Source: Gemmatimonadota bacterium (lineage in GTDB: Bacteria > Gemmatimonadota > Gemmatimonadetes > Gemmatimonadales > GWC2-71-9). From it: 64,000 bases of DNA. This document shows positions 1-64,000 of the stretch, piece after piece. Where the stretch lies: contig JBGQFX010000009.1 of assembly GCA_041497135.1 (NCBI GenBank), positions 128 through 64,127 of the forward strand, read 5' to 3'. The notes under the pieces are model-generated. The model searched no databases. It saw only the letters and a program-made list of their open reading frames with translations, and was not told the origin of the DNA. The translations under genes and the position numbers were made by a program. Within the stretch, counting starts at the first letter, position 1. Every line of letters begins with the position of its first letter.

Positions 1-521
1 CTCATGCACACAAGACCATTCTTGTACAGCGCCAGGTTCTCGGCGTCGAGCGCCCGCTTCACTTCCTTGGGCGGTTCAATGCTCCAACTCGGATGTTGGC
101 CCACCTTAACCACGGTGAACCCACTATAGCCGACCAGCGGCCCGCGAGCGGAGCCACCACCTATTCCCGCTGGCTGCATCTTGAAGATCGGGGAGTCAGG
201 CCAAGCCAATACCCAATACCACTGTTTGGTTTTGCCACAGTGCACGCACTCGTAGGTGAGTAATTGCCCTGGATCATTCATCGTCCGTTCTTCAGCCACC
301 AACTTCCACGTCGTCGTGGGCTGGCTCTTGCACGCGTCGTCGGCGCACGGCATTGGGATGGCTGTAGGAAATGAAATGCCTTTCTGGGGCTCACCGAGCT
401 GGAGTCGAAGGCGGCGATAGAGAGGCGAACTGACCAGAAAATCTCGGAGCTGTTGTGCCGCAACCTTTAGCAAGGCTGCGGGAGTGGGTTGTTGCGGAGT
501 CTGAGGTTCGTCGCTCGCCAT
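1..521 (-). CDS. Hypothetical Zn-binding protein, possibly DUF4145-associated; runs off the left edge
   Basis: Not in the ORF track because it has no stop in the window. Manual translation from the ATG at 521 is open to the edge: MASDEPQ...FLVSSPLYRR...PCADDAC...YECVHCGK...KVGQHPSWSIEPPKEVKRALDAENLALYKNGLVCM. Two Cys pairs. Family assignment is from recalled motif similarity. Confidence 0.7.
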   Translation of the reverse strand, partial: MASDEPQTPQQPTPAALLKVAAQQLRDFLVSSPLYRRLRLQLGEPQKGISFPTAIPMPCADDACKSQPTTTWKLVAEERTMNDPGQLLTYECVHCGKTKQWYWVLAWPDSPIFKMQPAGIGGGSARGPLVGYSGFTVVKVGQHPSWSIEPPKEVKRALDAENLALYKNGLVCM

Positions 522-612
522 AGCGCTTCAAGCTGGCGACCGATTCTTCCAATGTCCATCCAATGAAAAGGGTATAGGGGCTCCCCACCACCCCTCACGC
601 ATCATTCGGTGG

Positions 613-621
613 TGGTATCTT
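613..621 (+). promoter_or_regulatory. Extended -10 element (TGnTATCTT), probable leaderless promoter of the HNH gene
   Basis: TG-G-TATCTT lies 9 nt before ATG 631; no Shine-Dalgarno visible. Confidence 0.4.
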
Positions 622-630
622 TCGTTTCTG

Positions 631-1143
631 ATGGACTTCCCCGATAGCGTGAAGCTCGAAGCCAAGCGGCGCGCCAACTACTGCTGCGTGTTCTGTCAGC
701 AGGTGGGGCTCTTCCTCGAGGTGCATCACATCGTGCGGCAGGAGGACGGCGGCACGGCAGACATCACGAACGCGGCTCCCCTATGTCCCAACCACCACAC
801 CCTCTACGACGCGAATCCGCAGCTGCAGAGGTTCGTGAAAGAGATGCGGGACTTCTGGTGGGACCAATGCGCGAAGCGGGCAGCGCAACCCGACGTGGTC
901 GCGCTCGGGCAGAAACTCGACGCACTACAAGCCAGCATCAAGGCCGGACACCAAGAGGTGCTGGGCGAGTTGAAGGCGCTGGTGGCCGGTCGATTCCAGG
1001 GGGCCGCCGACGCAGCCAGTTCAGCCAGTTCGATGCGGGAGCTGATCAAGGCCTCGACCTCGTGGACCGGCTTTGCACCCACCGTTACCGTCACGGCCAA
1101 GGGCCAGGTGACAAACCCCGACCAACCGAGCACGCATTCCTGA
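631..1143 (+). CDS. HNH endonuclease domain protein with C-terminal helical region
   Basis: CCVFC...EVHHIV...GG...N...LCPNHH is a Zn-bound HNH motif. Confidence 0.85.
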   Translation: MDFPDSVKLEAKRRANYCCVFCQQVGLFLEVHHIVRQEDGGTADITNAAPLCPNHHTLYDANPQLQRFVKEMRDFWWDQCAKRAAQPDVVALGQKLDALQASIKAGHQEVLGELKALVAGRFQGAADAASSASSMRELIKASTSWTGFAPTVTVTAKGQVTNPDQPSTHS

Positions 1144-1158
1144 TGGTTGGGGCGCCGT

Positions 1159-1219
1159 TCCTATCCTATCACGCATCCTACCAGAGGCCTTGAAAACGGG
1201 CTCACAGGGCGGTCCTACC
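1159..1219 (+). repeat. Four TCCTAYC direct repeats (candidate integrase arm-type sites)
   Basis: Copies at 1159, 1164, 1176 and 1213, about 85-145 bp inside the tRNA fragment. Confidence 0.4.
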
Positions 1220-1303
1220 CCCAAACTCGTACTCCCCGAAATCCCAACTAGCTCAGGCAGTTACCGTCTAGGCCCGACAAGGCGGGACGCACTCGGCGGA
1301 CAA

Positions 1304-1344
1304 TCATAATTCGTGGGTCGTCGGTTCGAGTCCGACCGCCGCTA
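1304..1344 (+). repeat. 3' half of a tRNA with CAT anticodon (att-site duplication)
   Basis: TCATAA anticodon loop, variable loop GGGTC, T-arm GTCGG-TTCGAGT-CCGAC, acceptor 3' strand CGCCGCT plus discriminator A. No matching 5' acceptor strand or D-arm at the right distance. Confidence 0.8.
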
Positions 1345-1420
1345 TTTCCCCCTACAACCTTCATTTTGGGCCCGGGACTGTGGAGCGGGCGCCACGCCCC
1401 GTTTGCCACCGTGTCCAGAA

Positions 1421-4400
1421 CTAGAAGATGAAGAACGGGTCGCTGGTAAGACTCGTCAGCGCGCCCGACGATGCTTGGAGCGTGTAGGTGCCGATCAGGT
1501 CGATGCTGAGGTTCGAGAAAGTGGCGACTCCGGAAGATGCGGCCACGGTCGTCGTGCTCGCGGGCGTGAACCCGCCGCCAAACGGGCCGGAGGCGATCCC
1601 AATCGTCACGCTGCCGCCGTAGCCGGTGACGGTGTTCCCCTGGGCGTCCTCCACGGTCACCTGAACCGGTGAGATCGTTGCACCCACGGGGGTGCTGCTC
1701 GGCTGGGCCAAGACCAGTTTCGTGGGCGAGCCAGGGATGATGTTGAACGGCGTGCTTATGTCGTAGACCAGTCCGCTCGCCGTAGCGATCAGCGTGTAGC
1801 CATTCCCAACCTTGTTGATGCTGAGGTTCGCGAACGTGGCCACGCCCGCCGTCGCGGGCTGGGTCTTCGTACCGGAGAGGATACCCGGGCCGGGGTTGTC
1901 GAACAGCGCGACCGTCACGTTTCCGGTGAACCCCAACACCGTGTTGCCCAGGGAATCTTGGGCGGTCACCTTGAGCGCGGGGGCGATCGAGGAGCCCGCC
2001 TGGGTTGTTGTGCCCGGTTGCACGGTGAAGACGACCTGGGTCGCGACTGACGTGATGTTGAACGTCGTGCTGGTGGCTGGCGTCAGCGTGCCCGAGCTCG
2101 CTCGCAGCGTGTAGCCAGTCCCCGCCTTGTTGATGTGGAGGTTCGAGAACATCGCAACCCCGCTGGCCGCGTTCACCGCGGTGGTGCCCGAGAGCGTTCC
2201 GCCGCCCGGATTGCTAGCGATGGTGATCGTCACGAGACCGCCAAAGCCGGTGGCGGGGTTCCCCAGCGCGTCCATGGCGGTGACCTGTACGGCCGGCGCG
2301 ATGGCGGCGCCCGCGCCAGTGTTGCTCGGCGGGAATGTGAACACCAGCTGAGCCGCCGGCGCGGACGTGATGTTGAACGGCCCGCTGGTCCCCGCTGTGG
2401 CGCCCGCGGCGGAGGCGGTCAACGTATAACCGGTGCCGGGCCGGTTGATGCTGAGGTTCGGAAACGTGGCCACGCCCAGTATCGCCGTCACGTTGGTCGT
2501 ACCGGAAAGCGCCCCGCCGCCGGGATTGGTACCGATCGCGACGGTCACGCCTCCTGTGAAGGTGACGACCGTGTTGCCCAGGGCGTCCTTGGCCGTGACT
2601 TGGACTCCGCCGGATGCGCCGTTGATCGTGGCGCCCGCGGTGGTGCTGCTCGGCTGTATGGTGAAGACGAGCTGCGGGGGCCCCGCGATGATGTTGAACG
2701 TCGTGCTGGTAGGTGACGTCAGGGTACCCGAGCTCGCGCGCAGCGTGTAGCCGTTCCCCGCCCGGTTGATACTGAGGTTCGAGAACGTCGCGACTCCGTT
2801 CGCCGCCCCGACAGGGTTGGTGCCGGAAAGCGTGCCGCCGCCTGGATTGGCGGCAATGGCGAGCGTGACGCTGCCGCTGAAGCTGGTGGCCGTGTTGCCC
2901 AACGCGTCCTGAGCTGTGACCACAACGGGTGGCGCGATCGAGGCGCCCGCGTTGCTGTTGCCCGGCTGGACGGTGAACACGAGCTGGGTCGCCGGCCCCG
3001 GTGTGATACTGAACCCCGTGCTGGTCCCGGCCAGGCTGCCCGAGGTTGCCCTGAGGGTGTAACCGGTGCCGGGCCGGTTGATGCTCAGGTTCGGGAACGT
3101 CGCCACGCCGTTCACTGCGGTGACCGGGTTCGTGCCGGAGAGTGTGCCGGTGCCTGGATTCGCCGCGATGGCGAGCAAGACGCTCCCCGAGAAATTCGTG
3201 GTATTGAAGAACGCGTCCTGGGCGGTCACGACTATGGCGGGTGTGATCGTGCCGCCTGCCGTGGCGCTCGTCGGCTGGGTGGTGAACACGAGCTGCGTCG
3301 TCGGCCCCGGTGTGATGTTGAACGTGTTGCTCGTCCGGAAGAGCGACGAACTGCTGGCCTGCAGGGTAAAGCCCGTTCCAACCTTGTTGATGCTCAAGTT
3401 GGAGAACGTCGCCACCCCGGCGGATGCGGCTACGGTGGTCGTCCCGGAGAGCGAGCCGCCCCCCGGGTTCGCCCCGATGGCCATGGTGATGTTGCCGGTG
3501 AAGCTCGTGACCACGATCCCCGCTGCGTCCTGCGCCGTCACCTGGATGGCTGGCCCAATGGCCGCGCCGGCCTGGGCGTTGGTCGGCTGGACGGTGAAGA
3601 CGAGCTGGGCCGGCGGCTGCGCCACGTGGAAGTCGGCTGCCGTCTCCGGGTTCGTGGGGCTCAAGGGGAACGAGACCCAGGCACCAGACCGACTCGTGCT
3701 GTCCACCGCTCGGGCCTGCCAGTGGTAATTGCTGTTGTTGGTGAGCCCGGCCGCGGTAACCGAGGCCGTGGCACCATTCGCGACGAACGGGCTGGTGGCG
3801 GTCGGCGTGCGGAGAAAATTGGTGCCCACGAGTCGGACTTCGACTTCCATCCGCACGGGCTGGCCCACGTCGGGGTCGCTCACCTGGCCCTTGAGCACCA
3901 CGCTCGGCGACTGGATCACGTCACCGCCGACCGGGATGCCGGTCGTGCCGTCACTCTGGAACTGGGCCAGCGCCGCTGGCGGGAATGGCACGCCGGCGAG
4001 TTGAATCCGGAAGTCGGTCGCGCTCTCCGCATTGTTGCCGAATTTGGTCCAGGTGCTCGTGAGTCCTGTCTGGTCCTTCGCGCGCGCTTGCCAGTGGTAG
4101 TTCGTGTTGTTGCCAAACTGCGCCTTGATTTGGGCGGTGGCGCCGTTCGGCACCAGGGCGCTCGAGTCCGTGGGCGTGTTGGTGAAGGCGGTCCCGATCG
4201 GGCTGACTTCCACCTGCAGGCGCACTTGGTCACCAGGATCGGAATCGCTGACCGTCGCGCTCAGCACCACGACGTCGGTGTCCGCTGTCCCGCCGATGTT
4301 GATGCCAGTTCCGTCAGGCTTTGACTGAGCGAGCGAGGTCGGTGGATTGGGTGGGTGCGGCACGTTCACGATGAAGTCGGTGGCTCCGGGCAACGAGTCC

Positions 4401-5515
4401 CAACCACCGAATCGCCCGGTGTTGTCCCCGACGCGTACGCGCCAGTGATAGGAGGTCTTGTCGGTCAAACCGGTGGCCCTCACCCAGGCCGGGCTCCCGT
4501 TCGCGACTTTCGGTCCGGGCGAAACGTTGGACCCGCTGAACGCAGTCGCGATCGGCCGCACTTCCGCCTCGAGGTACAGCGAGTCGCCAAGATCCTTGTC
4601 GGAGACCACAGCGCGCAGCAGGACGTTCACCTGGTTCACGGTCCCGCCGATCGGGACGCTGGTGACCGAGTCGTTCAGCCGCTGGTCGAGGGAGATGGGC
4701 TTGTTAGGCTGTCGCGGGTGCACCAGGCGCAGGTTGAACGCCCCCGTGTCGCCCGAATCCACGCTCGTGACCTCGACATAGTAGGTCGTGTTGAGCGGCA
4801 GGCGCTGATAATAGAGGCATGGGTTCCCAGTCTTGCCCTGGCAGTCGTCAGCCTGCGCCAACGGCGGGCGCGCCAGCGACGTGTCCAGTGCCACGTAGGC
4901 ATCGAAGCTGGCGGGGACTTCGATCGAAACCGAATCGTTCGCGGTGCCCAGGAAGCTGTAAATCCGCGCGAATCGGAAGAGACGGTGCGGCGCGCCGCAA
5001 TCGGCCGAGGTCAGCGTATCCGAGATCGAGTCGCCAATCGTGATCTGCCGGGCGCGGCAAGGATGGATTTTGAACCACAGCGGCACCTCGAGCGCCGCGC
5101 TCACAGCGGGCGAGCTGACGATAGCTGTTTCGCGATAGACGCCCGTGTCGAGGTCGCTCGGATCGAAGATCACCTGGACGGGGGGACCGGTTCCGGCGGT
5201 GCCCGAGTCGGGCCGCACCACAACCCAAGAACTACCCTGCTTGATGTCGGCGTTCCACTTGAGCTCACCGCCGCCGCAGTTCAAGACACTGATGACATCC
5301 ACCCGGCGGGCGGTACTGCCGGTTGCCGCCGAGTCCATGAGCGAATCGGGCGCGACTGGCGTCACGCACAGGAAGGCGCCCTGCGGCGGCGCGATCAGCT
5401 TGTCGAGGCGACAGGTGGCTGCGGCAACGCACAGGGCTGCGATCAAAAGTCCCCGCGCCTGACGGGAGCGGACGGGGATCGGGGAGCACGGGCGATGCAA
5501 GGCGGGCAAGCTCAC
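1421..5515 (-). CDS. Large secreted or lipoprotein Ig-like repeat surface protein
   Basis: Hydrophobic N-terminus ending AAATC; BACON-like and PPC-like segments; three Fn3-like repeats (YHWxAR); seven ~100-aa repeats QLVFTxQP...GVATFxNLSIN...GYTL. Confidence 0.85.
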   Translation of the reverse strand: MSLPALHRPCSPIPVRSRQARGLLIAALCVAAATCRLDKLIAPPQGAFLCVTPVAPDSLMDSAATGSTARRVDVISVLNCGGGELKWNADIKQGSSWVVVRPDSGTAGTGPPVQVIFDPSDLDTGVYRETAIVSSPAVSAALEVPLWFKIHPCRARQITIGDSISDTLTSADCGAPHRLFRFARIYSFLGTANDSVSIEVPASFDAYVALDTSLARPPLAQADDCQGKTGNPCLYYQRLPLNTTYYVEVTSVDSGDTGAFNLRLVHPRQPNKPISLDQRLNDSVTSVPIGGTVNQVNVLLRAVVSDKDLGDSLYLEAEVRPIATAFSGSNVSPGPKVANGSPAWVRATGLTDKTSYHWRVRVGDNTGRFGGWDSLPGATDFIVNVPHPPNPPTSLAQSKPDGTGINIGGTADTDVVVLSATVSDSDPGDQVRLQVEVSPIGTAFTNTPTDSSALVPNGATAQIKAQFGNNTNYHWQARAKDQTGLTSTWTKFGNNAESATDFRIQLAGVPFPPAALAQFQSDGTTGIPVGGDVIQSPSVVLKGQVSDPDVGQPVRMEVEVRLVGTNFLRTPTATSPFVANGATASVTAAGLTNNSNYHWQARAVDSTSRSGAWVSFPLSPTNPETAADFHVAQPPAQLVFTVQPTNAQAGAAIGPAIQVTAQDAAGIVVTSFTGNITMAIGANPGGGSLSGTTTVAASAGVATFSNLSINKVGTGFTLQASSSSLFRTSNTFNITPGPTTQLVFTTQPTSATAGGTITPAIVVTAQDAFFNTTNFSGSVLLAIAANPGTGTLSGTNPVTAVNGVATFPNLSINRPGTGYTLRATSGSLAGTSTGFSITPGPATQLVFTVQPGNSNAGASIAPPVVVTAQDALGNTATSFSGSVTLAIAANPGGGTLSGTNPVGAANGVATFSNLSINRAGNGYTLRASSGTLTSPTSTTFNIIAGPPQLVFTIQPSSTTAGATINGASGGVQVTAKDALGNTVVTFTGGVTVAIGTNPGGGALSGTTNVTAILGVATFPNLSINRPGTGYTLTASAAGATAGTSGPFNITSAPAAQLVFTFPPSNTGAGAAIAPAVQVTAMDALGNPATGFGGLVTITIASNPGGGTLSGTTAVNAASGVAMFSNLHINKAGTGYTLRASSGTLTPATSTTFNITSVATQVVFTVQPGTTTQAGSSIAPALKVTAQDSLGNTVLGFTGNVTVALFDNPGPGILSGTKTQPATAGVATFANLSINKVGNGYTLIATASGLVYDISTPFNIIPGSPTKLVLAQPSSTPVGATISPVQVTVEDAQGNTVTGYGGSVTIGIASGPFGGGFTPASTTTVAASSGVATFSNLSIDLIGTYTLQASSGALTSLTSDPFFIF

Positions 5516-5540
5516 GAACCTTCGAATCTACCTGCCTCCG

Positions 5541-5647
5541 CTAGTGCCGTTCCAACTATTCGCGCCAAGTCATCGGAAGACGTTGTGGCTGTCGGCCTGC
5601 GTACGCTGCTTTCGGCATGTTGGCGAATTAGGTTGGAACGGCACTAG
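5541..5647. repeat. 107-bp element with 16-bp perfect terminal inverted repeats (MITE-like or long hairpin)
   Basis: CTAGTGCCGTTCCAAC at 5541-5556 and GTTGGAACGGCACTAG at 5632-5647; imperfect pairing continues inward. Confidence 0.75.
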
Positions 5648-5804
5648 AGCGGCGGCTGCGTCCGACCACCGCTGTCGCTCCCACTCCGAGCCGGGATCCC
5701 CCGGCCCTCGCCGTTGTGGCCCTGAATTGTGGGGTCCGCGCCACGACGCTTTTCGCGCCAAATCGCTATGTTATTGACCCCTTGTACGCGGGTCTGTCGA
5801 TCGA

Positions 5805-8800
5805 ATGGAGACGGGTGAGCGAGCCGGATGGGGAACGTCGCGCCTCGGATTGGGGCGTCGTGGCGCGTTTGCCAGCGCCGCTCACCCCGAGCTCGATCGC
5901 CTGACCCGCCTCGCCCAGCGCGCGCTGCAGTCCCCCATGGCGGTTGTGTGCCTGGCGGATGCGGAGCGGTCCCGCGCGCATGGGGCGGTCGGCGTGCCCG
6001 AGTCGTTGGCCCACCCGCTCTGCAGTCCGGTGCTCGAAGCCGGCGCCTCCATCGCCGCCGCGGACGCGCGTGATGACGCGCGCCTGCGCGACCACGGCGC
6101 CATCGCCCAGCTCGGCGTGGTCGCGTATGCGGGCAGCCCACTGGTCACGGCGGAAGGCTGGGTGGTGGGCGCGCTGGTCGTGATGGACCGGGTCGCACGC
6201 CGCTGGGAGCCCGAGGCCCTCGAGCTGCTCGATCAGCTCGCGGCCCTCGCCGCGGGTAATGTCCAGCTGGCCCGCGCCCGGCGCGAGCAGCAACAGCGCG
6301 ACCTCGTCCTGCACCACGTGGGGGACGTGGTCTACGCGCTCGACACGGACGGGACGATCCTCTCCCTCAACCCGGCCTTCGAGTCGTTCACCGGGTGGCC
6401 GGCGGGCGACTGGGTCGGCCGCTCGTTCGTTTCGCTGCTGCATCCGGACGACCTCCCCCGTATGCTCGACGCGATCTCCCGCGCCCAAGGTGGCGAGCCC
6501 GCGCAGCGGCTCGAGGTGCGGCTGTTGACGCGCTCGGGTGCGTTCGTCGCGGGCGACTGCACGCTCCTGGGCCATGGCGAGAGCGGCGCGGTGCGGCGGC
6601 TGCTGGGCGTCATCCGCGATGCGCGCTCGCGCAAGCAGGTCGAGGCGCTGGTGGCGCGCGACGTGGAGCGCTGGAGCGCGCTGATGGACCATCTGCCCGA
6701 TCCGATCTACTTCAAGGACCGGGACGGCCGGTTCACCCGCGTCAACCGCGCGCAGGCGCTGGTGCTCGGCGTGGACCACCCCGACCAGGCCGTGGGGAAG
6801 ACCAACGCCGACTTCTTCCGGCCCGAGCAGGTCGCCGCCGCCTGGGCGGACGAGCAGGCGATCATGGTCACGGGAGAGCCGCTCGTTTCCAAAGTCGAGC
6901 GGGTGGAGACACTCGACGGGCGGGTGCGCTGGTTCTCGACCACGAAGATGGCGCTGCGCGGTCCCACCGGGGACGTGATCGGTACGATGGGTAGCTCGGG
7001 CGAAATCACCGACATGATGCGGGCGGAGGATGAGCTGCACCGCACGCTGTCGCTGCTCTCGGCGACGCTCGAATCCACCGCCGACGGCATCCTCGTGGTC
7101 GACCTCGCGGGCCGGATCACGAGCACCAACCGGAAGTTCATCAGCATGTGGCGTCTGCCGGAGGAGCTGCTCGCCGCCCGGCAGGACGAACGACTGATCG
7201 AGCACGTGCACGATGAGCTCAAGGACCCGGATGCCTTTCTGCGGCGCGTGCGCGAGCTGTACCTGGACGTCGAAGCGTCGAGCTTCGACATCCTGGAGCT
7301 GCGCGACGGCCGGGTGTTCGAGCGCTATTCGCAGCCGCAGCGCATCGGCGGGACCATCGTGGGCCGCGTCTGGAGCTTCCGCGACGTGAGCGAGCGGCGC
7401 CGCACCGAGGAGCAAAACCGGCTGCTGGCCCACACGATCCAGAGCACCGGCGACATCATCAGCATCACCGACCTCGAGGGCCGGTTCACGTTCGTGAATC
7501 GGGCCTTTCTGACGACCTACGGCTACGGGGAGAGCGAGGTGATGGGGCGGGGCGTGGCGCTGATCGATTCGCCCCGCAATCCACCGGGACTGCAGCGCGA
7601 GATCCGCGAGGCGACGCAGGGCGGCACCTGGCGCGGCGAGCTGTGGAACCGGAGCAAGGACGGCACCGAGTTTCCGGTGGCGCTGACCACCTCGCAGATC
7701 CGGGACCCGGACGGACGGGTGGTGGGCCTGGTGGGGGTGTGGAACGACATCACCAAGCGACGCCGCAGCGAGGCGGTGCAGGTGGCCGTGTACAACATCG
7801 CTGAGGCGGCGAGCGCGGCCGACAGTCTCGAAACTCTGCTACAGGCGGTGCACCGGATCGTGGGCGAGCTGATGCCCGCCCGGAACTTTTTCGTCGCCCT
7901 GCACGATCGCGGCGCCGGGCTGCTCACGTTCCCGTATTTCGTCGACCAGGTCGACACGGCCGACGCCGCCCGGCCCCTGATGCGCGGCCTCACCGAATAC
8001 GTGCTGCGCACCGGGCGCCCGCTGCTCGGCACGCCCGACTCCGTGGCGGCGCTGGAGCGCGGCGGCGAAGTGGAGCTCGTGGGCGCGCCGTCGCTCGACT
8101 GGCTCGGCGTGCCGCTCAAGGTCGGGGCCGACACCATCGGGGTGCTCGCGGTGCAGAGCTACACCGAGGGAGTCCGGTTCGGGGCGGAGGAGCTCGGCAT
8201 CCTGGAGTTCGTCTCGGCCCAGGTGGCCATGGCGATCGAGCGCACCCGGTCCGCGCAGCGCCTGCAGGCGAGCGAGACCAAGTACCGGCAGCTGTTCGAG
8301 GGGAATCCCGAGGCGATGTTCGTATATGACGCCGGCACCCTGCGCTTCCTCGCGGTGAACGAAGCGGCGGTGCGTCGCTACGGCTACTCGCGCGAGGAAT
8401 TCCTCGGCATGTCGCTCCTGGACATCCGCCCCGAGGAGGAAGGCGACCGGCTACGCGATGTGCTGGCCCAATACCGCGGCGGTACCGCGCGGGCCACGGG
8501 CCTCCGTCACCGCAGCCAGGACGGCCGGCTGATCGACGTCGAGGTCACCTTCGACGACATCGATTTCGCGGGCCGGCCCGCCCGGCTCGCCCTCGTCGAG
8601 GATGTCACCGAGCGCCGGCGTCTCGAGGCGCAGCTGCGCCAGGCCCAGAAGATGGAAGCGGTGGGGCAGCTGGCCGGCGGCATCGCGCACGACTTCAACA
8701 ACCTGCTCACGGCCATCATCGGCTACGCCACGCTGCTGGACCGCGCGCTCCCCGCCGACACCGACGTGCGCGAGGACGTACACGAGATCATCGGGGCGGC

Positions 8801-9770
8801 GCGACGTGCCGGTAACCTCACGCACCAGCTGCTGGCGTTCAGCCGCAAGCAGGTGCTGCGGCCCACCGTGCTCGACGTGAATGCCGTGGTGCGGGACATG
8901 GAGCGGATTCTGCAGCGGGTCATCGGCGAGCACATCTCGCTGCACACGAAGCTCGATCCGGAGCTGGCCTGCGTGCTCGCCGACGCGAGTCAGCTGGAGC
9001 AAGTCATTATGAATCTCGCCGTCAACTCGCGCGACGCGATGCCGGCCGGCGGACGGATCACGATCGAAACCGCCAACGTCCCGCTCGACACCGAGCTGGC
9101 GCTGGCGCACCCGGAGGCTGAGCAGGGCATCCACGCCCTCCTCGCGGTGAGCGACACCGGGCAGGGCATGACCCCCGATGTGAAGGCCCATCTGTTCGAG
9201 CCGTTCTTCACCACCAAGGAAGTCGGCAAGGGAACGGGCCTCGGTCTCGCGACCGTGTACGGAATCGTGCGTCAGAGCGGCGGCTTCATCGCGGTGGATT
9301 CCGAGCCGGGGCGCGGCACGCGGTTCCGGCTCTACTTCCCGAGCGCCGAGCCCGAGGCGCCTGAGGTAGCGCATGCGTCCCCCGAGCCGGCGGCCGCGGG
9401 CTCGGGGACCGTGTTACTGGTGGAGGACGAGCCGGGCGTCCGCCATCTGGCGCGCGACGTGCTGTCCCGCTACGGCTACCGCGTCATCGAGGCGGCGGAC
9501 GGCGCCGAAGCCCTCCGCCTGGCGGAAGGCCACGCGGAACCGATCGATCTGCTGCTGACCGATGTGGTGATGCCCGGGATGAGTGGGGCCGAGCTGGCGG
9601 CGCGGTTCCGGGCGCTGCACCCCGGTGTGCCCGTGCTCTATGCGTCCGGCTACGCCGACGAGGCGGTCGTCTCGCACGGTGTGCGACACGAAGGCATGCC
9701 CTTCCTGCAGAAACCGTTTGAACCCGACGATCTGGTGCGGCGCGTCCGCGAGGTGCTGGATTCGAAGTAG
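5805..9770 (+). CDS. Soluble hybrid sensor histidine kinase (GAF-PASx4-GAF-PAS-HisKA-HATPase-REC)
   Basis: [13 protein letters not shown]-box; [22 protein letters not shown] and GTGLGL boxes; receiver LLVEDE...LLTDVVMP...QKPF. Confidence 0.93.
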
Positions 9771-9786
9771 GGTGGGGGCCGCCGGC

Positions 9787-10386
9787 TCAGGCGGTCAGGG
9801 TACGCCACACCACAGCCCGGATGTCCCCCGACCGCTCCCGCGCAAACTGCTGTGCCGCAGCCAGCTGTTGCACGTACTCCGCGCGCCAGCCTTCCGGGAT
9901 GTTGGCGCGGAAGAAGGGCGCCGTCATCGCTTCGCCCCGGGGACCCGCCGCCGCCCCGTATCCCACGTCGACGACATCGGCCAGAAAACACGTCGAGCTG
10001 CCCGTGTCCATGGCATTCACGATGCGGCATTCGAAGTGCGCGTAGCAGTCGTCCAGCACCGGCGGGCCCAGGCGGCCGGCGTGGCAGGGGACATCGGTGA
10101 GTTTGTCACGGTCCGTACCGTGCGTGAAGCCGAGCCGGTGGATGAGATCGAACTGGTCCCGCCGCAACAGATGCAGCACGAATTGGCCGCTCCCGAAAAT
10201 CAAATCGTGGCTCACGTTGAACTTGTGGATGAACACGGCGAGCCGGGGTATGGTGGGGACGATCGAGGCGCGGATGGCGCTGTCGAGGATCATCCCATTG
10301 CGCTTGCCGCCATGCGCGGAAGTGATCGCCATGACGGGAGACGTCAGATGGCGCAGCAGCTGGTAGGTTTCGTCGGGCGTGACCAT
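9787..10386 (-). CDS. Flavin reductase family (FMN-binding split barrel) protein
   Basis: PVMAITS...NGM...RAS..P...GQFVLHLL...DKL...PVL...FECRIV...TGSSTCFLADV. Start moved to the ATG at 10386. Confidence 0.85.
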   Translation of the reverse strand: MVTPDETYQLLRHLTSPVMAITSAHGGKRNGMILDSAIRASIVPTIPRLAVFIHKFNVSHDLIFGSGQFVLHLLRRDQFDLIHRLGFTHGTDRDKLTDVPCHAGRLGPPVLDDCYAHFECRIVNAMDTGSSTCFLADVVDVGYGAAAGPRGEAMTAPFFRANIPEGWRAEYVQQLAAAQQFARERSGDIRAVVWRTLTA

Positions 10387-10405
10387 GTATAGTAAGGTAA
10401 GGCCC
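10387..10405. promoter_or_regulatory. Overlapping bidirectional -10 elements for two leaderless divergent genes
   Basis: TAAGGT (+, 10393-10398) and TACCTT (-, 10399-10394) each lie 7 nt from a start codon. Confidence 0.55.
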
Positions 10406-11740
10406 ATGCCCACTCTCGCCGAACGTTTCTCCGCCCACCTGCGCCGCCGCCGCCTGTTTTCAGGTCCCGGCGTGGCGCTGGTTGCCGTTTCCGGTGGCCC
10501 GGATTCCATCGCCCTGCTGGACCTGCTGGCGGGCGTGGCGAGTGATGGCCGGTTGCGGCTCGTCGTGGCGCACGTCGATCACGGGATTCAGCCGGACAGC
10601 CCGGCCGTCGCCGCGGCGGTACGGGATCTGGCATCCCGATACGGCCTGCCGTGCGAAGTCGGGCGCCTCGACCTCGGGCCCGCGGCCAGTGAGACACTCG
10701 CCCGGCGCGCTCGTTATCAGTGGCTCGAAGCCACCCGGACCCGGCTCGGCGCCGATTGGATCGTGACGGCGCATCACCGGGACGATCAGGCGGAGACCGT
10801 GCTGCTCCGCACCCTGCGCGGCAGCGGTCCCGCGGGCCTGGCGGGAATGGCGACGCGCACCCGAGCCGGCATCGTCCGGCCGCTGCTCCGGTTCACGCGG
10901 GAGGAGCTGGCCGCACACCTGGCCGCTCGACACCTCGTGGCGCACCAGGATCCGGCGAATGCCGATCCACGCCACCTGCGCTCATGGCTGCGGCAGATCG
11001 TGTTGCCTGCGCTCGAGGCCCGACTCGGGCCCGGTGTGCGCGACGACCTGGTGCGGGTGGCGCGTCACGCCGCGCTGGACCGGCGCGCCTGGGATGCGGT
11101 GCTCGATCGATTGCCCGGCCTGGACGTGCGCCTGGAGGGTCACCGGATCGACGTTGCCCGCGCCGTCCTCGCGGAGTATGATGACGTCCTGGCGGTCGCC
11201 GTGCTGCGCGCGGCGGCCCGGCGCGTCGGGCTCGTCATCGGGCCACGGCGCGCGCGTCGTCTCGTGGATCTGGCGGGGAAACCTTCCGGGCGGCGCCTCA
11301 CGCTGGGAGGGGGCTGGATGGCGGAGGTGGCGTTCGATCGACTCCTGGTCGGGAGAGCCCCACCCCAGGCGCCTCTCGCCGTGACCCCCGCGCTCGATCG
11401 GCATGGGGAGTTGGCGTTTGGTGGGTTCGCCGTGCGGTGGGAGCCGGCTGCCGCGCCGAGCCGGGTGGAGCGCACGGCGTGGCGCACCTGGCTCCCGAGC
11501 GGCGGTTGGGAGTTGCGACCCCCTCGTCCCGGCGATGTGATCGAGCCACTGGGTGGGGTCGGCCACCGGCCGCTGCGCCGGCTGCTGATGGAAGCGCGCG
11601 TGCCGCGTGGCGAGCGCGCGTCGTATCCGGTGGTGGCGCGTGGTGAAACCATTCTGTGGGTACCCGGCATCTGTCGCAGTGCGGTCGATCTGCCGATGCC
11701 GGGAACCCAGGCGGTGCGGGTGGATGTTACGGAGCTCTGA
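10406..11740 (+). CDS. tilS: tRNA(Ile)-lysidine synthetase
   Basis: VAVSGGPDS PP-loop, HVDHG, TAHHRDDQAET, C-terminal TilS_C region; adjacent to hpt-ftsH. Confidence 0.95.
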   Translation: MPTLAERFSAHLRRRRLFSGPGVALVAVSGGPDSIALLDLLAGVASDGRLRLVVAHVDHGIQPDSPAVAAAVRDLASRYGLPCEVGRLDLGPAASETLARRARYQWLEATRTRLGADWIVTAHHRDDQAETVLLRTLRGSGPAGLAGMATRTRAGIVRPLLRFTREELAAHLAARHLVAHQDPANADPRHLRSWLRQIVLPALEARLGPGVRDDLVRVARHAALDRRAWDAVLDRLPGLDVRLEGHRIDVARAVLAEYDDVLAVAVLRAAARRVGLVIGPRRARRLVDLAGKPSGRRLTLGGGWMAEVAFDRLLVGRAPPQAPLAVTPALDRHGELAFGGFAVRWEPAAAPSRVERTAWRTWLPSGGWELRPPRPGDVIEPLGGVGHRPLRRLLMEARVPRGERASYPVVARGETILWVPGICRSAVDLPMPGTQAVRVDVTEL

Positions 11741-12278
11741 GCCCCAGCGGCAGACGGGCGGGACCAAGCTGGCCCGCATCGTCTATCCGGCCGAAACCAT
11801 CGCGGAGCGCGTGGCCGAGCTGGGGCGCGACATCACGAGCGCCTATCCGGATGGCGAGCTCCTCGTGCTGGGACTATTGAAGGGCAGCTTCATTTTCTTG
11901 AGCGACCTGGTGCGACGGATCGACCGGCCGCTCCAGGTGGACTTTCTGGTCGCGGCGAGTTACGGAGCAGGAACCGTGTCCAGCGGAGACGTCCGGTTGC
12001 TGTACGATCCGGAGACGGTGCTCGCGGGACGGCACATCCTCCTGACCGAGGACATCGTCGATACCGGACGGACGCTGAACCGGCTGGTAGAGCTGCTGCG
12101 GGCCCGACACCCGCGCAGCCTGGAGATCTGCGCGTTGCTGCACAAGCACGTGGCCGGAGATCTCGTGTTGGACGCCAAATTCGTCGGTTTTGACGCTCCT
12201 AGGGCCTTTTTGGTGGGCTACGGGCTCGACCACTCGGAGAATTTCCGCCACCTCCCTTATATTGCCAGTCTGACCTGA
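11724..12278 (+). CDS. hpt: Hypoxanthine phosphoribosyltransferase
   Basis: LLKGSFIF, SYG, EDIVDTGRTL, FLVGYGLD. Confidence 0.95.
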   Translation: MLRSSEPQRQTGGTKLARIVYPAETIAERVAELGRDITSAYPDGELLVLGLLKGSFIFLSDLVRRIDRPLQVDFLVAASYGAGTVSSGDVRLLYDPETVLAGRHILLTEDIVDTGRTLNRLVELLRARHPRSLEICALLHKHVAGDLVLDAKFVGFDAPRAFLVGYGLDHSENFRHLPYIASLT

Positions 12279-12279
12279 T

Positions 12280-14261
<1,982 letters not shown>

Positions 14262-14265
<4 letters not shown>

Positions 14266-15431
14266 AGCTCGTGGCGCTCGCGACGCACGGCCCCTCCCAG
14301 GCGGTGCGCGCGGCGCTGGTGGCGCGCGGCTGGGACCCCGACCGGTCCCGCTTCGCCGTGTCCGGTCTCCAACCGCTGACCCTGCTGCTCGACGACATCA
14401 CCGAAACAGAGCGCGAGGCGCTGGTAGGGTGGGGGGCCCGCGCCGGAGCCGACGTTTTGACCGGCGAGGGATGGGCGCTCGTCGCCGCCGCCGCGAGTCG
14501 TCTGGCTCCGCTCGCGCGGGCCGACCGCGTGCCCCCGGGCCTCGCATCGCTGACACCCGAGCTGGCGGAATTCTTCATCACCTATGCCGAGCCGCCGCGG
14601 CGCTGGGCGATCGGCGGGGGCGAGATCGCGCTCGATGAGCCTGTGCTCGTGGGGATTCTGAACGTCACCCCAGACTCTTTCTCGGACGGTGGTCAGTTCA
14701 CTGAAATCGCCGCTGCCCTCCGGCAGGCTGACAAGCTGAAAGCTGACGGCTGTAGGCTGATTGATGTCGGCGGCGAATCGACGCGACCCGGTGCGGCCGC
14801 GGTCGCCCCCGCGGAAGAGATGGCGCGGGTCGTCCCGGTCGTCACAGCGCTGGTGCGCCGCGGATTGGGCCCCGTGTCGGTGGACACACGTAAAGCGGAA
14901 GTCGCCCGCGCCGCTCTCGATGCCGGGGCAAGCGTGATCAACGACGTGTCCGGCCTCGCCTTCGATGCAGGACTAGCCGCGGTCGTGGCAGGCGCGGGGG
15001 CGGGTCTCGTGCTGATGCACATGCGCGGAACGCCGGACACCATGGATGACCTGGCGCGGTACGACCACGTCGCGGCCGACGTCGCCGCGGAGCTGCGCGG
15101 TGCGGCCACCCGGGCCAAGGACGCCGGCATCGCACGGGAGTGCCTCGTGCTCGATCCGGGGTTCGGGTTCGCCAAGTCGGCGGAGCAGAGTTTTCGACTG
15201 CTCGACGAGCTGGCTACGATCGTCGCGCTGGGGTATCCTGTGCTCGTGGGGCCCTCGCGCAAACGCTTCCTCGGCGCGGTAACGGGCCGGCCGGCGGAGG
15301 ATCGCGACCGGGTCACGGCCGTCGCGTGCGCCCTGGCCTGGGAGCGGGGCGCGCGTCTGTTCCGGGTGCACGACGCCGCACTGGCCCGGGACGCGCTCGC
15401 CGTGGCCCGCGCGACGAGCGTCGCCCCATGA
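14262..15431 (+). CDS. folP: Dihydropteroate synthase with ~120-aa N-terminal extension
   Basis: GILNVTPDSFSDGG, DVGGESTRPGA, DPGFGFAK, SRKRF, RVHD. Confidence 0.95.
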
Positions 15432-16228
15432 ACCTCGACGCCTTCCGGTTTCTCATCCCTCAGCTGTGGCCCGACGCGGTCGAGATCCTGGTTGTGGCCT
15501 TCGTGATCTATCGGTTCCTGCTGTTCCTGGTGGGCACGCGGGCGATCCAGATCGTGGTGGGGCTCGTGATCCTGTCGCTCGCGTACTTCGCGGCGGTGGT
15601 CGCGAAGTTTTCCATGATCAGCTACCTGCTCGGCGTGCTGTTCACGTTCGCGCCGTTCGCCGCCGTAGTCATGTTCCAGCCGGAGCTGCGCAACGCGCTG
15701 GCGCGCCTCGGGCAATCCCGGGTCATGCGCGCCTTCGGTCGCGGCGACCGCCACTCGGTGGCCGAGGAGATCGCCACGGCGCTGGACCGGCTGGCGCGCG
15801 GCAACACGGGCGCGATCATCGCGGTGCAGCGCGACATCGGGCTGGAAGAGTTCATTGCCTCCGGCGTCGCGATGGAAGCCAAGGTGTCGGCGGCGCTGCT
15901 CACCACGATCTTCACCCCGTACTCCCCGCTGCACGATGGGGCGGTGCTGGTGCGCGGTGACGAGATCATCGGCGCCGGGTGCGTGCTGCCGCTCACGCAG
16001 TACAAGGTGCAGGACAAGTCCCTCGGCACGCGCCACCGCGCCGCCCTGGGACTCTCCGAGGAGACTGACGCCACGATCCTCGTCGTGTCGGAAGAAACGT
16101 CGACGATTTCGATCGCCTCGAACGGGCGGTTGTACCGGCCGCTCACGCCCGATCAGGTCCGCGACGTTCTCTCGGGCGCCGTGGGGCGACTCGAGAGCCT
16201 GGGCATCGCCGCCGCTCCGGAAGGCTAG
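15428..16228 (+). CDS. cdaA: Membrane diadenylate cyclase CdaA
   Basis: Three N-terminal TM helices, FQPELRNAL, DAC motifs HDGA and TRHRAA. Confidence 0.93.
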   Translation: MNLDAFRFLIPQLWPDAVEILVVAFVIYRFLLFLVGTRAIQIVVGLVILSLAYFAAVVAKFSMISYLLGVLFTFAPFAAVVMFQPELRNALARLGQSRVMRAFGRGDRHSVAEEIATALDRLARGNTGAIIAVQRDIGLEEFIASGVAMEAKVSAALLTTIFTPYSPLHDGAVLVRGDEIIGAGCVLPLTQYKVQDKSLGTRHRAALGLSEETDATILVVSEETSTISIASNGRLYRPLTPDQVRDVLSGAVGRLESLGIAAAPEG

Positions 16229-16257
16229 ATCCGGCGGTGTAGCGGGCTTCCCTGGCA

Positions 16258-16293
16258 TTTCGGGTTGTTTCGGGTTCCGCAGTTCGATACTAT
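16258..16293 (+). promoter_or_regulatory. Sigma70-type promoter for yggS-divIVA with a direct repeat over the -35
   Basis: TTGTTT(16265-70)-17 bp-TACTAT(16288-93), ATG 8 nt later; TTTCGGGTT at 16258 and 16268. Confidence 0.55.
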
Positions 16294-16301
16294 TCCCGGC
16301 T

Positions 16302-16991
16302 ATGACTTTTGCCGGCCTGCCGGAGCGTCTCGCCCACATCCGGGCCGAGATCGCGCGACGGCAACAGGTCGGCGGCTGGACTCACGCCGTCACCGTCGTG
16401 GCGGTGACGAAGGGTTTCGGGCCCGACGCGGTGCGCGCCGCGCTCGCGGCGGGCCTCCCGGACGTCGGTGAGAACCGCGTGCAGGAAGCGCTGGAAAAGA
16501 TGTCCCAGGTCCCCGAGGCGGGCGTTGCGTGGCACCTGATCGGCCATCTGCAGCGCAACAAGGCGAAGCTCGTGCCTGGCCGCTTCACGCTGGTGCACTC
16601 GGTCGACTCGGTGGAGCTGGCGCAGGAGCTGGCGCGGCGGACTGCCGCCGTGGGCGTTCGACAGCGGGTGCTGGTGCAGGTGAACATGGCGGGAGAAGAG
16701 CAGAAGAGTGGCTGCGCCCCGGCGGACGCCCCCGCGCTGGCGCGCCGGGTCGCGGCGCTCGAATCGCTGGCGCTCGACGGTTTGATGACCCTGGCGCCGC
16801 TCACCGACGAGGTGGACACTCAGCGGCGCACATTTCGCGGCCTGCGGCAATTGCGGGACGCGTTGCAAGAGGAGGGACTATGGCTACCGATGCTCTCGAT
16901 GGGGATGTCCGGCGACTACGCTACGGCAGTCGAGGAGGGGGCAACGGTGATCCGATTGGGTACCGCCCTGTTCGGCACGAGGACGGCGTGA
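16302..16991 (+). CDS. yggS: PLP homeostasis protein YggS/PLPBP
   Basis: VAVTK, GENRVQE, WHLIGHLQRNK, LSMGMSGDY, IRLGTALFG. Confidence 0.95.
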   Translation: MTFAGLPERLAHIRAEIARRQQVGGWTHAVTVVAVTKGFGPDAVRAALAAGLPDVGENRVQEALEKMSQVPEAGVAWHLIGHLQRNKAKLVPGRFTLVHSVDSVELAQELARRTAAVGVRQRVLVQVNMAGEEQKSGCAPADAPALARRVAALESLALDGLMTLAPLTDEVDTQRRTFRGLRQLRDALQEEGLWLPMLSMGMSGDYATAVEEGATVIRLGTALFGTRTA

Positions 16992-17458
16992 GCGACGACG
17001 GCTTCCATCTGACGCCGCTCGACGTGCGCCGGCAGGAGTTCCGGCGCAGCCTGCGTGGCTACGAGCCGATCGGCGTCGAGGACTTCCGCATGCGCGTGGC
17101 CGATGAGCTGGAGCGCGTGCTGCGGGAGAAATCGGTCCTGGAAGAGCGCGTCGCGGCGCTCACGGAGCAGCTGCGCGTATTCCGCGAGCGCGAGACGGCG
17201 ATGAACGAGGCGCTCGTGGCCGCGCAACAGCTGCGCGAGGAGACCCGCACTGCCGCGGAGCGGGAGGCCCAGGTGATCGTGCGCGAAGCCGAGACGGAAG
17301 GCCGCCAGCGGCTCGACGCGGCGGATCGCGACGAGGGGCATGTCCGGGAGCGGATGGCGGAAGTGCAGCGCCAGTTCGCCGGCTATCTGGCAGGGTTTCG
17401 CGCGTTGCTCGAGCGGCAGCAGGCGGAGCTGCGCGCGCTGGAGGGCGATCGCGGGTGA
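16988..17458 (+). CDS. divIVA: DivIVA family protein
   Basis: LTPLDVRRQEFRRSLRGY N-terminal DivIVA motif followed by coiled coil. Confidence 0.9.
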   Translation: MSDDGFHLTPLDVRRQEFRRSLRGYEPIGVEDFRMRVADELERVLREKSVLEERVAALTEQLRVFRERETAMNEALVAAQQLREETRTAAEREAQVIVREAETEGRQRLDAADRDEGHVRERMAEVQRQFAGYLAGFRALLERQQAELRALEGDRG

Positions 17459-18264
17459 AGGTGGCGGACGCCGTGCGGGCCGTACGCGCCCGCACCGAGC
17501 TCGTACCCGAGACGGCCGTCATCCTCGGCACCGGGCTGGGTGGGTTGGCGCGAGAGATCCAGGTCGACGCGACCATCCCCTACGCGGACATTCCCGGCTT
17601 CCTGGTGCCCACCGTCGAGAGCCACGCCGGACGGCTGCTACTGGGTAGGCTCGCCGGTCGGCCCATCGCGGCGCTGCATGGGCGTTTCCATCGCTACGAG
17701 GGCTACGCCTTGGACGCCGTGGCGTTTCCGGTCCGCGTGCTCCACGCGCTCGGTGCCCGGACATTGATCGTCTCGAACGTGAGCGGTGGGATGCATCCGC
17801 TCTGGTCCGCGGGCGACCTCGTGCTGCTGGCGGACCACATCAACTTCCTGGGCGACAATCCGCTCGTCGGTCCTCATGACGAGGCGGATGGCCCACGCTT
17901 CCCCGATCTCACGGAGGCCTACGACGCAGGGCTCCGCACGCTCGCGCGCGCGGTCGCGATCGAGCAGGGCGTCACCTTGCGGGAAGGTGTGTACGTCGCC
18001 GTTCCCGGTCCCAATCTCGAAACCCGCGCCGAATATCGCATGCTGCGAGCGGTCGGCGGAGACGTCGTGGGCATGAGCACCGTCCCCGAGGTGATCGTCG
18101 CCCGTCAGCTCGGGATGCGCGCCCTCGGTCTCTCCATCATCACCGATCTCTGCTTGCCGGATGCGCTCGAGCCGGCGTCGGTCGATCGGATTCTCGCGGT
18201 GGCCGCCGCCGCGGAGCCGCGATTCACCGCGCTGGTGGCTGGCATCGTCGCCCGGTCGAACTGA
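17455..18264 (+). CDS. Purine nucleoside phosphorylase, trimeric PNP/MTAP family
   Basis: ILGTGLG, GRFHRYEG, GPNLET, GMSTVPE. Confidence 0.92.
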   Translation: MKVADAVRAVRARTELVPETAVILGTGLGGLAREIQVDATIPYADIPGFLVPTVESHAGRLLLGRLAGRPIAALHGRFHRYEGYALDAVAFPVRVLHALGARTLIVSNVSGGMHPLWSAGDLVLLADHINFLGDNPLVGPHDEADGPRFPDLTEAYDAGLRTLARAVAIEQGVTLREGVYVAVPGPNLETRAEYRMLRAVGGDVVGMSTVPEVIVARQLGMRALGLSIITDLCLPDALEPASVDRILAVAAAAEPRFTALVAGIVARSN

Positions 18265-21200
18265 TGGCGTACACGCCGCTGCCCAAGGACGCCCGCGCGG
18301 ACGCGCTCGAGAAGGAGCTGCTCGCCACCTGGAAACTCGAGCGGCTGTTCGATCGTGTGCAGGAAGCCACGCGCTATGGCCCGCCCTTCGTGTTCTTCGA
18401 GGGCCCGCCCACCGCCAACGGCCGCCCGGGTATTCATCACGTCTTCTCCCGCACCATCAAAGACCTGGTGTGCCGCTATCACACGATGCTGGGGCAGGGG
18501 GTGACCCGCATCGCGGGCTGGGACACCCACGGGCTGCCGGTCGAGATCGAGGTCGAGAAGCAGCTCCAGATCAGCGGTAAGAAGCAGATCGAGGCGTTCG
18601 GCATCGAGAAGTTCAACCGGCTGTGTCGCGAGAGCGTGTTCACCTACAAGACCGACTGGGAAGCGCTGTCGGACCGCATCGGCTACTGGCTGGATTACGA
18701 GCACGCCTACATCACCTACACCAGTCCCTACATCGAATCGGTGTGGTGGTTGTTGCGCCGGCTGCACGATCGCGGCTTGCTGTATCGCGGACATAAGGTG
18801 TTGCCCTATTGCCCGCGCTGCGGCACGGCGCTTTCCTCGCACGAGCTGGCCCTGGGATACGATCAGACCCAGACCAATTCGGTGTATGTGGCGTTTCCGC
18901 TGGCCGACGACCCCAAAGGGCATCTGGTCGTGTGGACCACCACGCCCTGGACGTTGCTGGCCAACGTCGCCGTCGCCGTGCATCCGGATCTGGCGTACGG
19001 TGAATACGCCCTCGCCGGCCCGGACGGCGCGCTGCGCCGCTACATCGCGGCCACCGCGCGGGCCGACGACATCCATGTGCACGGTCGCCGCCTCAGCGAG
19101 GGCGAGCTGGTGCGCACGTTCCAGGGGCGCGAGCTCGTGGGGCAGCTGTACCGTCGGCCGCTCGACGTCATGCCGCTCCCGCCCGACGGGAAGCGGGAGC
19201 TGGTCGTGGCGGGGGACTTTGTCAGCGCCGCAGAGGGCTCAGGGCTGGTGCACATGGCGCCCGCGTTCGGCGCGGACGACTATGCCATCGGCCAGCAGCA
19301 GGGGCTGGCGTTCGTGAACCCGGTCGCGGCCGACGGCACGTTCCAGGGGACGACCTGGCCCGAGATCGAAGGCCAGCTGGTCACGGCCAAGGCGACCAAC
19401 GCGCTGATCATCGAGCGCCTGAAGCAGCAGGGGCTGTGGCTCGAGACCCGGCCGCTCACCCACACGTATCCGTTCTGCTGGCGCTGTGACTCGCCGCTGA
19501 TCTACTACGCGCGCAGCTCCTGGTTCGTGCGTACCACCGCGGTGAAGCAGCGCATGCTGGAAGTGAACGCGGAGGTGCGCTGGCACCCGAGCGAGATCGG
19601 CAGCGGCCGCTTCGGCGAGTGGCTCAGCAACAACGTGGACTGGGCGATCTCGCGCGATCGCTATTGGGGCACGCCGCTGAACGTCTGGGAGTGCGATCGG
19701 GAGCGGGAGCATCGCGAGGTGATCGGCTCCTACGACGAGCTGGCCCAGCGGTGGGGGAAGCCGGTGCCGCGCGATTTTGATCCGCATAAGCCGTTCATCG
19801 ACGGCTACACGTGGACCTGCCGCCAGTGCGCCGGCACCATGCGGCGTGTGCCCGAGGTGATCGACGCCTGGTTCGATTCGGGATCGATGCCGGCGGCGCA
19901 GTGGCACTACCCGTTCGAGCACGAAGCGGAATTCCACGCGCACTTCCCGGCGGACTACATCTGCGAAGGCGTGGACCAGACGCGCGGCTGGTTCTACTCG
20001 TTGCTGGCGATCGCGGTCGGGTGCTTCGACGGCCCTGCCTACCGCAACGTCATCGTGAACGAGCTGGTGCTCGACGCCCACGGGCAGAAGATGTCCAAGA
20101 GCCGGGGCAACGTGGTGAATCCGTGGCAGGTGATCGAGCAGCACGGCGCGGACGCGGTGCGCGTGTACCTGGTGGGCCAGAGTCAGGTCGGGTTGCCCAA
20201 GCGGTTCGATCCGGAAGACGTGGCGAAGCTCGCCGGCGGGTTCTTCAATACGCTGCGCTCGACCTACGATTTCTTTCAGAAGTACGCCGAAGACTGGCGG
20301 CCCGGGGCGGCGGTGCCGCCGCCGGCCGAGCGTCCCGATATGGATCGCTGGCTCCTGGCCCGGCTCGATCAGACCGTGGCCGGCGTGCGCAGCGCCTGGA
20401 ACGACTACGACGTCACCACGGGCGTGCGGGCGATCATCGAGTTCGTCACCGAAGACCTGTCGAACTGGTACGTGCGCCTGAACAAGCCGCGCTTCTGGGC
20501 GCCCGATCGGTCGGCGGACGAAGCGGCGTTGGCCACCCTGCACGAGGCGCTCGTGACGGTGGCCCGGCTGCTCGCGCCGGCGGCGCCGTTCTTCGCCGAC
20601 TGGCTGCACCGCGCGCTCGCCGAAACTCCGGTTCACCTGGAGCGGTATCCCGCCGATCAGGGTCGGCGCGAGCCCGCGCTGCTCGACGCCATGGCGGCGG
20701 TGCGACGGCTGGCCTCGCTGGCCCGGGCGGCGCGAGAATTGCGCAATCTCCGGGTCCGGCAGCCCCTGGCGCGCATGCAGTTGGCCATCCCCACCGCGGT
20801 GCGCGGGCCGGTCTTGGCGGACCTGTTAGATATCTTGGTCGCCGAAGTAAACGTGAAGACGTATCAGGTGGTCGAGTCGGACGACGAGCTGGTCTCGCTC
20901 GTCGGCAAGGCGAATTTTCGCAGCCTGGGGAAGCGCTACGGCAAGGCGACGCCACAGGTCGCGGCCGCCGTGGCGCAGCTGGAACCCGCCGCGCTGCACG
21001 CGTTGGAACGGGGGGAAACGGTGCGCCACGGGGAGTGGGAGCTGCTCCCCGAGGACGTCACGATCATGCGCGCCGTCGCGAGCGACTGGGTCGTGGTCGC
21101 GGATGGCCCGTTCGTCGTGGCGCTCGATCCCGTGGTCACGCCGGATCTCGAGCAGGAAGGGTTGGCGCGGGAGGTGGTGAACCGCGTGCAGCGGCTCCGC

Positions 21201-21440
21201 AAGGAAGCCGATTACGAGTACACCACGCGCATCGAGGTAAGCGTCTCCGGTGCCGCCGACGTCGTGGCGGCCGTGGAGGCGTTTCAGGGATACGTCGCGG
21301 GGGAAACGCTGGCACGGCGCATCGTGCTGGGGACGACGCTCGACGACGCGGACATCACCCGTGACGTCGACATTGAAGGGCGGGCGGTCAGCCTCGCCCT
21401 CCGGCGGCACGACGGACGAAAGGGCGGAACGCTGAGATGA
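18264..21440 (+). CDS. ileS: Isoleucine--tRNA ligase, type 2
   Basis: EGPPTANG, GWDTHGLP, WTTTPWTL, SRDRYWG, DQTRGWF, KMSKS; type-2 C-terminus. Confidence 0.97.
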   Translation: MAYTPLPKDARADALEKELLATWKLERLFDRVQEATRYGPPFVFFEGPPTANGRPGIHHVFSRTIKDLVCRYHTMLGQGVTRIAGWDTHGLPVEIEVEKQLQISGKKQIEAFGIEKFNRLCRESVFTYKTDWEALSDRIGYWLDYEHAYITYTSPYIESVWWLLRRLHDRGLLYRGHKVLPYCPRCGTALSSHELALGYDQTQTNSVYVAFPLADDPKGHLVVWTTTPWTLLANVAVAVHPDLAYGEYALAGPDGALRRYIAATARADDIHVHGRRLSEGELVRTFQGRELVGQLYRRPLDVMPLPPDGKRELVVAGDFVSAAEGSGLVHMAPAFGADDYAIGQQQGLAFVNPVAADGTFQGTTWPEIEGQLVTAKATNALIIERLKQQGLWLETRPLTHTYPFCWRCDSPLIYYARSSWFVRTTAVKQRMLEVNAEVRWHPSEIGSGRFGEWLSNNVDWAISRDRYWGTPLNVWECDREREHREVIGSYDELAQRWGKPVPRDFDPHKPFIDGYTWTCRQCAGTMRRVPEVIDAWFDSGSMPAAQWHYPFEHEAEFHAHFPADYICEGVDQTRGWFYSLLAIAVGCFDGPAYRNVIVNELVLDAHGQKMSKSRGNVVNPWQVIEQHGADAVRVYLVGQSQVGLPKRFDPEDVAKLAGGFFNTLRSTYDFFQKYAEDWRPGAAVPPPAERPDMDRWLLARLDQTVAGVRSAWNDYDVTTGVRAIIEFVTEDLSNWYVRLNKPRFWAPDRSADEAALATLHEALVTVARLLAPAAPFFADWLHRALAETPVHLERYPADQGRREPALLDAMAAVRRLASLARAARELRNLRVRQPLARMQLAIPTAVRGPVLADLLDILVAEVNVKTYQVVESDDELVSLVGKANFRSLGKRYGKATPQVAAAVAQLEPAALHALERGETVRHGEWELLPEDVTIMRAVASDWVVVADGPFVVALDPVVTPDLEQEGLAREVVNRVQRLRKEADYEYTTRIEVSVSGAADVVAAVEAFQGYVAGETLARRIVLGTTLDDADITRDVDIEGRAVSLALRRHDGRKGGTLR

Positions 21441-21841
21441 CCACGAAGACCAAAGGCCTGAACAAGAAGCAGCTGGCGCACCTCGAAAAACGATTGCTCG
21501 AGGAGCGGACGCGGGTCATGAAGGAGCTCGGGCATTACGACGAGTCCTTCAACTCGAGCCTCCAGGCCTCGGCTGGTGACTTGTCGAGTTACTCGTTCCA
21601 TATGGCGGACCAGGGCACCGACGCGATGGAGCGGGAAAAGCAGTTCCTGTTCGCCTCGCAAGAAGGGCGCTATCTCTGGCACGTGAACCAGGCGCTGCGC
21701 CGGCTCTATCAATCACCCGTAAAGTTCGGCAAGTGCGAGCAGTGCGGCGAGGAGATCGGCTTCGACCGGCTCGACGCGCTGCCCCACGCCCGCCTCTGCA
21801 TCAACTGCAAGGCGAAGGAAGAGGATGGCAAGCGCCGCTAG
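21437..21841 (+). CDS. TraR/DksA family C4 zinc finger protein
   Basis: Coiled coil with HMADQGTD at the tip; CEQC...CINC zinc finger. Confidence 0.9.
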   Translation: MTTKTKGLNKKQLAHLEKRLLEERTRVMKELGHYDESFNSSLQASAGDLSSYSFHMADQGTDAMEREKQFLFASQEGRYLWHVNQALRRLYQSPVKFGKCEQCGEEIGFDRLDALPHARLCINCKAKEEDGKRR

Positions 21842-22349
21842 CCGTCGCGTGTTCTGGGGCACGGTGATCGGGATTCTGGCGCTCGACATCGTGACCAAGC
21901 TGTTGGCCGAAGGCGTGCTGGCCCGCCGCCCGATCCCCGTGATCGGCGACTATGTCGTGCTGCGGCTCGTGTACAACCAGTGCGCCGCGTTCGGCATCTG
22001 CCTCGGATCACCGGATTCCTCTCGCTGGATCTTTCTCGCGCTGGCGCTGCTCGCGCTCGGCGTGCTCGGCTCCATGGTGCGGCACACGCGGGACGGAGAT
22101 CACGGTCGTCTGTTCGTGCTCGGCCTGCTGGTGGCCGGCGCGGTGGGCAACGTCGTCGACCGGCTGCGCAGCGCGCAGGGTGTGGTGGACTTCATCGAGG
22201 TCGGGGTGCGCAGCTACCGCTGGCCCACGTTCAACGTCGCGGACTCCGCCATCACCGTCGGCGCGATCGCCCTCGCCGTCTCGCTCTGGCTCGAAGGACG
22301 CGCCCACGGCGGAGGACCGGCCAAGGAGGCCGGGCCCGCTACGTCGTGA
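21825..22349 (+). CDS. lspA: Signal peptidase II
   Basis: DIVTK, GAVGNVVDR, VVDFI, FNVADS. Confidence 0.95.
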   Translation: MASAASRRVFWGTVIGILALDIVTKLLAEGVLARRPIPVIGDYVVLRLVYNQCAAFGICLGSPDSSRWIFLALALLALGVLGSMVRHTRDGDHGRLFVLGLLVAGAVGNVVDRLRSAQGVVDFIEVGVRSYRWPTFNVADSAITVGAIALAVSLWLEGRAHGGGPAKEAGPATS

Positions 22350-23362
22350 TCGCCAGCGGCACCACATTCTGCATTGTGGTGCCCCTGACCGAGCGCCTCG
22401 ATCGCTTCCTGGCCGATCAGCTCGCGCTGTCCCGCACCCAAGCCGCACGCCTCATCGCCGACAAGCGCGTCAGCGCCGGCGGCGCCCCGTTGCGCGCCTC
22501 GGCCCAGCTCGAGCGGGGCGCCACCGTGACTGTCGAGTTCCCCCCCGACGCGCCACCGCGCACCTACAGTCCCAACACGAGCGAGCTCCGATTCGTGTAC
22601 GAGGACGAGCACCTGGCCGTGCTCGACAAACCGGCCGGGCTGGTCGTGCACCCCGGCCCGGGACATTGGGACGACTCGCTGGTCAACGCGCTCGTAGGGC
22701 GGGGCACGCCGCTCGCGCCCGGGGCCCCCGAAGGCCGCCCGGGCATCGTGCACCGGCTCGATCGTGACACCTCCGGGCTCCTGATCGTGGCGAAATCCGA
22801 TCTGGCACACCGTCGCCTGGCTCGCGCAATCGAGCGGCGTGAGATCCGCCGTGTGTATGCCTGCCTCGCGTGGGGTCACTTCGCCAAGAGCCCGGTCGAC
22901 ATCGAGGCGCCGATCGCCCGGCACACAGAGGATCGCAAGCGCATGACGGTGCGGGCGGGCGGTCGCCACGCGGTTACGCACGTCACGGTCATCGCCCGCT
23001 TCGCTTTGGTGGACCTGCTGCGCGTGCAGCTGGGCACCGGGCGCACACATCAGATCCGCGTCCATCTGGCCCACGTTGGTCACCCGGTGGTCGGCGATCG
23101 CGCGTACGCCTTCGGCGGCAGTCGGCGTGTGACGCCGTCCGACCGCCAGGCGGCCGAGCGGCTCGAAGCGCTGGCGCCGCGCCAGCTGCTGCACGCCGCC
23201 GAGCTCTCCTTCACGCATCCGGTGAGCGGCGCCCCGATCCAGCTGCGCTCGGAGTGGCCCCCGGATCTCCTGCCGGCGCTGGCTGAAGCGGCCGGCGACG
23301 CGAAATTGCTTGCTGAACGCAACCCCTTGCAGTATCTTGGTTTCGCTGCTTCGGATGGCTGA
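22346..23362 (+). CDS. rluD: RluA/RluD family pseudouridine synthase with S4 domain
   Basis: RLDRFLA S4 domain, KPAGLVVHP, HRLDRDTSG, TGRTHQIRVH. Confidence 0.9.
   Translation: MIASGTTFCIVVPLTERLDRFLADQLALSRTQAARLIADKRVSAGGAPLRASAQLERGATVTVEFPPDAPPRTYSPNTSELRFVYEDEHLAVLDKPAGLVVHPGPGHWDDSLVNALVGRGTPLAPGAPEGRPGIVHRLDRDTSGLLIVAKSDLAHRRLARAIERREIRRVYACLAWGHFAKSPVDIEAPIARHTEDRKRMTVRAGGRHAVTHVTVIARFALVDLLRVQLGTGRTHQIRVHLAHVGHPVVGDRAYAFGGSRRVTPSDRQAAERLEALAPRQLLHAAELSFTHPVSGAPIQLRSEWPPDLLPALAEAAGDAKLLAERNPLQYLGFAASDG
23310..23338 (+). promoter_or_regulatory. Internal sigma70-type promoter for the che/mgl cluster, inside the 3' end of rluD
   Basis: TTGCTG(23310-15)-17 bp-TATCTT(23333-38) in an AT-richer patch, 16 nt before the cheW ATG. 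Confidence 0.5.
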
Positions 23363-23798
23363 TGCGACGGTAGTTCGGCTCCTGGTGTTCCGGGTGGGCC
23401 CGCTCGCCTGCGCTGCCCATGCGGAGGTCGTGCGGGAGATTTTGCCACGGCTGCCGGCGATTCGCATTCCCGGGGCGCCGCAGGTCGTCGCCGGGCTGGT
23501 GAATGTGCGCGGCAGTCTGGTGACCGTCGTGGAAGGATGGCGCGCGCTGCAGCAACCGTCGGGCGCGGCGGAGGGTGGCACCACCGTGTTGCTGGAGGTC
23601 GGGGCCGAACGCCGCGCGCTCGGGTTCACGGTGGATGAAGTGCTGGACTTGTTAGCGATTCCGGACGACCAGCTGGAGCAGCGCCAGGCGCTGCCGGGTC
23701 TCGATCCCAAGCTGGTACGGGCGGTCGGTCGCCGCGGTGGGCAGGTGTTCGTGGTCCTCGATACCGAGGCTTTGCTGGCCCCCATTCTGACTTCCTAG
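23355..23798 (+). CDS. cheW: CheW-like coupling protein 1
   Basis: LLVFRVG...VREI...IPGAP..VAGLVNVRG...VLDTEALL. Confidence 0.88.
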   Translation: MADATVVRLLVFRVGPLACAAHAEVVREILPRLPAIRIPGAPQVVAGLVNVRGSLVTVVEGWRALQQPSGAAEGGTTVLLEVGAERRALGFTVDEVLDLLAIPDDQLEQRQALPGLDPKLVRAVGRRGGQVFVVLDTEALLAPILTS

Positions 23799-23807
23799 GG
23801 AGGGTCT

Positions 23808-24170
23808 GTGAGCCACTCTGTTCTCGTCTGCGACGATGCCATCTTCATGCGGACGATGATCAGCGACATCCTGGCGCAAGCGGGCTTCGAGATAGTCGGC
23901 GAGGCCGAGACGGGCGCGCAGGCCGTGGAGAAATACAAGCAGTTGAAGCCGGACCTGGTGACGATGGACATCGTGATGCCCGACATGGGCGGCATCGATG
24001 CCGTACGGGAGATCGTCAAGAACGATCCCGACGCCAAGATCCTGATGTGCAGCGCCATGGGGCAACAGGCCCTCGTGGTCGAGGCCATCCAGGCCGGGGC
24101 CAAGGACTTCGTCGTCAAGCCGTTCCAGCCGTCCCGGGTGCTGGAAGCCGTGCAACGCGTGCTCGGCTGA
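23808..24170 (+). CDS. cheY: Chemotaxis response regulator CheY, Bacillus/Thermotoga type
   Basis: DDAIFMR...LKPDLVTMDIVMP...CSAMGQQ...KPF; GGAGG RBS. Confidence 0.95.
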   Translation: MSHSVLVCDDAIFMRTMISDILAQAGFEIVGEAETGAQAVEKYKQLKPDLVTMDIVMPDMGGIDAVREIVKNDPDAKILMCSAMGQQALVVEAIQAGAKDFVVKPFQPSRVLEAVQRVLG

Positions 24171-24171
24171 C

Positions 24172-26073
24172 ATGGACCTGTCGCAGTACGCCGAGTTGTT
24201 CCTGGCCGAGAGCCGGGAACACTTGAGCGCCTGCAACCACTTGTTGCTGCAGTGGGAGCGTACACCCACGAGCCCCGAGCCGGTGGGGGGCATTTTCCGC
24301 GCGGTGCATACGGTGAAGGGGATGGCGGCCACGATGGGCTACGCCCGGGTGGCGGACCTCGCTCACCGGATGGAGAACCTGCTCGACCGGCTGCGGCGCA
24401 GCGGCAAGCCGCCCACGGGTGAGCTGCTCCAGCTGTTGTTCCGCGCTACCGATCTCCTGGAAAAGACCATCGATCTCGCCGCGACGGGGCGCGAGCGGGA
24501 CGCCGACGTGTCCGGTCTTGGCACCGAGCTGGATGCGGCGGCCAAGCGCGCCGGCGGCACGCCGGCGGGTCGGGGTGCCGGCAAGTCGGCTCCGGCCGTG
24601 GTCCCGGCGCCGCCTCCGCCGGTAGACGAAGCGGGATTGGAGGGGGGGCGGCTGGTCTCGGTCGTGCTGCGCGCGGAGGCCCCGCTCAAGGGCGGGCGGG
24701 CCCTGATCGTCTTGCGTCGCGCTCAGAGTCTCGGCACGGTCACCCACTTGTCGCCGCCCGCCGCCGCGTTCGAATCGGATGAGTTCGAGGGCCGGTTGTC
24801 GCTGCGGCTCGACAGCCGCGCGACGCCGGAGGAAATCGAGCGGCAGCTCGCGCTGGCGGGGGACGTGGAACGGGTGACCGTTGCCGGCTTCGACGCGGTC
24901 GGCGCCAAGGGCGACGCCACGACCACCGAGCGCAGCCGGCACATCCGTGTCGATCTGAAGCGGTTGGACGCGCTGATGGATCTGATCGGCGAGCTGGTCA
25001 CGGCACGCGGCCGGCTGAACGAGCTGGCGGCGGCGCGGCGGGACCCGGCGGTGGACGACGTGGCCATCCAGGTCTCCCGCCTCACGGGTGATCTCCAGTC
25101 AGAGATCATTCAGGCGCGCATGACGCCGGTGTGGCAGGTGTTTGATCGGTACCCCCGGCTGGTGCGCGACCTGGCGCAGCAGCTCGAGAAGCAGGTCGCT
25201 CTGCGCGTGGAGGGGAAGGAGATCGAGCTCGACCGGGCGATCCTGGACGAAATGGGCGATCCGCTGGTGCATCTGCTGCGCAACGCGGTGGATCACGGCA
25301 TCGAATCGCCGGCCGAGCGCAAACGCCATGGCAAGCGGCCCGAAGGGGAGATCGTGCTCGCCGCCGTGCGGGAGCGCGCCAGCGTCGCCATCAGCATCGC
25401 CGACGACGGACGCGGCATCGACCGCGAGAAGATTCTCGAGAAGGCCAAGCGCGATGGACTGGTCGACGCGCATCTGGAAGCGCTGAGCGACGACCAGCTG
25501 CTGCGGGTCATTGCCCGGCCCGGATTCTCCACCGCCCAGGCCGTCACCAGCGTCTCGGGGCGCGGCGTGGGCATTGACGTGGCGATGACGAAGATCCGCG
25601 CCCTGGGCGGAACGATCGAGATCCAGACCGAACTCGGTCGCGGCACGACCTTCGTGCTGCGGCTGCCGGTGACGCTGGCGATCGTGCGCGCCTTGATCGC
25701 CACGGTCGGGGGCGAGCGGTACGCCCTGCCGCTCACCTATGTGTCGGAAACGGTGGAGTTCGGCGCGGTCCCGATCACGACGATCGAGGGTCGCGAGGCG
25801 ATGGTGCTGCGCGACCGGGTGGTACCGCTGGTGCATTTGCGCGACCTGCTCGGCGCGCACGGCGGCGGCGCGCCGTCGCCGCGTCGGCCGGTAGTCGTGC
25901 TGCAGATGGGCGAACGGCGGACCGGCGTAGTGGTGGACGGGATGCTGGGCCAGCAGGAAATCGTGGTGAAGGGATTTGATGCTCCACAGGGGATGCTCCC
26001 GGTGTTCAGTGGAGCGACCATCATGGGCGACGGCATACCGGCGTTGATTCTGGACGCCGGCGGGCTCGTCTAA
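24172..26073 (+). CDS. cheA: Chemotaxis histidine kinase CheA (Hpt, P2, dimerisation, HATPase, P5)
   Basis: FRAVHTVKG, HLLRNAVDHG, DDGRG, GFST, SGRGVG, LPVTLAI. Confidence 0.97.
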   Translation: MDLSQYAELFLAESREHLSACNHLLLQWERTPTSPEPVGGIFRAVHTVKGMAATMGYARVADLAHRMENLLDRLRRSGKPPTGELLQLLFRATDLLEKTIDLAATGRERDADVSGLGTELDAAAKRAGGTPAGRGAGKSAPAVVPAPPPPVDEAGLEGGRLVSVVLRAEAPLKGGRALIVLRRAQSLGTVTHLSPPAAAFESDEFEGRLSLRLDSRATPEEIERQLALAGDVERVTVAGFDAVGAKGDATTTERSRHIRVDLKRLDALMDLIGELVTARGRLNELAAARRDPAVDDVAIQVSRLTGDLQSEIIQARMTPVWQVFDRYPRLVRDLAQQLEKQVALRVEGKEIELDRAILDEMGDPLVHLLRNAVDHGIESPAERKRHGKRPEGEIVLAAVRERASVAISIADDGRGIDREKILEKAKRDGLVDAHLEALSDDQLLRVIARPGFSTAQAVTSVSGRGVGIDVAMTKIRALGGTIEIQTELGRGTTFVLRLPVTLAIVRALIATVGGERYALPLTYVSETVEFGAVPITTIEGREAMVLRDRVVPLVHLRDLLGAHGGGAPSPRRPVVVLQMGERRTGVVVDGMLGQQEIVVKGFDAPQGMLPVFSGATIMGDGIPALILDAGGLV

Positions 26074-26082
26074 GGGGGTGGC

Positions 26083-26700
26083 ATGGAGGACGTCCGCGAT
26101 CTGAAAGAGCTGCAGATCGACGCGCTGCGCGAGGTCGCCAACATCGGCGCCGGGCACGCGGCGACCGCGCTGTCCCAGATGACCAACCGCCGCATCATGA
26201 TCAGCGTGCCGCAGATCAACATCGCGCGGCTCGAAGAAGTGGCGGAGCTGCTGGGTGATCCCCAGGCGGTGGTGGTGGCGGTGCTGATGCACATGCTGGG
26301 GGACCTGACGGGCCGCACGCTGCTGCTCTTTCCGGAAAAAGTGGGGCAGCGGTTGTGCGACATGCTGTTGCGTCGCGCGTCCGGTGCGACGACGGCCTTC
26401 GGCGCGCTGGAGCAGTCGGCGCTCAAGGAGGCGGGGAATATCCTGTCCGGGGCCTACATGAACGCCCTGTCGGACTTCATGGGGATGCTGCTGTTGCCGT
26501 CGGTGCCGAGTCTGGTGATCGACCTGTCGGCGGCGGTGCTCACCACTACGTATCTCAATTTCGGACACGACCGCGACTTCGTGTTCTGCGTCGAAACCGA
26601 ATTCCGCATCGACGCCGAGGAGGAGCTGCGCGGGCACTTCCTGCTGCTTCCCGACCTGGCCTCCCTCAAGGCGATCTTCGACGCGATCCGCGTGACCTGA
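26083..26700 (+). CDS. cheC: CheY-P phosphatase CheC
   Basis: Two active-site motifs, DALREVANIG and SALKEAGNI. Confidence 0.93.
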   Translation: MEDVRDLKELQIDALREVANIGAGHAATALSQMTNRRIMISVPQINIARLEEVAELLGDPQAVVVAVLMHMLGDLTGRTLLLFPEKVGQRLCDMLLRRASGATTAFGALEQSALKEAGNILSGAYMNALSDFMGMLLLPSVPSLVIDLSAAVLTTTYLNFGHDRDFVFCVETEFRIDAEEELRGHFLLLPDLASLKAIFDAIRVT

Positions 26701-26703
26701 CCT

Positions 26704-29397
26704 GTGTCGGTGCCCGCGCTGTCGGATCGCGACCTCGCCGTCCTCCGATCCTTCGCCCGCCGGATCGATCCCTCGGACGCCGGGGCCCACAACAACCTCG
26801 GCGTTTTGTACTATCAGAAAGGGATGATCTCGGAGGCGATCGCGGAATTCTCGCGCGCCTTGGAGCTCGACCCCAAGATGCAGGTCGCGCAGCGCAACCT
26901 CGAGATCGCCTTCCACAACACCGGCTACTATGACCGGCGCGTGTCGGAGCTGCAGGAGCGGCTGCGCCAATCGCCGGACGATCGCGAATCCCGCCTCGAG
27001 CTGGGCCGGGCCTTTGCCGCGCTGGGCCAGTTTGACGAGGCGGTGGCTGAATTCGAGCAGATCCTCGCCCATCACCCCCGCGACGTCGCCGCCGTGATCC
27101 AGCTCGGTCTGGCGGAGAAGGCGCGCGGCCGTCTCGAAATCGCGGCCGACTGGTTCGAGCAGGCCCAGTCGCTCGATGCCACCTCGAGTGTCGTGCAGTT
27201 CTACCTCGGTGAGGTGCTGTACAATCGCGGGCTGAACGAAGCGGCCCTGGGTGCCTTGCAGCGCGCCGTACAGCTGAATCCCGACAACGCCAACGCCCAC
27301 TACCTGATGGCGTTCGTGTTGGGCGACATGGGGCGGCACCAGGAAGCGCGCGGCGCCTCCAAGCGCGCCATCGAGCTCAACCCGCCGCTGGCGCGCGCGC
27401 AGGCGAATCTGTCGATCGAGCGGCTCAGTACCGACCGGCGCAGCCAGCCGTACCTCGTGCGCGAGGCGCTGGAGATGGAGGTCGTGGAGGGCCGCGAGCT
27501 CGCCCACCACAACCTCGGACTCGCGTTCCGGCAAAAGGGCTACTACGTCGAGGCGTTGCGCGAATACCGGCTGGCCCTGGAGCGGGGGGAAGACCACCGC
27601 CTCGTGCACCAGGCCATGGCCGAAGTGCACCTGTTGCGGCGCGACTTCGGCCCGGCACTGGAGCTGTACGAGACGCTGCTCCAAGAGGTCCCCGACTCGC
27701 CCAAGCTGTGGAACGAGCGCGGCGTGGTACTGCACCAGGCGGGGCGGGTGGATGAAGCGCTGGCCTCGTATCGCCGCGCGGTGGAGCACGACCCCAAGTA
27801 CGCCCTGGCCCACAATAATACCGGCGTCGCCCTGGCCCATCAGGGCAGCACCGACGAGGCCGTGGAGGCGTTCCGCACCGCGCTGCAATCCCAGCCGACG
27901 TTCGCGGCGGCGCGCCTGAACCTGGCGCTGCTGCTGTTCCACATCCGGCGGCTGCAGCTGGCACTCGAAGCCTATCGCCAGGTGCTGGGCGACGATTCAC
28001 GCAACGCCTCGGCCTGGAACGGCGTCGGGCTCGTCCTGGTGGAGCTGAAGCGCTTCGCCGACGCGCGCAACGCCTTCGCACGCGCGGTCGAAGGGGACCC
28101 GCAGCACGCGGGCGCGCACTACAACCTCAGCTTCGCCCTGTCGAACCTCGGCGACTTCGACGGCGCCCTGCGCGCGACCAAGCGGGCGCTCGAGCTCGAT
28201 CCCTACTACGTCTCCCAGAAGTTCGCGCTGACGATCGATCTGCAGTACGAAGAAGCCACGATCGGCGTCGCTCCGGAGATCTCGGCCGACGTGACGACCG
28301 ACTCGCTCGGGACCGAATTCTCGTTCGATCAGCGGCTGCTGGACAACATCTTCCAGGAGCTGGCGCCGCCCGAGCCGATCGGCCTGGCCGGGGCGCGGGG
28401 GCGCGACGACCAGCTGTCCCTGGCGCGCGACTACGTGAGCAAGGGACTGTTCGATCTCGCGGCGGCGGAGGCGATCCGCGCCATGCAACGCGGCGCCGAT
28501 CGCGCGGAGGCCACGACCCTGGTCGGCGACCTCTACGCCAAACGCGGCCTCCACGGCGAGGCGCTGGAGCGCTACCAGGAGGTCCGCACCCTCGACCCGG
28601 ACCGGACCGATGCCCGGCTGGGAGAGATCAAGGCGTTGCTCGCGCTGAATCGTTCGGCCGAGGCGATCGAGCCGGCCGAAGAGCTGCTGACGCTGGCGCC
28701 CAACGATGTGGAGGCGCTGCTCGTGGTCGCCAAGGCGCGGGCGGCGCAGGGCGACGCGGCCGCCGCCCTCACCGCCCTGCAGCAGGCGCAGAGTCGCGCC
28801 CCGGCGCGCGCCGATCTCCACAAGCTCCAGGGCGACGTGCTCGTGAAGGTGGGCGACCGGGGCGGCGCGCTCGCCGCCTACCGCGGGGCGCTGGAGCTGG
28901 ACCAGGGCTTCGTGGCGGTCTGGGTCGATCTTGGACGCATTCATGAGCAGCGCGAGGAATGGGCGGATGCCCTGCGGGCCTACGAACGGGCGTTGCACGA
29001 GCTGCCGACCTACCACGAAGCGACCATGGCGCTCGCGGACCTGCAACGCCGGCTGGGCCGGCTGCCCCCCGCCATCGACCGGCTCGCGAACCTGCTGGAG
29101 GACGATCCGTACGACCTGGATGCGCTCATTCTGCTGGGCCGCGCGTTGCTCGAGGACAAGCGGCCGGAGGCCGCGCTCGAGGCGTTCCGCCGTGTGCTGA
29201 AATTCGATCCCGCCCACGTGGCCGCCCTGTTCAATGAAGGTGTGGTCCTGGCTCAGCTGCGCCGCTATCGCGAAGCCGTGCACCGGTGGGAGCAGGTGAC
29301 CCGCCTGGACCCGTCCGGACCGTTCGCGCAGCGCGCCCGCATGCACGCGCGCACGGCCCTCGACCTGCAGCACATCTTCACTTCGGACGCGGCCTGA
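26704..29397 (+). CDS. Large cytoplasmic TPR-repeat protein (897 aa)
   Basis: Two long arrays of TPRs (e.g. AHNNLGV...A..LDP) separated by an acidic non-TPR linker; no signal peptide. Confidence 0.92.
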   Translation: MSVPALSDRDLAVLRSFARRIDPSDAGAHNNLGVLYYQKGMISEAIAEFSRALELDPKMQVAQRNLEIAFHNTGYYDRRVSELQERLRQSPDDRESRLELGRAFAALGQFDEAVAEFEQILAHHPRDVAAVIQLGLAEKARGRLEIAADWFEQAQSLDATSSVVQFYLGEVLYNRGLNEAALGALQRAVQLNPDNANAHYLMAFVLGDMGRHQEARGASKRAIELNPPLARAQANLSIERLSTDRRSQPYLVREALEMEVVEGRELAHHNLGLAFRQKGYYVEALREYRLALERGEDHRLVHQAMAEVHLLRRDFGPALELYETLLQEVPDSPKLWNERGVVLHQAGRVDEALASYRRAVEHDPKYALAHNNTGVALAHQGSTDEAVEAFRTALQSQPTFAAARLNLALLLFHIRRLQLALEAYRQVLGDDSRNASAWNGVGLVLVELKRFADARNAFARAVEGDPQHAGAHYNLSFALSNLGDFDGALRATKRALELDPYYVSQKFALTIDLQYEEATIGVAPEISADVTTDSLGTEFSFDQRLLDNIFQELAPPEPIGLAGARGRDDQLSLARDYVSKGLFDLAAAEAIRAMQRGADRAEATTLVGDLYAKRGLHGEALERYQEVRTLDPDRTDARLGEIKALLALNRSAEAIEPAEELLTLAPNDVEALLVVAKARAAQGDAAAALTALQQAQSRAPARADLHKLQGDVLVKVGDRGGALAAYRGALELDQGFVAVWVDLGRIHEQREEWADALRAYERALHELPTYHEATMALADLQRRLGRLPPAIDRLANLLEDDPYDLDALILLGRALLEDKRPEAALEAFRRVLKFDPAHVAALFNEGVVLAQLRRYREAVHRWEQVTRLDPSGPFAQRARMHARTALDLQHIFTSDAA

Positions 29398-29401
29398 CCG
29401 A

Positions 29402-30544
29402 ATGGCGATCGAAGGCCCGCTGCGGGAGCTCGGCATCCACGATGTCTTCCAGCTGCTGGATCTCAGCCGGAAGACCGGGGTGCTGCGCGTCACCTCCGAG
29501 CTCCGGCACAACGCCGGCACGATCTACTTCGACGACGGGGCGGTGATCTACGCGGAGATCCGCAGCAACCCCCACCCGTTGGGCGGTCTGCTGCTGCGCA
29601 GCGGCAAGATCACCGAAGCCGATCTCGAGCACGCGCGCGACATGCAGACGCGCCAGGGCGACCCGCGGCGACTCGGCGAGATTCTCGTTTCGCTCGGAAT
29701 CATCACGCCCCGCGAGCTGCAACGCCACGTGCGGTTTCAGATCGAGGAAGTGGTGTTCGAAGTCATCGGTTGGAACGAAGGCTACTTCTCGTTCACCGAA
29801 GGGCCGCTCACCGACCTGACTGCCGAAGCCACGGTCCGGATATCGACCGAAGCCCTCCTCATGGAAGGGGCGCGTCGCATCGACGAGTGGGCCCGGATCG
29901 AGAAACGTGTCCCGCACCTGGGCGTCGTGCCGACCTACGCCCCATCGATGCAAGGTGGAGACCTGGATCTGCTCCCGCCCGAGTGGGAAGTGCTGGCGCT
30001 GATCGACGGGGACCGCGATCTCCGGGCGATTGCGGCGACGCTGGCACGCTCCGATTTCGACATCGCCAAGACGCTTTTCGGTCTGGAGAGCGCCGGTCTC
30101 ATCACCCTGGTCGACCCCGGGACCGCGCCGCGCGGCCGCAGCAGCGCGCCCGATGCCGCCGTGCTGGTCGCGGAAGCCGAGGAGGCGTTCGGTCGCCACG
30201 ACCTGGACCGGGCCCGTGCCGCGGCGGAACGGGCCGCGGTCGTGCAACCGCACGATCCCGCCGTGCACTTGCTGCTGGGTCGTGTGCACCTGGAGGCCGG
30301 CCGGCCTGGCGAAGCGGTGGACGAGCTGCGCCGCGCGCTGCGGCTCGACGCCGGGGGGCTTTCCGCCTACCGCCTGCAGGGGTTCGCGCTGGTGCAGCTC
30401 GGGCGGTTCGCCGAAGCGGTCGAGCAATGGGACCAGTGGGAGCGCCTGGCCGTGAACGAGGAGCAGGAGACTCCCTATCGCGACGACGTGCTGTCGGCCA
30501 AGGCCGCCGCCCGGTTCCTGGGCGGAGCGCGTGCCCATGTCTGA
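29402..30544 (+). CDS. DUF4388 protein with MshEN-like motifs and C-terminal TPRs
   Basis: MAIEGPLRELGIHDVFQLL...KTGVL, RLGEILVSLGII, W.EGYFSF, LLMEGARRIDEW. Confidence 0.85.
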   Translation: MAIEGPLRELGIHDVFQLLDLSRKTGVLRVTSELRHNAGTIYFDDGAVIYAEIRSNPHPLGGLLLRSGKITEADLEHARDMQTRQGDPRRLGEILVSLGIITPRELQRHVRFQIEEVVFEVIGWNEGYFSFTEGPLTDLTAEATVRISTEALLMEGARRIDEWARIEKRVPHLGVVPTYAPSMQGGDLDLLPPEWEVLALIDGDRDLRAIAATLARSDFDIAKTLFGLESAGLITLVDPGTAPRGRSSAPDAAVLVAEAEEAFGRHDLDRARAAAERAAVVQPHDPAVHLLLGRVHLEAGRPGEAVDELRRALRLDAGGLSAYRLQGFALVQLGRFAEAVEQWDQWERLAVNEEQETPYRDDVLSAKAAARFLGGARAHV

Positions 30545-31379
30545 AGACGTCAAGACGTTATCGGCCGAGCTGGCCCGCGACCCCCAGAGCCTCGTGTTTC
30601 TGCGACTGGGAGAGCTGCTGCGCCAGAAACGGCAGTTCGACGCGGCCGCGCGCATCGCGCTGCACGGGTTGGAGCGGCACCAGCACCTGGCCGACGCGCA
30701 CGACCTGTACGCCCGCATTCTGGCCGACCGCCACGACTATGAGCACGCGTTCGACGAATGGGACATGACGCTGCGCATCGCGCCGCACCACACCGGGGCG
30801 TTGAAGGGTCTCGCCTTCCTCTATTTCAAGGTGGGGGACCTGGGACAGGCCGAGTCTCATCTCCAGGCGGCCCATCGTATCGCGCCCGACGATCCCAGCA
30901 TCGCTCAGGCGTTCGCCGTCATCCGTGGCGAAGCGCCGTCGTCCGGCGCCATGCTGCCGTCGCCGGACGATCCGGTTGCGGAGCCGCTGCCATCAGCCGA
31001 GACCGTCGCGCCGCTGCCGGAGACGCGCGTGTTTGCCGGCCTGGAAGGGGCGCAGGAAGGGCTGTTGCTGCTGGATGCCGCCGGCCTGGTGCTGGGCGGT
31101 GCGCTCAAGACCCCGGAGGGCGGCGACGTCACCGAGGCGGTCGCGGCGTATCTCGCGGGTGTGTCCTATGAGGCCGCCCGGACGGCCAAACTGCTCGGGT
31201 TGGGGGGGTGGCGCGGGCTGTCGGCGGAAGGCCAGTCCGGTCACGTGCACGTCGGCCAGCCAACCGCGGAGTCCATGCTGCTCGTCGTCCGGGACCGGTC
31301 GGTCCCGCTGGGACGCCTCGGTCTTCTGGCGCAGCGCGCGGCGCAGGCGGCGCGACGCTGGCTGGAGCGGCAGGGATGA
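30537..31379 (+). CDS. TPR-Roadblock/LC7 fusion protein
   Basis: N-terminal TPRs (DPQSLVF.RLGE); C-terminal LLLLDAAGLV...PLGRL Roadblock fold. Confidence 0.8.
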   Translation: MSEDVKTLSAELARDPQSLVFLRLGELLRQKRQFDAAARIALHGLERHQHLADAHDLYARILADRHDYEHAFDEWDMTLRIAPHHTGALKGLAFLYFKVGDLGQAESHLQAAHRIAPDDPSIAQAFAVIRGEAPSSGAMLPSPDDPVAEPLPSAETVAPLPETRVFAGLEGAQEGLLLLDAAGLVLGGALKTPEGGDVTEAVAAYLAGVSYEAARTAKLLGLGGWRGLSAEGQSGHVHVGQPTAESMLLVVRDRSVPLGRLGLLAQRAAQAARRWLERQG

Positions 31380-31726
31380 GCGCGGTCTACCTGCGGTCGC
31401 TCGATCTCATCACCCGCGTGCGCGGGGTCCGGGGGGCCATGGTCGTCGCACGGTCAGATGGCCTGGTGGTCGCCGAACAACTGATGGAGGGGATCAAAGG
31501 GAGCACGGTGGCGGCATTGACGGCCAGCCTCGCCGGCCGGCTGCACCGCGCGATGGTGGCGGCGGGGCTCGGTCCGAGCCAGTTCTGGCATCTACAGTGC
31601 GAGCAGGGCGCGGTGCTGGCCGTTCCGGCGGGCGACGGGTTACTGATGGTCGCGGTGACGGAGCCCGAGGTGAACGTCGGCTTGGTGCGGCTCGAGCTGC
31701 TGCGCGCCGCGGAGGCGGCCGCGTGA
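31376..31726 (+). CDS. Roadblock/LC7 domain protein
   Basis: VRGVRGAMVV..DGLVV...VNVGLVRLEL. Confidence 0.88.
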   Translation: MSAVYLRSLDLITRVRGVRGAMVVARSDGLVVAEQLMEGIKGSTVAALTASLAGRLHRAMVAAGLGPSQFWHLQCEQGAVLAVPAGDGLLMVAVTEPEVNVGLVRLELLRAAEAAA

Positions 31727-32196
31727 CCACGATCCGCGCAGTCGAGACGTGGACGCTCGACCCGCTCACCACCTACGTCGTGGAAGCGGGCGCGCGGCTC
31801 GTGCTGCTGATGACGCCGGCCGGCCAGGTGCTGGCGCAGTCGGGATTCTTGCGCGCGGTGGATGTCATGTCGGCATCGGCCCTCGGGGCCGCGATCATGG
31901 CCTCGACGACCGAGCTGGCGCGCCAGCTGGGGCAGGCCCCGTTCGCGGCGCTCAACCATCAGGGCCAGCGTCATGGCATTTTCCTGAGTGGTTTCGTCAC
32001 CGATCGTGGACCGCTGATCGTGCTCGTCGTCTACGAGCTCGACGTTTCGTCGCTTGGCTTGGTGCAGTTATTCTTGGAGCAGCTTGTGGCGGACTTGCGT
32101 GCCGCCAGCCCGAAGACGGGCGCCACGCGAAAAGTGCTGGCGGCCGATTTCGAGCGCGAACTCAACGAGAGCCTGAACACGCTCTTCGGGAGATAG
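31723..32196 (+). CDS. mglB: MglB-like Roadblock protein with C-terminal amphipathic helix
   Basis: LLMTPAGQVLAQ.G...SSLGLVQL and tail FERELNESLNTLF; directly upstream of mglA. Confidence 0.78.
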   Translation: MTTIRAVETWTLDPLTTYVVEAGARLVLLMTPAGQVLAQSGFLRAVDVMSASALGAAIMASTTELARQLGQAPFAALNHQGQRHGIFLSGFVTDRGPLIVLVVYELDVSSLGLVQLFLEQLVADLRAASPKTGATRKVLAADFERELNESLNTLFGR

Positions 32197-32202
32197 GCGT
32201 TC

Positions 32203-32802
32203 GTGTCCCTCGTCAACTTTACGACCCGCGAGATCACCTGCAAGATCGTCTACTACGGTCCGGGGCGCTCCGGGAAGACGACGAACCTGCACTACATCTA
32301 CGGCCGCGTGCCCGAATCCCGCCGCGGCCGTATGGTGTCGCTCGCCACCCAGACGGACCGGACGCTGTTCTTCGACTTCCTGCCCATCGACCTGGGGCAG
32401 ATCTCGGGGTTCACCACCCGATTCCAGCTCTACACCGTGCCGGGGCAGGTCTATTACAACGCCACGCGCCGGCTGGTTCTGCAGGGGGCCGACGGCGTGG
32501 TATTCGTGGCGGACAGCCAGGCGCGACAGCTGGACGAGAACTTGGAGAGCCTGCAAAACCTGCAGGCGAACCTGCTCGAGCACGGCATCGACATACGCGC
32601 GCTGCCGGTCGTGATGCAGTACAACAAGCAGGACCTGCCCCGCGAGCTGATCCTCCAGCTGCTCGAGCTGGACGACGCCCTCAACTTCCGCGGCGTGCCG
32701 AGCTTCCCGGCCGATGCGCTGCACGGCAACGGGGTGTTCGAGACGCTGAAGGCGATCACCGAGCTGGTGCTGCGGCGCCTGGCCCAGGGGGCGCCGGCGT
32801 GA
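32203..32802 (+). CDS. mglA: MglA-family small Ras-like GTPase
   Basis: [24 protein letters not shown] (intrinsic Arg finger), TVPGQ, VFVADSQ, NKQD. Confidence 0.95.
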
Positions 32803-34754
32803 CTTCCGCGCTGAACCCGAAGTTCACCTTCGACACCTTCGTGGTGGGCGCCGCCAACCGGCTGGCCGTGACGGCGGCGCGCACTGTGGCGGAAAGCCCC
32901 GGCTCCGCCTACAACCCGCTCTTCATATACAGCGGCTCCGGGCTCGGCAAGACGCACTTGCTCATGGCGATCGGCGCCAATGCCAAGCGGTTGGCCCCCG
33001 CGCTCAACGTCGAATACCTGACCCTGGACGAGTACGTCGAAGCGTTCCACGCCGCCATCGCGGCCGGTCAGGGCGACGCGTTCCGCCGTCGGTTCCAGAC
33101 GGTCGACGTCCTGCTGGTCGACGACGTGCAGTTCCTCGCCAACCGCCGGGAGATGCAGACCGAGTTGTTGCGGCTGTCGGAGGCGTTGCAGATCGCCGGC
33201 CGCCAGATCGTGCTCACGAGTGATCGGCCCCCCGCCGAGATCGAGGCGCTGGACGAGCGGCTGATTTCCCGCTTCTCGGGCGGCCTCGTCGTGGATATCG
33301 GGGCCCCGGACTACGAGACGCGGGTCGCCATCCTGCGCCGCAAGGCCGAGGAGCGCGGCGCCGAATTCCCGCCCGGCGTGCTCGAGACGGTGGCGGCCGC
33401 GGAATTCACCAACGTGCGCGAGCTGATGGGCGTGCTCAACCGGCTGGTCGCGTACCAGGCCGTGAATGAGACGCCGCTCACGGCGGAGGCGGCGCAGGGG
33501 CTCCTGGGTCTCGAGCCGCGCCCGAGCGCCGGCGCGGCTGCGACGTCCGCCGCCGAGCGGATCGGCCACCCGGACGAGTTCGCCGCGTTTCTCACCGACG
33601 TGACGGTGACGGTCGGCAAGGCGGTCGAAGCATGGCGGGCGCGGATCGCGGAGGCGATCCTGCGCTGGGAAGGCGAAGGCTATCGGACGCGGCGGCTCGA
33701 GTCGCTGCTTGAGCAGGAAACCCCGCTCGCCCCGGACGAGGAGATCGCCACCTACGCCCGCGACGTCGAGCGGCTGCGGGCGCTCGAAGCCGAAGTGTCA
33801 CAGTTCGATCCGCAAGCGGCGGGGCAGAGCGTGTTCCGCGACCCGGAGCGGCTTGCCGAGGCCGAGGAGGCGGCGGCGCGAGTGCGCGCCGGTGCGGCGC
33901 CGCCGCCCGCGCCCTCCGCCGCGATGCCGTTCAGCACGTTCGCCGTCGGCGCGTCGAACCAGCTCGCCGTGAACGTGGCCCGCGAAGTGCTGGAGGAGCC
34001 CGGCCGCCGCTACAACCCGCTGGTGCTGCTCGGCAAGAGCGGCGTCGGCAAATCGCACCTGCTCAACGCGCTGGGGCTCGAGCTGGCACAACAGCCGGGC
34101 GCCATCGTGGCGTGCCTGTCGACGCAGGCGTTCATCGACGAGCTGATCGTCGCGATCGACGGCAACCGGATGGAATGGTGGCGCGCCCGCTACCGCCGCG
34201 CCACGGCGCTGCTGCTGGACGACATCCACCTGCTGGGCGGCAAGGACCGGACGCAGGAAGAGCTGTTCAATCTGTTCAACCTGTTCCAGGACCTGGAACG
34301 ACAGCTGGTGTTCACCGCGCCGGCCCACCCCAAGACGCTGCGGGGGATCGAGCAGCGCATCGCCTCCCGGCTGGAGGGCGGCCTGGTGGTGGAGCTGGTC
34401 GAGCCGGATCGCGACGTGCGTCGTACGGTCATCCGGCGCGCACTCGGAGCGCAGGATGTGCCCGAGGATCCGGTGCTGATCGACTATCTCGCCGATCGCC
34501 CGGCCGATTCGGTGCGCAGCCTGATGGGAGTGCTGCAGCGGGTGGTGAGCGCGGCGGCGGCGCAGGACGTGCCCGTGAGTGCCGGACTCGCGCGCGAGGT
34601 GCTCGAGGGCGGCACAGCCGCCGAGCGGCGCCGCACCGTCGGATTCCGCACATCGGGGATCGTGGTGTCGAGCGCGGGGGGCGTGCGCAGCCGCGAGAAG
34701 ATCGTGTGGGATTGGGCTTCGCCCGCGGACCGCCTGATCGAGGAGCTGCGCTAG
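32799..34754 (+). CDS. Tandem DnaA/Hda-type AAA+ protein (two ATPase domains, no DnaA domain I or IV), 651 aa
   Basis: Domain 1: [51 protein letters not shown]. Domain 2: [43 protein letters not shown]. Start is the GTG overlapping the mglA stop. Confidence 0.9.
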
Positions 34755-36373
34755 TGGCGATCAAGGGCTCGCTGCGGGAAGCCTCCCTGCCGGACGTGCT
34801 CCAGCTGCTGGCGCTCGGGCAGAAAACCGGCTGTCTCTCGATCGCCGATCGCTCGAACTTCGGCTACATCTTTTTCGATCGCGGCCGCATCTGCTACGCC
34901 TCGATCGTCAACCGCCGCGACCGCCTCGGCGACATCCTTGTCAAGCACGAGAAGATCAGCCAGGAGCAGCTCGACGCCGCCGTGGCGCGCCAGGCGCGCG
35001 AGCGCGACAAGAAACTGGGCGAGATCATGGTGGACCAGGGGGCGATCTCGCAGCCCGAGTTGGAGCGCTACATCCGGGTGCAGATCGAAGAGGCCGTGTA
35101 TTTCCTGTTCACCTGGACCCAGGGTACGTTCAACTTCGAAGCCGACGTCCGCGCGGAGCGCCAGGACTTCCTCGTGTCGATCAACCCCGAGTCGCTCCTG
35201 CTCGAAGGGGCGCGCCGGGTGGACGAGTGGAGCCTGATCGAGAAAAAGGTGCCGTCGTTCGACATCATCTTCATCGTCGATCACGAGCGACTCGATATCA
35301 GCGAGGCCACGCTCACCGAAACGCAGCAGCGCATCCTGCCATTGCTCGACGGCTCCCGCGACGTCAACCAGATCATCGAAGACTCCGGGCTGGGAGAATT
35401 CGAGATCGGCAAGGCCCTGTACGGGCTGATCACCGCTGGCTTCCTGCATCGCGCGGGACGCACCACCTCGGCGGAGCAGCAGAAAATGAGCGACGCCCGC
35501 GTCGAGGAGCACCGCAACCTCGGCGTGGCGTTCTATAAGACCGGAATGCTGGACGAGGCGGCCCGGGAGTTCCGGCGCGTCGCCGAGCTGCGCGCCGGCG
35601 ATCCCAACGCGATGTTTTTCCTCGGCCTCGTGGCGCTCAAGCAGGCGCGCTGGCGCGAAGCGATGGAATCGCTGCGGTCCGCGGCGGAGAAAGGCGGCAG
35701 TCGCCCTGCGGTGCTGCACAATCTGGGATTTGCCTACGAGCAGCTGGGGCGGCTGGACGAAGCCGAAGCGTCCTGCGCCGAGGCGGCGTCGCGGGCGCGG
35801 ACCGATCCGCGCATCTATCTGGGGTGGGGCATCGTCGCGCTGAAACGCGGCGACCACACCGGCGCCGGTGGGCGGCTGGACCGGGCCAAGGAGCTGTACG
35901 GCTCGCAGCAGCCGCCGGCGGTGTGGTATTGGGCGCGGACGCTGGCGGCGGGGTTGGGCAGCGACTTCGAGTCCGCCGAGCATATCGGCGCGGCCGGGAT
36001 CGCGGCCTATCCGCAGAGCGCGGTATTGCGCAACAACCTCGCCGTGCTGCGCGAGCTGAGCGGCGATCTGCGCGGCGCCGAGGATCTGGTGCGGGTGGCG
36101 ATCCAGGACGAGCCGTCGCAGCCGCAGCTCTCCAAGAACCTCGGCGACCTCGCGTATCGCGCCTCACGCTATGACGAGGCGTGGACCGCGTATCGCCGGG
36201 CGGTGGAGCTCGCCCCCGACCTGGGGGACGACGTCTACTTCAAGCTGGGCAACATCGCCTACAAGCGAAACGACCGCGAGCTCGCCGCCCAGCTCTGGCG
36301 GCGGGCGCTCGAGCTGAACCCGAGTCACGAATTGGCGAAAACGAACCTGGAGACCTTGAGCACGCTGCAGTGA
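34754..36373 (+). CDS. Second DUF4388 protein with MshEN-like motifs and TPRs
   Basis: AIKGSLREASLPDVLQLL...KTG, RLGDILV/KLGEIMV, LLLEGARRVDEW, C-terminal TPRs. Confidence 0.87.
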   Translation: MAIKGSLREASLPDVLQLLALGQKTGCLSIADRSNFGYIFFDRGRICYASIVNRRDRLGDILVKHEKISQEQLDAAVARQARERDKKLGEIMVDQGAISQPELERYIRVQIEEAVYFLFTWTQGTFNFEADVRAERQDFLVSINPESLLLEGARRVDEWSLIEKKVPSFDIIFIVDHERLDISEATLTETQQRILPLLDGSRDVNQIIEDSGLGEFEIGKALYGLITAGFLHRAGRTTSAEQQKMSDARVEEHRNLGVAFYKTGMLDEAAREFRRVAELRAGDPNAMFFLGLVALKQARWREAMESLRSAAEKGGSRPAVLHNLGFAYEQLGRLDEAEASCAEAASRARTDPRIYLGWGIVALKRGDHTGAGGRLDRAKELYGSQQPPAVWYWARTLAAGLGSDFESAEHIGAAGIAAYPQSAVLRNNLAVLRELSGDLRGAEDLVRVAIQDEPSQPQLSKNLGDLAYRASRYDEAWTAYRRAVELAPDLGDDVYFKLGNIAYKRNDRELAAQLWRRALELNPSHELAKTNLETLSTLQ

Positions 36374-37203
36374 GCGAATCGGCCGAGGAGCAGGCGTTCC
36401 GGGCCCTGACCGATAAGATCACCCGGGCGCGCGGCATCTGCTGCGACGCGTACAAGGACCGGTGCCTGAAGCGGCGCATCGCGGTGCGCATGCGGGCCCG
36501 CGGCGTGCACAGCTTCGCCGACTACAGCCGGGTGCTGGACGGCGATGCGCACGAGTACGACCTGCTGCTCGACGCGCTCACCATCAACGTCACCAAGTTC
36601 TTCCGCAACCCGGAAACCTGGGCGGCGCTGGCGCCGCATCTGTTGGAGCGCTGGCGGGCGAGCGCCGGCGCGTTCGTCGCCTGGTCCGCGGGCTGCGCGT
36701 CGGGGGAAGAGCCCTACACCGTGGCCATCGCGCTGGCCGAAGTGGCCCGCGGCTCGCTCACGTCCGATCGGCTGCCACGCGCGCGCGTCATCGCGACCGA
36801 CATCGATCGCGTCAGCCTTGAGCGCGCCCAGGCCGCGCGCTATCCGGCCACCGCCTATTCCGAGATGCCCGTCGAGCTGGCGCGCCGCTGGCTCGAGCCG
36901 ACCGCGCCGGACGGCACGCGCGCCCCGGTCGCCGCGATTCGCGCCCTGGTCGATGTGCGGCGCCTCGACCTCACGCGCGAGCGGTCCCCGGAGACCGCCG
37001 ATGGACTCGACCTGATCGTGTGCCGAAACGTGGTGATCTACTTCGACCGGGAGACCCAGGAGCGGCTGTTCCAGACCTTCGCCCAGGCGCTGAAGCCCGC
37101 CGGCGTGCTGCTCCTGGGCAAGGTCGAAACCCTGCTGGGCCCCGCGCGGGAGCGGCTGCGGCTGCTCGACGCGCGCGAGCGCATCTACCAGAGGCCCGCG
37201 TGA
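36370..37203 (+). CDS. cheR: Protein-glutamate O-methyltransferase CheR
   Basis: TINVTKFFRN, WSAGCASGEEPY, ATDID, CRNVVIYFD. Confidence 0.95.
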   Translation: MSESAEEQAFRALTDKITRARGICCDAYKDRCLKRRIAVRMRARGVHSFADYSRVLDGDAHEYDLLLDALTINVTKFFRNPETWAALAPHLLERWRASAGAFVAWSAGCASGEEPYTVAIALAEVARGSLTSDRLPRARVIATDIDRVSLERAQAARYPATAYSEMPVELARRWLEPTAPDGTRAPVAAIRALVDVRRLDLTRERSPETADGLDLIVCRNVVIYFDRETQERLFQTFAQALKPAGVLLLGKVETLLGPARERLRLLDARERIYQRPA

Positions 37204-37685
37204 CCGCGCGCGAGCAGTTCGTCCGCGTGGCCGAGTGGGCCGTGGGGCGTGAGGGCGTGATCGTCTCCCTGGGGCTCGGCTCCTGTGTCGCGATCATGCT
37301 GCACGATCCACGCGCATGCATCGGCGGCATGGCGCATGTGCTGCTGCCCTCGAAGAGCCTGTCCCACGACCAGGACAAGCCGGCGAAGTTTCCCGAGACC
37401 GCCGTGCCGTTTCTGGTCCAGCGCCTCGTCGCCGCTGGCGCGGACCGGCATCGGCTGGTGGCGAAGCTCGCGGGGGGCGCCAGCATGTTCGCGCAGCTCA
37501 TGACGCCGGGCGCGGTACAGATGGGCGAGCGCAACATCGCGGCGTCCCGATCGGTGCTGCGCGAAGCCGCGATCCCCATCATCGGCGAATCCGTGGGCGG
37601 CGAGCGAGGCCGCTCGGTACGGTTCCACGTCGCCGACGGGCACGTGGAGAGCCACACGGTGGGCGGTGATGAAGTCGTCTTCTAA
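37200..37685 (+). CDS. cheD: Chemoreceptor glutamine deamidase CheD
   Basis: [29 protein letters not shown]. Confidence 0.95.
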
Positions 37686-38766
37686 GGGCCGGCCCACGGT
37701 CCTCGTGGTGGACGACAGCGCGCTGATGCGACGTGTGCTCAGCGACGTGCTGAGCGGCGAGCGGGGCGAGGGACCGTTCCGCGTCGTCGCCACCGCGCGA
37801 GACGGCTTCGACGCGGTGCAGAAGGTGCATCAGCTGCAGCCCGACGTGGTCACGATGGATCTCGAGATGCCGGAGCTCGACGGGCTCGGCGCCATCGGGT
37901 ACATCATGTCGGAAACGCCGCGCCCGATCGTGGTCGTGAGCGCGCACGCGGGACCCGGAACGGAGGCGGCGATCCGGGCGCTCGAGCTGGGCGCGGTCGA
38001 GATCGTCGCCAAGCCGGTCGACGCGACGCGGGAGGCCCTGGTCAGCATGGGCCCGCGGCTGATTGCGGCCGTGCACGCGGCGCTGGCGGCCGACGTGTCG
38101 CGCCTGCCGGTGCTCGCCCGGCCGCCGACGCCCGCGCCGCGCGCCCCGGCGCTCGAGTTGGGCCGGCGGGCGCACGTCGCCGTCGCCATCGCGGCGTCGA
38201 CGGGCGGGCCGCGGGCGCTGGCGGAAGTGCTGCCGCGGCTGCGGGTGGGCCTACGGGCCGCGGTGCTGGTGGTGCAACACATGCCGCCGCGGTTTACGCG
38301 CAGTCTGGCCGAGCGCCTGTCCAGCATGAGCGCGCTGCGGGTGGTGGAAGCGGACGCGGGCGCTCCGCTGGTGGCCGATACGGCGTACGTCGCTCCGGGC
38401 GATTATCATATGCGAGTGATCCCGGCGGAGGACGGTCCCGTGATTGCCCTGGACCAGGGGCCGCCCGTGTGGGGCGTGCGTCCGGCCGCGGACCCGCTGT
38501 TTCGCTCCGTGGCGCTCGTGTTCGGGCCGCGCGCTGTGGGGGTCGTGCTGACGGGCATGGGACGAGATGGAGCGGAAGGGTTGCGGGCGATCCATGACGC
38601 CGGCGGCGGGGGGTTCGCACAGGACAAGGACTCGGCGGTGATCGCAGGGATGCCCACGGCGGCGTTTCAGGCTGGTGGCGTGGATGCGGTGGTGCCGCTG
38701 GCGCAGATGGCCGATCGCATCGCCGCCGAGCTGGTGCGCCGCGGCGGGATGGGAGGCCGCGCGTGA
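37669..38766 (+). CDS. cheB: Methylesterase response regulator CheB
   Basis: REC domain plus ASTGGP, QHMP and LTGMGRDG catalytic motifs. Confidence 0.96.
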
Positions 38767-39170
38767 GCATGGGATTCCTGTTGGTGCGTGCCGAACGGCG
38801 TCCGTACGGGCTGCCGTTGGACTGTGTCGTCGAGGTGACGGATCTGACCGAAGTGCTGGAGGTGCCGCGGGCCGAGGTGGCGGTGCGGGGGTTGACGCCG
38901 CTGCGCGGGCGCTTGGTGCCGTTGGTGCATCTGGCGGCGTTTCTTGGCCGGCGCGCACCGCCAGCCGAGCGGGGTCGCGCCGCCGTACTGGTGCAGCTGG
39001 GGGGGCGCTTCGTGGCCTTCGAGGTGGACGACGCGGACGAGGTGGTGCGAGAGGCCCCGCTGCCGGTACCCGACGGCGCCTCGCTGCCGTGGGCGGCGGG
39101 CGTGGCGCTGCGTGGTGACGGCCTGGTGCCGATTCTGGATCTCGAGGCGCTGGGGGACCGTATCGGATGA
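38763..39170 (+). CDS. cheW: CheW-like protein 2 (short, divergent)
   Basis: YGLPL..VVEV...[17 protein letters not shown]...PILDL. Confidence 0.85.
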
Positions 39171-39646
39171 CGACGACCACCACGGGCGACGACGTCCAGC
39201 TGGTCACGTTCCGCGTGGCCGGTCAGGACTTCGCGTTCAACATCTTCCAGGTCGAGCGGATTCTCCGCTACGAATCGCCGGCGCCGCTGCCCAAAGCCCC
39301 GGACTTCCTGGAAGGGGTGCTGCAGTACCAGGGTGGCCCGGTGCCGGTGATCGACCTGCGCAAGCGCCTCGGCGTCGAGGCGCCGCTCAAGGACGACACG
39401 CGTATCATCGTGCTGGACTGGGATGGCGGCAAGATCGGCTTCGTGGTGGATACGGTGACCGAAGTGCTGCAGATCGGCGCTGGGGACGTGATCCCGCCGC
39501 CGGCGATCGTCAAGGGGCTCGCCGCCGAGTACATCACCGGTCTCGTCGGCCGTGAGGCACGCACCATCATCGTGCTCAACACGGCGAAGCTGCTCGCATC
39601 GAAGGAGAAGTTGGCCCTCACCACGGCCCTCAAGGGGTCGACCTGA
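39167..39646 (+). CDS. cheW: CheW-like protein 3
   Basis: QLVTFRV, LPKAPDFLEGV, PVIDLRKRL, GFVVD.V.EV. Confidence 0.92.
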   Translation: MTTTTTGDDVQLVTFRVAGQDFAFNIFQVERILRYESPAPLPKAPDFLEGVLQYQGGPVPVIDLRKRLGVEAPLKDDTRIIVLDWDGGKIGFVVDTVTEVLQIGAGDVIPPPAIVKGLAAEYITGLVGREARTIIVLNTAKLLASKEKLALTTALKGST

Positions 39647-40512
39647 TGCGCGAATCTCCGATGACCGCCTTGCGCGTCGAGTACGACGCGATCGCGCAGC
39701 GCCTCGACAACGCCGGCACGCACGGGGAGCGGGATGCGGTCAAGCAGGAGATCATCTTCTTCTTCAAGCAGGTCGATACGCTGCTGGGTGAGGTGGGGCA
39801 GCTGAAGGAAGACATCCGGGTGCTGGTGGACAAGTACAAGCAGCTGCAGGCGGCATCGACCGCCGAAGCGGCCGCGCCGGAGTTCACGGGCATTCGTCCC
39901 GCCGTGAAGGCTGACCACATCGGGGCGTCGACCTTCATCGAGAAGGGATGGAGCCTGATCTCGCTCGGCGATCATGACGGGGCGATTCAGGCGCTGCAGA
40001 AGGCGTTGCAGCTCTCGCCGGGCGAAACCCAGGCGGAATCGCTGCTCGGCTGGGCGCAAATGCTGCACGGCGACTATGACGACGCGCTGTCCACGTTTCA
40101 GAAAGTCCTGATGAAAGAGCCCGCCAATTCGCTCGCCCGCATCAACGTCGGCTACATCTGCCTCAAGAAGCGCATCTTCGGCGAAGCGATCGAGCACTTA
40201 TCCAAGGCGATTCGCCTCGACAACGACAAGAAGGCGACGCTGTACGCGCATTTCTATCTCGGACTCGTGTATCTGAACCGCGAGATGTATGAAGACGCGC
40301 AGACGTTCTTCCAGAAGACCCTGAAACTCGGTCCCAACCTGATTGACGCCTATTACGAGCTCGGACGCGCCTTCTGGTTCGGCGGCGATCAGGAGCAGGC
40401 GCGTCGGTCGTGGGACGAGGGATTCAAGGCGAACAAGTTCAATCCCTGGGGCCGCAAGTGTCAGGAGACGCTGACGCTCGTGGCTCAGGGGGAGGCCCCC
40501 CCGCGTCCCTGA
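39646..40512 (+). CDS. Protein with N-terminal coiled coil and C-terminal TPRs
   Basis: Heptad-rich N-terminus (about aa 6-70) followed by about five TPRs; ATG overlaps the cheW3 stop. Confidence 0.88.
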   Translation: MRESPMTALRVEYDAIAQRLDNAGTHGERDAVKQEIIFFFKQVDTLLGEVGQLKEDIRVLVDKYKQLQAASTAEAAAPEFTGIRPAVKADHIGASTFIEKGWSLISLGDHDGAIQALQKALQLSPGETQAESLLGWAQMLHGDYDDALSTFQKVLMKEPANSLARINVGYICLKKRIFGEAIEHLSKAIRLDNDKKATLYAHFYLGLVYLNREMYEDAQTFFQKTLKLGPNLIDAYYELGRAFWFGGDQEQARRSWDEGFKANKFNPWGRKCQETLTLVAQGEAPPRP

Positions 40513-40530
40513 AGCACCTTCACTAACTGC

Positions 40531-40559
40531 TTGACGGACTACGGATTACGGGCTAAGAT
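40531..40559 (+). promoter_or_regulatory. Sigma70 promoter
   Basis: TTGACG-17 bp-TAAGAT, near consensus, 9 nt before ATG 40569. Confidence 0.7.
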
Positions 40560-40568
40560 AGCTGGCTT

Positions 40569-40754
40569 ATGCCCGACCCGAGCATCGCGCGCTCGCGCCT
40601 GCGCTATGGTCCGCGAAACTTCGTTCTGCTGGGCAGCGCCCTGTGCTGCATCACGCTGGGTTACTGGCTGCTCTCGCGGGGATCGACCACGGCGGCATCG
40701 ATCCTGCTCGTGCTGGGGTACTGCGTGTTGTTCCCGGTCGGGCTGGCCCTCTGA
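40569..40754 (+). CDS. Small two-TM membrane protein, DUF3098-like
   Basis: YGPRNFVLL...LGYWLL...ASILLVLGY pattern; follows a good promoter. Confidence 0.7.
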   Translation: MPDPSIARSRLRYGPRNFVLLGSALCCITLGYWLLSRGSTTAASILLVLGYCVLFPVGLAL

Positions 40755-40769
40755 ACGACTCGCGTGAAC

Positions 40770-40843
40770 GGGCGAATAGCTCAGCGGTTCAGAGCGCCTG
40801 CCTTACACGCAGGATGTCGGGGGTTCGAATCCCTCTTCGCCCA
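40770..40843 (+). tRNA. tRNA-Val(TAC)
   Basis: Acceptor GGGCGAA/TTCGCCC, anticodon arm CCTGC-CTTACAC-GCAGG, T loop TTCGAAT; CCA not encoded. Confidence 0.97.
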
Positions 40844-40877
40844 CTGGGGTACGACTGCCAAACGGAGGTCTAACCGC

Positions 40878-42665
40878 GTGAGAGTGTTTCGATTGATCGC
40901 CGTCCTCACCCTGGGCGGGGCGGGCGCCGCGGCGGCGCAGCTGCCGGCGCCGCAGACTCAGAACCTGGAAAGACTCCTGATTCTCAACGTGCCCGCCGAG
41001 CCGGCGTCGGATTCGGCGGCGGCGGTCGCGGTGATCGACGCGATGCGAGACCGCCTGATCCAGCTCGCGCGCTACAAAGTGACGGTCATTCCGAGAGCCA
41101 AGATCTGCGAAGCGCTCCTGCAATCGGGGTTTCCCTGCACGGCGCTGCTCACCGACCAGCAGGCCTCGCAGCTGTCGAAAGCGCTCGGCGTCAACTCCTA
41201 CAACATCGGCCACGTGGGCCGCTCCGGCGGGCGCCTGGGCGCGGCGGTTCGGATCATCTCTGGAGGCGCCGGGTTCTCGACATCGTTCAGCGCCGAGGCC
41301 GGCACGGCGGGCACGCCACAGTCGCTTGCGGAAGCGATCGCGCAGCGGCTCAACTCGGTGGTACGCGCCGCCGAGTACGCGCGCAACTGCAATGAGGCGC
41401 GGGCGCGCAACGCCCTGGTACGCGCGCTCTCCGAAGCGAACAAGGCGTTCGCTATCGAGCCGAACCTGGCCGCGGCCAATCTTTGCGTCGCGACGATTCG
41501 CGAAGTCCAGCATGCGCCGCCGGACAGCATCATCGCCGCGGCGCACCGCGCCCTGAAAGGCGACCCCGGCAACGCCGAAGCGTGGAACCGTGTGGCCCAG
41601 GCCTCGATGGTGAGGGGGGACACGCTGGGCGCGCTCGACGCCTACGACTCCCTGTTGTCGTATAACGCGGGCGATGCGAATCTCCGCAAGGGATTGGTGT
41701 CGCTCTTGCTGCAGCACAAGCAGTACGAGCGCGCCGAACGGTTGCTGTCGGCTGGCCTGAAGGTCACGCCGGGCGATCAGCAGATGACCGACATGCGCAA
41801 GCGCGTGTGCATCGAGGGCGGCCTGTACGCCTGCACGCTCGAGATGCTGCGCGCCGAAGTGGCGGCCGATACCACCAAGCTGTCGGACACGACGGAGCTG
41901 AAGCTCGCATTAGCGAACGCTCAGGCGGCGTCGGATACCCAGTCGATGCTGTGGTGGGCGCGGCAGGCCGTGAAACAGTTCCCGGCTTCCGCCTCATTCC
42001 TGAAGCAGCTCGGTGGGGCGTTGCAGCTCGCCGGCCAGGTCGATTCGTCGATTGCCTATTACCAGAAAGCGCTGGCGCAGAATCCGGGCGACGTGCCCAC
42101 GAGCCTGCTGATCGCCAAAACGATCGTGGAACGCTCGGTTTGGGACACCACGGTGGCTCGCGCGCTGAGTGGCGATACCACGGCGTTAAGACGAGCGCGC
42201 CAGGCGTTTGTCGACGAGGTCGATGTCGCGCGTCCTTACCTCGCCCCGGGCTACGCGTCCGCTGACAGTTCGATTCGCCTGTTCACAACCAGCATCGCCT
42301 ACGGGGCAGGGTCGAAACTGGCGCAGGCGGGAGCGATGGACAAGGCTTACGCATGGCTTGATCCGGCCTACCAACAGCTGGCGAGTGATACGGCCACTGG
42401 CCATCAACCACTTCGTTCCTTAACGGCGTTCTGGTACGGCCTGGCTTCGTTCTATACGCTGCCTCCGCTCCTGCAGGCGTATGCGACTTCGAAGAAATGC
42501 GCTGACGCGCCCCAGTTGAATGACCGCCTCCAGAAGACAAGACAAGCTCTGAATCTCGGCGCACGGATTGCGGCACAATCGGTGAGACAACCGCTGACAC
42601 AACTTGGTCAGTGGGAGAACTTCATGCAGCAAATGAAGAAGTCGTTGAAGTGTAGGAATTACTAA
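40878..42665 (+). CDS. Exported TPR-like protein
   Basis: GGAGG then GTG at 40878; signal peptide (LIAVLTLGGAGAAAA); helical TPR-like repeats; paired cysteines. Confidence 0.82.
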   Translation: MRVFRLIAVLTLGGAGAAAAQLPAPQTQNLERLLILNVPAEPASDSAAAVAVIDAMRDRLIQLARYKVTVIPRAKICEALLQSGFPCTALLTDQQASQLSKALGVNSYNIGHVGRSGGRLGAAVRIISGGAGFSTSFSAEAGTAGTPQSLAEAIAQRLNSVVRAAEYARNCNEARARNALVRALSEANKAFAIEPNLAAANLCVATIREVQHAPPDSIIAAAHRALKGDPGNAEAWNRVAQASMVRGDTLGALDAYDSLLSYNAGDANLRKGLVSLLLQHKQYERAERLLSAGLKVTPGDQQMTDMRKRVCIEGGLYACTLEMLRAEVAADTTKLSDTTELKLALANAQAASDTQSMLWWARQAVKQFPASASFLKQLGGALQLAGQVDSSIAYYQKALAQNPGDVPTSLLIAKTIVERSVWDTTVARALSGDTTALRRARQAFVDEVDVARPYLAPGYASADSSIRLFTTSIAYGAGSKLAQAGAMDKAYAWLDPAYQQLASDTATGHQPLRSLTAFWYGLASFYTLPPLLQAYATSKKCADAPQLNDRLQKTRQALNLGARIAAQSVRQPLTQLGQWENFMQQMKKSLKCRNY

Positions 42666-42669
42666 CGCG

Positions 42670-42698
42670 TTGAATTGCCTCGGCGCCGACGGTATATT
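42670..42698 (+). promoter_or_regulatory. Sigma70 promoter of tRNA-Asp
   Basis: TTGAAT-17 bp-TATATT. Confidence 0.65.
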
Positions 42699-42715
42699 GC
42701 AATGCTCCGAAGCAG

Positions 42716-42789
42716 GGGGCTGTAGCTCAGCTGGTTAGAGTGCCGGTCTGTCACACCGGAGGTCGCGGGTTCGAGCCCCGTCAGCCCCG
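42716..42789 (+). tRNA. tRNA-Asp(GTC)
   Basis: Acceptor GGGGCTG/CAGCCCC, anticodon arm CCGGT-CTGTCAC-ACCGG, T loop TTCGAGC, discriminator G; CCA not encoded. Confidence 0.97.
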
Positions 42790-42818
42790 CCTGAACCCGC
42801 CTCGCGGGACGAAGTGTC

Positions 42819-42856
42819 CGGCTCCGCCTGCCTCGGCATGCGGGGCCGTCTTTTTT
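42819..42856 (+). terminator. Intrinsic terminator after tRNA-Asp
   Basis: Stem CGGCTCCGC...GCGGGGCCG with inner TGCC/GGCA, followed by TCTTTTTT. Confidence 0.75.
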
Positions 42857-42876
42857 CACCGAACCGGAGCGTCGAT

Positions 42877-43803
42877 CTGACCGCCACTGCCTACCACGTG
42901 CCCGTGCTCGCGCGCGTCGTGCGGGAATGGGCCGCGGGCGCGCACCGGGCCGTGGATGCGACGGCGGGCGGGGGTGGCCACGCCGCCCTGCTGCGCGCCG
43001 CCGGCGCCGAAGTCCTTGCCATCGATCGCGATCCAGCCGCGCTCGCCGCCGCCCGGGAGACGCTCGGCGGGGACGGACTCACCTATCTGGCGGCGCCGTT
43101 CGGCTCGCCCGAGGCGCTCGCCGTAGTGGCGACGTTCCACCCCGATCACATTCTCGCCGATCTCGGGGTTTCCTCCCACCAGCTCGACGATGCCGGCCGC
43201 GGCTTCACGTTTCGACGCGGCGCGCCGCTCGATATGCGCATGACCCCCGGTCGCGGGGCCAGCGCCGCGGACATCCTGAACAGCTGGCCGGAGCCGCGCC
43301 TCACCGCCACGTTCGCCGTGGACGCCGACGAGCCTCGCGCGCGAGCGCTGGCCCGGGCGATCGTGCGCCGCCGCTCCCACGCGCCGTTTCGGGACAGTGA
43401 CGACCTGGTGAAGGCGATTCGGGAAGTGCTCGGGCCGAGATCCGGTCCGGCGGACTTCGCCCGCCTGTTCCAGGCCGTGCGGATCGCCGTGAACGACGAG
43501 CGCGAGCAATTGACGCAGGCGCTGCCCGCGTTCCGGGACGCGCTCGTTCCCGGCGGGCGGTTGGGCGTCATCGCGTACCACTCGGGTGAGGACCGCGTCG
43601 TGAAACAGGCGTTCCGGGAATGGGCGCGCGCCTGCATCTGTCCGCCGCGCCAACCGGTGTGCACGTGCCGGGGCCGGGCGCTCGGGATCGTGCTCACGAG
43701 AAAGGCCGTGGTGGCGGACGCCGACGAGATCGCCGTCAATCCGCGGGCGCGGTCCGCCAGATTTCGTGCCTTTGCCACGGCGGAGGCGGGTCATGGCGCT
43801 TAG
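42877..43803 (+). CDS. rsmH: 16S rRNA m4C1402 methyltransferase (start uncertain: CTG 42877 or ATG 42838)
   Basis: HVPVL, DATAGGGGH, DLGVSSHQLD, PLDMRM, FQAVRIAVN, HSGEDRVVK, NPRARSA. Confidence 0.93.
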   Translation: MTATAYHVPVLARVVREWAAGAHRAVDATAGGGGHAALLRAAGAEVLAIDRDPAALAAARETLGGDGLTYLAAPFGSPEALAVVATFHPDHILADLGVSSHQLDDAGRGFTFRRGAPLDMRMTPGRGASAADILNSWPEPRLTATFAVDADEPRARALARAIVRRRSHAPFRDSDDLVKAIREVLGPRSGPADFARLFQAVRIAVNDEREQLTQALPAFRDALVPGGRLGVIAYHSGEDRVVKQAFREWARACICPPRQPVCTCRGRALGIVLTRKAVVADADEIAVNPRARSARFRAFATAEAGHGA

Positions 43804-44092
43804 AGGCCGCCACTGGTTCGTGTTCTGGCTCGCGGCCGCCTGCCTGGCGTTGTGGCTCGTCGTTTGGCGGCAAACCGACAGTTTCCGCCTCGCGCGCGAG
43901 CTGGGGGACACCCGGACCGTTCGTATCGCGCTCGAGGGTCGGTTGAGCGACTACGAGCGCCGGATCCGGGTGGCCACCAGCCGGGAGCAGCTCATGAGAC
44001 GGGTCGCCCCCCGCCTCGGGCTGCGATCGCCGCGCGACTCCGAGATCATGCGGATCCCTGTGCCGCCCGATTCGGGCGCGGAACCACGCTGA
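43793..44092 (+). CDS. ftsL: Cell division protein FtsL-like
   Basis: One TM plus coiled coil, located between rsmH and ftsI. Confidence 0.75.
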   Translation: MALRGRHWFVFWLAAACLALWLVVWRQTDSFRLARELGDTRTVRIALEGRLSDYERRIRVATSREQLMRRVAPRLGLRSPRDSEIMRIPVPPDSGAEPR

Positions 44093-44095
44093 CCC

Positions 44096-46033
44096 GTGGC
44101 CAAGCCCGCTGTTCGTCTCCAGGCGCTGGAAGTGGCGCTGCTCACGGGGCTCGCGATCGTCGTGCTGCGCGCCGGACAGGTTCAGCTGATGCAGGGTGGC
44201 CGCTACGCCGAGGAAGCCCGCGCGCGCCGCACCGAGCGGATCACGCTCCAGGCCCGGCGCGGTGGTCTGTACGACCGCAACGGTGGGGCGATCGCCCTCA
44301 CGCAGGAGCGGTATCACGTCGGGGTCGCGGTGAATGAGCTGCGCGATCCGGCGCGCGATGCCCCCGCCATCGCACGCGCGCTGCGTCTCCCGCTTGCGGT
44401 CGTGCGCGCGGGACTGCGCAAGCGCTACGCCTACTTCGGCGGCCCGTTCGGCGCCCTCGACGTGCAGAAGATCCGGGACCTGCGCGGCGTACATCTGGAG
44501 TCGACCCTGCGGCGCTCCTATCCGGTTCCCGGTTTCGCCCGCGCGGTCGTGGGCGGCGTCGGCGTCGACGGGCATGGCGCCTCGGGGCTCGAGAAGCAGT
44601 TCGACAGCCTGCTGGCCGGACGTGAGGGCGCCGCCGTCGTGCTCAAGGACCGCTCCGGACGCGAATACGAATCGCCGTCCCGGCGCATCGCGGCGCCGGT
44701 CCCAGGCGCGGACCTGGTGCTCACCCTGGATGCCGAGCTGCAGGAGATCGCGCAACAGGTTCTGGCTGAGGCGCTGCGCCAGCTCGACGCGGCGGGTGGC
44801 GATGTCGTGATCCTGGACCCCAAGACGGGCGAGCTGCTCGCCGTCGCCTCGCAGCGGCGCGACGGCACCGCGCCACCCAGTGCCTTTACCGAAACCTACG
44901 AGCCGGGGTCGCTGGCCAAGATCTTCGCCGCGGCGTCGCTGTTGTCGCTCCAGCGGGTGGGACCCGGGGACCAGGTGTCCGGAGAAGGGGGTCGCTACAA
45001 GTTGCCCGGGCGCCCGGTGCTGGAGGACGATCACCCGATGCCGCAGTTCACCCTGGCCGAGGCCATCGCCTTCTCCAGCAACATCGCGATGGCGAAGTTC
45101 GTCGCGCGTCTCAAGCGGACTGAGCAGTTCACGATGCTGCGCGCCTTCGGGCTGGGGGCGCCGACCGGCGTCGAATTCCCCTCCGAGTCCCCCGGCCGAC
45201 TGCGGCGCCCGTCTGAATGGTCGGGGACGAGCGCGGTGAGCCTTGCGATCGGTTATGAAGTGGCGGCGACGCCGCTGCAGATCGCGGCCGCCTACGGCGC
45301 CATTGCCAACGACGGCGTGCTCCTGGCCCCGACGCTGGTGCGCGAGATGCGCGATCCCGAGGGCGAAGTGGTGTATCGGCACCGCCCCGAGCCGGTACGC
45401 CGGGTCGTGTCGCCTGCGCTGGCGCGGCAGCTGCGGGAGCTGCTGCGTGGCGTGGTGGTTCGAGGCACGGGCACGGGTGTCACCATCGCCCATTTCGGCG
45501 TCGCGGCCAAGACCGGGACCGCGCGTCGCACCGTGAACGGGCGCTACGCCCCGGACGAATACGTGGCGTCGCTCGCCACGCTGTTTCCCGCCGACTCGCC
45601 ACAGATCGTGGTGGTCGTGAAGATCGACGACCCCAACCCCCGCAAGAAGAGCTACTTCGCCTCGCAGACTGCGGCGCCGGTGACGCGCTCGCTGCTCGAG
45701 CAGGCGCTCGCCTCGCGCACGGCGACCTTGAATCGCGCCCGCATCGCCATGCCGCCGACACCCGAGTCGGTGGCCGACGCCGGTGAGGACGGCGCCGTGC
45801 CTTACGTGGTGCCGTGGCCGTTTCACCCCGACACGGCATCCCGGCGGGCCGAGCGGAGGCTCGTGCCCAACGTCGGCGGGCTATCGCTGCGCGCGGCGGC
45901 TCACATGCTGCACCGGCGCGGCTTCCGCGTGACGCTCCACGGCTGGGGCATCGCCGACCACACTACGCCCGCCGCGGGAAGCCCCGCGACCGCGGGCTCG
46001 ATCATCACGGTGGTCGGGGAAGAGCGACAGTGA
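44096..46033 (+). CDS. ftsI: Class B PBP FtsI with C-terminal PASTA domain
   Basis: RGGLYDRNG, SxxK (GSLAK), SSN, KTGT; PASTA segment VPNVGGLSLR. Confidence 0.93.
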   Translation: MAKPAVRLQALEVALLTGLAIVVLRAGQVQLMQGGRYAEEARARRTERITLQARRGGLYDRNGGAIALTQERYHVGVAVNELRDPARDAPAIARALRLPLAVVRAGLRKRYAYFGGPFGALDVQKIRDLRGVHLESTLRRSYPVPGFARAVVGGVGVDGHGASGLEKQFDSLLAGREGAAVVLKDRSGREYESPSRRIAAPVPGADLVLTLDAELQEIAQQVLAEALRQLDAAGGDVVILDPKTGELLAVASQRRDGTAPPSAFTETYEPGSLAKIFAAASLLSLQRVGPGDQVSGEGGRYKLPGRPVLEDDHPMPQFTLAEAIAFSSNIAMAKFVARLKRTEQFTMLRAFGLGAPTGVEFPSESPGRLRRPSEWSGTSAVSLAIGYEVAATPLQIAAAYGAIANDGVLLAPTLVREMRDPEGEVVYRHRPEPVRRVVSPALARQLRELLRGVVVRGTGTGVTIAHFGVAAKTGTARRTVNGRYAPDEYVASLATLFPADSPQIVVVVKIDDPNPRKKSYFASQTAAPVTRSLLEQALASRTATLNRARIAMPPTPESVADAGEDGAVPYVVPWPFHPDTASRRAERRLVPNVGGLSLRAAAHMLHRRGFRVTLHGWGIADHTTPAAGSPATAGSIITVVGEERQ

Positions 46034-47490
46034 GCTCGCTCGGCGAGATCGTGGCGGCGCTGCGCGGCGCGAAGCTGCTCGCTGCCGAGCCGGTCGGCGC
46101 GCTGCCGCCGATTACGGGTCTGTCGGCCGATTCCCGCCGCCTCACGGCCGGGATGCTGTACTGTGCCGTCCGCGGTGCCGTGGAGGACGGTCATCGACAC
46201 GTACCGGCCGCGGTGCGGGCGGGAGCCGCCGCGGCGCTGGTCGAAACACCCGTTCCGGTCGCACTGCCGCAGATCGTCGTGACCGACGGGCGCCGCGCCG
46301 CGGCGGTGGCCGCGGAGACGTGGTTCGGGAGGCCGGCGGCCAGACTCGACTTGGTGGGCGTCACGGGGACGAACGGCAAATCGACGACGGTGACCCTCGC
46401 CCGCCATGTGCTCCAGGCGGTGGAGCCGATGGGCGCGATCGGGACGCTGGGAGCGTTCGATCCCACGGGGCTCCCCGTGGCCAGCGAGGCCGGGAATCTG
46501 ACGACGCCTGGTCCGATCGACCTCCAGGCGACGCTCGCGGCGCTCGTCGGGCGCGGCGCGCGCGGCGTGGCGATGGAGGTGTCGTCGCACAGCCTGGATC
46601 AGGGGCGCGTGGACGGGCTCACGTTTCGGGTCGCTGTGTTCACCAATCTGACGCGCGACCACCTCGACTACCATCGCACCTTCGAGGAGTACTTTCGCGC
46701 CAAGGCGCGTCTCGTCGACTACCTGGCGCCCAACGGTCTCGAGGTCGTCAACGTCGACGACCCCGCCTGGCAGAAGATGCGGCGCGCGCACCGCCGCATC
46801 ACGTTCGGGGAACGGGGCGGGGAAGTGACCGCCCGTCGGATCACCATCGATCCGGGCGGTTCGCGCTTCGAGCTCGTCACCCCGCTCGGTGCGGCGCCCG
46901 TCCGGCTGCCGTTGCTCGGGCGCTTCAACGTCGCCAACGCGCTCGGCGTCGCCGCGGCGGCCTGGGGCATGGGCGTGCCGGTCGAAGCGATCGCGGAACG
47001 ACTGACGCAGGCGCCGCAGGTGCCGGGCCGGATGGAGCGCATCGCCACGCACCCGTGCACCGTGCTGCGGGACTACGCCCATACGCCGGATGCGCTCGAG
47101 CGCGCCCTCGAAGCGTTGCGTCCGATCACGCCGCGCCGCCTGCTCGTGGTGTTCGGTGCCGGCGGCGACCGGGATCGCGGCAAGCGCGCCCCGATGGGTG
47201 AGATCGCGGCCCGCCTCGCCGATCTCGCGATTGTGACCTCGGATAACCCGCGCACCGAGGATCCGGAGCGGATCCTGAACGAGGTGGAAGCCGGCATGCG
47301 CGGGGTCGTCGCCAAGCCGCATCTGCGGGAGGTGGATCGTCGTCGCGCCATCGAGCAGGCGCTCTCGCAGGCGCGCGAGGGCGACACGCTGCTCCTGGCG
47401 GGCAAGGGGCACGAAACCTATCAGGTCATCGGCAATGTGAAGCAGCCGTTCGACGAGCGCGCCATCATTCGCGAGCTGGGCGCGACGTGA
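46030..47490 (+). CDS. murE: MurE ligase, meso-DAP-type specificity motif
   Basis: GVTGTNGKST, MEVSSH, DYAHTPD, DNPR, LAGKGHE. Confidence 0.96.
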   Translation: MSSLGEIVAALRGAKLLAAEPVGALPPITGLSADSRRLTAGMLYCAVRGAVEDGHRHVPAAVRAGAAAALVETPVPVALPQIVVTDGRRAAAVAAETWFGRPAARLDLVGVTGTNGKSTTVTLARHVLQAVEPMGAIGTLGAFDPTGLPVASEAGNLTTPGPIDLQATLAALVGRGARGVAMEVSSHSLDQGRVDGLTFRVAVFTNLTRDHLDYHRTFEEYFRAKARLVDYLAPNGLEVVNVDDPAWQKMRRAHRRITFGERGGEVTARRITIDPGGSRFELVTPLGAAPVRLPLLGRFNVANALGVAAAAWGMGVPVEAIAERLTQAPQVPGRMERIATHPCTVLRDYAHTPDALERALEALRPITPRRLLVVFGAGGDRDRGKRAPMGEIAARLADLAIVTSDNPRTEDPERILNEVEAGMRGVVAKPHLREVDRRRAIEQALSQAREGDTLLLAGKGHETYQVIGNVKQPFDERAIIRELGAT

Positions 47491-48836
47491 GCGACGCGGC
47501 GTTCTGGACCAGCGCGCGCGTCGCCGAGACCCTCGGCCTGCCGGCTCCGGTGGAGGCGGGCTTCACGGGGATTGCCACCGACACCCGCCAGCTCGCGGGC
47601 GGCGAGCTGTTCGTGGCCCTCCACGGCGAGCGGTTCGATGGTCACGATTTTCTCGAGCAGGCGCGGGGGAAGGGGGCGGCGGCGGCCGTGGTGCGGCGGG
47701 GAACGCCGCCGCTGCCCGGACTGCCGCTCTACGCGGTGGAGGACCCTCGCGTCGCATTGGGGCGCCTGGCGCGGGCGCGGCGCCGCGCGTTGGCTCCCGA
47801 CACCCCGGTCGTCGCGATCACGGGATCGACCGGCAAGACGAGCACGAAGGAGCTGGTGCGGGCCGCGCTGGCGGCGCGCTATCGCGTTCATGCGACGGCC
47901 GGCAATCTCAACAATGAGATCGGGGTCCCGCTCACTCTGCTCGCCGCGCCCGCGGAGACCGGGGCACTCGTCGTGGAAGTGGGGGCGAGCGTGCCGGGCG
48001 AGATCGCGCGACTGCGCGACGTGATCGAGCCGACCATCGGGGTGGTCACGAACGTGGGCTATTCGCACGTGGCGGGATTTGGGTCGCTCGAGGGCGTGCT
48101 GCGGGAGAAGCTCTCGTTGCTCGAGGGCGTCCCCGTCGCGGTCGTGGGTACCGAGCCGCCTGAGCTGGCCATCGGATCCCGGGCGCGCACCCGGACCATC
48201 GTGGCCGGAGCCTCCGGTCCCGCGGACGTGGTCGCGGAAACCGTCACCCTGGACGCGCGGGGACATTGCCGGCTCCGGTGGCACGGGCGCGAGGTGACGC
48301 TGCGACTGTTCGGGCTGCATCAGGCCGAGAACGCGATGATCGCCATGGCCGTCGCCCGCGAGGTCGGCGTGGAGCCGGCGGCGGCCCTCGCCGCGATCGC
48401 GGAAGCGCGCCTTCCGGGCGGACGTGGGCGTGTGCTCACCGTCGGTGATCTGACGATCATCGACGACACGTACAACGCCAGCCCGGCGTCGCTGCGTCGC
48501 GCGGTGGAATCCGCCGCCCGGCTCGCCGGCGAGCACCATCGCCCGCTGGTGGTGGTCGTTGGTCCGATGTTGGAGTTGGGGCCGGAGAGTGCGAGATTGC
48601 ATGCGACCGCGGCGGCCGAGATCGTCGGGTGTGAACCGGCGCTCGTGGCCGTGGTGGGGGAGTTCGCGGCGTCGTTTGCGCCCTACCGGGACCGGTTGGG
48701 CGAGCGGCTGCTGGTCGCGGCCGATGCGGAAGGGCTGGGGCCGCGGCTCAAGGCCGCGCTCCACGGCAACGAGGTCGTCCTGCTGAAGGCGTCGCGCGGC
48801 GTCGCTCTGGAGCAGGTGCTGCCTCATCTCAGCTGA
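47487..48836 (+). CDS. murF: MurF ligase
   Basis: DGHDF, ITGSTGKTSTKE, NNEIGVP, DTYNASP, KASRG. Confidence 0.96.
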   Translation: MSDAAFWTSARVAETLGLPAPVEAGFTGIATDTRQLAGGELFVALHGERFDGHDFLEQARGKGAAAAVVRRGTPPLPGLPLYAVEDPRVALGRLARARRRALAPDTPVVAITGSTGKTSTKELVRAALAARYRVHATAGNLNNEIGVPLTLLAAPAETGALVVEVGASVPGEIARLRDVIEPTIGVVTNVGYSHVAGFGSLEGVLREKLSLLEGVPVAVVGTEPPELAIGSRARTRTIVAGASGPADVVAETVTLDARGHCRLRWHGREVTLRLFGLHQAENAMIAMAVAREVGVEPAAALAAIAEARLPGGRGRVLTVGDLTIIDDTYNASPASLRRAVESAARLAGEHHRPLVVVVGPMLELGPESARLHATAAAEIVGCEPALVAVVGEFAASFAPYRDRLGERLLVAADAEGLGPRLKAALHGNEVVLLKASRGVALEQVLPHLS

Positions 48837-48853
48837 GGGGGACACCGGGCGCC

Positions 48854-49972
48854 GTGCTCTACCATCTGCTGGCTCCACTCGCCAAGCAGCACATCCTCTT
48901 CAATCTCTTCAATTACATCACTTTCCGGGCCGCGGGCGCGACCATGACCGCGCTGGTGCTCGCGTTCGCCGTGGGCCCGTGGGTGATCCGCCGACTGCAC
49001 GCGATGGGCGTGGGGCAGGTGATTCGGGCCGAAGGTCCGTCGAGCCATCAGGAGAAACGCGGCACCCCCACGATGGGCGGCCTGATCATCATTCTGGCGA
49101 CCGTTGTCCCCACGTTGCTGTGGGCGCGGCTCGACACGCGATACGTCCTCGTGGCCGTGGCCGCGACTCTGTGGATGGGGCTGATCGGGTTTCTTGACGA
49201 CTACCTCAAGATCGTACGCGGCAAGTCGCAGGGGCTCGTGGCCCGCTGGAAACTGGTGGGGCAAGTGTCGTTCGGTCTGGCGTTGGGGGTCCTGCTGGTG
49301 CTGTGGCCGTTCGTGCCCAGCCGGGCCACGTTTACCCAGCTGCCGCTGTTCAAGTACATCTTCCTGGCGTTGCCGTGGCCGCTCTACATCGGGTTCGTCA
49401 CCCTTGTGGTCACGGCGAGCTCCAACGCGGTGAATCTCACCGATGGACTGGACGGGCTCGCCACCGGTCTCACCGCCATCGCCGCCGGCTCGTTCGCGGT
49501 GTTCGCCTATCTCTTCGGCCGTGTCGACACGTCTCGATACCTCGGTGTCATGCACCTGGCGGGCTCGGGGGAGTTGGCCGTGTTCTGCGGCGCCCTGATG
49601 GGTGCCGCGCTCGGTTTTCTCTGGTTCAACGCGTATCCAGCCCAGGTGTTCATGGGCGACACCGGCGCGCTGGCGATCGGTGGCGCCCTCGGCACGGTCG
49701 CCATCCTGCTCAAGGCGGAGTTCCTGCTGCTCATCGCGGGCGGCGTATTCGTGGCGGAAACCGTATCGGTGATCCTGCAGGTCAACGTGTTCCGCTGGAA
49801 CAAGTGGCGACGCGGCAAGCAGTACGCGGAGGCGCACCGCGTGTTCCGCATGGCGCCGTTGCACCATCACTTCGAGAAGCTCGGCTGGTCGGAACCGCAG
49901 GTGGTGACGCGGTTCTACATCCTCGGTTTTCTGTGCGCGATGCTGGCACTGGCCACGCTCAAGGTCCGATGA
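48854..49972 (+). CDS. mraY: Phospho-MurNAc-pentapeptide transferase
   Basis: TPTMGG, DDY, NAVNLTDGLDGL, FMGDTG, MAPLHHHFE. Confidence 0.98.
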   Translation: MLYHLLAPLAKQHILFNLFNYITFRAAGATMTALVLAFAVGPWVIRRLHAMGVGQVIRAEGPSSHQEKRGTPTMGGLIIILATVVPTLLWARLDTRYVLVAVAATLWMGLIGFLDDYLKIVRGKSQGLVARWKLVGQVSFGLALGVLLVLWPFVPSRATFTQLPLFKYIFLALPWPLYIGFVTLVVTASSNAVNLTDGLDGLATGLTAIAAGSFAVFAYLFGRVDTSRYLGVMHLAGSGELAVFCGALMGAALGFLWFNAYPAQVFMGDTGALAIGGALGTVAILLKAEFLLLIAGGVFVAETVSVILQVNVFRWNKWRRGKQYAEAHRVFRMAPLHHHFEKLGWSEPQVVTRFYILGFLCAMLALATLKVR

Positions 49973-51321
49973 CGCTTCCCGAAGCCTGGCGGCGCGGGGA
50001 AGTGGCGGTCATCGGCCTCGGCAAGAGCGGCGTCGCGGCCACACGCCTCCTGGTGCAAGAGGGTGCGCGTGTGTACGCCAGCGACGCTGCGCCCACGCCC
50101 GGCGCCGGCGCCGCAGTCGAAGCGTTGCGCGCGCTCTCGGGCGTGACCATCGAGCTCGGGCATCATGACCTGGACCGGATCCGCCGCGCCAGCGTCGTCG
50201 TCGTATCGCCGGGCGTTCCACCGGACGCGCCGCCGCTCACCGCCGCGCGCGGGGCCGGCGTCGTGATCGTCTCGGAGCTCGATCTCGGGTTCCTGGCGTT
50301 GGCGGATTTGCAGTGCATCGCCGTTACGGGTACCAACGGTAAGACGACCACGACAGCGCTCGTGGCGCACCTGCTGCAGACGACGGGCCTGCGGGCGGAG
50401 GCGGCGGGCAACATCGGTCGTCCGCTGGCGGACGTGGCGCTGGGTCCCGCGGGTCTGCGATGGCTCGCGGTGGAAGTGTCGTCGTTCCAGCTGCACGACA
50501 GCCCGGACTTCTCGCCCACCATCGGGGTGCTGACGAACCTGTCCCCCGATCATCTGGACCGCTACCCGGACATCGCGGCGTATTATGCCGACAAGCGGTT
50601 GCTGTTTCGTAACGCGACCGACGCCAGCGTATGGATCGTGAATGGCGACGATCCGGCGGCCCTGGGCCTCGCGGCAGACGTTCCGGGGCGGCTCGTCCGG
50701 TTTTCCCTGCGCGGGCCGGCCGATGGCTGGTACGACGCCGCCGAGCGCACCCTCCGCCTGGGTGGGGCCGTGCTGGTGCCGCGCGATGCGCTGGCGCTGC
50801 TGGGGAACCACAACGTCGCCAATGCTCTGGCGGCGAGCCTCGCGGTGCTCGAAGCCGGAATCGGCCCGGCGGCGATCGCCCGTGGACTGCGCAGTTTTCG
50901 GGCTCTGCCGCACCGACTCGAGCCGGTGGGGGAGGCCGGCGGTGTTCGGTGGATCAACGACTCCAAGGCCACCAACGTCGCCTCCACGGTGGTGGCGATC
51001 GAAGCGATGGATCGGCCCTTCGTGCTGTTGCTGGGAGGGCGTCACAAGGGAGAGCCGTATGCGCGGCTCGCCCCTCTGCTCAAGGAGCGGTGCCGCCTCG
51101 TGATCGCCTACGGCGAGGCCGGGCCGCTGGTCGAGCGGGACCTGGCGGGACAGGTGCCGGTGGAGCGCGGCGGCGACTTCTCCGACGTCATGGCCCGCGC
51201 CCGGCGGGCGGCGCGCCGCGGTGAGGCGGTGCTGTTGTCACCCGCCTGCTCGAGCTACGACATGTTCTCGAATTACGAGGAGCGCGGCGCGACGTTCCGG
51301 CGCCTCGCTCTGGCGGCATGA
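49969..51321 (+). CDS. murD: MurD ligase
   Basis: GLGKSG, SPGVP, TGTNGKTTT, EVSSFQL, DSKATN, SPACSSYD. Confidence 0.97.
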   Translation: MTLPEAWRRGEVAVIGLGKSGVAATRLLVQEGARVYASDAAPTPGAGAAVEALRALSGVTIELGHHDLDRIRRASVVVVSPGVPPDAPPLTAARGAGVVIVSELDLGFLALADLQCIAVTGTNGKTTTTALVAHLLQTTGLRAEAAGNIGRPLADVALGPAGLRWLAVEVSSFQLHDSPDFSPTIGVLTNLSPDHLDRYPDIAAYYADKRLLFRNATDASVWIVNGDDPAALGLAADVPGRLVRFSLRGPADGWYDAAERTLRLGGAVLVPRDALALLGNHNVANALAASLAVLEAGIGPAAIARGLRSFRALPHRLEPVGEAGGVRWINDSKATNVASTVVAIEAMDRPFVLLLGGRHKGEPYARLAPLLKERCRLVIAYGEAGPLVERDLAGQVPVERGGDFSDVMARARRAARRGEAVLLSPACSSYDMFSNYEERGATFRRLALAA

Positions 51322-52484
51322 CCGAACGGCGCTGGGAAACGCGGCTGCTTGCGGTGGTCGCGATGGCGCTGTCGATGATCGGCGTCGTCGCCGTGTACGG
51401 CGCCTCGAGCCTGCTGCGCGTCAAGGGCGGTGGGGTCGTGGGCTCGAGTTATGCGCTGAACCAGGGCGTCGGCCTTCTGGTGGGCGGGGTGCTGGCCACG
51501 ATCGTCGCCCGGCTCGACTACCACGTGTGGGAGCGGTACGCCTGGCCGCTGCTCGGCATGGTCGCGATCCTGCTGGTGGTGCCGTTGCTGCCCTTCACGC
51601 GTTCGATCGCACCGGTGTTGAACGGCGCCCGCCGCTGGGTCTACCTCGGGCCGTTGCGGGTGCAGCCGTCCGAGCTTGCCAAGGTTGTCGTGGTCGCCTG
51701 GACGGCGATGCTCGCGGCCAAGAAGGGCGAGCAGATGCGGAGCTTCCAGCGCGGCGTCGTGCCAGTGATGGTGGTCGTGGCGCCGGTCGTCGCCCTGATC
51801 TTCCTTGAGCCCAATCTCTCCATGGCGTTGCTGGTGACGCTGCTCGCGGGCGTGGTGATGTTCGCGGCGGGGGCGAAGATCGGCCATTTTCTGCTGCTCG
51901 CCGTGGGCTCGGCTCCCCTCATCTTCGGCGCGGTCGCGACGGCGCAGTACCGGCTGGCTCGCGTACTCACCTTCTTGAATTCGGGGAGCGCTCCCAGCGA
52001 GGCGACCTGGCAAGTGCACCAGTCGCTCGTGGGGATCGGGGCGGGTCAACTGTTCGGCGTGGGCATCGGACAGGGCCAGCAGAAGCTCGGCTACCTCCCG
52101 TACGCTTACAGCGATTTCATTTTCTCCACCCTCGGTGAAGAGTGGGGCTTCATCGGCGTGCTGGGACTGGCGCTCGGGTTCGGCCTGTTCGTCTGGCTCG
52201 GCTTTCGCATCGCGCGCTCGGCCCGCGATCCATTCGGCCAGCTCCTGGCGGCGGGCCTGACGGCGCTGATCGGGCTGAGCGTCGTACTGCACGTCGGGGT
52301 GAACCTCGCCGTGCTCCCCGCCACCGGCATCACGCTGCCGTTCGTTTCCAATGGACGATCCAGTCTGCTGGTCGCGCTCATCGCCACGGGAATTCTGGTC
52401 AGCGTCGGGCAGGGACGGGGCGCTGGGGCCGCCCCGTCGCCTCCGCGATCGTCGCGCCGAGCGCGAGCCGCGCGCAGCGCGTGA
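51318..52484 (+). CDS. ftsW: SEDS glycosyltransferase FtsW
   Basis: GARRW, QPSELAK, DFIFS..GEEWG, TGITLPFVS. Confidence 0.95.
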   Translation: MTERRWETRLLAVVAMALSMIGVVAVYGASSLLRVKGGGVVGSSYALNQGVGLLVGGVLATIVARLDYHVWERYAWPLLGMVAILLVVPLLPFTRSIAPVLNGARRWVYLGPLRVQPSELAKVVVVAWTAMLAAKKGEQMRSFQRGVVPVMVVVAPVVALIFLEPNLSMALLVTLLAGVVMFAAGAKIGHFLLLAVGSAPLIFGAVATAQYRLARVLTFLNSGSAPSEATWQVHQSLVGIGAGQLFGVGIGQGQQKLGYLPYAYSDFIFSTLGEEWGFIGVLGLALGFGLFVWLGFRIARSARDPFGQLLAAGLTALIGLSVVLHVGVNLAVLPATGITLPFVSNGRSSLLVALIATGILVSVGQGRGAGAAPSPPRSSRRARAARSA

Positions 52485-53578
52485 AGATCCTCTTCGCCGG
52501 AGGCGGCACCGGCGGGCACCTCATGCCCGCGCTCGCGCTCGCGCAGGCATTGCGCGACGCGCGCCCCGATGCGGAACCGGTTCTGGCGGGCGCGCTACGG
52601 GGGATCGAGGCCGATATCCTGCCGCGGCATCCGTTCCGTCACTACCTCCTGCCCATGGAGCCGCTGTACCGGCACCAATGGTGGCGCAACCTGCGCTGGC
52701 CGCTCTTGGCGTGGCGCGTGTGGCGCTCCGTCGGCCGGATGCTCATTCTCGAGCGACCCGATGTCGTCGTCGGGACGGGTGGCTACGCGGCCGGGCCCGT
52801 CGTGTGGCGGGCGCAACGGCTGGGGATTCCAACGGCGCTGCAGGAGCAGAACGCGATCCCGGGCCTCACCACGCGCTGGCTGGCGCGTCGCGCACGCCAG
52901 ATTCACCTCGGCTTCCCCGAGGCGGCGAGCCGGTTGCGCCCGGGGCCGCGCACGGAGGTGTTCGCGCTGGGCAATCCGATCCGACCGCCCGCGGCCGCAG
53001 AGCCTGGTGATCGGGCGACCGCACTCGCAGCGTTCGGTCTCGACGCTTCGCGTGCCACGGTGCTCGTATTCGGCGGCAGCCAGGGGGCTCGCGTCATCAA
53101 TTACGCCGTCGCCGGCGCGCTCGAGCACCGCGGGCTGGAGAACGTGAACCTGCTCTGGGGCACCGGGCCGGCGCACGCCAGTACGTTCACGCGCTACGCG
53201 GTGAATGGGCGGGTCGTGGTGCAGGGGTTTTTCGATCCGATAGCGCGCGCGTATCGTGCGGCCGACGTCGTCGTGTGCCGGGCCGGGGCGATGACGACGG
53301 CGGAGCTGTGCGCTTGGGGAAAGGCCAGCGTGCTGGTGCCGCTCGCGCACGCCGCGGCGGATCATCAGTTGTACAACGCGCGCGCGCTCGAAGCTCGTGG
53401 CGCGGCTGTGGTGCTCACCGAGGCCCAAGTCTCCGGTCGCACACTCGCGGCGCGCGTCGACGAGCTGCTGGGCGACGCTCACCGTCGCGCTGCCCTCGCG
53501 GCCGCGGCAGGGGAGCGGGGACGTCCGTCGGCTGCCGCCGACATAGTGTCAAGATTATTGACACTGCCGGGTGATTGA
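52481..53578 (+). CDS. murG: MurG glycosyltransferase
   Basis: GGGTGGH, GGY, EQN, GNP, GGSQGA, RAGA, HQ..NA. Confidence 0.97.
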   Translation: MKILFAGGGTGGHLMPALALAQALRDARPDAEPVLAGALRGIEADILPRHPFRHYLLPMEPLYRHQWWRNLRWPLLAWRVWRSVGRMLILERPDVVVGTGGYAAGPVVWRAQRLGIPTALQEQNAIPGLTTRWLARRARQIHLGFPEAASRLRPGPRTEVFALGNPIRPPAAAEPGDRATALAAFGLDASRATVLVFGGSQGARVINYAVAGALEHRGLENVNLLWGTGPAHASTFTRYAVNGRVVVQGFFDPIARAYRAADVVVCRAGAMTTAELCAWGKASVLVPLAHAAADHQLYNARALEARGAAVVLTEAQVSGRTLAARVDELLGDAHRRAALAAAAGERGRPSAAADIVSRLLTLPGD

Positions 53579-53616
53579 CGGTAGCTCTTTTCTAAGTCAC
53601 GATAATTCCCTATATT
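53545..53616 (+). promoter_or_regulatory. AT-rich murG-murC junction with a palindrome and candidate promoter
   Basis: AGTGTCAA-N5-TTGACACT at 53545-53565; TTGACG at 53575; TATATT at 53611. Confidence 0.45.
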
Positions 53617-53628
53617 AGCTCCCCACAG

Positions 53629-55026
53629 ATGACCTTGTTTGCACCCGATGGCGATTCACGCTCCATCCACTTCATGGGTATCGCCGGAGCGGGCATGAGT
53701 GCCCTGGCGCTGCTGGCCAAGCGCCGCGGGGTGCCTGTAAGTGGTTGTGATAATGACACTTCCGGTGCTGCTGACCTCGAGGCGCTGGGCGTACCCGTGT
53801 GGCAGGGGCATGACCCAGCCCATTTGGACCAGGCGCGAGCCGTCGTGGTGACGGCAGCGGTGCCGAAGGATCACCCAGAGCTGGCCCGCGCCCATGCGCG
53901 CGGGTTGCCGGTGGTGCGCCGAGCGGATGCGCTTGGCGCGGTTGTCGCCGGTGCGACGGTCGTGGCCGTCGCCGGCACGCACGGCAAGACGACGACGACC
54001 GCGATGGCGACGCAGGCGCTCGCGGCTGCTGGACGGGATCCCACGGGTCTCGTGGGCGGGCGGGTCGCCGCGTGGGGCGGGAACGCGCGCATTGGGGACG
54101 CATCGCTCTACGTCGTGGAAGCGGATGAGTTCGACAAGGCGTTTCTGTCGCTCGCCCCGACCGTCGCGGTGATCAACAACGTCGAAGCGGATCATCTCGA
54201 ATGCTACGGCGGCCGGGTGGACGAGCTCGAAGCCGCGTTCGTCCAGTTCGCGCGAAGCGCGCGGCGAGCCATCGTCGGCACGGACGATCCCGGCGCGGGG
54301 CGCGTGGCGGCGGCACTCGACGTGCCGGTGTGGCGTTTCGGCACGGCGGCCGGGTGTGACGTGCGCATCACCGACGTGGTGCAGGGGCCAGATGGCTCGC
54401 GCGCCACGCTCACGCTGCCGGGCGTGCGTCCGATCACGTTGCGCCTGCGGCTGCCGGGGCTGCACAATGTGCGCAACGCCGCGGCGGCGCTCGCGGTCGC
54501 TCGGGCGCTCGATGCCGATCTCGGACGAGCCGCGGCCGCGCTGGCGGAGTTTGGCGGCGCGGCTCGGCGCTTTGAGCGAGTCGGTGAAACGTTGGGGGTG
54601 ACCGTGATCGATGACTACGCACACCACCCGAGTGAAGTGCGGGCCACACTCGCCGCAGCCCGGCAGGCGTTTCCGAGCCGACGGCTGGTGGCGGTGTTTC
54701 AGCCCCACCTCTATTCCCGCACCGCGCTGCACGGCGACGCGCTGGGGCGCGAGCTCGCGGCCGCCGACCAGGTCGTCGTGGCGCCGATCTATGCGGCGCG
54801 CGAGCAGCCACTGCCCGGTGTGACGGCGGAGCTGGTGGCCGCGGGGGCCCGAGCAGCCGGCGCGCAGCCCGTGACGGTGGAGCGTGCCGCTCTGGCGGAA
54901 CGAGTGGCGGACGTGGTGCGGCCTGGCGACGTCGTGCTGACGCTGGGCGCGGGCGATGTCACGCGCGTGGGTCGCGATCTGCTCGCGCTGCTCGGCGCCC
55001 GGAACCTGGGAAGCGAGTCGCGGTGA
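53629..55026 (+). CDS. murC: MurC ligase
   Basis: HFMGIAGAGMSALA, GTHGKTTTT, EADE, DDYAHHP, FQPH. Confidence 0.97.
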   Translation: MTLFAPDGDSRSIHFMGIAGAGMSALALLAKRRGVPVSGCDNDTSGAADLEALGVPVWQGHDPAHLDQARAVVVTAAVPKDHPELARAHARGLPVVRRADALGAVVAGATVVAVAGTHGKTTTTAMATQALAAAGRDPTGLVGGRVAAWGGNARIGDASLYVVEADEFDKAFLSLAPTVAVINNVEADHLECYGGRVDELEAAFVQFARSARRAIVGTDDPGAGRVAAALDVPVWRFGTAAGCDVRITDVVQGPDGSRATLTLPGVRPITLRLRLPGLHNVRNAAAALAVARALDADLGRAAAALAEFGGAARRFERVGETLGVTVIDDYAHHPSEVRATLAAARQAFPSRRLVAVFQPHLYSRTALHGDALGRELAAADQVVVAPIYAAREQPLPGVTAELVAAGARAAGAQPVTVERAALAERVADVVRPGDVVLTLGAGDVTRVGRDLLALLGARNLGSESR

Positions 55027-55715
55027 CGGCACGTGGGCGGCGGGTCGCGGTCGGGCTCGTGGCGGCGCTCGCGGCGTGGGTCCTCGGGCCGCGCCTGCTG
55101 CGCCATGTCGGGTTTTTCCGGGTGCGCCAGGTCGAGCTCGTCGGGGTGCGCTATCTCGCGCCTGACGCCGTGATCGGCGCCCTGCATCTGGGGCCGAGCG
55201 CCAGCATGTTCGACGACCTGGATCCGCTCACCGAGCGACTGCAGGGCCTGCCGGGTATCGCCGAAGCGCGGATTGTACGGCGGTTCCCCGGTGCGCTGAA
55301 GCTGATGGTACGTGAGGAGGAGGCGGTGGCGCTGGTGCCGGGTGTGGCGGGTGGGCCGCTCACGGTCGTGGACGGGGCGGGCCGCCCCATGCCCTTCGAT
55401 CCATCGCGCGGCGCGCCGGACTTGCCGGTGGCATCGAGCGCGGATACCGATCTCGTGAGCGTGCTGGCATTGGTCCAGTCGGTGGGTCCGTCGTTGTTCG
55501 AGTCGATCTCCACGGCACGCGCCGATCGGAACACCGTCACGCTGCAGCTCTCAGGGCGGCGCCTGTTGGTGCGGCGGGATGTCGGCCCGGAGGTGATTCG
55601 CGTCCTGGAATCGGTCGCTCACGATCTGGCAGTGCGCGGGCGGCCATATGCGGAGCTCGACGCGCGCTTCGCGGGTCAGGTCGTCGTGCGGCGCGCGAGC
55701 CGGGTGGGGACGTGA
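55023..55715 (+). CDS. ftsQ: FtsQ/DivIB
   Basis: TM, POTRA (RRFPG..L.VRE), C-terminal LDARF; precedes ftsA. Confidence 0.85.
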   Translation: MTARGRRVAVGLVAALAAWVLGPRLLRHVGFFRVRQVELVGVRYLAPDAVIGALHLGPSASMFDDLDPLTERLQGLPGIAEARIVRRFPGALKLMVREEEAVALVPGVAGGPLTVVDGAGRPMPFDPSRGAPDLPVASSADTDLVSVLALVQSVGPSLFESISTARADRNTVTLQLSGRRLLVRRDVGPEVIRVLESVAHDLAVRGRPYAELDARFAGQVVVRRASRVGT

Positions 55716-56965
55716 CGCGCGATCGTCGTCTGGTAGCGGGACTCGATCTGGGCAGCACCAAGACCTGCGCGGTGATCGCGGAAGTGGTCGGGGATCTGCC
55801 CCGCACGCCGCTGGCGAAGGTGTTGGGCGTGGGCCTCGCCAAGAACAGCGGGGTGCGGCGCGGCGTGGTACGGGACATCGAGGAAACCACACGCTCGGTG
55901 ACCGCGGCCATGCGCGACGCGGAGCGCATGTCGGGGGTCAAAGTGGCCGCGGTCACCTGCGGCATCGCGGGAGAGCACGTGTCGGCGCGTGGCTCATCGG
56001 GGGTCGTCGCGGTGAACGGCGACGAGATCACGGCGGGAGACGTGGCGCGGGTGAACGAGGTCGCCCGCGCCGTTTCGCTCGGGCCCGATCAGGAGCTGCT
56101 GCATGACATCCCGCAGGAGTACATGGTCGATCAGCAGCGCGGTATCTCGGATCCGGTGGGGATGACCGGGATGCGGCTCGAAGTCGAGATGTACCTCGTG
56201 ACCGTGCAGTCGACCGCCGCCCAAAACCTGCGCAAGGCGGTGCAGCGGGCCGGCTATCGCGTGGCCGACCTGGTGCTCGAGCCGCTGGCCGCGTCGTACG
56301 CGGTGCTGACCGACGACGAGAAGGAGCTGGGCGTTGCGCTGGTCGAGGTGGGCGGGGGCTCGACCGGTGTCGCGATCTTCCACGAGGGCAAGATCCGGCA
56401 CGTCGCGTCGCTCAAGTACGCCGGGGCCCACGTGACGAACGACCTCGTGCAGGGGCTGGGCGTGACCCAGGCCGACGCCGAGCGGTTGAAGGAGCGGCAC
56501 GGCATCGCCTACGCACCGCTGGTCGATGCGTCGGAGATGATCAACCTGCCGTCCACGCCGGGGCAGGGCGCCCGGCAGGCGTCGCGTGAGCTGCTGTCGC
56601 ATATCATTCATCAGCGGCTGGACGAGATCTTCATGCTGGTGGGGCGCGAGTTCGAGCGCGCCGGGTACGGTGGCGGCCGACTGCCGGCGGGCGTGGTGCT
56701 GACCGGTGGGACGGCGCATCTGCCCGGCCTGGTCGAGCTGGCGCGCGAAGTCTTCGCCGTGCCGGTGCGAGCGGGCACGCCCGAGCTGGGCATTTCCGGC
56801 CTGGTGGACAGCGTGCAGGCGCCGCGCTATGCCGTGCCGGTGGGGCTCGTGCTGTACGCGGCGCGTCGGCTGGCGCAGGGCGTGGCCGGGGCGGGCGCGG
56901 CAGGGGACGGCGGCGTCGAGCGGATGCTGGGACCGCTCAAACGGTGGCTGCAGGACTTCTTCTGA
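55712..56965 (+). CDS. ftsA: Cell division protein FtsA
   Basis: [25 protein letters not shown]-terminal amphipathic helix KRWLQDFF. Confidence 0.97.
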
Positions 56966-56984
56966 TCGAGGGCCCGAGGGAGCC

Positions 56985-58166
56985 ATGATCTTCGAACTGG
57001 AAGAGACGGTCGGACAGACCGCGCGCATGAAAGTCGTCGGCATCGGCGGGGGCGGCGGCAACGCCCTGAACCGGATGATCGACGAAGGCGTGGCCGGCGT
57101 CGAGTTCATTGCGGTCAACACCGACGCCCAGGCGCTCGAGAAGAACCGGTCCGGGTTGAAGGTCCAGATCGGCAAGAAGCTCACGCGCGGACTGGGCGCG
57201 GGCGCGCGGCCCGAGATCGGCCGCCAGGCGATCGAAGAGAACCGGGACGAGGTGCTGCACGCGTTGCAGGGCGCCGACCTCGTGTTCGTCACCTGCGGCA
57301 TGGGCGGCGGCACGGGCACGGGTGCCGCGCCGATCATCTCCCAGGTCGCCCGCGATCTGGGGGCCCTCACGATCGGCATCGTGACCAAGCCGTTCTTGTT
57401 CGAAGGCCGCAAGCGAATGCGTCAGGCCGAAATGGGCATCGCCGAGATGCGCAAGCACGTGGATACGATGATCGTGGTCCCCAACGAGCGGCTGCTCGCG
57501 GTGGTGGGGAAGGGGATTCCGTTCCAGGACGCGCTCAAGAAGGCCGACGAGGTCCTGCTGCACGCCACCCAGGGCATCTCCTCGATCATCTGCGTGACCG
57601 GCGAAGTGAACGTAGATTTTGCCGACGTGCGGACCGTGATGCAGAACGGCGGGACGGCGCTGATGGGCACCGGCACCGGTCGGGGAGAGAATCGCGCCAT
57701 GGAAGCGGCGCAGCAGGCGATCAGCTCTCCGCTGCTCGACAACATTTCCATTGCCGGGGCCACCGGCGTGTTGATCAACATCACCGGCGGCCCGGACTAC
57801 ACGTTGGGTGAGGTGACGCAGATCAGCGAAGCGATCCACGACGCCGCCGGCGACGACGCCGAGATCATTTTCGGCGCCGTGCGCGATCCGGCGATGCAGG
57901 GCGAGGTCCGCGTCACCGTGATCGCCACCGGATTCGATCGGCCAGCGGCCGGCGCCGAAGCGCCCGCCGCCGCTCCCTCGGCCCGTCCGGCGGTCGGCGT
58001 GCTGCCGTTCGAAAAACGGCCGGCCCGGCCCACGCCCACCGCGCCTCCGGGATTCGCCAAGCCGGGCGAAACGCCGCCGCCGCGCCGTCCCTCGACCCCC
58101 GGGGGCGGGCAGCCGGAAGTGAACGAGATGGAAATCCCGACCTTCATTCGTCGGCAAATGGATTGA
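56985..58166 (+). CDS. ftsZ: Cell division protein FtsZ
   Basis: [23 protein letters not shown]-terminal EIPTFIRR. Confidence 0.99.
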
Positions 58167-59422
58167 TGGCGCGACGCGGAGTGGTAGCCGTCGCCGTGCT
58201 GCTTGGCGCGGGCGTCGCCGGCTGGGCGCTGCGCGGTGGCTGGCCGTGGCCGGCGACGGTTCGCGCGCCGGTCATCCGCATCAGCGACGCGTATCGGGAG
58301 TTCGCCGACACCCTGGGAAGTCGCGAGACACTCTCCGACGTGCTGACCCGCGCCGGCATCACGGGGGCACACTATGCCGCGTTCCTCGGGTCCGCGACCC
58401 ACCTCGATGCGCGCCGGCTGCGTCCCGGGTTGGTGTTTCATTTCCGCCGCCCGCTCACCGATTCGGTCGTGGACCGGCTGACGGTGCGGGTCGGCCCCGA
58501 GCGCCGGCTCTGGTACGCGCACGATTCCAGCGGCTGGACGGAGCGCGAAGAGCAGATCGCGTGGCTCCCGCAGCGGTTCCGGATACAGGGGACGATCACG
58601 ACCTCCCTGTACGAAGCGCTCGATGCGACACTGTCCGACACCGTGCTGCCGGCGATCGAGCGCCAGGCACTCGCCTGGGCGATCGCCGACGTGTACGATT
58701 GGGAAGTGGACTTCACGCGCGACGTGCGATCCGGCGACCGCTTCGAAGTGTTGTTCGACCGGCTGGTCTCGCGCGAGGGCGAGCGGCGCTTCGGGCGTGT
58801 GGTGGCGGCTCGCGTGGACGTCGCGCGCAACCCGACGTACGCGTTCTTTTTCGAGGCCGACACGGTGCTGGGCCAGGGTGGATTCTTCGACGACCGCGGG
58901 CGCTCGCTCAAGCGGGCCTTCCTGCGCGCCCCACTCCAGTTCCGCCGCATTTCCAGTCGCTTTGGCGGACGGGTCCATCCCATCCTCGGCACCTACCGTC
59001 GGCACGAAGGCGTGGACTATTCCGCCGCTTACGGCACGCCGGTGCGCGCGACGGCGGACGGCATCGTGACGCACGCCGGCCGGGAGGGCGGCTATGGCAA
59101 CCTGATCGAGGTGCGTCACGCCAACGGCATCCGGACGCGCTACGGCCACCTGTCGGGGTTCGCCCGCGGCCTGCGCATCGGCGCGCACGTCACGCAGGGT
59201 GAGACGGTTGGCTTCGTCGGTTCGACAGGGCTCTCCACCGGTCCGCACCTGCACTATGAGTTCGTCATCAACGGTCGCCCGACCAATCCCCAGCGGACCA
59301 ACGCGGGGGCCGGGGCGCCGGTCCCGCGCACGCTGCAGGCCGCATTCGAGGCCGTGCGCTCGGAGCTCGCGCTCGAGCTCGAGCCGCCACGATCGGCGGG
59401 CGGCGTCGTCAAGGTCGACTAA
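58166..59422 (+). CDS. M23 family peptidoglycan endopeptidase
   Basis: N-terminal TM; HEGVD (HxxxD) and HLH Zn motifs; YGHL; STGPH. Confidence 0.93.
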   Translation: MARRGVVAVAVLLGAGVAGWALRGGWPWPATVRAPVIRISDAYREFADTLGSRETLSDVLTRAGITGAHYAAFLGSATHLDARRLRPGLVFHFRRPLTDSVVDRLTVRVGPERRLWYAHDSSGWTEREEQIAWLPQRFRIQGTITTSLYEALDATLSDTVLPAIERQALAWAIADVYDWEVDFTRDVRSGDRFEVLFDRLVSREGERRFGRVVAARVDVARNPTYAFFFEADTVLGQGGFFDDRGRSLKRAFLRAPLQFRRISSRFGGRVHPILGTYRRHEGVDYSAAYGTPVRATADGIVTHAGREGGYGNLIEVRHANGIRTRYGHLSGFARGLRIGAHVTQGETVGFVGSTGLSTGPHLHYEFVINGRPTNPQRTNAGAGAPVPRTLQAAFEAVRSELALELEPPRSAGGVVKVD

Positions 59423-59436
59423 CTTCCGCTTCACTG

Positions 59437-60153
59437 GTGGACCTCTATCCCGCCGTTGACATCCGGGGCGGGCGCGTCGCGCACGTCCGCACCGGGAATG
59501 CGTTCGCCGCGTCGGTGTACGGCGCCGATCCGGTGGCCGCCGTCCGGCGGCTCGCGACCGAGGGCGCGCACTGGGTGCATGTCGTCGACCTCGATCGTGC
59601 CTACGGCACGGGCTCGAATCGCGACCTCACACAAGAAGTGTTGGTCGGCGCGCCGCTCCAGGTGCAGGTGGGAGGGTCATTGCGCACCGAGGAAGCGATC
59701 GATGAACTGTTGGGGTGGGGCGCGGCGCGGGTCGTGATCGGCTGCGCCGGGGCCGCAAACGATCCGTCCATGGTCGGGCGCCTGGTCCGCCGGCACGGCA
59801 ACGACAGACTGGCGGTGGCGATCGAGGCGACCGACGGCCGCGTGACGCCGCGCGGGGCGGTAGCCGCTCCACCGCTGCCGGTCCTGGATCTCGCGCGCAT
59901 CGTGCGCGACCACGGCGCCCGCACGCTGATCTATACCGACGTGAGCCGCGACGGCACGCTGGCTGGCCCCGATGTCGCCGGGGCGCAGGCGCTCTCCCAG
60001 GTCGGTCTCGCCGTCGTGGCCGGCGGCGGCGTCGGGACGCTTTCCGATCTGGCCGCCCTCAAGTCCGCCGGTCTGGCGGGCGCGATCGTGGGTCGGGCAC
60101 TGCACGAAGGGCGCTTCGCCCTGTCGGAGGCGCTCGCATGCGTCGCCGGCTGA
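59437..60153 (+). CDS. hisA: HisA/HisF-family TIM barrel, divergent HisA-like
   Basis: PAVDIRGG, HVVDLD, QVGG.LR, YTDVSRDGTL.G, GGV, IVGRAL. Confidence 0.75.
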   Translation: MDLYPAVDIRGGRVAHVRTGNAFAASVYGADPVAAVRRLATEGAHWVHVVDLDRAYGTGSNRDLTQEVLVGAPLQVQVGGSLRTEEAIDELLGWGAARVVIGCAGAANDPSMVGRLVRRHGNDRLAVAIEATDGRVTPRGAVAAPPLPVLDLARIVRDHGARTLIYTDVSRDGTLAGPDVAGAQALSQVGLAVVAGGGVGTLSDLAALKSAGLAGAIVGRALHEGRFALSEALACVAG

Positions 60154-61901
60154 CCCTCGAGCTCGCGCTGCTGCGGGCGGTGGCGCTTGGCGCGCTGCTC
60201 CTCCTGCTCGTCAATCCGGTGCGCTCGCGGCCCGGAGGAGCGAGCGCGCCTCCATTGGTCCTGCTCGACGCCTCGCTCAGCATGGCCGGTGCGAACGGGG
60301 TCTGGCGCGCCGCCCTCGACTCGGCGCGGCGGCTGGCGTCGGGAGGTCTGATCTGGCGCTTCGGCGATGGCGTCACCGCCTTCGACACCGGCGCTCCAGG
60401 CGCCGGCCGCAGTCGCCTCGGTCCGGCGCTCGCCGCCGCCGCCGGCCGAAGCGGGCCGACTACCGTGGTGACCGACGGCGCCATCAGCGACTCGGCGGAT
60501 GTTCCGGACGATCTGCGGCGTAGATCCCGGATCGTGGTGTTGCCCCGGGCGTCGTTCTTCGATGCGTTCGTCACCTCCGTAGATGGGCCGCGCCGTGTCG
60601 CGGTGAGAGACACGGTTCGCCTGCGGGTGGCGTACGGAACGGCAGGGACGAGGGACGGGAGAGGAGGGACGAGCGGGGCGAGCCCCTCGATCGTGGTGTC
60701 CGTAGATGGTCGTAGTCTTCTTTCCCGGCGCATCCCGTTACCCGACAGTGGCGTGTTGGTCACCGAGCTCACGCTTCCCTCGTCCCTCGTCCCCCATCCC
60801 GGTCTCAACGCACTCGAGGTTCGGCTGACGGGCGTTACCGACGCCGAGCCGCGCGACGACGCACGCTGGTTCGTGTTGGACGTGAGCCCGCAACCGACGG
60901 CGGTCGTGCTGGCTTCGCCGCCCGGGTGGGAGGCGCGCTTCTTCACCAAAACGCTGGCCGACGTGGCGCGTGTCCCCGTGAAGCTGTTCGTGGAGACGGA
61001 GCCGGGCCGCTGGCGTGACGCGGCGACCCTGGCGCCGGCGTCGGCCGATGCGGTTCGGCGGGCCGCGTCCGGGGCGCGCCTCGTCGCCCTGCTCGGCGCT
61101 CCAGATCGTGTCGCCCCGTTTCGGCGACCCAGCGGGGTCGTGTGGTGGCCGCTCACCGGGGCGTCCAGCGGCGACTGGTATGTCGATCCACCTCCCGCCT
61201 CGCCGCTCGCCGGCATGCTCGCCGGCCTGGCCTGGGACTCCCTGCCTCCGGCGACGGCGGTAAACGAGATCTCTGGCGCCGCGGACGTCTCGGTCTTGCT
61301 CACGGCTCGACTCGCCCGTCGCGGTCCCGCCCGGCCGCTCGCGGTGGTGCGCGATTCGGAGGGGACGCGGGTCGTGACGGTGGCGGGTGCGGGGCTGTGG
61401 CGGTGGGGGTTTCGGGGTGGTGCGTCAGCGGAGGCATATCGCGCATTCGTGGGGGCGGTGGCCGATTGGCTGCTGGCGGAGCAGGGAGCGGGGAGCCGGG
61501 AGCGGTTCGGGCCGGCGACGCTCGAAGCGCCGAATGGTGTGCCGCTGGGTTGGCGCTGGTTTGGCCGCTCGGTCCCGCGCCCCGTCCAGGTGAGGCTCGA
61601 ATCGGAGCTCGCGCCGGTCACAGAGACACTGCATTTCGACGCGGCCGGGCGCGCTGAGCTGCTGTTGCCTCCGGCCGTATACCGGTGGGGTGCGGTGGAC
61701 GGACCGGAGCGCGGCGTGGTCGCCGTCGAGCGCTATTCGGACGAGTGGCGCCCGGCCCCCCCCGTGGTTTCGGCGCAGCGGGGGGAGCCGGCGCGCTCAC
61801 GGCGCGACGTCGCGGCGCGCGACCAGTGGTGGTTGTTCGCCCTGGTATTGGCAGCGTTCGTCGGCGAGTGGGTCTGGCGGCGGCGCCAGGGGCTTCCCTG
61901 A
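60138..61901 (+). CDS. Membrane protein with degenerate vWA-like region
   Basis: N-terminal TM (LLLLLVNP), LLDASLSM (DxSxS) and VTDG, C-terminal TM plus EWVWRRRQGL. Confidence 0.8.
   Translation: MRRRLTLELALLRAVALGALLLLLVNPVRSRPGGASAPPLVLLDASLSMAGANGVWRAALDSARRLASGGLIWRFGDGVTAFDTGAPGAGRSRLGPALAAAAGRSGPTTVVTDGAISDSADVPDDLRRRSRIVVLPRASFFDAFVTSVDGPRRVAVRDTVRLRVAYGTAGTRDGRGGTSGASPSIVVSVDGRSLLSRRIPLPDSGVLVTELTLPSSLVPHPGLNALEVRLTGVTDAEPRDDARWFVLDVSPQPTAVVLASPPGWEARFFTKTLADVARVPVKLFVETEPGRWRDAATLAPASADAVRRAASGARLVALLGAPDRVAPFRRPSGVVWWPLTGASSGDWYVDPPPASPLAGMLAGLAWDSLPPATAVNEISGAADVSVLLTARLARRGPARPLAVVRDSEGTRVVTVAGAGLWRWGFRGGASAEAYRAFVGAVADWLLAEQGAGSRERFGPATLEAPNGVPLGWRWFGRSVPRPVQVRLESELAPVTETLHFDAAGRAELLLPPAVYRWGAVDGPERGVVAVERYSDEWRPAPPVVSAQRGEPARSRRDVAARDQWWLFALVLAAFVGEWVWRRRQGLP
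60644..60801. repeat. Inverted pair of heptamer tandem arrays within a CDS
   Basis: AGGGACG-type x4 at 60644-60671 and the complementary CGTCCCT-type x4 at 60774-60801. Confidence 0.7.
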
Positions 61902-62752
61902 TGGGACTGTGGCAGCGCCTCGCCGGGCCATTCGGCCGAGATGATGCTGCGGCCGTCGACGACGCGGAGCAGATTCTGCTCGAAGCCGACTTCGGCGTGG
62001 ATGCGACGCAAGACCTCATCGACGGTTTGCGTCACGCGCCCCGCGACCAGCGCGGCGAGTATTTGGAGCGCGCCGTCGTGGAGCTGCTCGACGGGACTCC
62101 CGATCCGGGCGCCCTGGCGCGAGCGACGGAGCCGCCCACCGTGATCCTGGTCTACGGGGTGAACGGCGCCGGCAAGACGACCACCGTCGCCAAGCTGGCC
62201 CATCGTCTCGGTCGGGAAGGCCGCCGGGTGCTGCTGGCCGCGGCCGACACGTTCCGCGCCGGCGCCGCGACACAGCTCGCCACCTGGGCGGAACGGCTCG
62301 GCGTGCCGTGCGTCGGGGCCGGCGGCGATAGTCGTGGGGATCCCGCCGCCGTCGCGTTCGACGCCATTGATGCCGCGCTTGCCCGCGGGTGCGACACGCT
62401 GTTGATCGATACCGCGGGCCGCCTCCACACGGAGGCGCGGCTGCTCGACGAGCTGAAGAAGATCGCGCGCGTGGTGGCCAAGCGCCGCCCGGGGGCGCCG
62501 CATGAATCGCTGCTGGTGCTGGACGGCACGGTGGGACAGAACGCCGTGCAGCAGGCGCGCGAATTCCACGGCGCAGTCCCGCTCACCGGTCTCGTGGTGA
62601 CCAAGCTGGACGCGACGGCGCGCGGCGGTGCCGTGGTGGCGGTGCGCCGCGCGGTGCCGGTGCCGATTCGCTTTGTGGGAACCGGTGAGGCGCTCGACGA
62701 TCTGGAGCCGTTTGACGCCGTGCGCTACGCGCGTCGGCTGGTTCGCGGCTAG
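61901..62752 (+). CDS. ftsY: SRP receptor FtsY, minimal NG form
   Basis: GVNGAGKTTT, DTFRAGA, DTAGR, TKLD, GTGE..DDL. Confidence 0.96.
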   Translation: MGLWQRLAGPFGRDDAAAVDDAEQILLEADFGVDATQDLIDGLRHAPRDQRGEYLERAVVELLDGTPDPGALARATEPPTVILVYGVNGAGKTTTVAKLAHRLGREGRRVLLAAADTFRAGAATQLATWAERLGVPCVGAGGDSRGDPAAVAFDAIDAALARGCDTLLIDTAGRLHTEARLLDELKKIARVVAKRRPGAPHESLLVLDGTVGQNAVQQAREFHGAVPLTGLVVTKLDATARGGAVVAVRRAVPVPIRFVGTGEALDDLEPFDAVRYARRLVRG

Positions 62753-64000
62753 ATGCCGCTCGAGCTCCGGGCTCCCGTCAAATTCCTGAAGGGTGTCGGG
62801 CCGCGCCGTGCCGAAGCGCTGGCGCGGCTCGGCGTGCGCACGGTGGGCGACCTGTTGTATCACGCGCCACACCGCTACATCGACGCGACGACTCTGACGC
62901 CGTTCGCCCGGGCGCGCACCGGCGACGAGATCACCGGGGTGGGTCGCGTCGTTTCCACCGGCATTCTGCCCACCCGGCGCGGCCTGCGCGTGTTCCGCGC
63001 GCTGCTCAAGGACGATTCCGGCCTGCTCGAGTGCGCATGGCCGGGCCAACCGTTCCTGGAGCGTCAGATCGTGAAAGGGCAGCTGCTGCTCGTGACGGGG
63101 CCGGTACGCTACTACCACGGCCGGCAGCTGGTGCCGCGTGAATTCCTGGTATTGGCGGATGAGCGCGAGGCGACGCCGGAGCGCGGGCTCATTCTGCCGG
63201 TCTATCCCGCCACCGAGGGGTTATCGCACAAACAGATCCGCGGCCTCCTCCATCAGCACCTGGATGCGTTGCTGCTGCTGGTGGTCGATCCCCATCCGGC
63301 GGCCCTGCGCACCGCGATCGGCGTCCCGGCGCTCGCCACGGCGCTCGCCACCGTGCACCGGCCGGCGACCCTGGACGAGGCCGAAGCCGGACGCCGCCGC
63401 CTGGCGTTCGACGAGTTCTTCGACCAGCAGCTGGTGCAGGCGCGTGCCCGGTTCCTCGCCAAGCGCGCCCGGGCCGGCATCCGCTTCACACTCAAACGGG
63501 AGCTGACGACCAAGCTCAAGGACCACCTGCCGTTCGAGCTGACGGCCGATCAGCGCCGTGCGATTCGCGAGATTGCCGACGACATGACCGCGCCCGAGCG
63601 GATGCATCGCCTGCTGATGGGCGACGTGGGCACCGGGAAGACCGTCGTGGCGCTGTTTGCGATGCTGTTGGCGGTGGAGAATGGCTACCAGGCGGCGCTC
63701 ATGGCGCCCACCGAGCTGCTGGCGGAGCAGCACCTGGCGACCCTCACCCGACTGCTCGAACCGCTGCAGATCCGGCCGGACCTTCTGGTGGGGCGAGGTA
63801 CGGCCGGGGAGAAGGCTGCGGTGCGGGACCGCGTCGCCTCGGGAGCATCACGGGTGATCGTGGGCACCCATGCGCTGATTCAGGAATCGGTCCGGTTCCA
63901 CCAGCTGGGTCTGGCCGTCATCGACGAACAACACCGCTTCGGAGTGGAGCAGCGCGCGGCGCTCGCCGGCAAGGGCGACGCGCCGGATGTGTTGCTCTTG
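62753..64000 (+). CDS. recG: ATP-dependent DNA helicase RecG (truncated at window edge)
   Basis: LKGVGP, wedge domain, LMGDVGTGKT, MAPTELLAEQH, IDEQHRFG. Confidence 0.96.
   Translation, partial: MPLELRAPVKFLKGVGPRRAEALARLGVRTVGDLLYHAPHRYIDATTLTPFARARTGDEITGVGRVVSTGILPTRRGLRVFRALLKDDSGLLECAWPGQPFLERQIVKGQLLLVTGPVRYYHGRQLVPREFLVLADEREATPERGLILPVYPATEGLSHKQIRGLLHQHLDALLLLVVDPHPAALRTAIGVPALATALATVHRPATLDEAEAGRRRLAFDEFFDQQLVQARARFLAKRARAGIRFTLKRELTTKLKDHLPFELTADQRRAIREIADDMTAPERMHRLLMGDVGTGKTVVALFAMLLAVENGYQAALMAPTELLAEQHLATLTRLLEPLQIRPDLLVGRGTAGEKAAVRDRVASGASRVIVGTHALIQESVRFHQLGLAVIDEQHRFGVEQRAALAGKGDAPDVLLL

Follow-up and report, generated by a model that had tools for sequence, protein, structure and literature searches.

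The locus described here raises the question of what a complete chemosensory pathway controls when its genes enclose those of an MglA-type GTPase, two PATAN proteins, and an ATPase related to the replication initiator DnaA. It occupies positions 23355-40512 of the window, the whole stretch of 64,000 nucleotides of Gemmatimonadota DNA that was analysed, and full-text literature searches found the cluster described nowhere in print. The cluster is best read as one vertically inherited signaling unit of Gemmatimonadota. With a likelihood that falls somewhat short of even, it would be an MglA polarity module that is modulated by a chemosensory pathway and by c-di-GMP and whose output is not flagellar but probably type IV pili, and it suggests an undescribed way to steer a non-flagellar machine at the cell pole.

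Organization and boundaries of the cluster

The cluster comprises 18 co-oriented genes, all on the + strand, where an earlier sequence-only reading had counted 17, even though its own list sums to 18. The overlapping or at most 9-nt junctions it had described were found again: the 17 junctions measure -17 to +9 nt, with inferred starts, taking in each case the start codon nearest the preceding stop. The 5' part holds, in this order, cheW-Y-A-C, an 897-aa TPR protein, a PATAN-TPR protein, a TPR-Roadblock, a Roadblock, and an MglB-like protein, and MglA, and the 3' part continues with the tandem DnaA-domain-III ATPase DnaA2x, a second PATAN-TPR protein, cheR-D-B-W-W, and a TPR protein. All the domains named earlier were matched by Pfam and NCBIfam profiles. 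As this order recurs in related genomes whose proteins are just 40-60% identical, the arrangement is, by such sequence comparison, far beyond chance.

Upstream lies the pseudouridine synthase gene rluD (22346..23362, +; Pfam PseudoU_synth_2), whose stop at 23362 overlaps the start of cheW1 by 8 nt, so that there is no intergenic space ahead of cheW. The single candidate promoter assumed previously was not recovered in front of this gene: a sigma-70-like promoter scan of positions 21400-41000 gave nothing ahead of cheW, and its sole match (1.1 expected by chance) is at 40531-40559, before the tRNA-Val gene (40770..40844, +; ARAGORN) that forms the downstream boundary. With its first gene overlapping rluD, the cluster may be transcribed by read-through from upstream, and rluD possibly marks where the transcription unit really begins; that unit could extend from ileS-dksA-lspA-rluD onwards. 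Relatives keep both the overlap of rluD with cheW1 and the upstream block. In families f1 and f2, the cluster always lies between a yggS-divIVA-pnp-ileS-dksA-lspA-rluD block and the mraW-ftsI-mur division and cell-wall cluster.

Conservation across Gemmatimonadota

All eight public Gemmatimonadota loci with the tandem ATPase (L014-L021) have the same gene order; contig ends truncate four of them, and all 18 genes are seen in three (L015, L019, and L020). The order also holds in loci of families f1, f2, f3, f4, f5, and f8, with a few genes undetected in some. The linker of DnaA2x is present in 101 of 151 sampled genomes of the phylum (70 of 72 in f1 and 22 of 31 in f2), and CheA lies 6.8-9.7 kb upstream of it, on the same contig and strand, in 82 of these 101; the counts take in two unpublished genomes (G055 and G095), without which they become 99 of 149 and 80 of 99. 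In a further 11 carriers CheA was found on another contig only, and in nine of these the linker is at most 8.3 kb from the contig start. Over the 11 complete loci, cheY is the most conserved gene of the cluster (78-94% identity), and the gene for the 897-aa TPR protein is always at the same position. The proposed co-conservation of the che genes with the mgl/PATAN/DnaA block is thus supported across the phylum, in the form of a single collinear cluster, but the che genes are not obligatory.

No CheA was found in the remaining eight linker-positive genomes. The loci of five were fetched: three are without che genes, and two have truncated (G037) or fragmentary (G068) ones, while MCPs were not found in three of these five genomes. 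The three che-less loci keep everything from the 897-aa TPR protein through the second PATAN protein, plus the terminal TPR288, which is kept in all the che-less variants (L106-L110). A core of nine genes is intact in all five, and is autonomous: the 897-aa TPR protein, two PATAN-MshEN-TPR proteins, three Roadblock proteins (one MglB-like), the MglA paralogue, DnaA2x, and TPR288. The decay of the che genes around an intact core indicates that the chemosensory pathway is an input layer and not an inseparable part. In a genome of the distant family f7 (G114), just DnaA2x and its PATAN partner remain, at the same chromosomal locus beside divIVA-ileS, and this pair is the part retained in every variant seen.

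The chemosensory module and flagella

The chemosensory pathway is complete and, as had been supposed, of the CheC/CheD type; it is F1-like. It opens with cheW1 (23355..23798; Pfam CheW, 82 bits), encoding a coupling protein that is the sole copy of its kind in the genome, and cheY (23808..24170; Response_reg, 108 bits; best NCBIfam match CheY_Halo), encoding a single-domain response regulator. These are followed by cheA (24172..26073), whose product has the P1-P5 architecture in Pfam (Hpt, P2, dimerization, HATPase, and CheW-like domains), and by cheC (26083..26700), for a CheY-P phosphatase (Pfam CheC, 84.6 bits; NCBIfam CheC_Thtogales, 169 bits, below its cut-off of 250). Beyond the central genes come cheR (36370..37203; methyltransferase; Pfam CheR, 149 bits, plus CheR_N), cheD (37200..37685; deamidase; Pfam CheD, 96 bits; best NCBIfam match CheD_Thtga), cheB (37669..38766; methylesterase with a receiver domain; CheB_methylest, 210 bits, plus Response_reg), cheW2 (38763..39170; Pfam CheW, 79 bits), and cheW3 (39167..39646; Pfam CheW, 111 bits). 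The last gene of the cluster encodes TPR288 (39646..40512; TPR families), which has a helical N-terminus and TPRs.

The whole genome, 94% complete, has one CheA (a single PF02895 match) and four MCPs, the latter encoded outside the cluster; a search of it for FlhA, flagellin, and FliM/N found none. Of the 101 linker-positive genomes, 77 show no FlhA. PilT passes its cut-off in 146 of 151 genomes, including families without the cluster, and the co-occurrence of such a near-universal gene cannot discriminate between outputs. Among the 77 FlhA-negative carriers, 69 keep CheA and 54 have exactly one. Among the 24 genomes with both the cluster and FlhA, 10 have a single CheA. Four flagellated relatives that were examined carry a further CheA in a different che cluster, whose CheA is 33-43% and whose CheY, where detected, 30-33% identical to the cluster type, and in three of the four this second che cluster shares a contig with flhA, at a distance of 19-57 kb. 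In at least one other flagellated relative (G021), the sole CheA is that of the cluster, so a flagellar output is possible in some lineages, and the che module may drive flagella in carriers of this kind. None of the eight genomes without CheA shows FlhA, in keeping with flagella as a former output.

MglA, Roadblock, and TPR proteins

The GTPase gene (32203..32802) was assigned by phmmer and motifs to group-1 MglA. It matches the solved MglA of Myxococcus xanthus (5ymx) with 252 bits (E 3e-74), and its translation has a G3 motif TVPGQ and an arginine adjoining the G2 threonine, read against the group-1 criteria of PMC4316618. MglA is 70-88% identical over 11 loci, and the presence of a canonical mglB-mglA pair elsewhere in the genome makes the cluster copy a paralogue. 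Ahead of it are encoded a TPR-Roadblock protein (30537..31379; TPR families; Robl_LC7, 24.7 bits against a cut-off of 23), a Roadblock/LC7 protein, Robl2 (31376..31726; Robl_LC7, 41.2 bits), and an MglB-like Roadblock protein (31723..32196), the presumed GAP of the adjacent MglA. The earlier MglB call keeps its footing in weak similarity and in the conserved position directly upstream of mglA, but not in the profiles, both scores being below cut-off (31.9 bits against 200 for the Thermus MglB model; 20.5 against 23 for Robl_LC7).

The 897-aa TPR protein (TPR897; 26704..29397; many TPR families) is cytoplasmic, with TPR repeats throughout, and is a candidate MglA effector or scaffold by analogy with SgmX. 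According to PMC11580455, SgmX of M. xanthus has 14 TPRs and is the MglA effector bringing PilB to the pole. No pilus, gliding, or other output gene is found among the genes of the cluster, and a pilB(MshEN)-pilT-pilC-pilS-pilR locus is present outside it in the same genome. In Synechocystis, PATAN-REC regulators bind PilB1, as stated in bioRxiv 10.1101/2021.06.11.447907.

PATAN proteins as putative c-di-GMP sensors

In PATANa (29402..30544; DUF4388, 114 bits), the PATAN (DUF4388) domain contains an MshEN-type insert that spans residues 59-113, and TPRs make up the C-terminal part. PATANb (34754..36373; DUF4388, 128.6 bits) likewise has a PATAN domain, here with a four-helix MshEN-type insert (57-118), and its TPR superhelix is about 300 residues long; its AF2 model has a pLDDT of 85, and a fold search led to TPR superhelices such as the TPR of OGT. 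Both pass the cut-off of 38 bits of NF053729, the MshE-related c-di-GMP-binding motif (43.5 bits for PATANa and 52.7 for PATANb), in support of the MshEN label given previously. The first MshEN motif departs from the strict consensus in both: PATANb has a residue other than Gly at position 10, whereas in PATANa position 21 is charged and the spacer is 7 residues long in place of 5. The genome holds seven GGDEF genes, and both proteins are putative c-di-GMP sensors.

A tandem ATPase derived from DnaA

DnaA2x (32799..34754; Bac_DnaA, 331 bits in two stretches) has two AAA+ modules of the DnaA domain-III type, at residues ~1-235 and 380-603. A helical linker (260-364) runs between them, the C-terminal tail (~628-651) is conserved, and the AF2 pLDDT is 86. 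Pfam and NCBIfam profiles detect neither domain I nor domain IV of DnaA, and TIGR00362 matches only over profile positions 101-335 of 437. To judge from its sequence, the protein is an ATPase derived from DnaA. It matches Bacillus subtilis DnaA (PDB 8bv3) with an E of 1.8e-61 and Hda far more weakly (1e-6), and domain III of the DnaA encoded in the same genome shares 44% identity with its first half and 35% with its second. The Walker A Lys and Walker B Asp of both halves are invariant in alignment A1, as are E633 and K634 of the tail, and both halves of the window's protein have the box VII Arg and the sensor-2 Arg. The family was found only in Gemmatimonadota. Eight long relatives of the ATPase were scanned, some of which are fused to a full MshEN domain (two), a TPR region (one), or a receiver domain (one); such fusions occur as singletons or pairs, carry no taxon assignment, and could be gene-calling artefacts.

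Complex modeling, suggested as a check by the sequence-only reading, predicts a contact between DnaA2x and PATANb: the ipSAE was 0.74, 0.72, and 0.73 in three runs, against 0.00 for the best of three controls. Of 80 solved complexes, 58 attain the mark used, as do 2 of 110 mismatched pairs. The runs, made with own alignments as input, agree in at least 69% of contacts, with a partner pLDDT of at least 82. In the predicted interface, tail residues 628-651, including E633 and K634, lie within PATANb TPR residues 258-494; that is, the tail is predicted to dock in the TPR groove of PATANb.

Proposed mechanism and alternatives

In the polarity module proposed here, MCPs encoded elsewhere would signal through CheA and the CheW proteins to the stand-alone CheY. 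CheY-P would then act on the PATAN/Roadblock/MglB layer, a step suggested by the fusion of PATAN to a receiver domain in cyanobacteria, and thereby shift the GTP state or the location of the MglA paralogue. MglA-GTP, together with the long, SgmX-like TPR protein and the PATAN proteins, would position or activate a polar machine other than a flagellum, with type IV pili as the most plausible candidate. c-di-GMP would enter through the MshEN-type inserts of PATANa and PATANb, and DnaA2x, tethered to PATANb by its C-terminal tail, could serve as an ATP-driven oligomerizing scaffold or timer. Beyond the predicted DnaA2x-PATANb contact, we infer the protein-protein steps, the binding of c-di-GMP, and the identity of the output. 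We know of no polarity system that uses a DnaA-like ATPase, so the role given to DnaA2x is a guess.

A function in the cell cycle is rather unlikely by our estimate. Here DnaA2x would co-oligomerize with DnaA, cap its oligomers, or otherwise act on replication or division, and the PATAN/c-di-GMP, MglA, and che layers would make replication, or polar growth and division, respond to signals. The closeness of DnaA2x to DnaA rather than to Hda, the Walker, box VII, and sensor-2 residues of both its halves, and the retention of the DnaA2x-PATANb pair speak for it, as does a neighborhood of divIVA-ileS and mraW-ftsI-mur in f1 and f2, and of divIVA-ileS for the pair in f7. That neighborhood is nevertheless an ancient synteny which need not reflect function, and a DnaA2x devoid of domains I and IV has no known route to DnaA boxes or the helicase. 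The relatives fused to MshEN, TPR, and receiver domains resemble a signaling ATPase, and replication control is not known to involve a dedicated MglA, three Roadblock proteins, or a chemosensory input.

The polarity module could also serve a machine other than type IV pili, namely gliding/type IX secretion or c-di-GMP-controlled polysaccharide export, for which we see a small chance. Gliding in Myxococcus is also under the control of MglA, and glycosyltransferases are also regulated by MshEN-type motifs (PMC5013675); PilT, moreover, occurs also where the cluster does not. Next to the pil locus (contig C34) is an SprA-like gene of 2356 aa, but it matches SprA_N weakly (45.6 bits, in one stretch), and no gliding, type IX, or export genes are linked to the cluster. 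Improbable, finally, is a reading in which the che genes form an ordinary flagellar (F1-type) chemotaxis operon that received an unrelated MglA/PATAN/DnaA2x block by insertion; the two would then be neighbors for historical reasons and work separately. The gene set and best family matches are indeed those of Thermotoga, archaeal, and Bacillus-type chemotaxis, the loss of che genes spares the core, and the flagellated G021 has its only CheA in the cluster. Against an insertion stand the retention of CheA in most FlhA-negative carriers, the strong conservation of CheY, and the separate che cluster, of a different class, in flagellated relatives with at least two CheA genes. The core is also enclosed by che genes, the junction being 3 nt between cheC and TPR897 and -4 nt between PATANb and cheR, and this interleaved order is maintained across six families.

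Organization of the cluster

The cluster (23355-40512, + strand) consists of 18 co-oriented genes, as identified with Pfam and NCBIfam. It opens with genes for CheW, CheY, CheA (with Hpt, P2, dimerisation, ATPase and CheW-like domains) and CheC, and continues with TPR897 (897 aa, all TPR), the PATAN (DUF4388)-TPR protein PATANa, a TPR-Roadblock protein, the Roadblock protein Robl2, an MglB-like Roadblock protein (weak match), MglA, the tandem ATPase DnaA2x (651 aa, two DnaA AAA+ domains) and a second PATAN-TPR protein, PATANb. CheR, CheD, CheB, two CheW proteins and TPR288 (288 aa, also a TPR protein) complete the order. With each start inferred to be the start codon closest to the stop before it, the 17 junctions measure -17 to +9 nt. 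Each domain named by the sequence-only reading was found again with Pfam and NCBIfam, and its count of 17 genes has to be raised to 18, the number to which its own list already sums. As it described, eight non-che genes are placed mid-cluster inside a che set; one further non-che gene stands at the end, and no gene for a methyl-accepting chemotaxis protein (MCP) lies within the cluster. The nine non-che genes, TPR897 to PATANb plus TPR288, are called the core in what follows.

The single candidate promoter that this reading had placed ahead of the genes found no support: the end of rluD at 23362 overlaps the start of cheW, and the sole sigma-70-like site of 21400-41000 lies behind the cluster, before the tRNA-Val gene found downstream at 40770-40844. 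The promoter and terminator scan gave nothing above chance within the cluster or upstream of it. An ORF at 40764-42665 begins inside the tRNA-Val, and the real gene start must therefore be further downstream. The actual gene, starting near 40968, encodes a secreted TPR protein of ~565 aa that is kept 3' of the cluster in relatives, and it is followed by a tRNA-Asp (42716-42791) ahead of mraW.

Conservation and chromosomal setting

The cluster was followed through a sample of 151 Gemmatimonadota genomes, each at least 85% complete, using as marker a helical stretch specific to DnaA2x, the linker. This marker is present in 101 of the 151 genomes, and by family it is found in f1 (70/72), f2 (22/31), f3 (2/2), f4 (1/1), f5 (1/1), f8 (2/2) and, as two weak matches, f7 (2/16); within the sample, none was found in f6, f9, f10, f11 and f12. 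In 82 of the 101 carriers, a CheA dimerisation domain is located 6.8-9.7 kb (median 8.7 kb) upstream of the linker and shares its contig and strand. In 11 others CheA occurs on another contig only, 9 of these having the linker at most 8.3 kb from the contig start and one being the f7 genome G114, and the remaining 8 have no CheA match. These counts take in two unpublished genomes (G055 and G095), both linker-positive with adjacent CheA; without them the figures become 99/149 and 80/99. The co-conservation of the che genes with the mgl/PATAN/DnaA block, on which the sequence-only reading depended, is borne out by these 82 carriers and by a gene order kept across families.

The same order recurs in the fetched loci of f1, f2, f3, f4, f5 and f8 with small losses, such as the second and third cheW (cheW2 and cheW3), undetected with the queries used in G010, and TPR288, undetected with them in G027 and G047. 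All 18 genes are present in loci L015, L019 and L020, the last on the complete chromosome CP070666.1, and the eight public loci of the tandem protein among the matches listed are all in the window's gene order up to contig limits. Across 11 complete loci, identity to the window proteins is 78-94% for CheY and 70-88% for MglA, with medians of 47-71% for the other proteins. A locus scan with a pattern from a 9-sequence alignment, which amounts to the Walker A motif and is uninformative on the absence of DnaA2x outside Gemmatimonadota, returned ordinary DnaA genes of other phyla as 72 of its best 80 loci.

The chromosomal setting is fixed in f1 and f2, where yggS-divIVA-pnp-ileS-dksA-lspA-rluD precedes the cluster and the gene for the secreted TPR protein and mraW-ftsI-murE follow it; the upstream block is also retained in f4 and f8, and the overlap of rluD with cheW is recurrent. 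In the window, the upstream block covers 15855-23362, and mraW-ftsI-murE-murF-mraY-murD-ftsW-murG-murC lie downstream at 42814-55026, a layout kept in f1 and f2. The order of the upstream genes is like that of the block after the Bacillus division cluster. The inheritance of the cluster is vertical, and this, with its fixed place on the chromosome, led to the rejection of a mobile element or defence island.

Natural variants and the autonomous core

For five of the eight genomes with no CheA match, the locus was retrieved. Three of them (G110, G091 and G147) keep TPR897 to PATANb plus TPR288, and their che genes are wholly absent; G037 has lost cheR to cheW3 and holds truncated cheA and cheC. 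In G068, where cheB, cheR, cheW3 and cheC survive as fragments only, a chemosensory system has been caught in decay; the short in-frame remnants of cheW3, cheB, cheR and cheC lie at 4542-5158 and 14829-15140 of locus L109 (contig C86), around an intact core. MCP searches of the five genomes found none in three, a sub-threshold remnant in one and two genes in one.

Other variants have lost different parts. The flagellated genus g41 (loci L094-L096), with three CheA genes, is without the three Roadblock genes, cheR and cheW2 and retains MglA, DnaA2x and PATANb, an arrangement that would leave MglA with no adjacent GAP. In the f7 genome G114, DnaA2x and PATANb alone are kept, with their start/stop overlap intact and at the same locus after divIVA-pnp-ileS. 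The nine-gene core thus persists when che input is gone, and DnaA2x-PATANb is the most persistent pair. The che-less, Roadblock-less and minimal variants also make the wiring of the system directly testable.

The tandem DnaA-type ATPase and its predicted partner

Judged by its sequence relatives, DnaA2x is a new protein family. Many relatives at 76-100% identity occur among the 120 best clusters listed, and full-length forms (~650 aa) reach down to 33%; every member with an organism name is from Gemmatimonadota, and the nearest Atlas clusters of ~600-660 aa are commonest in this phylum. The first half matches domain III of Bacillus subtilis DnaA with an E value of 1.8e-61 and the PDB entry for Hda with 1e-6, and the two halves are 44% and 35% identical to the genome's own, true DnaA, encoded on contig C103. 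The sole DnaA domain found is Bac_DnaA (domain III), present twice, and the TIGR00362 match is limited to profile positions 101-335 of 437, so that DnaA domains I and IV are missing. For lack of these two domains the reading as a true DnaA was rejected. Hda was likewise ruled out, given a TIGR03420 score of 185.9 bits against a cut-off of 194.8 and a tandem of 651 aa as opposed to a single module of ~230 residues.

In a 26-member alignment, the Walker A lysines and Walker B aspartates are invariant in both halves, as are E633 and K634 of the C-terminal tail, and W639 is nearly so; the box VII arginine and the sensor-2 arginine are also found in both halves of the window's protein. DnaA2x is polar at the position aligned with a ssDNA-contact residue of B. 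subtilis DnaA, which serves as a lead only and not as evidence. In the AlphaFold model (pLDDT 86, pTM 0.47), the two AAA+ modules are accompanied by a helical linker at 260-364 and a terminal helix, and residues 606-633 are disordered.

Docking of the tail in a TPR domain was predicted and then tested with residues 237-651 of DnaA2x against PATANb and with purpose-made alignments, by a pairwise complex prediction of the kind that the sequence-only reading had recommended. Three runs gave ipSAE values of 0.74, 0.72 and 0.73 (about 0.73, against 0.00 for the best of three controls). Of 80 solved complexes, 58 attain the mark used for this score, and of 110 mismatched pairs, 2 do. The three runs share at least 69% of contacts, with a partner pLDDT of at least 82, and the confident predicted contacts join the DnaA2x tail (628-651) to the TPR region 258-494 of PATANb. 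The modelling thus lends support to a putative binding of the DnaA2x tail to the TPR domain of PATANb. Eight longer relatives were scanned as well: two carry a full MshEN domain before the tandem ATPase, a third has a TPR region before a DnaA module and a fourth a receiver domain after the tandem. These fused long forms (proteins P0196, P0204, P0246 and P0218) belong to clusters of at most two members, none with an organism name, and for this reason are taken as supporting hints only.

PATAN proteins

PATANa and PATANb match PF14332 with 114.1 and 128.6 bits (cut-off 25). Neither has a Response_reg match, both carrying TPRs instead, and they are therefore not PATAN-receiver fusions of the PatA type. 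Their earlier 'MshEN' label is justified, as both surpass the 38-bit cut-off of NF053729, the NCBIfam model of an MshE-related c-di-GMP-binding motif, scoring 43.5 and 52.7 bits. The MshEN motif consists of two tandem 24-residue stretches, RLGxx(L/V/I)(L/V/I)xxG(L/V/I)(L/V/I)xxxxLxxxLxxQ, with a short spacer. The second stretch fits in both proteins, the first deviates at one or two positions, and the spacer of PATANa has 7 residues rather than 5. In the model of PATANb (pLDDT 85), four helices are inserted at 57-118 of a beta-rich N-domain, which is followed by a TPR superhelix. A fold search with this model recovered TPR superhelices only, the likeness being to peptide-binding ones such as that of O-GlcNAc transferase, and gave no match for the PATAN/MshEN part. 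PATANa and PATANb are presumed to be c-di-GMP-type sensors, a putative role suggested by these motif matches.

MglA and the Roadblock proteins

Group-1 MglA proteins are recognized by the G3 motif TVPGQ together with an arginine adjacent to the threonine of G2 (PMC4316618). Both hallmarks can be read from the translation of the cluster's MglA, which scores 252 bits against the solved Myxococcus xanthus MglA. They are shared by a second MglA (224 aa), encoded with its own Roadblock gene beside recR and ybaB, which reaches a higher score of 283 bits. Since both are of group 1 and the second is closer to the M. xanthus protein, the cluster's MglA is, by this comparison, a dedicated paralogue. The canonical mglB-mglA pair of the window genome is found on contig C42 (L112:7156-8328, - strand), and the second MglA has a ~25-residue insertion before its C-terminal segment. 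The MglB-like gene upstream of the cluster's mglA is a weak match to both Robl_LC7 (20.5 bits, cut-off 23) and the Thermus MglB model (31.9 bits, cut-off 200); its place directly before mglA is conserved in relatives.

Chemosensory genes and the flagellar question

CheA (P1-P5), CheW, CheY, CheR, CheB, CheC and CheD all score above their Pfam cut-offs, giving the full complement of a CheC/CheD-type set, as the sequence-only reading had proposed. The best NCBIfam neighbours are CheA_Halo, CheY_Halo, CheC_Thtogales and CheD_Thtga, all below the model cut-offs, and the set is F1-like by gene set only. The window genome (3.40 Mb, 116 contigs, 94% complete), whose proteins have named relatives exclusively in Gemmatimonadales or Gemmatimonadota, encodes one CheA, that of the cluster, and four MCPs on other contigs. 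Searches of this 94% complete assembly found neither a further copy of any che gene nor an additional PATAN gene, and FlhA, flagellin and FliM/N were likewise undetected.

FlhA is present in 39 of the 151 sampled genomes. It was undetected in 77 of the 101 linker-positive genomes, which have one CheA in 54 cases, two in 15 and zero in 8, and present in the other 24, where the CheA count is one in 10, two in 8 and three in 6. Four flagellated relatives hold an extra CheA (33-43% identity to the window CheA) in a different che cluster, the CheY of which, where detected, has 30-33% identity to the window CheY; in 3 of the 4, this different cluster shares a contig with flhA, at a distance of 19-57 kb. 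In flagellated G021, the cluster's CheA is the sole CheA. A flagellar output is thus unable to explain the cluster in most carriers and may apply in a few. PilT scores above cut-off in 146 of the 151 genomes, families lacking the cluster included, which is compatible with a pilus output and does not distinguish between outputs. The window genome itself has a pilB (with MshEN)-pilT-pilC-pilS-pilR locus and seven GGDEF genes. Also encoded in it are a PilB-like secretion ATPase in which an MshEN domain is combined with a receiver domain at the C-terminus (ORF of 855 aa, contig C35, L114:6892-9459) and, near the pil locus, a 2356-aa protein with a weak match to SprA_N of gliding/type IX secretion (contig C34, L113:12842-19912, - strand).

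Proposed mechanism and alternatives

The cluster is tentatively read as a polarity module that is controlled by signals and has an output other than flagella. In the chain of events that we infer, MCPs would act on CheA and the CheW proteins to yield phosphorylated CheY, which would in turn address the PATAN/Roadblock/MglB layer, so that the MglA paralogue changes state. The step from CheY to the PATAN proteins is modelled on cyanobacterial PatA-type regulators, which fuse PATAN to a receiver domain and bind PilB1 (bioRxiv 10.1101/2021.06.11.447907). MglA-GTP, together with TPR897 and the PATAN proteins, might then place a polar machine, type IV pili being the most plausible; the TPR step is suggested by SgmX of Myxococcus (PMC11580455). 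Additional input from c-di-GMP would arrive through the MshEN-type inserts, and DnaA2x, held on PATANb, could serve as an ATP-dependent scaffold or timer.

The main rival to this polarity module is cell-cycle control through DnaA, which we consider unlikely; in its favour are the close likeness of DnaA2x to DnaA domain III and the constant location of the cluster, with the divIVA block on one side and the division/cell-wall genes on the other. That the module drives a different surface machine seems more improbable still. Least credible of all is that unrelated genes were inserted into a plain flagellar operon. A bolder reading would make DnaA2x the first initiator-clade (DnaA-type) AAA+ protein to form a signalling polymer in the cytoplasm, where its tail would hold it to a c-di-GMP-sensing PATAN-TPR protein under the control of MglA and the chemosensory pathway, with DnaA-like ATP-dependent assemblies that mark a pole or engage DnaA. 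This reading is unlikely; if true, chemosensory and c-di-GMP signals would act as a gate on chromosome replication or on growth at the poles in Gemmatimonadota.

Relation to known systems

The coupling of a chemosensory pathway to a small-GTPase polarity switch is known mainly from Myxococcus, where the components are encoded at dispersed sites and genetic work revealed the links. Like the Myxococcus module of Frz with MglA/MglB/MglC/RomR-RomX and SgmX, the cluster would combine chemosensory switching of a group-1 MglA with a Roadblock GAP and its paralogue(s) and a long TPR protein downstream of MglA; the likeness is meant as one of working principle and not of membership. The differences are that all parts here form one collinear cluster, that the set is of the CheC/CheD type with a stand-alone CheY, that MglA is a paralogue next to a canonical mglBA elsewhere in the genome, and that the Myxococcus module has no counterpart of DnaA2x or of the two PATAN-MshEN-TPR proteins. 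Myxococcus mglA is encoded away from its signalling partners (PMC4316618).

Cyanobacterial Tax/Pix systems also encode PATAN proteins with che-like genes, and there PATAN contacts the pilus motor (bioRxiv 10.1101/2021.06.11.447907). In the cluster, by contrast, PATAN is joined to TPRs and an MshEN-type insert and has no receiver, CheY is separate, and MglA, Roadblock proteins and DnaA2x are extra. F1-type chemotaxis of Thermotoga, archaea and Bacillus shares the gene set (CheA/W/Y/R/B plus CheC and CheD) and differs in that the window genome shows no flagellar markers and the cluster holds no MCP and nine non-che genes. With DnaA domain III and Hda, DnaA2x has in common the initiator-type AAA+ fold, Walker A/B, the box VII arginine and the sensor-2 arginine; unlike them, it is a tandem without domains I, II and IV, to which a helical linker and a predicted TPR-docking tail are added. 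The MshEN domain of MshE/PilB likewise forms a four-helix unit from two tandem 24-residue motifs (PMC5013675), whereas here the motif pair lies inside a PATAN domain rather than forming the N-terminal part of a secretion ATPase, and its first motif is imperfect in both PATAN proteins. Actinobacterial conservons CvnA-D, which comprise a histidine kinase, a Roadblock protein, a protein of unknown kind and an MglA-like GTPase, resemble the cluster as a unit of kinase, Roadblock and MglA-family protein; they have a group-2 MglA and a membrane histidine kinase and are without che genes, PATAN and TPR proteins or an AAA+ ATPase (PMC4316618).

Group-1 MglA members occur in Gemmatimonadetes, and group-1 neighbourhoods are very variable, with PATAN genes only occasional (PMC4316618). 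A full-text literature search found no description of the cluster or the tandem ATPase; the supplementary neighbourhood table of PMC4316618, outside its coverage, may list a Gemmatimonas case. What sets the cluster apart is that a whole presumed circuit, from adaptation enzymes, kinase, CheY and phosphatase to three Roadblock proteins, MglA, TPR effectors and c-di-GMP-type sensors, would be gathered in one conserved cluster of another phylum. Gemmatimonadota are abundant in soil and their behaviour is hardly studied; in most of those sampled, the cluster is the only chemosensory system and no flagellar gene is shown.

Two further reading frames were noted elsewhere in the window. An ORF at 1421-5515 (- strand) encodes 1364 aa with no Pfam match at E <= 1e-5, and the gene at 5805-9770 encodes a hybrid histidine kinase of 1321 aa with several PAS and GAF domains and one receiver domain.

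Follow-up and report, generated by a model that had tools for sequence, protein, structure and literature searches.

A tandem DnaA-type ATPase in a chemosensory-MglA-PATAN gene cluster of Gemmatimonadota and its proposed role outside replication

We propose that the gene situated between mglA and a PATAN-TPR gene in this Gemmatimonadota genome encodes a DnaA-derived, non-replicative ATPase that belongs as a fixed subunit to a chemosensory-MglA/MglB-PATAN polarity module of the phylum, most likely steering type IV pilus motility or cell polarity, a reading to which we assign a probability of about 60%. DnaA-type AAA+ modules are textbook replication parts, and to our knowledge the only accepted offshoots of the DnaA module are Hda-like regulators of DnaA and helicase loaders. 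The protein described herein has two DnaA engines, has no DNA-binding parts and is conserved in a polarity and motility cluster, and it therefore looks like a replication engine reused for signalling. The first-pass annotation of this DNA had left two readings side by side, an initiator ATPase repurposed outside replication and a pseudo-dimeric regulator of DnaA. We favor the former because of the conserved mglB/mglA/PATAN-TPR operon within a Che cluster, the modelled docking of the C-terminal tail, the fusion of DnaA-type modules to REC, TPR and MshEN domains elsewhere, and the relaxation of DnaA residues. The latter received no positive support, as the modules are DnaA-like and not Hda-like, a clamp motif is lacking, and some lineages can do without module 2.

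The features of the window, by which we mean the whole analyzed stretch of 64,000 nucleotides, are collected in Table 1. The start codon of the tandem gene shares the tetranucleotide GTGA with the stop of mglA, confirming the translational coupling noticed at first reading, and the upstream gene is a true mglA (E 6.5e-74 to the solved M. xanthus MglA); the identity of MglB was likewise confirmed against solved structures. At the other end, the GTG start of the downstream PATAN-TPR gene overlaps the tandem-gene stop by 1 nt, so that the tandem gene is tightly coupled on both sides. The assigned start is sound, since the homologues share the N-terminus MTSALNPKF... with the tandem protein. In Pfam the protein matches Bac_DnaA (PF00308) with E 3.7e-100 over two stretches, and among all families at E ≤ 0.01 there is neither Bac_DnaA_C (PF08299) nor DnaA_N. 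The genome search places the two matches at C9:32938-33423 and C9:34054-34521 on the contig, which correspond to 32811-33296 and 33927-34394 in the window (194.8 and 145.7 bits). The AlphaFold2 model (pLDDT 87.9, pTM 0.49) contains two complete AAA+ modules, each retaining the two-helix insertion, together with disordered parts at residues 241-261 and 606-631. Hence both Pfam and the model bear out the original description of two DnaA AAA+ copies with no domain I or IV. The linker between them, first put at about 155 residues, is indeed helical but shorter, about 140 residues in all with about 105 of them helical. Beyond residue 603 the model has no helical domain and no helix-turn-helix in the short tail, which removes the possibility, raised at the outset, that the tail folds as the DNA-binding element of DnaA.

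The sequence motifs named for the two copies are all present. Specifically, module 1 has the Walker A sequence SGSGLGKT (32931-32954), the Walker B DD, sensor I SDR, the RLISRF sequence and sensor II NVRE, and module 2 has the Walker A sequence GKSGVGKS (34032-34055) and retains the arginine finger RIASRL and the sensor II Arg. Alignment to E. coli DnaA confirmed that the copies are asymmetric at sensor I, where module 1 keeps the Asp and module 2 has Pro (TAPAHP). When the linker was folded alone (pLDDT 82.8), only generic helical-bundle matches were obtained; the best of these, the cytoplasmic domain of EzrA (Z 6.3, rmsd 3.4 Å over 113 residues), falls below the level that is meaningful for helical models, and no fold can be assigned from it. 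Searching the ESM Atlas with the linker likewise yielded nothing usable. A defence-system reading of the protein was dropped because its PADLOC matches are at P-loop level only (mad8 7.9e-08, DrmD 9.6e-05).

Table 1. Tandem gene, parts of its product and surrounding genes (positions are those of the window)
Feature	Position	Strand	Remarks
cheW	23310-23798	+	first gene of the cheW-cheC part, 23310-26700
cheY	23808-24170	+	
cheA	24172-26073	+	
cheC	26083-26700	+	
Large TPR protein	26704-29397	+	897 aa
First PATAN(DUF4388)-TPR protein	29402-30544	+	380 aa
TPR + Roadblock/LC7 protein	30531-31379	+	
MglB-like Roadblock/LC7 protein	31498-32196	+	within ORF 30925-32196; start position approximate
mglA, Ras-like polarity GTPase	32203-32802	+	199 aa
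Tandem DnaA-type AAA+ gene	32799-34754	+	651 aa; GTG start overlaps mglA stop; TAG stop 34752-34754
AAA+ module 1, base and lid	32799-33506	+	residues 1-236; Pfam, model, alignment
Family-specific helical linker	33579-33893	+	residues 261-365; alignment, model; disordered residues 241-261 precede
AAA+ module 2	33924-34607	+	residues 376-603; Pfam, model, alignment
C-terminal tail	34677-34751	+	residues 627-651; alignment; modelled in TPR groove of next gene's product
Downstream PATAN(DUF4388)-TPR protein	34754-36373	+	539 aa; predicted partner of tandem-protein tail
cheR	36181-37203 (ORF)	+	true start probably after 36373; first gene of the cheR-TPR part, 36181-42665
cheB	37666-38766	+	
cheW	38763-39170	+	
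cheW	39167-39646	+	
TPR protein	39646-40512	+	
TPR protein	40764-42665	+	

The gene order in the window is cheW-cheY-cheA-cheC-TPR-PATAN/TPR-TPR/Roadblock-mglB-mglA-tandem gene-PATAN/TPR-cheR-cheB-cheW-cheW-TPR-TPR, and six TPR proteins are encoded in the cluster. There are three cheW genes and cheA in it and no MCP gene, the four MCP matches of the genome being on other contigs. The cluster also has no pilus gene; six T2SSE-family ATPases score over the cut-off in the genome, which is 94% complete and in which, at that completeness, flagellin has no match. In the window, as at 9 of 20 distant loci, the cluster borders on division and cell-wall genes (mraW/dcw). In one sequencing run, from a library guessed to be RNA, contigs that are about 90% alike cross the mglA/tandem junction and the tandem/PATAN-TPR junction, it being understood that a two-gene contig is not equivalent to a single transcript. 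Identical short DNA contigs from two other runs cover parts of the tandem gene, with none spanning the whole of it.

The arrangement is not an artefact of this assembly, a concern expressed when it was first noticed, as the tandem form is found in relatives and the family-specific linker is detected in 134 of 201 Gemmatimonadota genomes. The PATAN-TPR orthologue is present in 144 of the 201, with tallies per family that parallel those of the linker; in family f7 each occurs in 2 of 23 genomes, and these are the same two. In all 30 close loci mglA lies upstream and the PATAN-TPR gene downstream of the tandem gene, and at 20 distant loci the PATAN-TPR gene is downstream in every case and mglA upstream in 18. 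The 4-nt overlap between the mglA stop and the tandem-gene start recurs in at least 33 of 45 loci, while at the junction of the tandem gene with the PATAN-TPR gene a 1-nt overlap of stop and start is seen in 32 of 47 loci and a spacing between -1 and +4 nt in 45. Two genomes have no Che or Mgl genes at the locus, and there the pair of tandem gene and PATAN-TPR gene remains alone. Indeed, the most persistent partner gene is the PATAN-TPR gene and not a replication gene. Close relatives are 88-97% identical to the tandem protein over its full length, and the named relatives, a minority of the matches, are all Gemmatimonadales or Gemmatimonadota. The invariant core of the family consists of module 1, the linker and the C-terminal motif EKxVWxWP...LIEE-xx-end. 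Some lineages have a degenerate or truncated module 2 or lack it, and the tail is retained in all variants seen, from the full tandem through a module 2 without its lid and one devoid of Walker motifs to proteins that have no second module.

The genome also has the canonical dnaA that the first-pass annotation expected elsewhere, a 456-aa gene product with Bac_DnaA_C (the only PF08299 match in the genome) encoded on contig C103. Module 1 is 47% identical to domain III of E. coli DnaA and about 50% to that of B. subtilis DnaA, on which it superimposes with a TM-score of 0.95 and an rmsd of 1.5 Å. By sequence both modules are DnaA-like rather than Hda-like, with identities of 35-47% to DnaA against 24-26% to E. 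coli Hda. The tandem protein passes the curated DnaA equivalog cut-off (TIGR00362, 493.6 against 343.9), and it stays below that of the Hda model TIGR03420 (185.8 against 194.8) and far below those of the other Hda models. Hda carries its beta-clamp-binding motif, QL[SD]LF, at the N-terminus. No motif of this type can be read at the N-terminus of the tandem protein, in agreement with the earlier description; domain III begins at residue 5 and the four residues that precede it leave no room for one. In phylogenetic trees the tandem modules form clades apart from the canonical DnaA of the same phylum, and the branch lengths indicate that the paralogues evolve faster than DnaA. The phylogeny suggested for the two copies thus separates them from DnaA. 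A sister relationship of modules 1 and 2 reaches an SH-aLRT of 89 (unstarred) and a common origin with the Fermentibacteria paralogues described below one of 80, neither of which is decisive. The outgroups were a single Hda and a single outside DnaA, with which neither a donor nor a date can be named from the trees.

Catalytic and DnaA-specific residues were counted in 29 members of the tandem family and in 29 canonical Gemmatimonadota DnaAs. The Walker A Lys and the first Walker B Asp are present in 29/29 in both modules and the sensor II Arg in 27/29 in both. The remaining positions, whose roles we take to be those given in the E. coli DnaA literature, are all 29/29 in canonical DnaA. The arginine finger is found in 14/29 for module 1 and 24/29 for module 2, the sensor I Asp in 16/29 and 0/29, the equivalent of the AID-1 Arg in 3/29 and 19/29, and the hydrophobic residue of the ssDNA H-motif in 0/29 and 11/29, respectively. 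Judged from these alignments, the family has kept its putative ATP-site residues and relaxed those that are predicted to serve DnaA-specific filament formation and ssDNA binding.

All 119 close relatives have the tail motif, as do 116 of 118 relatives of a distant member (range 111-117), and it ends as [IVL]-E-[ED]-x-x with a fixed spacing to the C-terminus. In 28 of the 29 rows of alignment A1 the protein ends two residues past the EE pair, the register of the remaining one (P0139, ending ...IDEEIG) being slightly shifted, and in one genome the tail ends literally in ...LVEEVD. Residues 600-651 were modelled with the 539-aa PATAN-TPR protein using ESMFold2. The median ipSAE was 0.85 (runs of 0.85, 0.81 and 0.85) compared with 0.01 for the best of three controls, which passes a mark that was attained for 58 out of 80 solved complexes and for 2 out of 110 mismatched pairs, although part of this may come from likeness to TPR-peptide complexes that have already been solved. 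At least 71% of the contacts are common to the runs and the partner pLDDT is at least 56. In the model, tail residues 627-651 sit in the TPR groove of the downstream protein and contact residues 258-494, about 240 residues of the superhelix, with the invariant E633 and K634 touching TPR residues 458-465, which include the invariant D465 and the nearly invariant K461 (alignment A4). An interaction with a protein of the cluster, which the first-pass annotation had anticipated, is thus predicted at the level of a model. The model covers the downstream PATAN-TPR protein, and the true partner could be one of the five other TPR proteins of the cluster.

Based on these data we put forward a hypothetical mechanism. 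We propose that the conserved C-terminal peptide EKxVWxWP...LIEE-x-x-COOH would dock onto the downstream PATAN-TPR protein, in its TPR groove, to give a stable ATPase-adaptor pair. Module 1 would provide the working ATP site, and module 2, where present, would mainly lend an arginine finger in trans and serve as a regulatory nucleotide site. Since it is uncertain how the modules lie relative to each other (pTM 0.49), the idea that the finger of module 2 reaches into the site of module 1 is taken from the residue counts. ATP-dependent head-to-tail association of the DnaA-type modules, within or between chains, would then switch or cluster the PATAN-TPR adaptor, and through this adaptor the protein may influence both the MglA/MglB switch and the pilus motor, with the flanking Che pathway in control. 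Switching by ATP, a connection with pili and any MglA contact are inferences, and the link to pili in particular is drawn by analogy with the systems discussed below.

The near-DnaA character of module 1 raises the question of whether the protein regulates replication or the cell cycle, its modules co-assembling with canonical DnaA, capping it or stimulating hydrolysis on it as Hda does, such that the Che pathway and MglA gate initiation. Module 1 of the window's protein retains all of the DnaA catalytic motifs, from Walker A and B and sensor I to the arginine finger and sensor II, and at about 47-50% identity to domain III co-assembly with DnaA is chemically conceivable; the DnaA model score agrees, and the adjoining mraW and dcw genes would also fit a cell-cycle role. 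We nevertheless consider such a function distinctly unlikely. Residues found in every DnaA counted are relaxed in the family, among them the AID-1 Arg, H-motif and arginine finger of module 1 and sensor I of module 2. Furthermore, the protein lacks domains I and IV and any room for a clamp motif, resembles Hda neither in identity nor in model score, can dispense with module 2 in some lineages, evolves faster than DnaA, and has as its most persistent partner the PATAN-TPR gene and no replication gene. The DnaA-type modules might instead still bind DNA and tether a soluble chemosensory and polarity complex to the nucleoid. DnaA domain III binds ssDNA through its initiator-specific helices, the corresponding two-helix insertion is kept in both modelled modules, and the cluster has three cheW genes and cheA with the MCP matches located elsewhere, but the hydrophobic H-motif position that is universal in the DnaAs is lost from module 1 and mostly from module 2, and there is no domain IV to bind duplex DNA, which makes this reading very improbable.

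The C-terminus suggests a different role, in which the acidic tail brings the ATPase to TPR adaptors as a remodeller that assembles or disassembles polarity and chemosensory complexes, rather than as a switch or scaffold. The [IVL]-E-[ED]-x-x end with its literal ...LVEEVD in one genome, the modelled position of the tail in a TPR groove, the six TPR proteins of the cluster and the strictly kept ATP-site residues are all consistent with this. On the other hand, Foldseek comparison with p97, Cdc48 and Rix7 gave TM-scores of only 0.26-0.30 with rmsd values of 27-30 Å, the likeness to EEVD ends is an analogy, and DnaA-clade AAA+ proteins are not known to be unfoldases; a remodeller is in our view unlikely. 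Least credible of all is a catalytically inert relic that merely bridges proteins. It would accommodate the lineages in which module 2 has no Walker A/B or is absent, but not the universal Walker A Lys and Walker B Asp and nearly universal sensor II Arg of module 1, nor the 88-97% identity of close relatives over the full length. We retain the polarity-module ATPase as the preferred reading.

A wider proposal can be built upon the polarity-module ATPase, namely that the DnaA AAA+ engine has given rise to a whole class of signalling ATPases in Gemmatimonadota and Fermentibacteria, wired to REC receivers, PilB-type MshEN domains, TPR adaptors and the MglA GTPase, among which the tandem protein would be an ATP-driven, filament-forming polarity organizer that is tethered by its tail to the PATAN-TPR protein and sets where type IV pili are built. 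We regard this as possible but speculative. DnaA-type fusions do occur elsewhere, as a tandem with REC (P0220) and as TPR with Bac_DnaA (P0247 and P0273). A Candidatus Fermentibacteria genome encodes MshEN + Bac_DnaA proteins between pilD and pilB/pilT (MshEN fusion P0198), and the same genome has five REC + Bac_DnaA proteins and one canonical dnaA. A tandem DnaA-type ATPase that is conserved and single-copy within a chemosensory-MglA-PATAN operon would show the DnaA engine to have been recruited for polarity or motility signalling, and the REC- and MshEN-fused relatives in the pilus cluster of another phylum would show the same recruitment. The polarity organizer proposed above, if true, would be a type of nucleotide switch that is so far unknown from the polarity of bacterial cells, and the tandem protein would give a testable handle on polarity in Gemmatimonadota, which are abundant, little-studied soil and sediment bacteria. 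It should be noted that one source names the tandem protein "chromosomal replication initiator protein DnaA". Together with the DnaA cut-off being passed, this gives the impression of two dnaA genes in a genome, and pipelines that use dnaA for origin prediction or as a marker gene can be misled by the tandem gene.

The article texts that we searched contain no description of the tandem protein, nor of any DnaA-type module in connection with Mgl, Che, PATAN or pili; table S2 of PMC4316618, with its mglA neighbourhoods, might list the neighbour, and in the text of that mglA survey the string "dnaa" occurs 0 times. Comparison with known systems places the protein as follows. Like DnaA, both of its modules belong to PF00308 and retain Walker A/B, sensor II and the two-helix insertion; unlike DnaA, it has two modules per chain, no domain I, II or IV, an added family-specific helical linker and C-terminal docking peptide, relaxed DnaA-invariant residues, and a gene that resides in a Che/Mgl/PATAN operon while a normal dnaA lies elsewhere in the genome. 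With Hda/HdaA it shares a DnaA-like AAA+ module without a DNA-binding domain, and it differs in being tandem and not single, in having no N-terminal extension for a clamp motif, and in its identity of 24-26%. In the type II tandem AAA+ unfoldases (p97, ClpB) two AAA+ modules stack into a double hexameric ring with pore loops; the tandem protein has two modules, with the low Foldseek TM-scores given above, and may or may not belong to this type. EEVD ends recruit Hsp70 and Hsp90 to TPR co-chaperones, and the tail is similarly a short, acidic C-terminal stretch, which keeps a fixed distance to the carboxyl end and is modelled in a TPR groove. Its motif is longer than theirs (EKxVWxWP...LIEE-xx), is modelled along about 240 TPR residues, and is carried by a DnaA-type AAA+ protein.

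Two further systems for comparison come from motility signalling. The mglA survey describes a Frz-MglA link and PATAN as an occasional neighbour of mglA (PMC4316618), and as in the M. xanthus Frz and MglA/MglB systems, Che genes are found here with MglA, a Roadblock GAP homologue and TPR proteins; unlike in M. xanthus, the Gemmatimonadota parts are all in one cluster, including a DnaA-type ATPase. In cyanobacteria, PATAN domains of regulators are reported to bind PilB1, a pilus ATPase, through its N-terminal part, and a co-occurrence of PATAN with the GspE_N/PF05157 domain is also described (bioRxiv 10.1101/2021.06.11.447907). The PatA-type PATAN/PilB1 pair thus resembles the present case in that a PATAN protein is paired with an ATPase in a Che-linked motility pathway, and the N-terminal PF05157/MshEN domain of PilB1 is the same domain that is fused to DnaA-type modules in Fermentibacteria. 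The two differ in that the tandem ATPase is DnaA-type and not a PilB-type secretion ATPase, and in that the modelled contact here is between tail and TPR and not between PATAN and the N-terminus of the ATPase.

The reading frame of the tandem gene, in a window of about 70% G+C, starts at a GTG that runs into the TGA stop of the gene before it, reading GTGA, and ends at a TAG (34752-34754). The first-pass annotation saw in its product two DnaA AAA+ domains without a DNA-binding domain, and this holds: Pfam matches Bac_DnaA (PF00308) twice (E 3.7e-100), finds neither Bac_DnaA_C nor DnaA_N, and otherwise returns generic P-loop families only, and an AlphaFold2 model built with 50 family sequences (pLDDT 87.9, pTM 0.49) has no helix-turn-helix in the C-terminal tail. 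In the model both AAA+ modules are complete, with base and lid, and in both a two-helix insertion, the hallmark of the initiator clade of AAA+ proteins, separates strands 2 and 3. The division into two modules, linker, and tail stands, while the linker length given earlier (about 155 aa) does not; the linker has about 140 aa, some 105 of them helical. The best Foldseek match is domain III of Bacillus subtilis DnaA (8bv3; TM to target 0.95, rmsd 1.5 Å, 47% identity).

Features of the window and parts of the tandem protein
Feature	Position	Strand	Remarks
1364-aa ORF	1421-5515	-	codon-position G+C unusual (0.57/0.57/0.85); lower-G+C stretch
Hybrid histidine kinase	5805-9770	+	1321 aa; many PAS and GAF domains, receiver; upstream of cluster
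DAC-domain protein	15140-16228	+	c-di-AMP synthase type; upstream of cluster
ileS...rluD	18264-23362		before cluster
cheW	23310-23798		cluster start
Che gene set	23310-42665		cheA, cheY, cheC, cheR, cheB, three cheW; no MCP gene
Tandem gene	32799-34754	+	651 aa
Second PATAN-TPR gene	34754-36373	+	539 aa
mraW-ftsI-murE-murF-mraY	42814-49972		after cluster
Module 1	residues 1-236		AAA+ base and lid
Disordered	residues 241-261		
Linker	residues 261-365		helical
Module 2	residues 376-603		AAA+ base and lid
Disordered	residues 606-631		
Tail	residues 627-651		short

The tandem protein scores 493.6 against TIGR00362, the NCBIfam DnaA equivalog (cut-off 343.9), through a match confined to profile positions 102-335, the AAA+ part, and it falls below the cut-off of the Hda model TIGR03420 (185.8 against 194.8). 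Its relatives are named 'DnaA/Hda family protein', 'DnaA ATPase domain-containing protein', or 'chromosomal replication initiator protein DnaA' in databases, and the last of these names is wrong for the tandem protein. This is an annotation trap: because the protein passes the DnaA cut-off and one source gives it the DnaA name, host genomes appear to carry two dnaA genes. A canonical DnaA (456 aa, domains I, III, and IV) is indeed encoded elsewhere in the window's genome (3.40 Mb, 116 contigs, 94% complete), on contig C103. The assembly artefact once considered is removed by the relatives, as the best 120 rows of a protein search are full-length (all about 650 aa, 76-97% identity) and 134 of 201 Gemmatimonadota genomes contain the family-specific linker, in nearly every case as a single match. 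Among 1.84 billion representatives, a profile-free search gave about 45 full-length ones (50% clustering) in the best 150 listed, and all named relatives are Gemmatimonadales or Gemmatimonadota. The tandem protein is thus neither the cell's DnaA nor an artefact. The linker tallies take in four genomes flagged unpublished (G057, G097, G157, and G182), on which alone no statement rests. Two genomes have another linker match on a different contig (G050, contig C50; G173, contig C120), which may be second family copies, and in one single-contig genome (G127:C1:303560-306818, locus L044) both the PATAN-TPR gene and the tandem gene are in two pieces, the latter read in two frames (residues 1-223 and 223-650), which would be real splits or frameshifts.

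Genomes with the linker and with a PATAN-TPR orthologue, by Gemmatimonadota family
Family	Linker	PATAN-TPR
f1	94/96	95/96
f2	27/38	35/38
f3	3/3	3/3
f4	3/4	4/4
f5	1/1	1/1
f6	0/11	absent
f7	2/23	2/23 (same two genomes)
f8	3/3	3/3
f9	0/2	absent
f10	0/13	absent
f11	0/3	absent
f12	0/3	absent

The tandem gene lies within one long co-directional cluster of Che, TPR, PATAN, and Mgl genes. From cheW it continues with cheY, cheA, cheC, an 897-aa TPR protein, a PATAN(DUF4388)-TPR protein, a TPR-Roadblock protein, an MglB-like Roadblock protein, mglA, the tandem gene, a second PATAN-TPR gene, cheR, cheB, two cheW, and two TPR proteins, beyond which lie mraW and then division and cell-wall genes. MglA is firmly identified (E 6.5e-74 against solved MglA structures) and MglB more weakly (E 3.7e-07). 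The four MCPsignal matches of the genome lie on other contigs (C4, C6, C24, and C58). At all 30 close loci, which take in the window's own and one unpublished genome, mglA stands upstream and PATAN-TPR downstream of the tandem gene; at 20 distant loci, one of them from an unpublished genome, PATAN-TPR follows in 20 and mglA precedes in 18, most Che, TPR, and Roadblock genes are recognisable, and mraW lies downstream in nine, as far as the fetched DNA reaches. Of 47 published loci, 45 have mglA, and in at least 33 of these its stop shares 4 nt with the tandem start; several of the other 12 junctions are artefacts of the start estimate. On the other side, a 1-nt overlap joins the tandem stop to the PATAN-TPR start in 32 of 47 loci, and the spacing is within -1 to +4 nt in 45 of 47; in the window this junction reads TAGTG. 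Two f7 genomes have the locus without Che or Mgl genes, in the order ileS, rluD, tandem gene, PATAN-TPR, peptidase, and NtrC-type regulator, so that the ileS...rluD genes that stand just before the window's cluster are here directly upstream of the tandem gene. Because the pair persists in these genomes and the per-family distributions of linker and PATAN-TPR orthologue are nearly identical, the tandem gene and the PATAN-TPR gene are the minimal conserved unit.

Within the protein, an alignment of 29 family sequences (A1; 32-93% identity) has both Walker A GK pairs, both Walker B aspartates, and both sensor II arginines invariant or nearly so, as are DEF..FL, WxGEGxRT, and FRDPD in the linker and E633, K634, and W639 in the tail. 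All 29 chains end just past an EE pair, 28 of them two residues past it and relative P0139 as ...IDEEIG. All 119 close relatives have the tail motif, and so do 116-117 of the 118 relatives of a distant member. Module 2 is missing altogether in two genomes, where module 1 and linker are followed by the tail; in one group module 2 lacks its lid and the tail follows directly; and in the f7 variant module 2 has neither Walker A nor Walker B and a long acidic stretch leads to a chain end of ...ERVIWEWPRPEERLVEEVD. The alignment and variants identify module 1, linker, and tail as the invariant core.

Residues aligned to E. coli DnaA in 29 canonical Gemmatimonadota DnaAs and 29 family members
Residue	Canonical DnaA	Module 1	Module 2
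Walker A Lys	29/29	29/29	29/29
First Walker B Asp	29/29	29/29	29/29
Sensor II Arg	29/29	27/29	27/29
Arg finger	29/29	14/29	24/29
Sensor I Asp	29/29	16/29	0/29
AID-1 Arg	29/29	3/29	19/29
Hydrophobic H-motif residue	29/29	0/29	11/29

The residue roles are those of E. coli DnaA. Judged by these counts, family against canonical DnaA, selection keeps nucleotide binding, and probably hydrolysis, and does not act on the surfaces with which DnaA forms a filament on single-stranded DNA. The cis-acting sensor I tends to stay in module 1 and the trans-acting finger in module 2, a complementary pattern consistent with a composite site formed by module 2 reaching into the module 1 ATP site, within a chain or between chains; the modelled inter-module geometry is unreliable (pTM 0.49).

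No accessory part persists as widely as the tail and no neighboring gene as widely as PATAN-TPR, and these two were therefore chosen for complex modelling with ESMFold2 (tandem residues 600-651 and the full PATAN-TPR protein, each with its own alignment). Three runs gave ipSAE values of 0.85, 0.81, and 0.85 (median 0.85) against 0.01 for the best of three controls; the calibration mark, which 58 of 80 solved complexes and 2 of 110 mismatched pairs pass, is only a rough guide here because the alignments were our own. At least 71% of contacts are shared among the runs, and partner pLDDT is at least 56. The modelled tail (627-651) runs along TPR residues 258-494, with E633 and K634 against 458-465 and 427-431 and residues 645-647 against 319-326 and 353, and among the PATAN-TPR residues contacted, D465 is invariant and K461 and N323 are nearly so in the alignment of that protein. 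The model supports binding of the tail to this partner, one of six TPR proteins of the cluster, although the high score may owe something to TPR-peptide complexes already solved.

Relatives with other architectures include P0220, a tandem protein that ends in a receiver domain, P0247 and P0273, which join TPR to Bac_DnaA, and the very long P0198 and P0206, in which MshEN, the PilB-type N-terminal domain, precedes two DnaA modules. The P0198 gene lies on a Candidatus Fermentibacteria contig (L087, 3397-21320) in the order pilD, MshEN+Bac_DnaA (983 aa), MshEN (436 aa), MshEN+Bac_DnaA (409 aa), MshEN+2xBac_DnaA (1993 aa), a TonB_C protein, pilB, an unknown gene, and pilT. The 12 PF00308 matches of that genome (L087-L097) include one canonical DnaA with domain IV, five receiver+Bac_DnaA proteins (390-640 aa), and one further MshEN+Bac_DnaA protein, and in this genome response regulators seem to have DnaA-type AAA+ as an output domain. 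According to one preprint, cyanobacterial PatA-type regulators bind PilC and the N-terminal region of PilB1, the pilus ATPase, through their PATAN domains, and some PATAN domains are fused to PF05157, the MshEN domain (bioRxiv 10.1101/2021.06.11.447907); PATAN neighbors stand beside some mglA genes in a paper whose text contains no occurrence of DnaA (PMC4316618). The window's genome has six T2SSE-family ATPases over cut-off and, at 94% completeness, no flagellin match. By association, fusions, neighbors, and genome content point towards pilus or polarity signalling.

We propose, at a probability of roughly 0.6, that the tandem protein is a DnaA-derived ATPase no longer serving replication that would act as the nucleotide-dependent partner of the PATAN-TPR adaptor inside a Frz-like Che/MglA-MglB polarity module. 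The predicted tail contact could also belong to a TPR-recruited remodeller, which we regard as improbable. The earlier annotation offered a repurposed initiator ATPase or a DnaA regulator linking Che/Mgl signalling to replication. The regulator is unlikely given the residue counts, and keeps some weight because in the window's own protein the DnaA-like site of module 1 is intact and because dcw genes border the cluster, as they also do in 9 of 20 distant loci. A nucleoid anchor is a poor candidate, and an inert scaffold, set against nucleotide sites apparently under selection, is the least credible of all. A bolder version of the polarity reading is that the protein would represent a class of DnaA-derived signalling ATPases. 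In the literature, supplements aside, we found neither the protein described nor any DnaA-type module in an Mgl, Che, PATAN, or pilus setting.

Against known systems, E. coli DnaA is 47% identical to module 1 and 35% to module 2, and Hda 24-26% to both. In a quick maximum likelihood tree (67 rows chosen from 121 extracted domains, from 23 tandem loci, 20 canonical DnaA loci, the window itself, and E. coli DnaA and Hda), separate clades are formed by module 1 (SH-aLRT 99), module 2 (99), and canonical Gemmatimonadota DnaA (93), and the tree supports no particular branching order between these. With six long-branch loci removed (L035, L037, L038, L043, L046, and L048) and 11 Fermentibacteria domains added, the canonical DnaAs of the two phyla form one group (95), a sister relation of modules 1 and 2 is weakly supported (89), and the Fermentibacteria paralogues weakly join them (80), on paralogue branches several times longer than those of canonical DnaA. 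Neither the trees nor the identities place either module with Hda, and both modules are, on this phylogenetic evidence, old, DnaA-derived paralogues. The fold and clade of the tandem protein are those already known from DnaA, and what is new is its architecture, its predicted docking tail, and its context.
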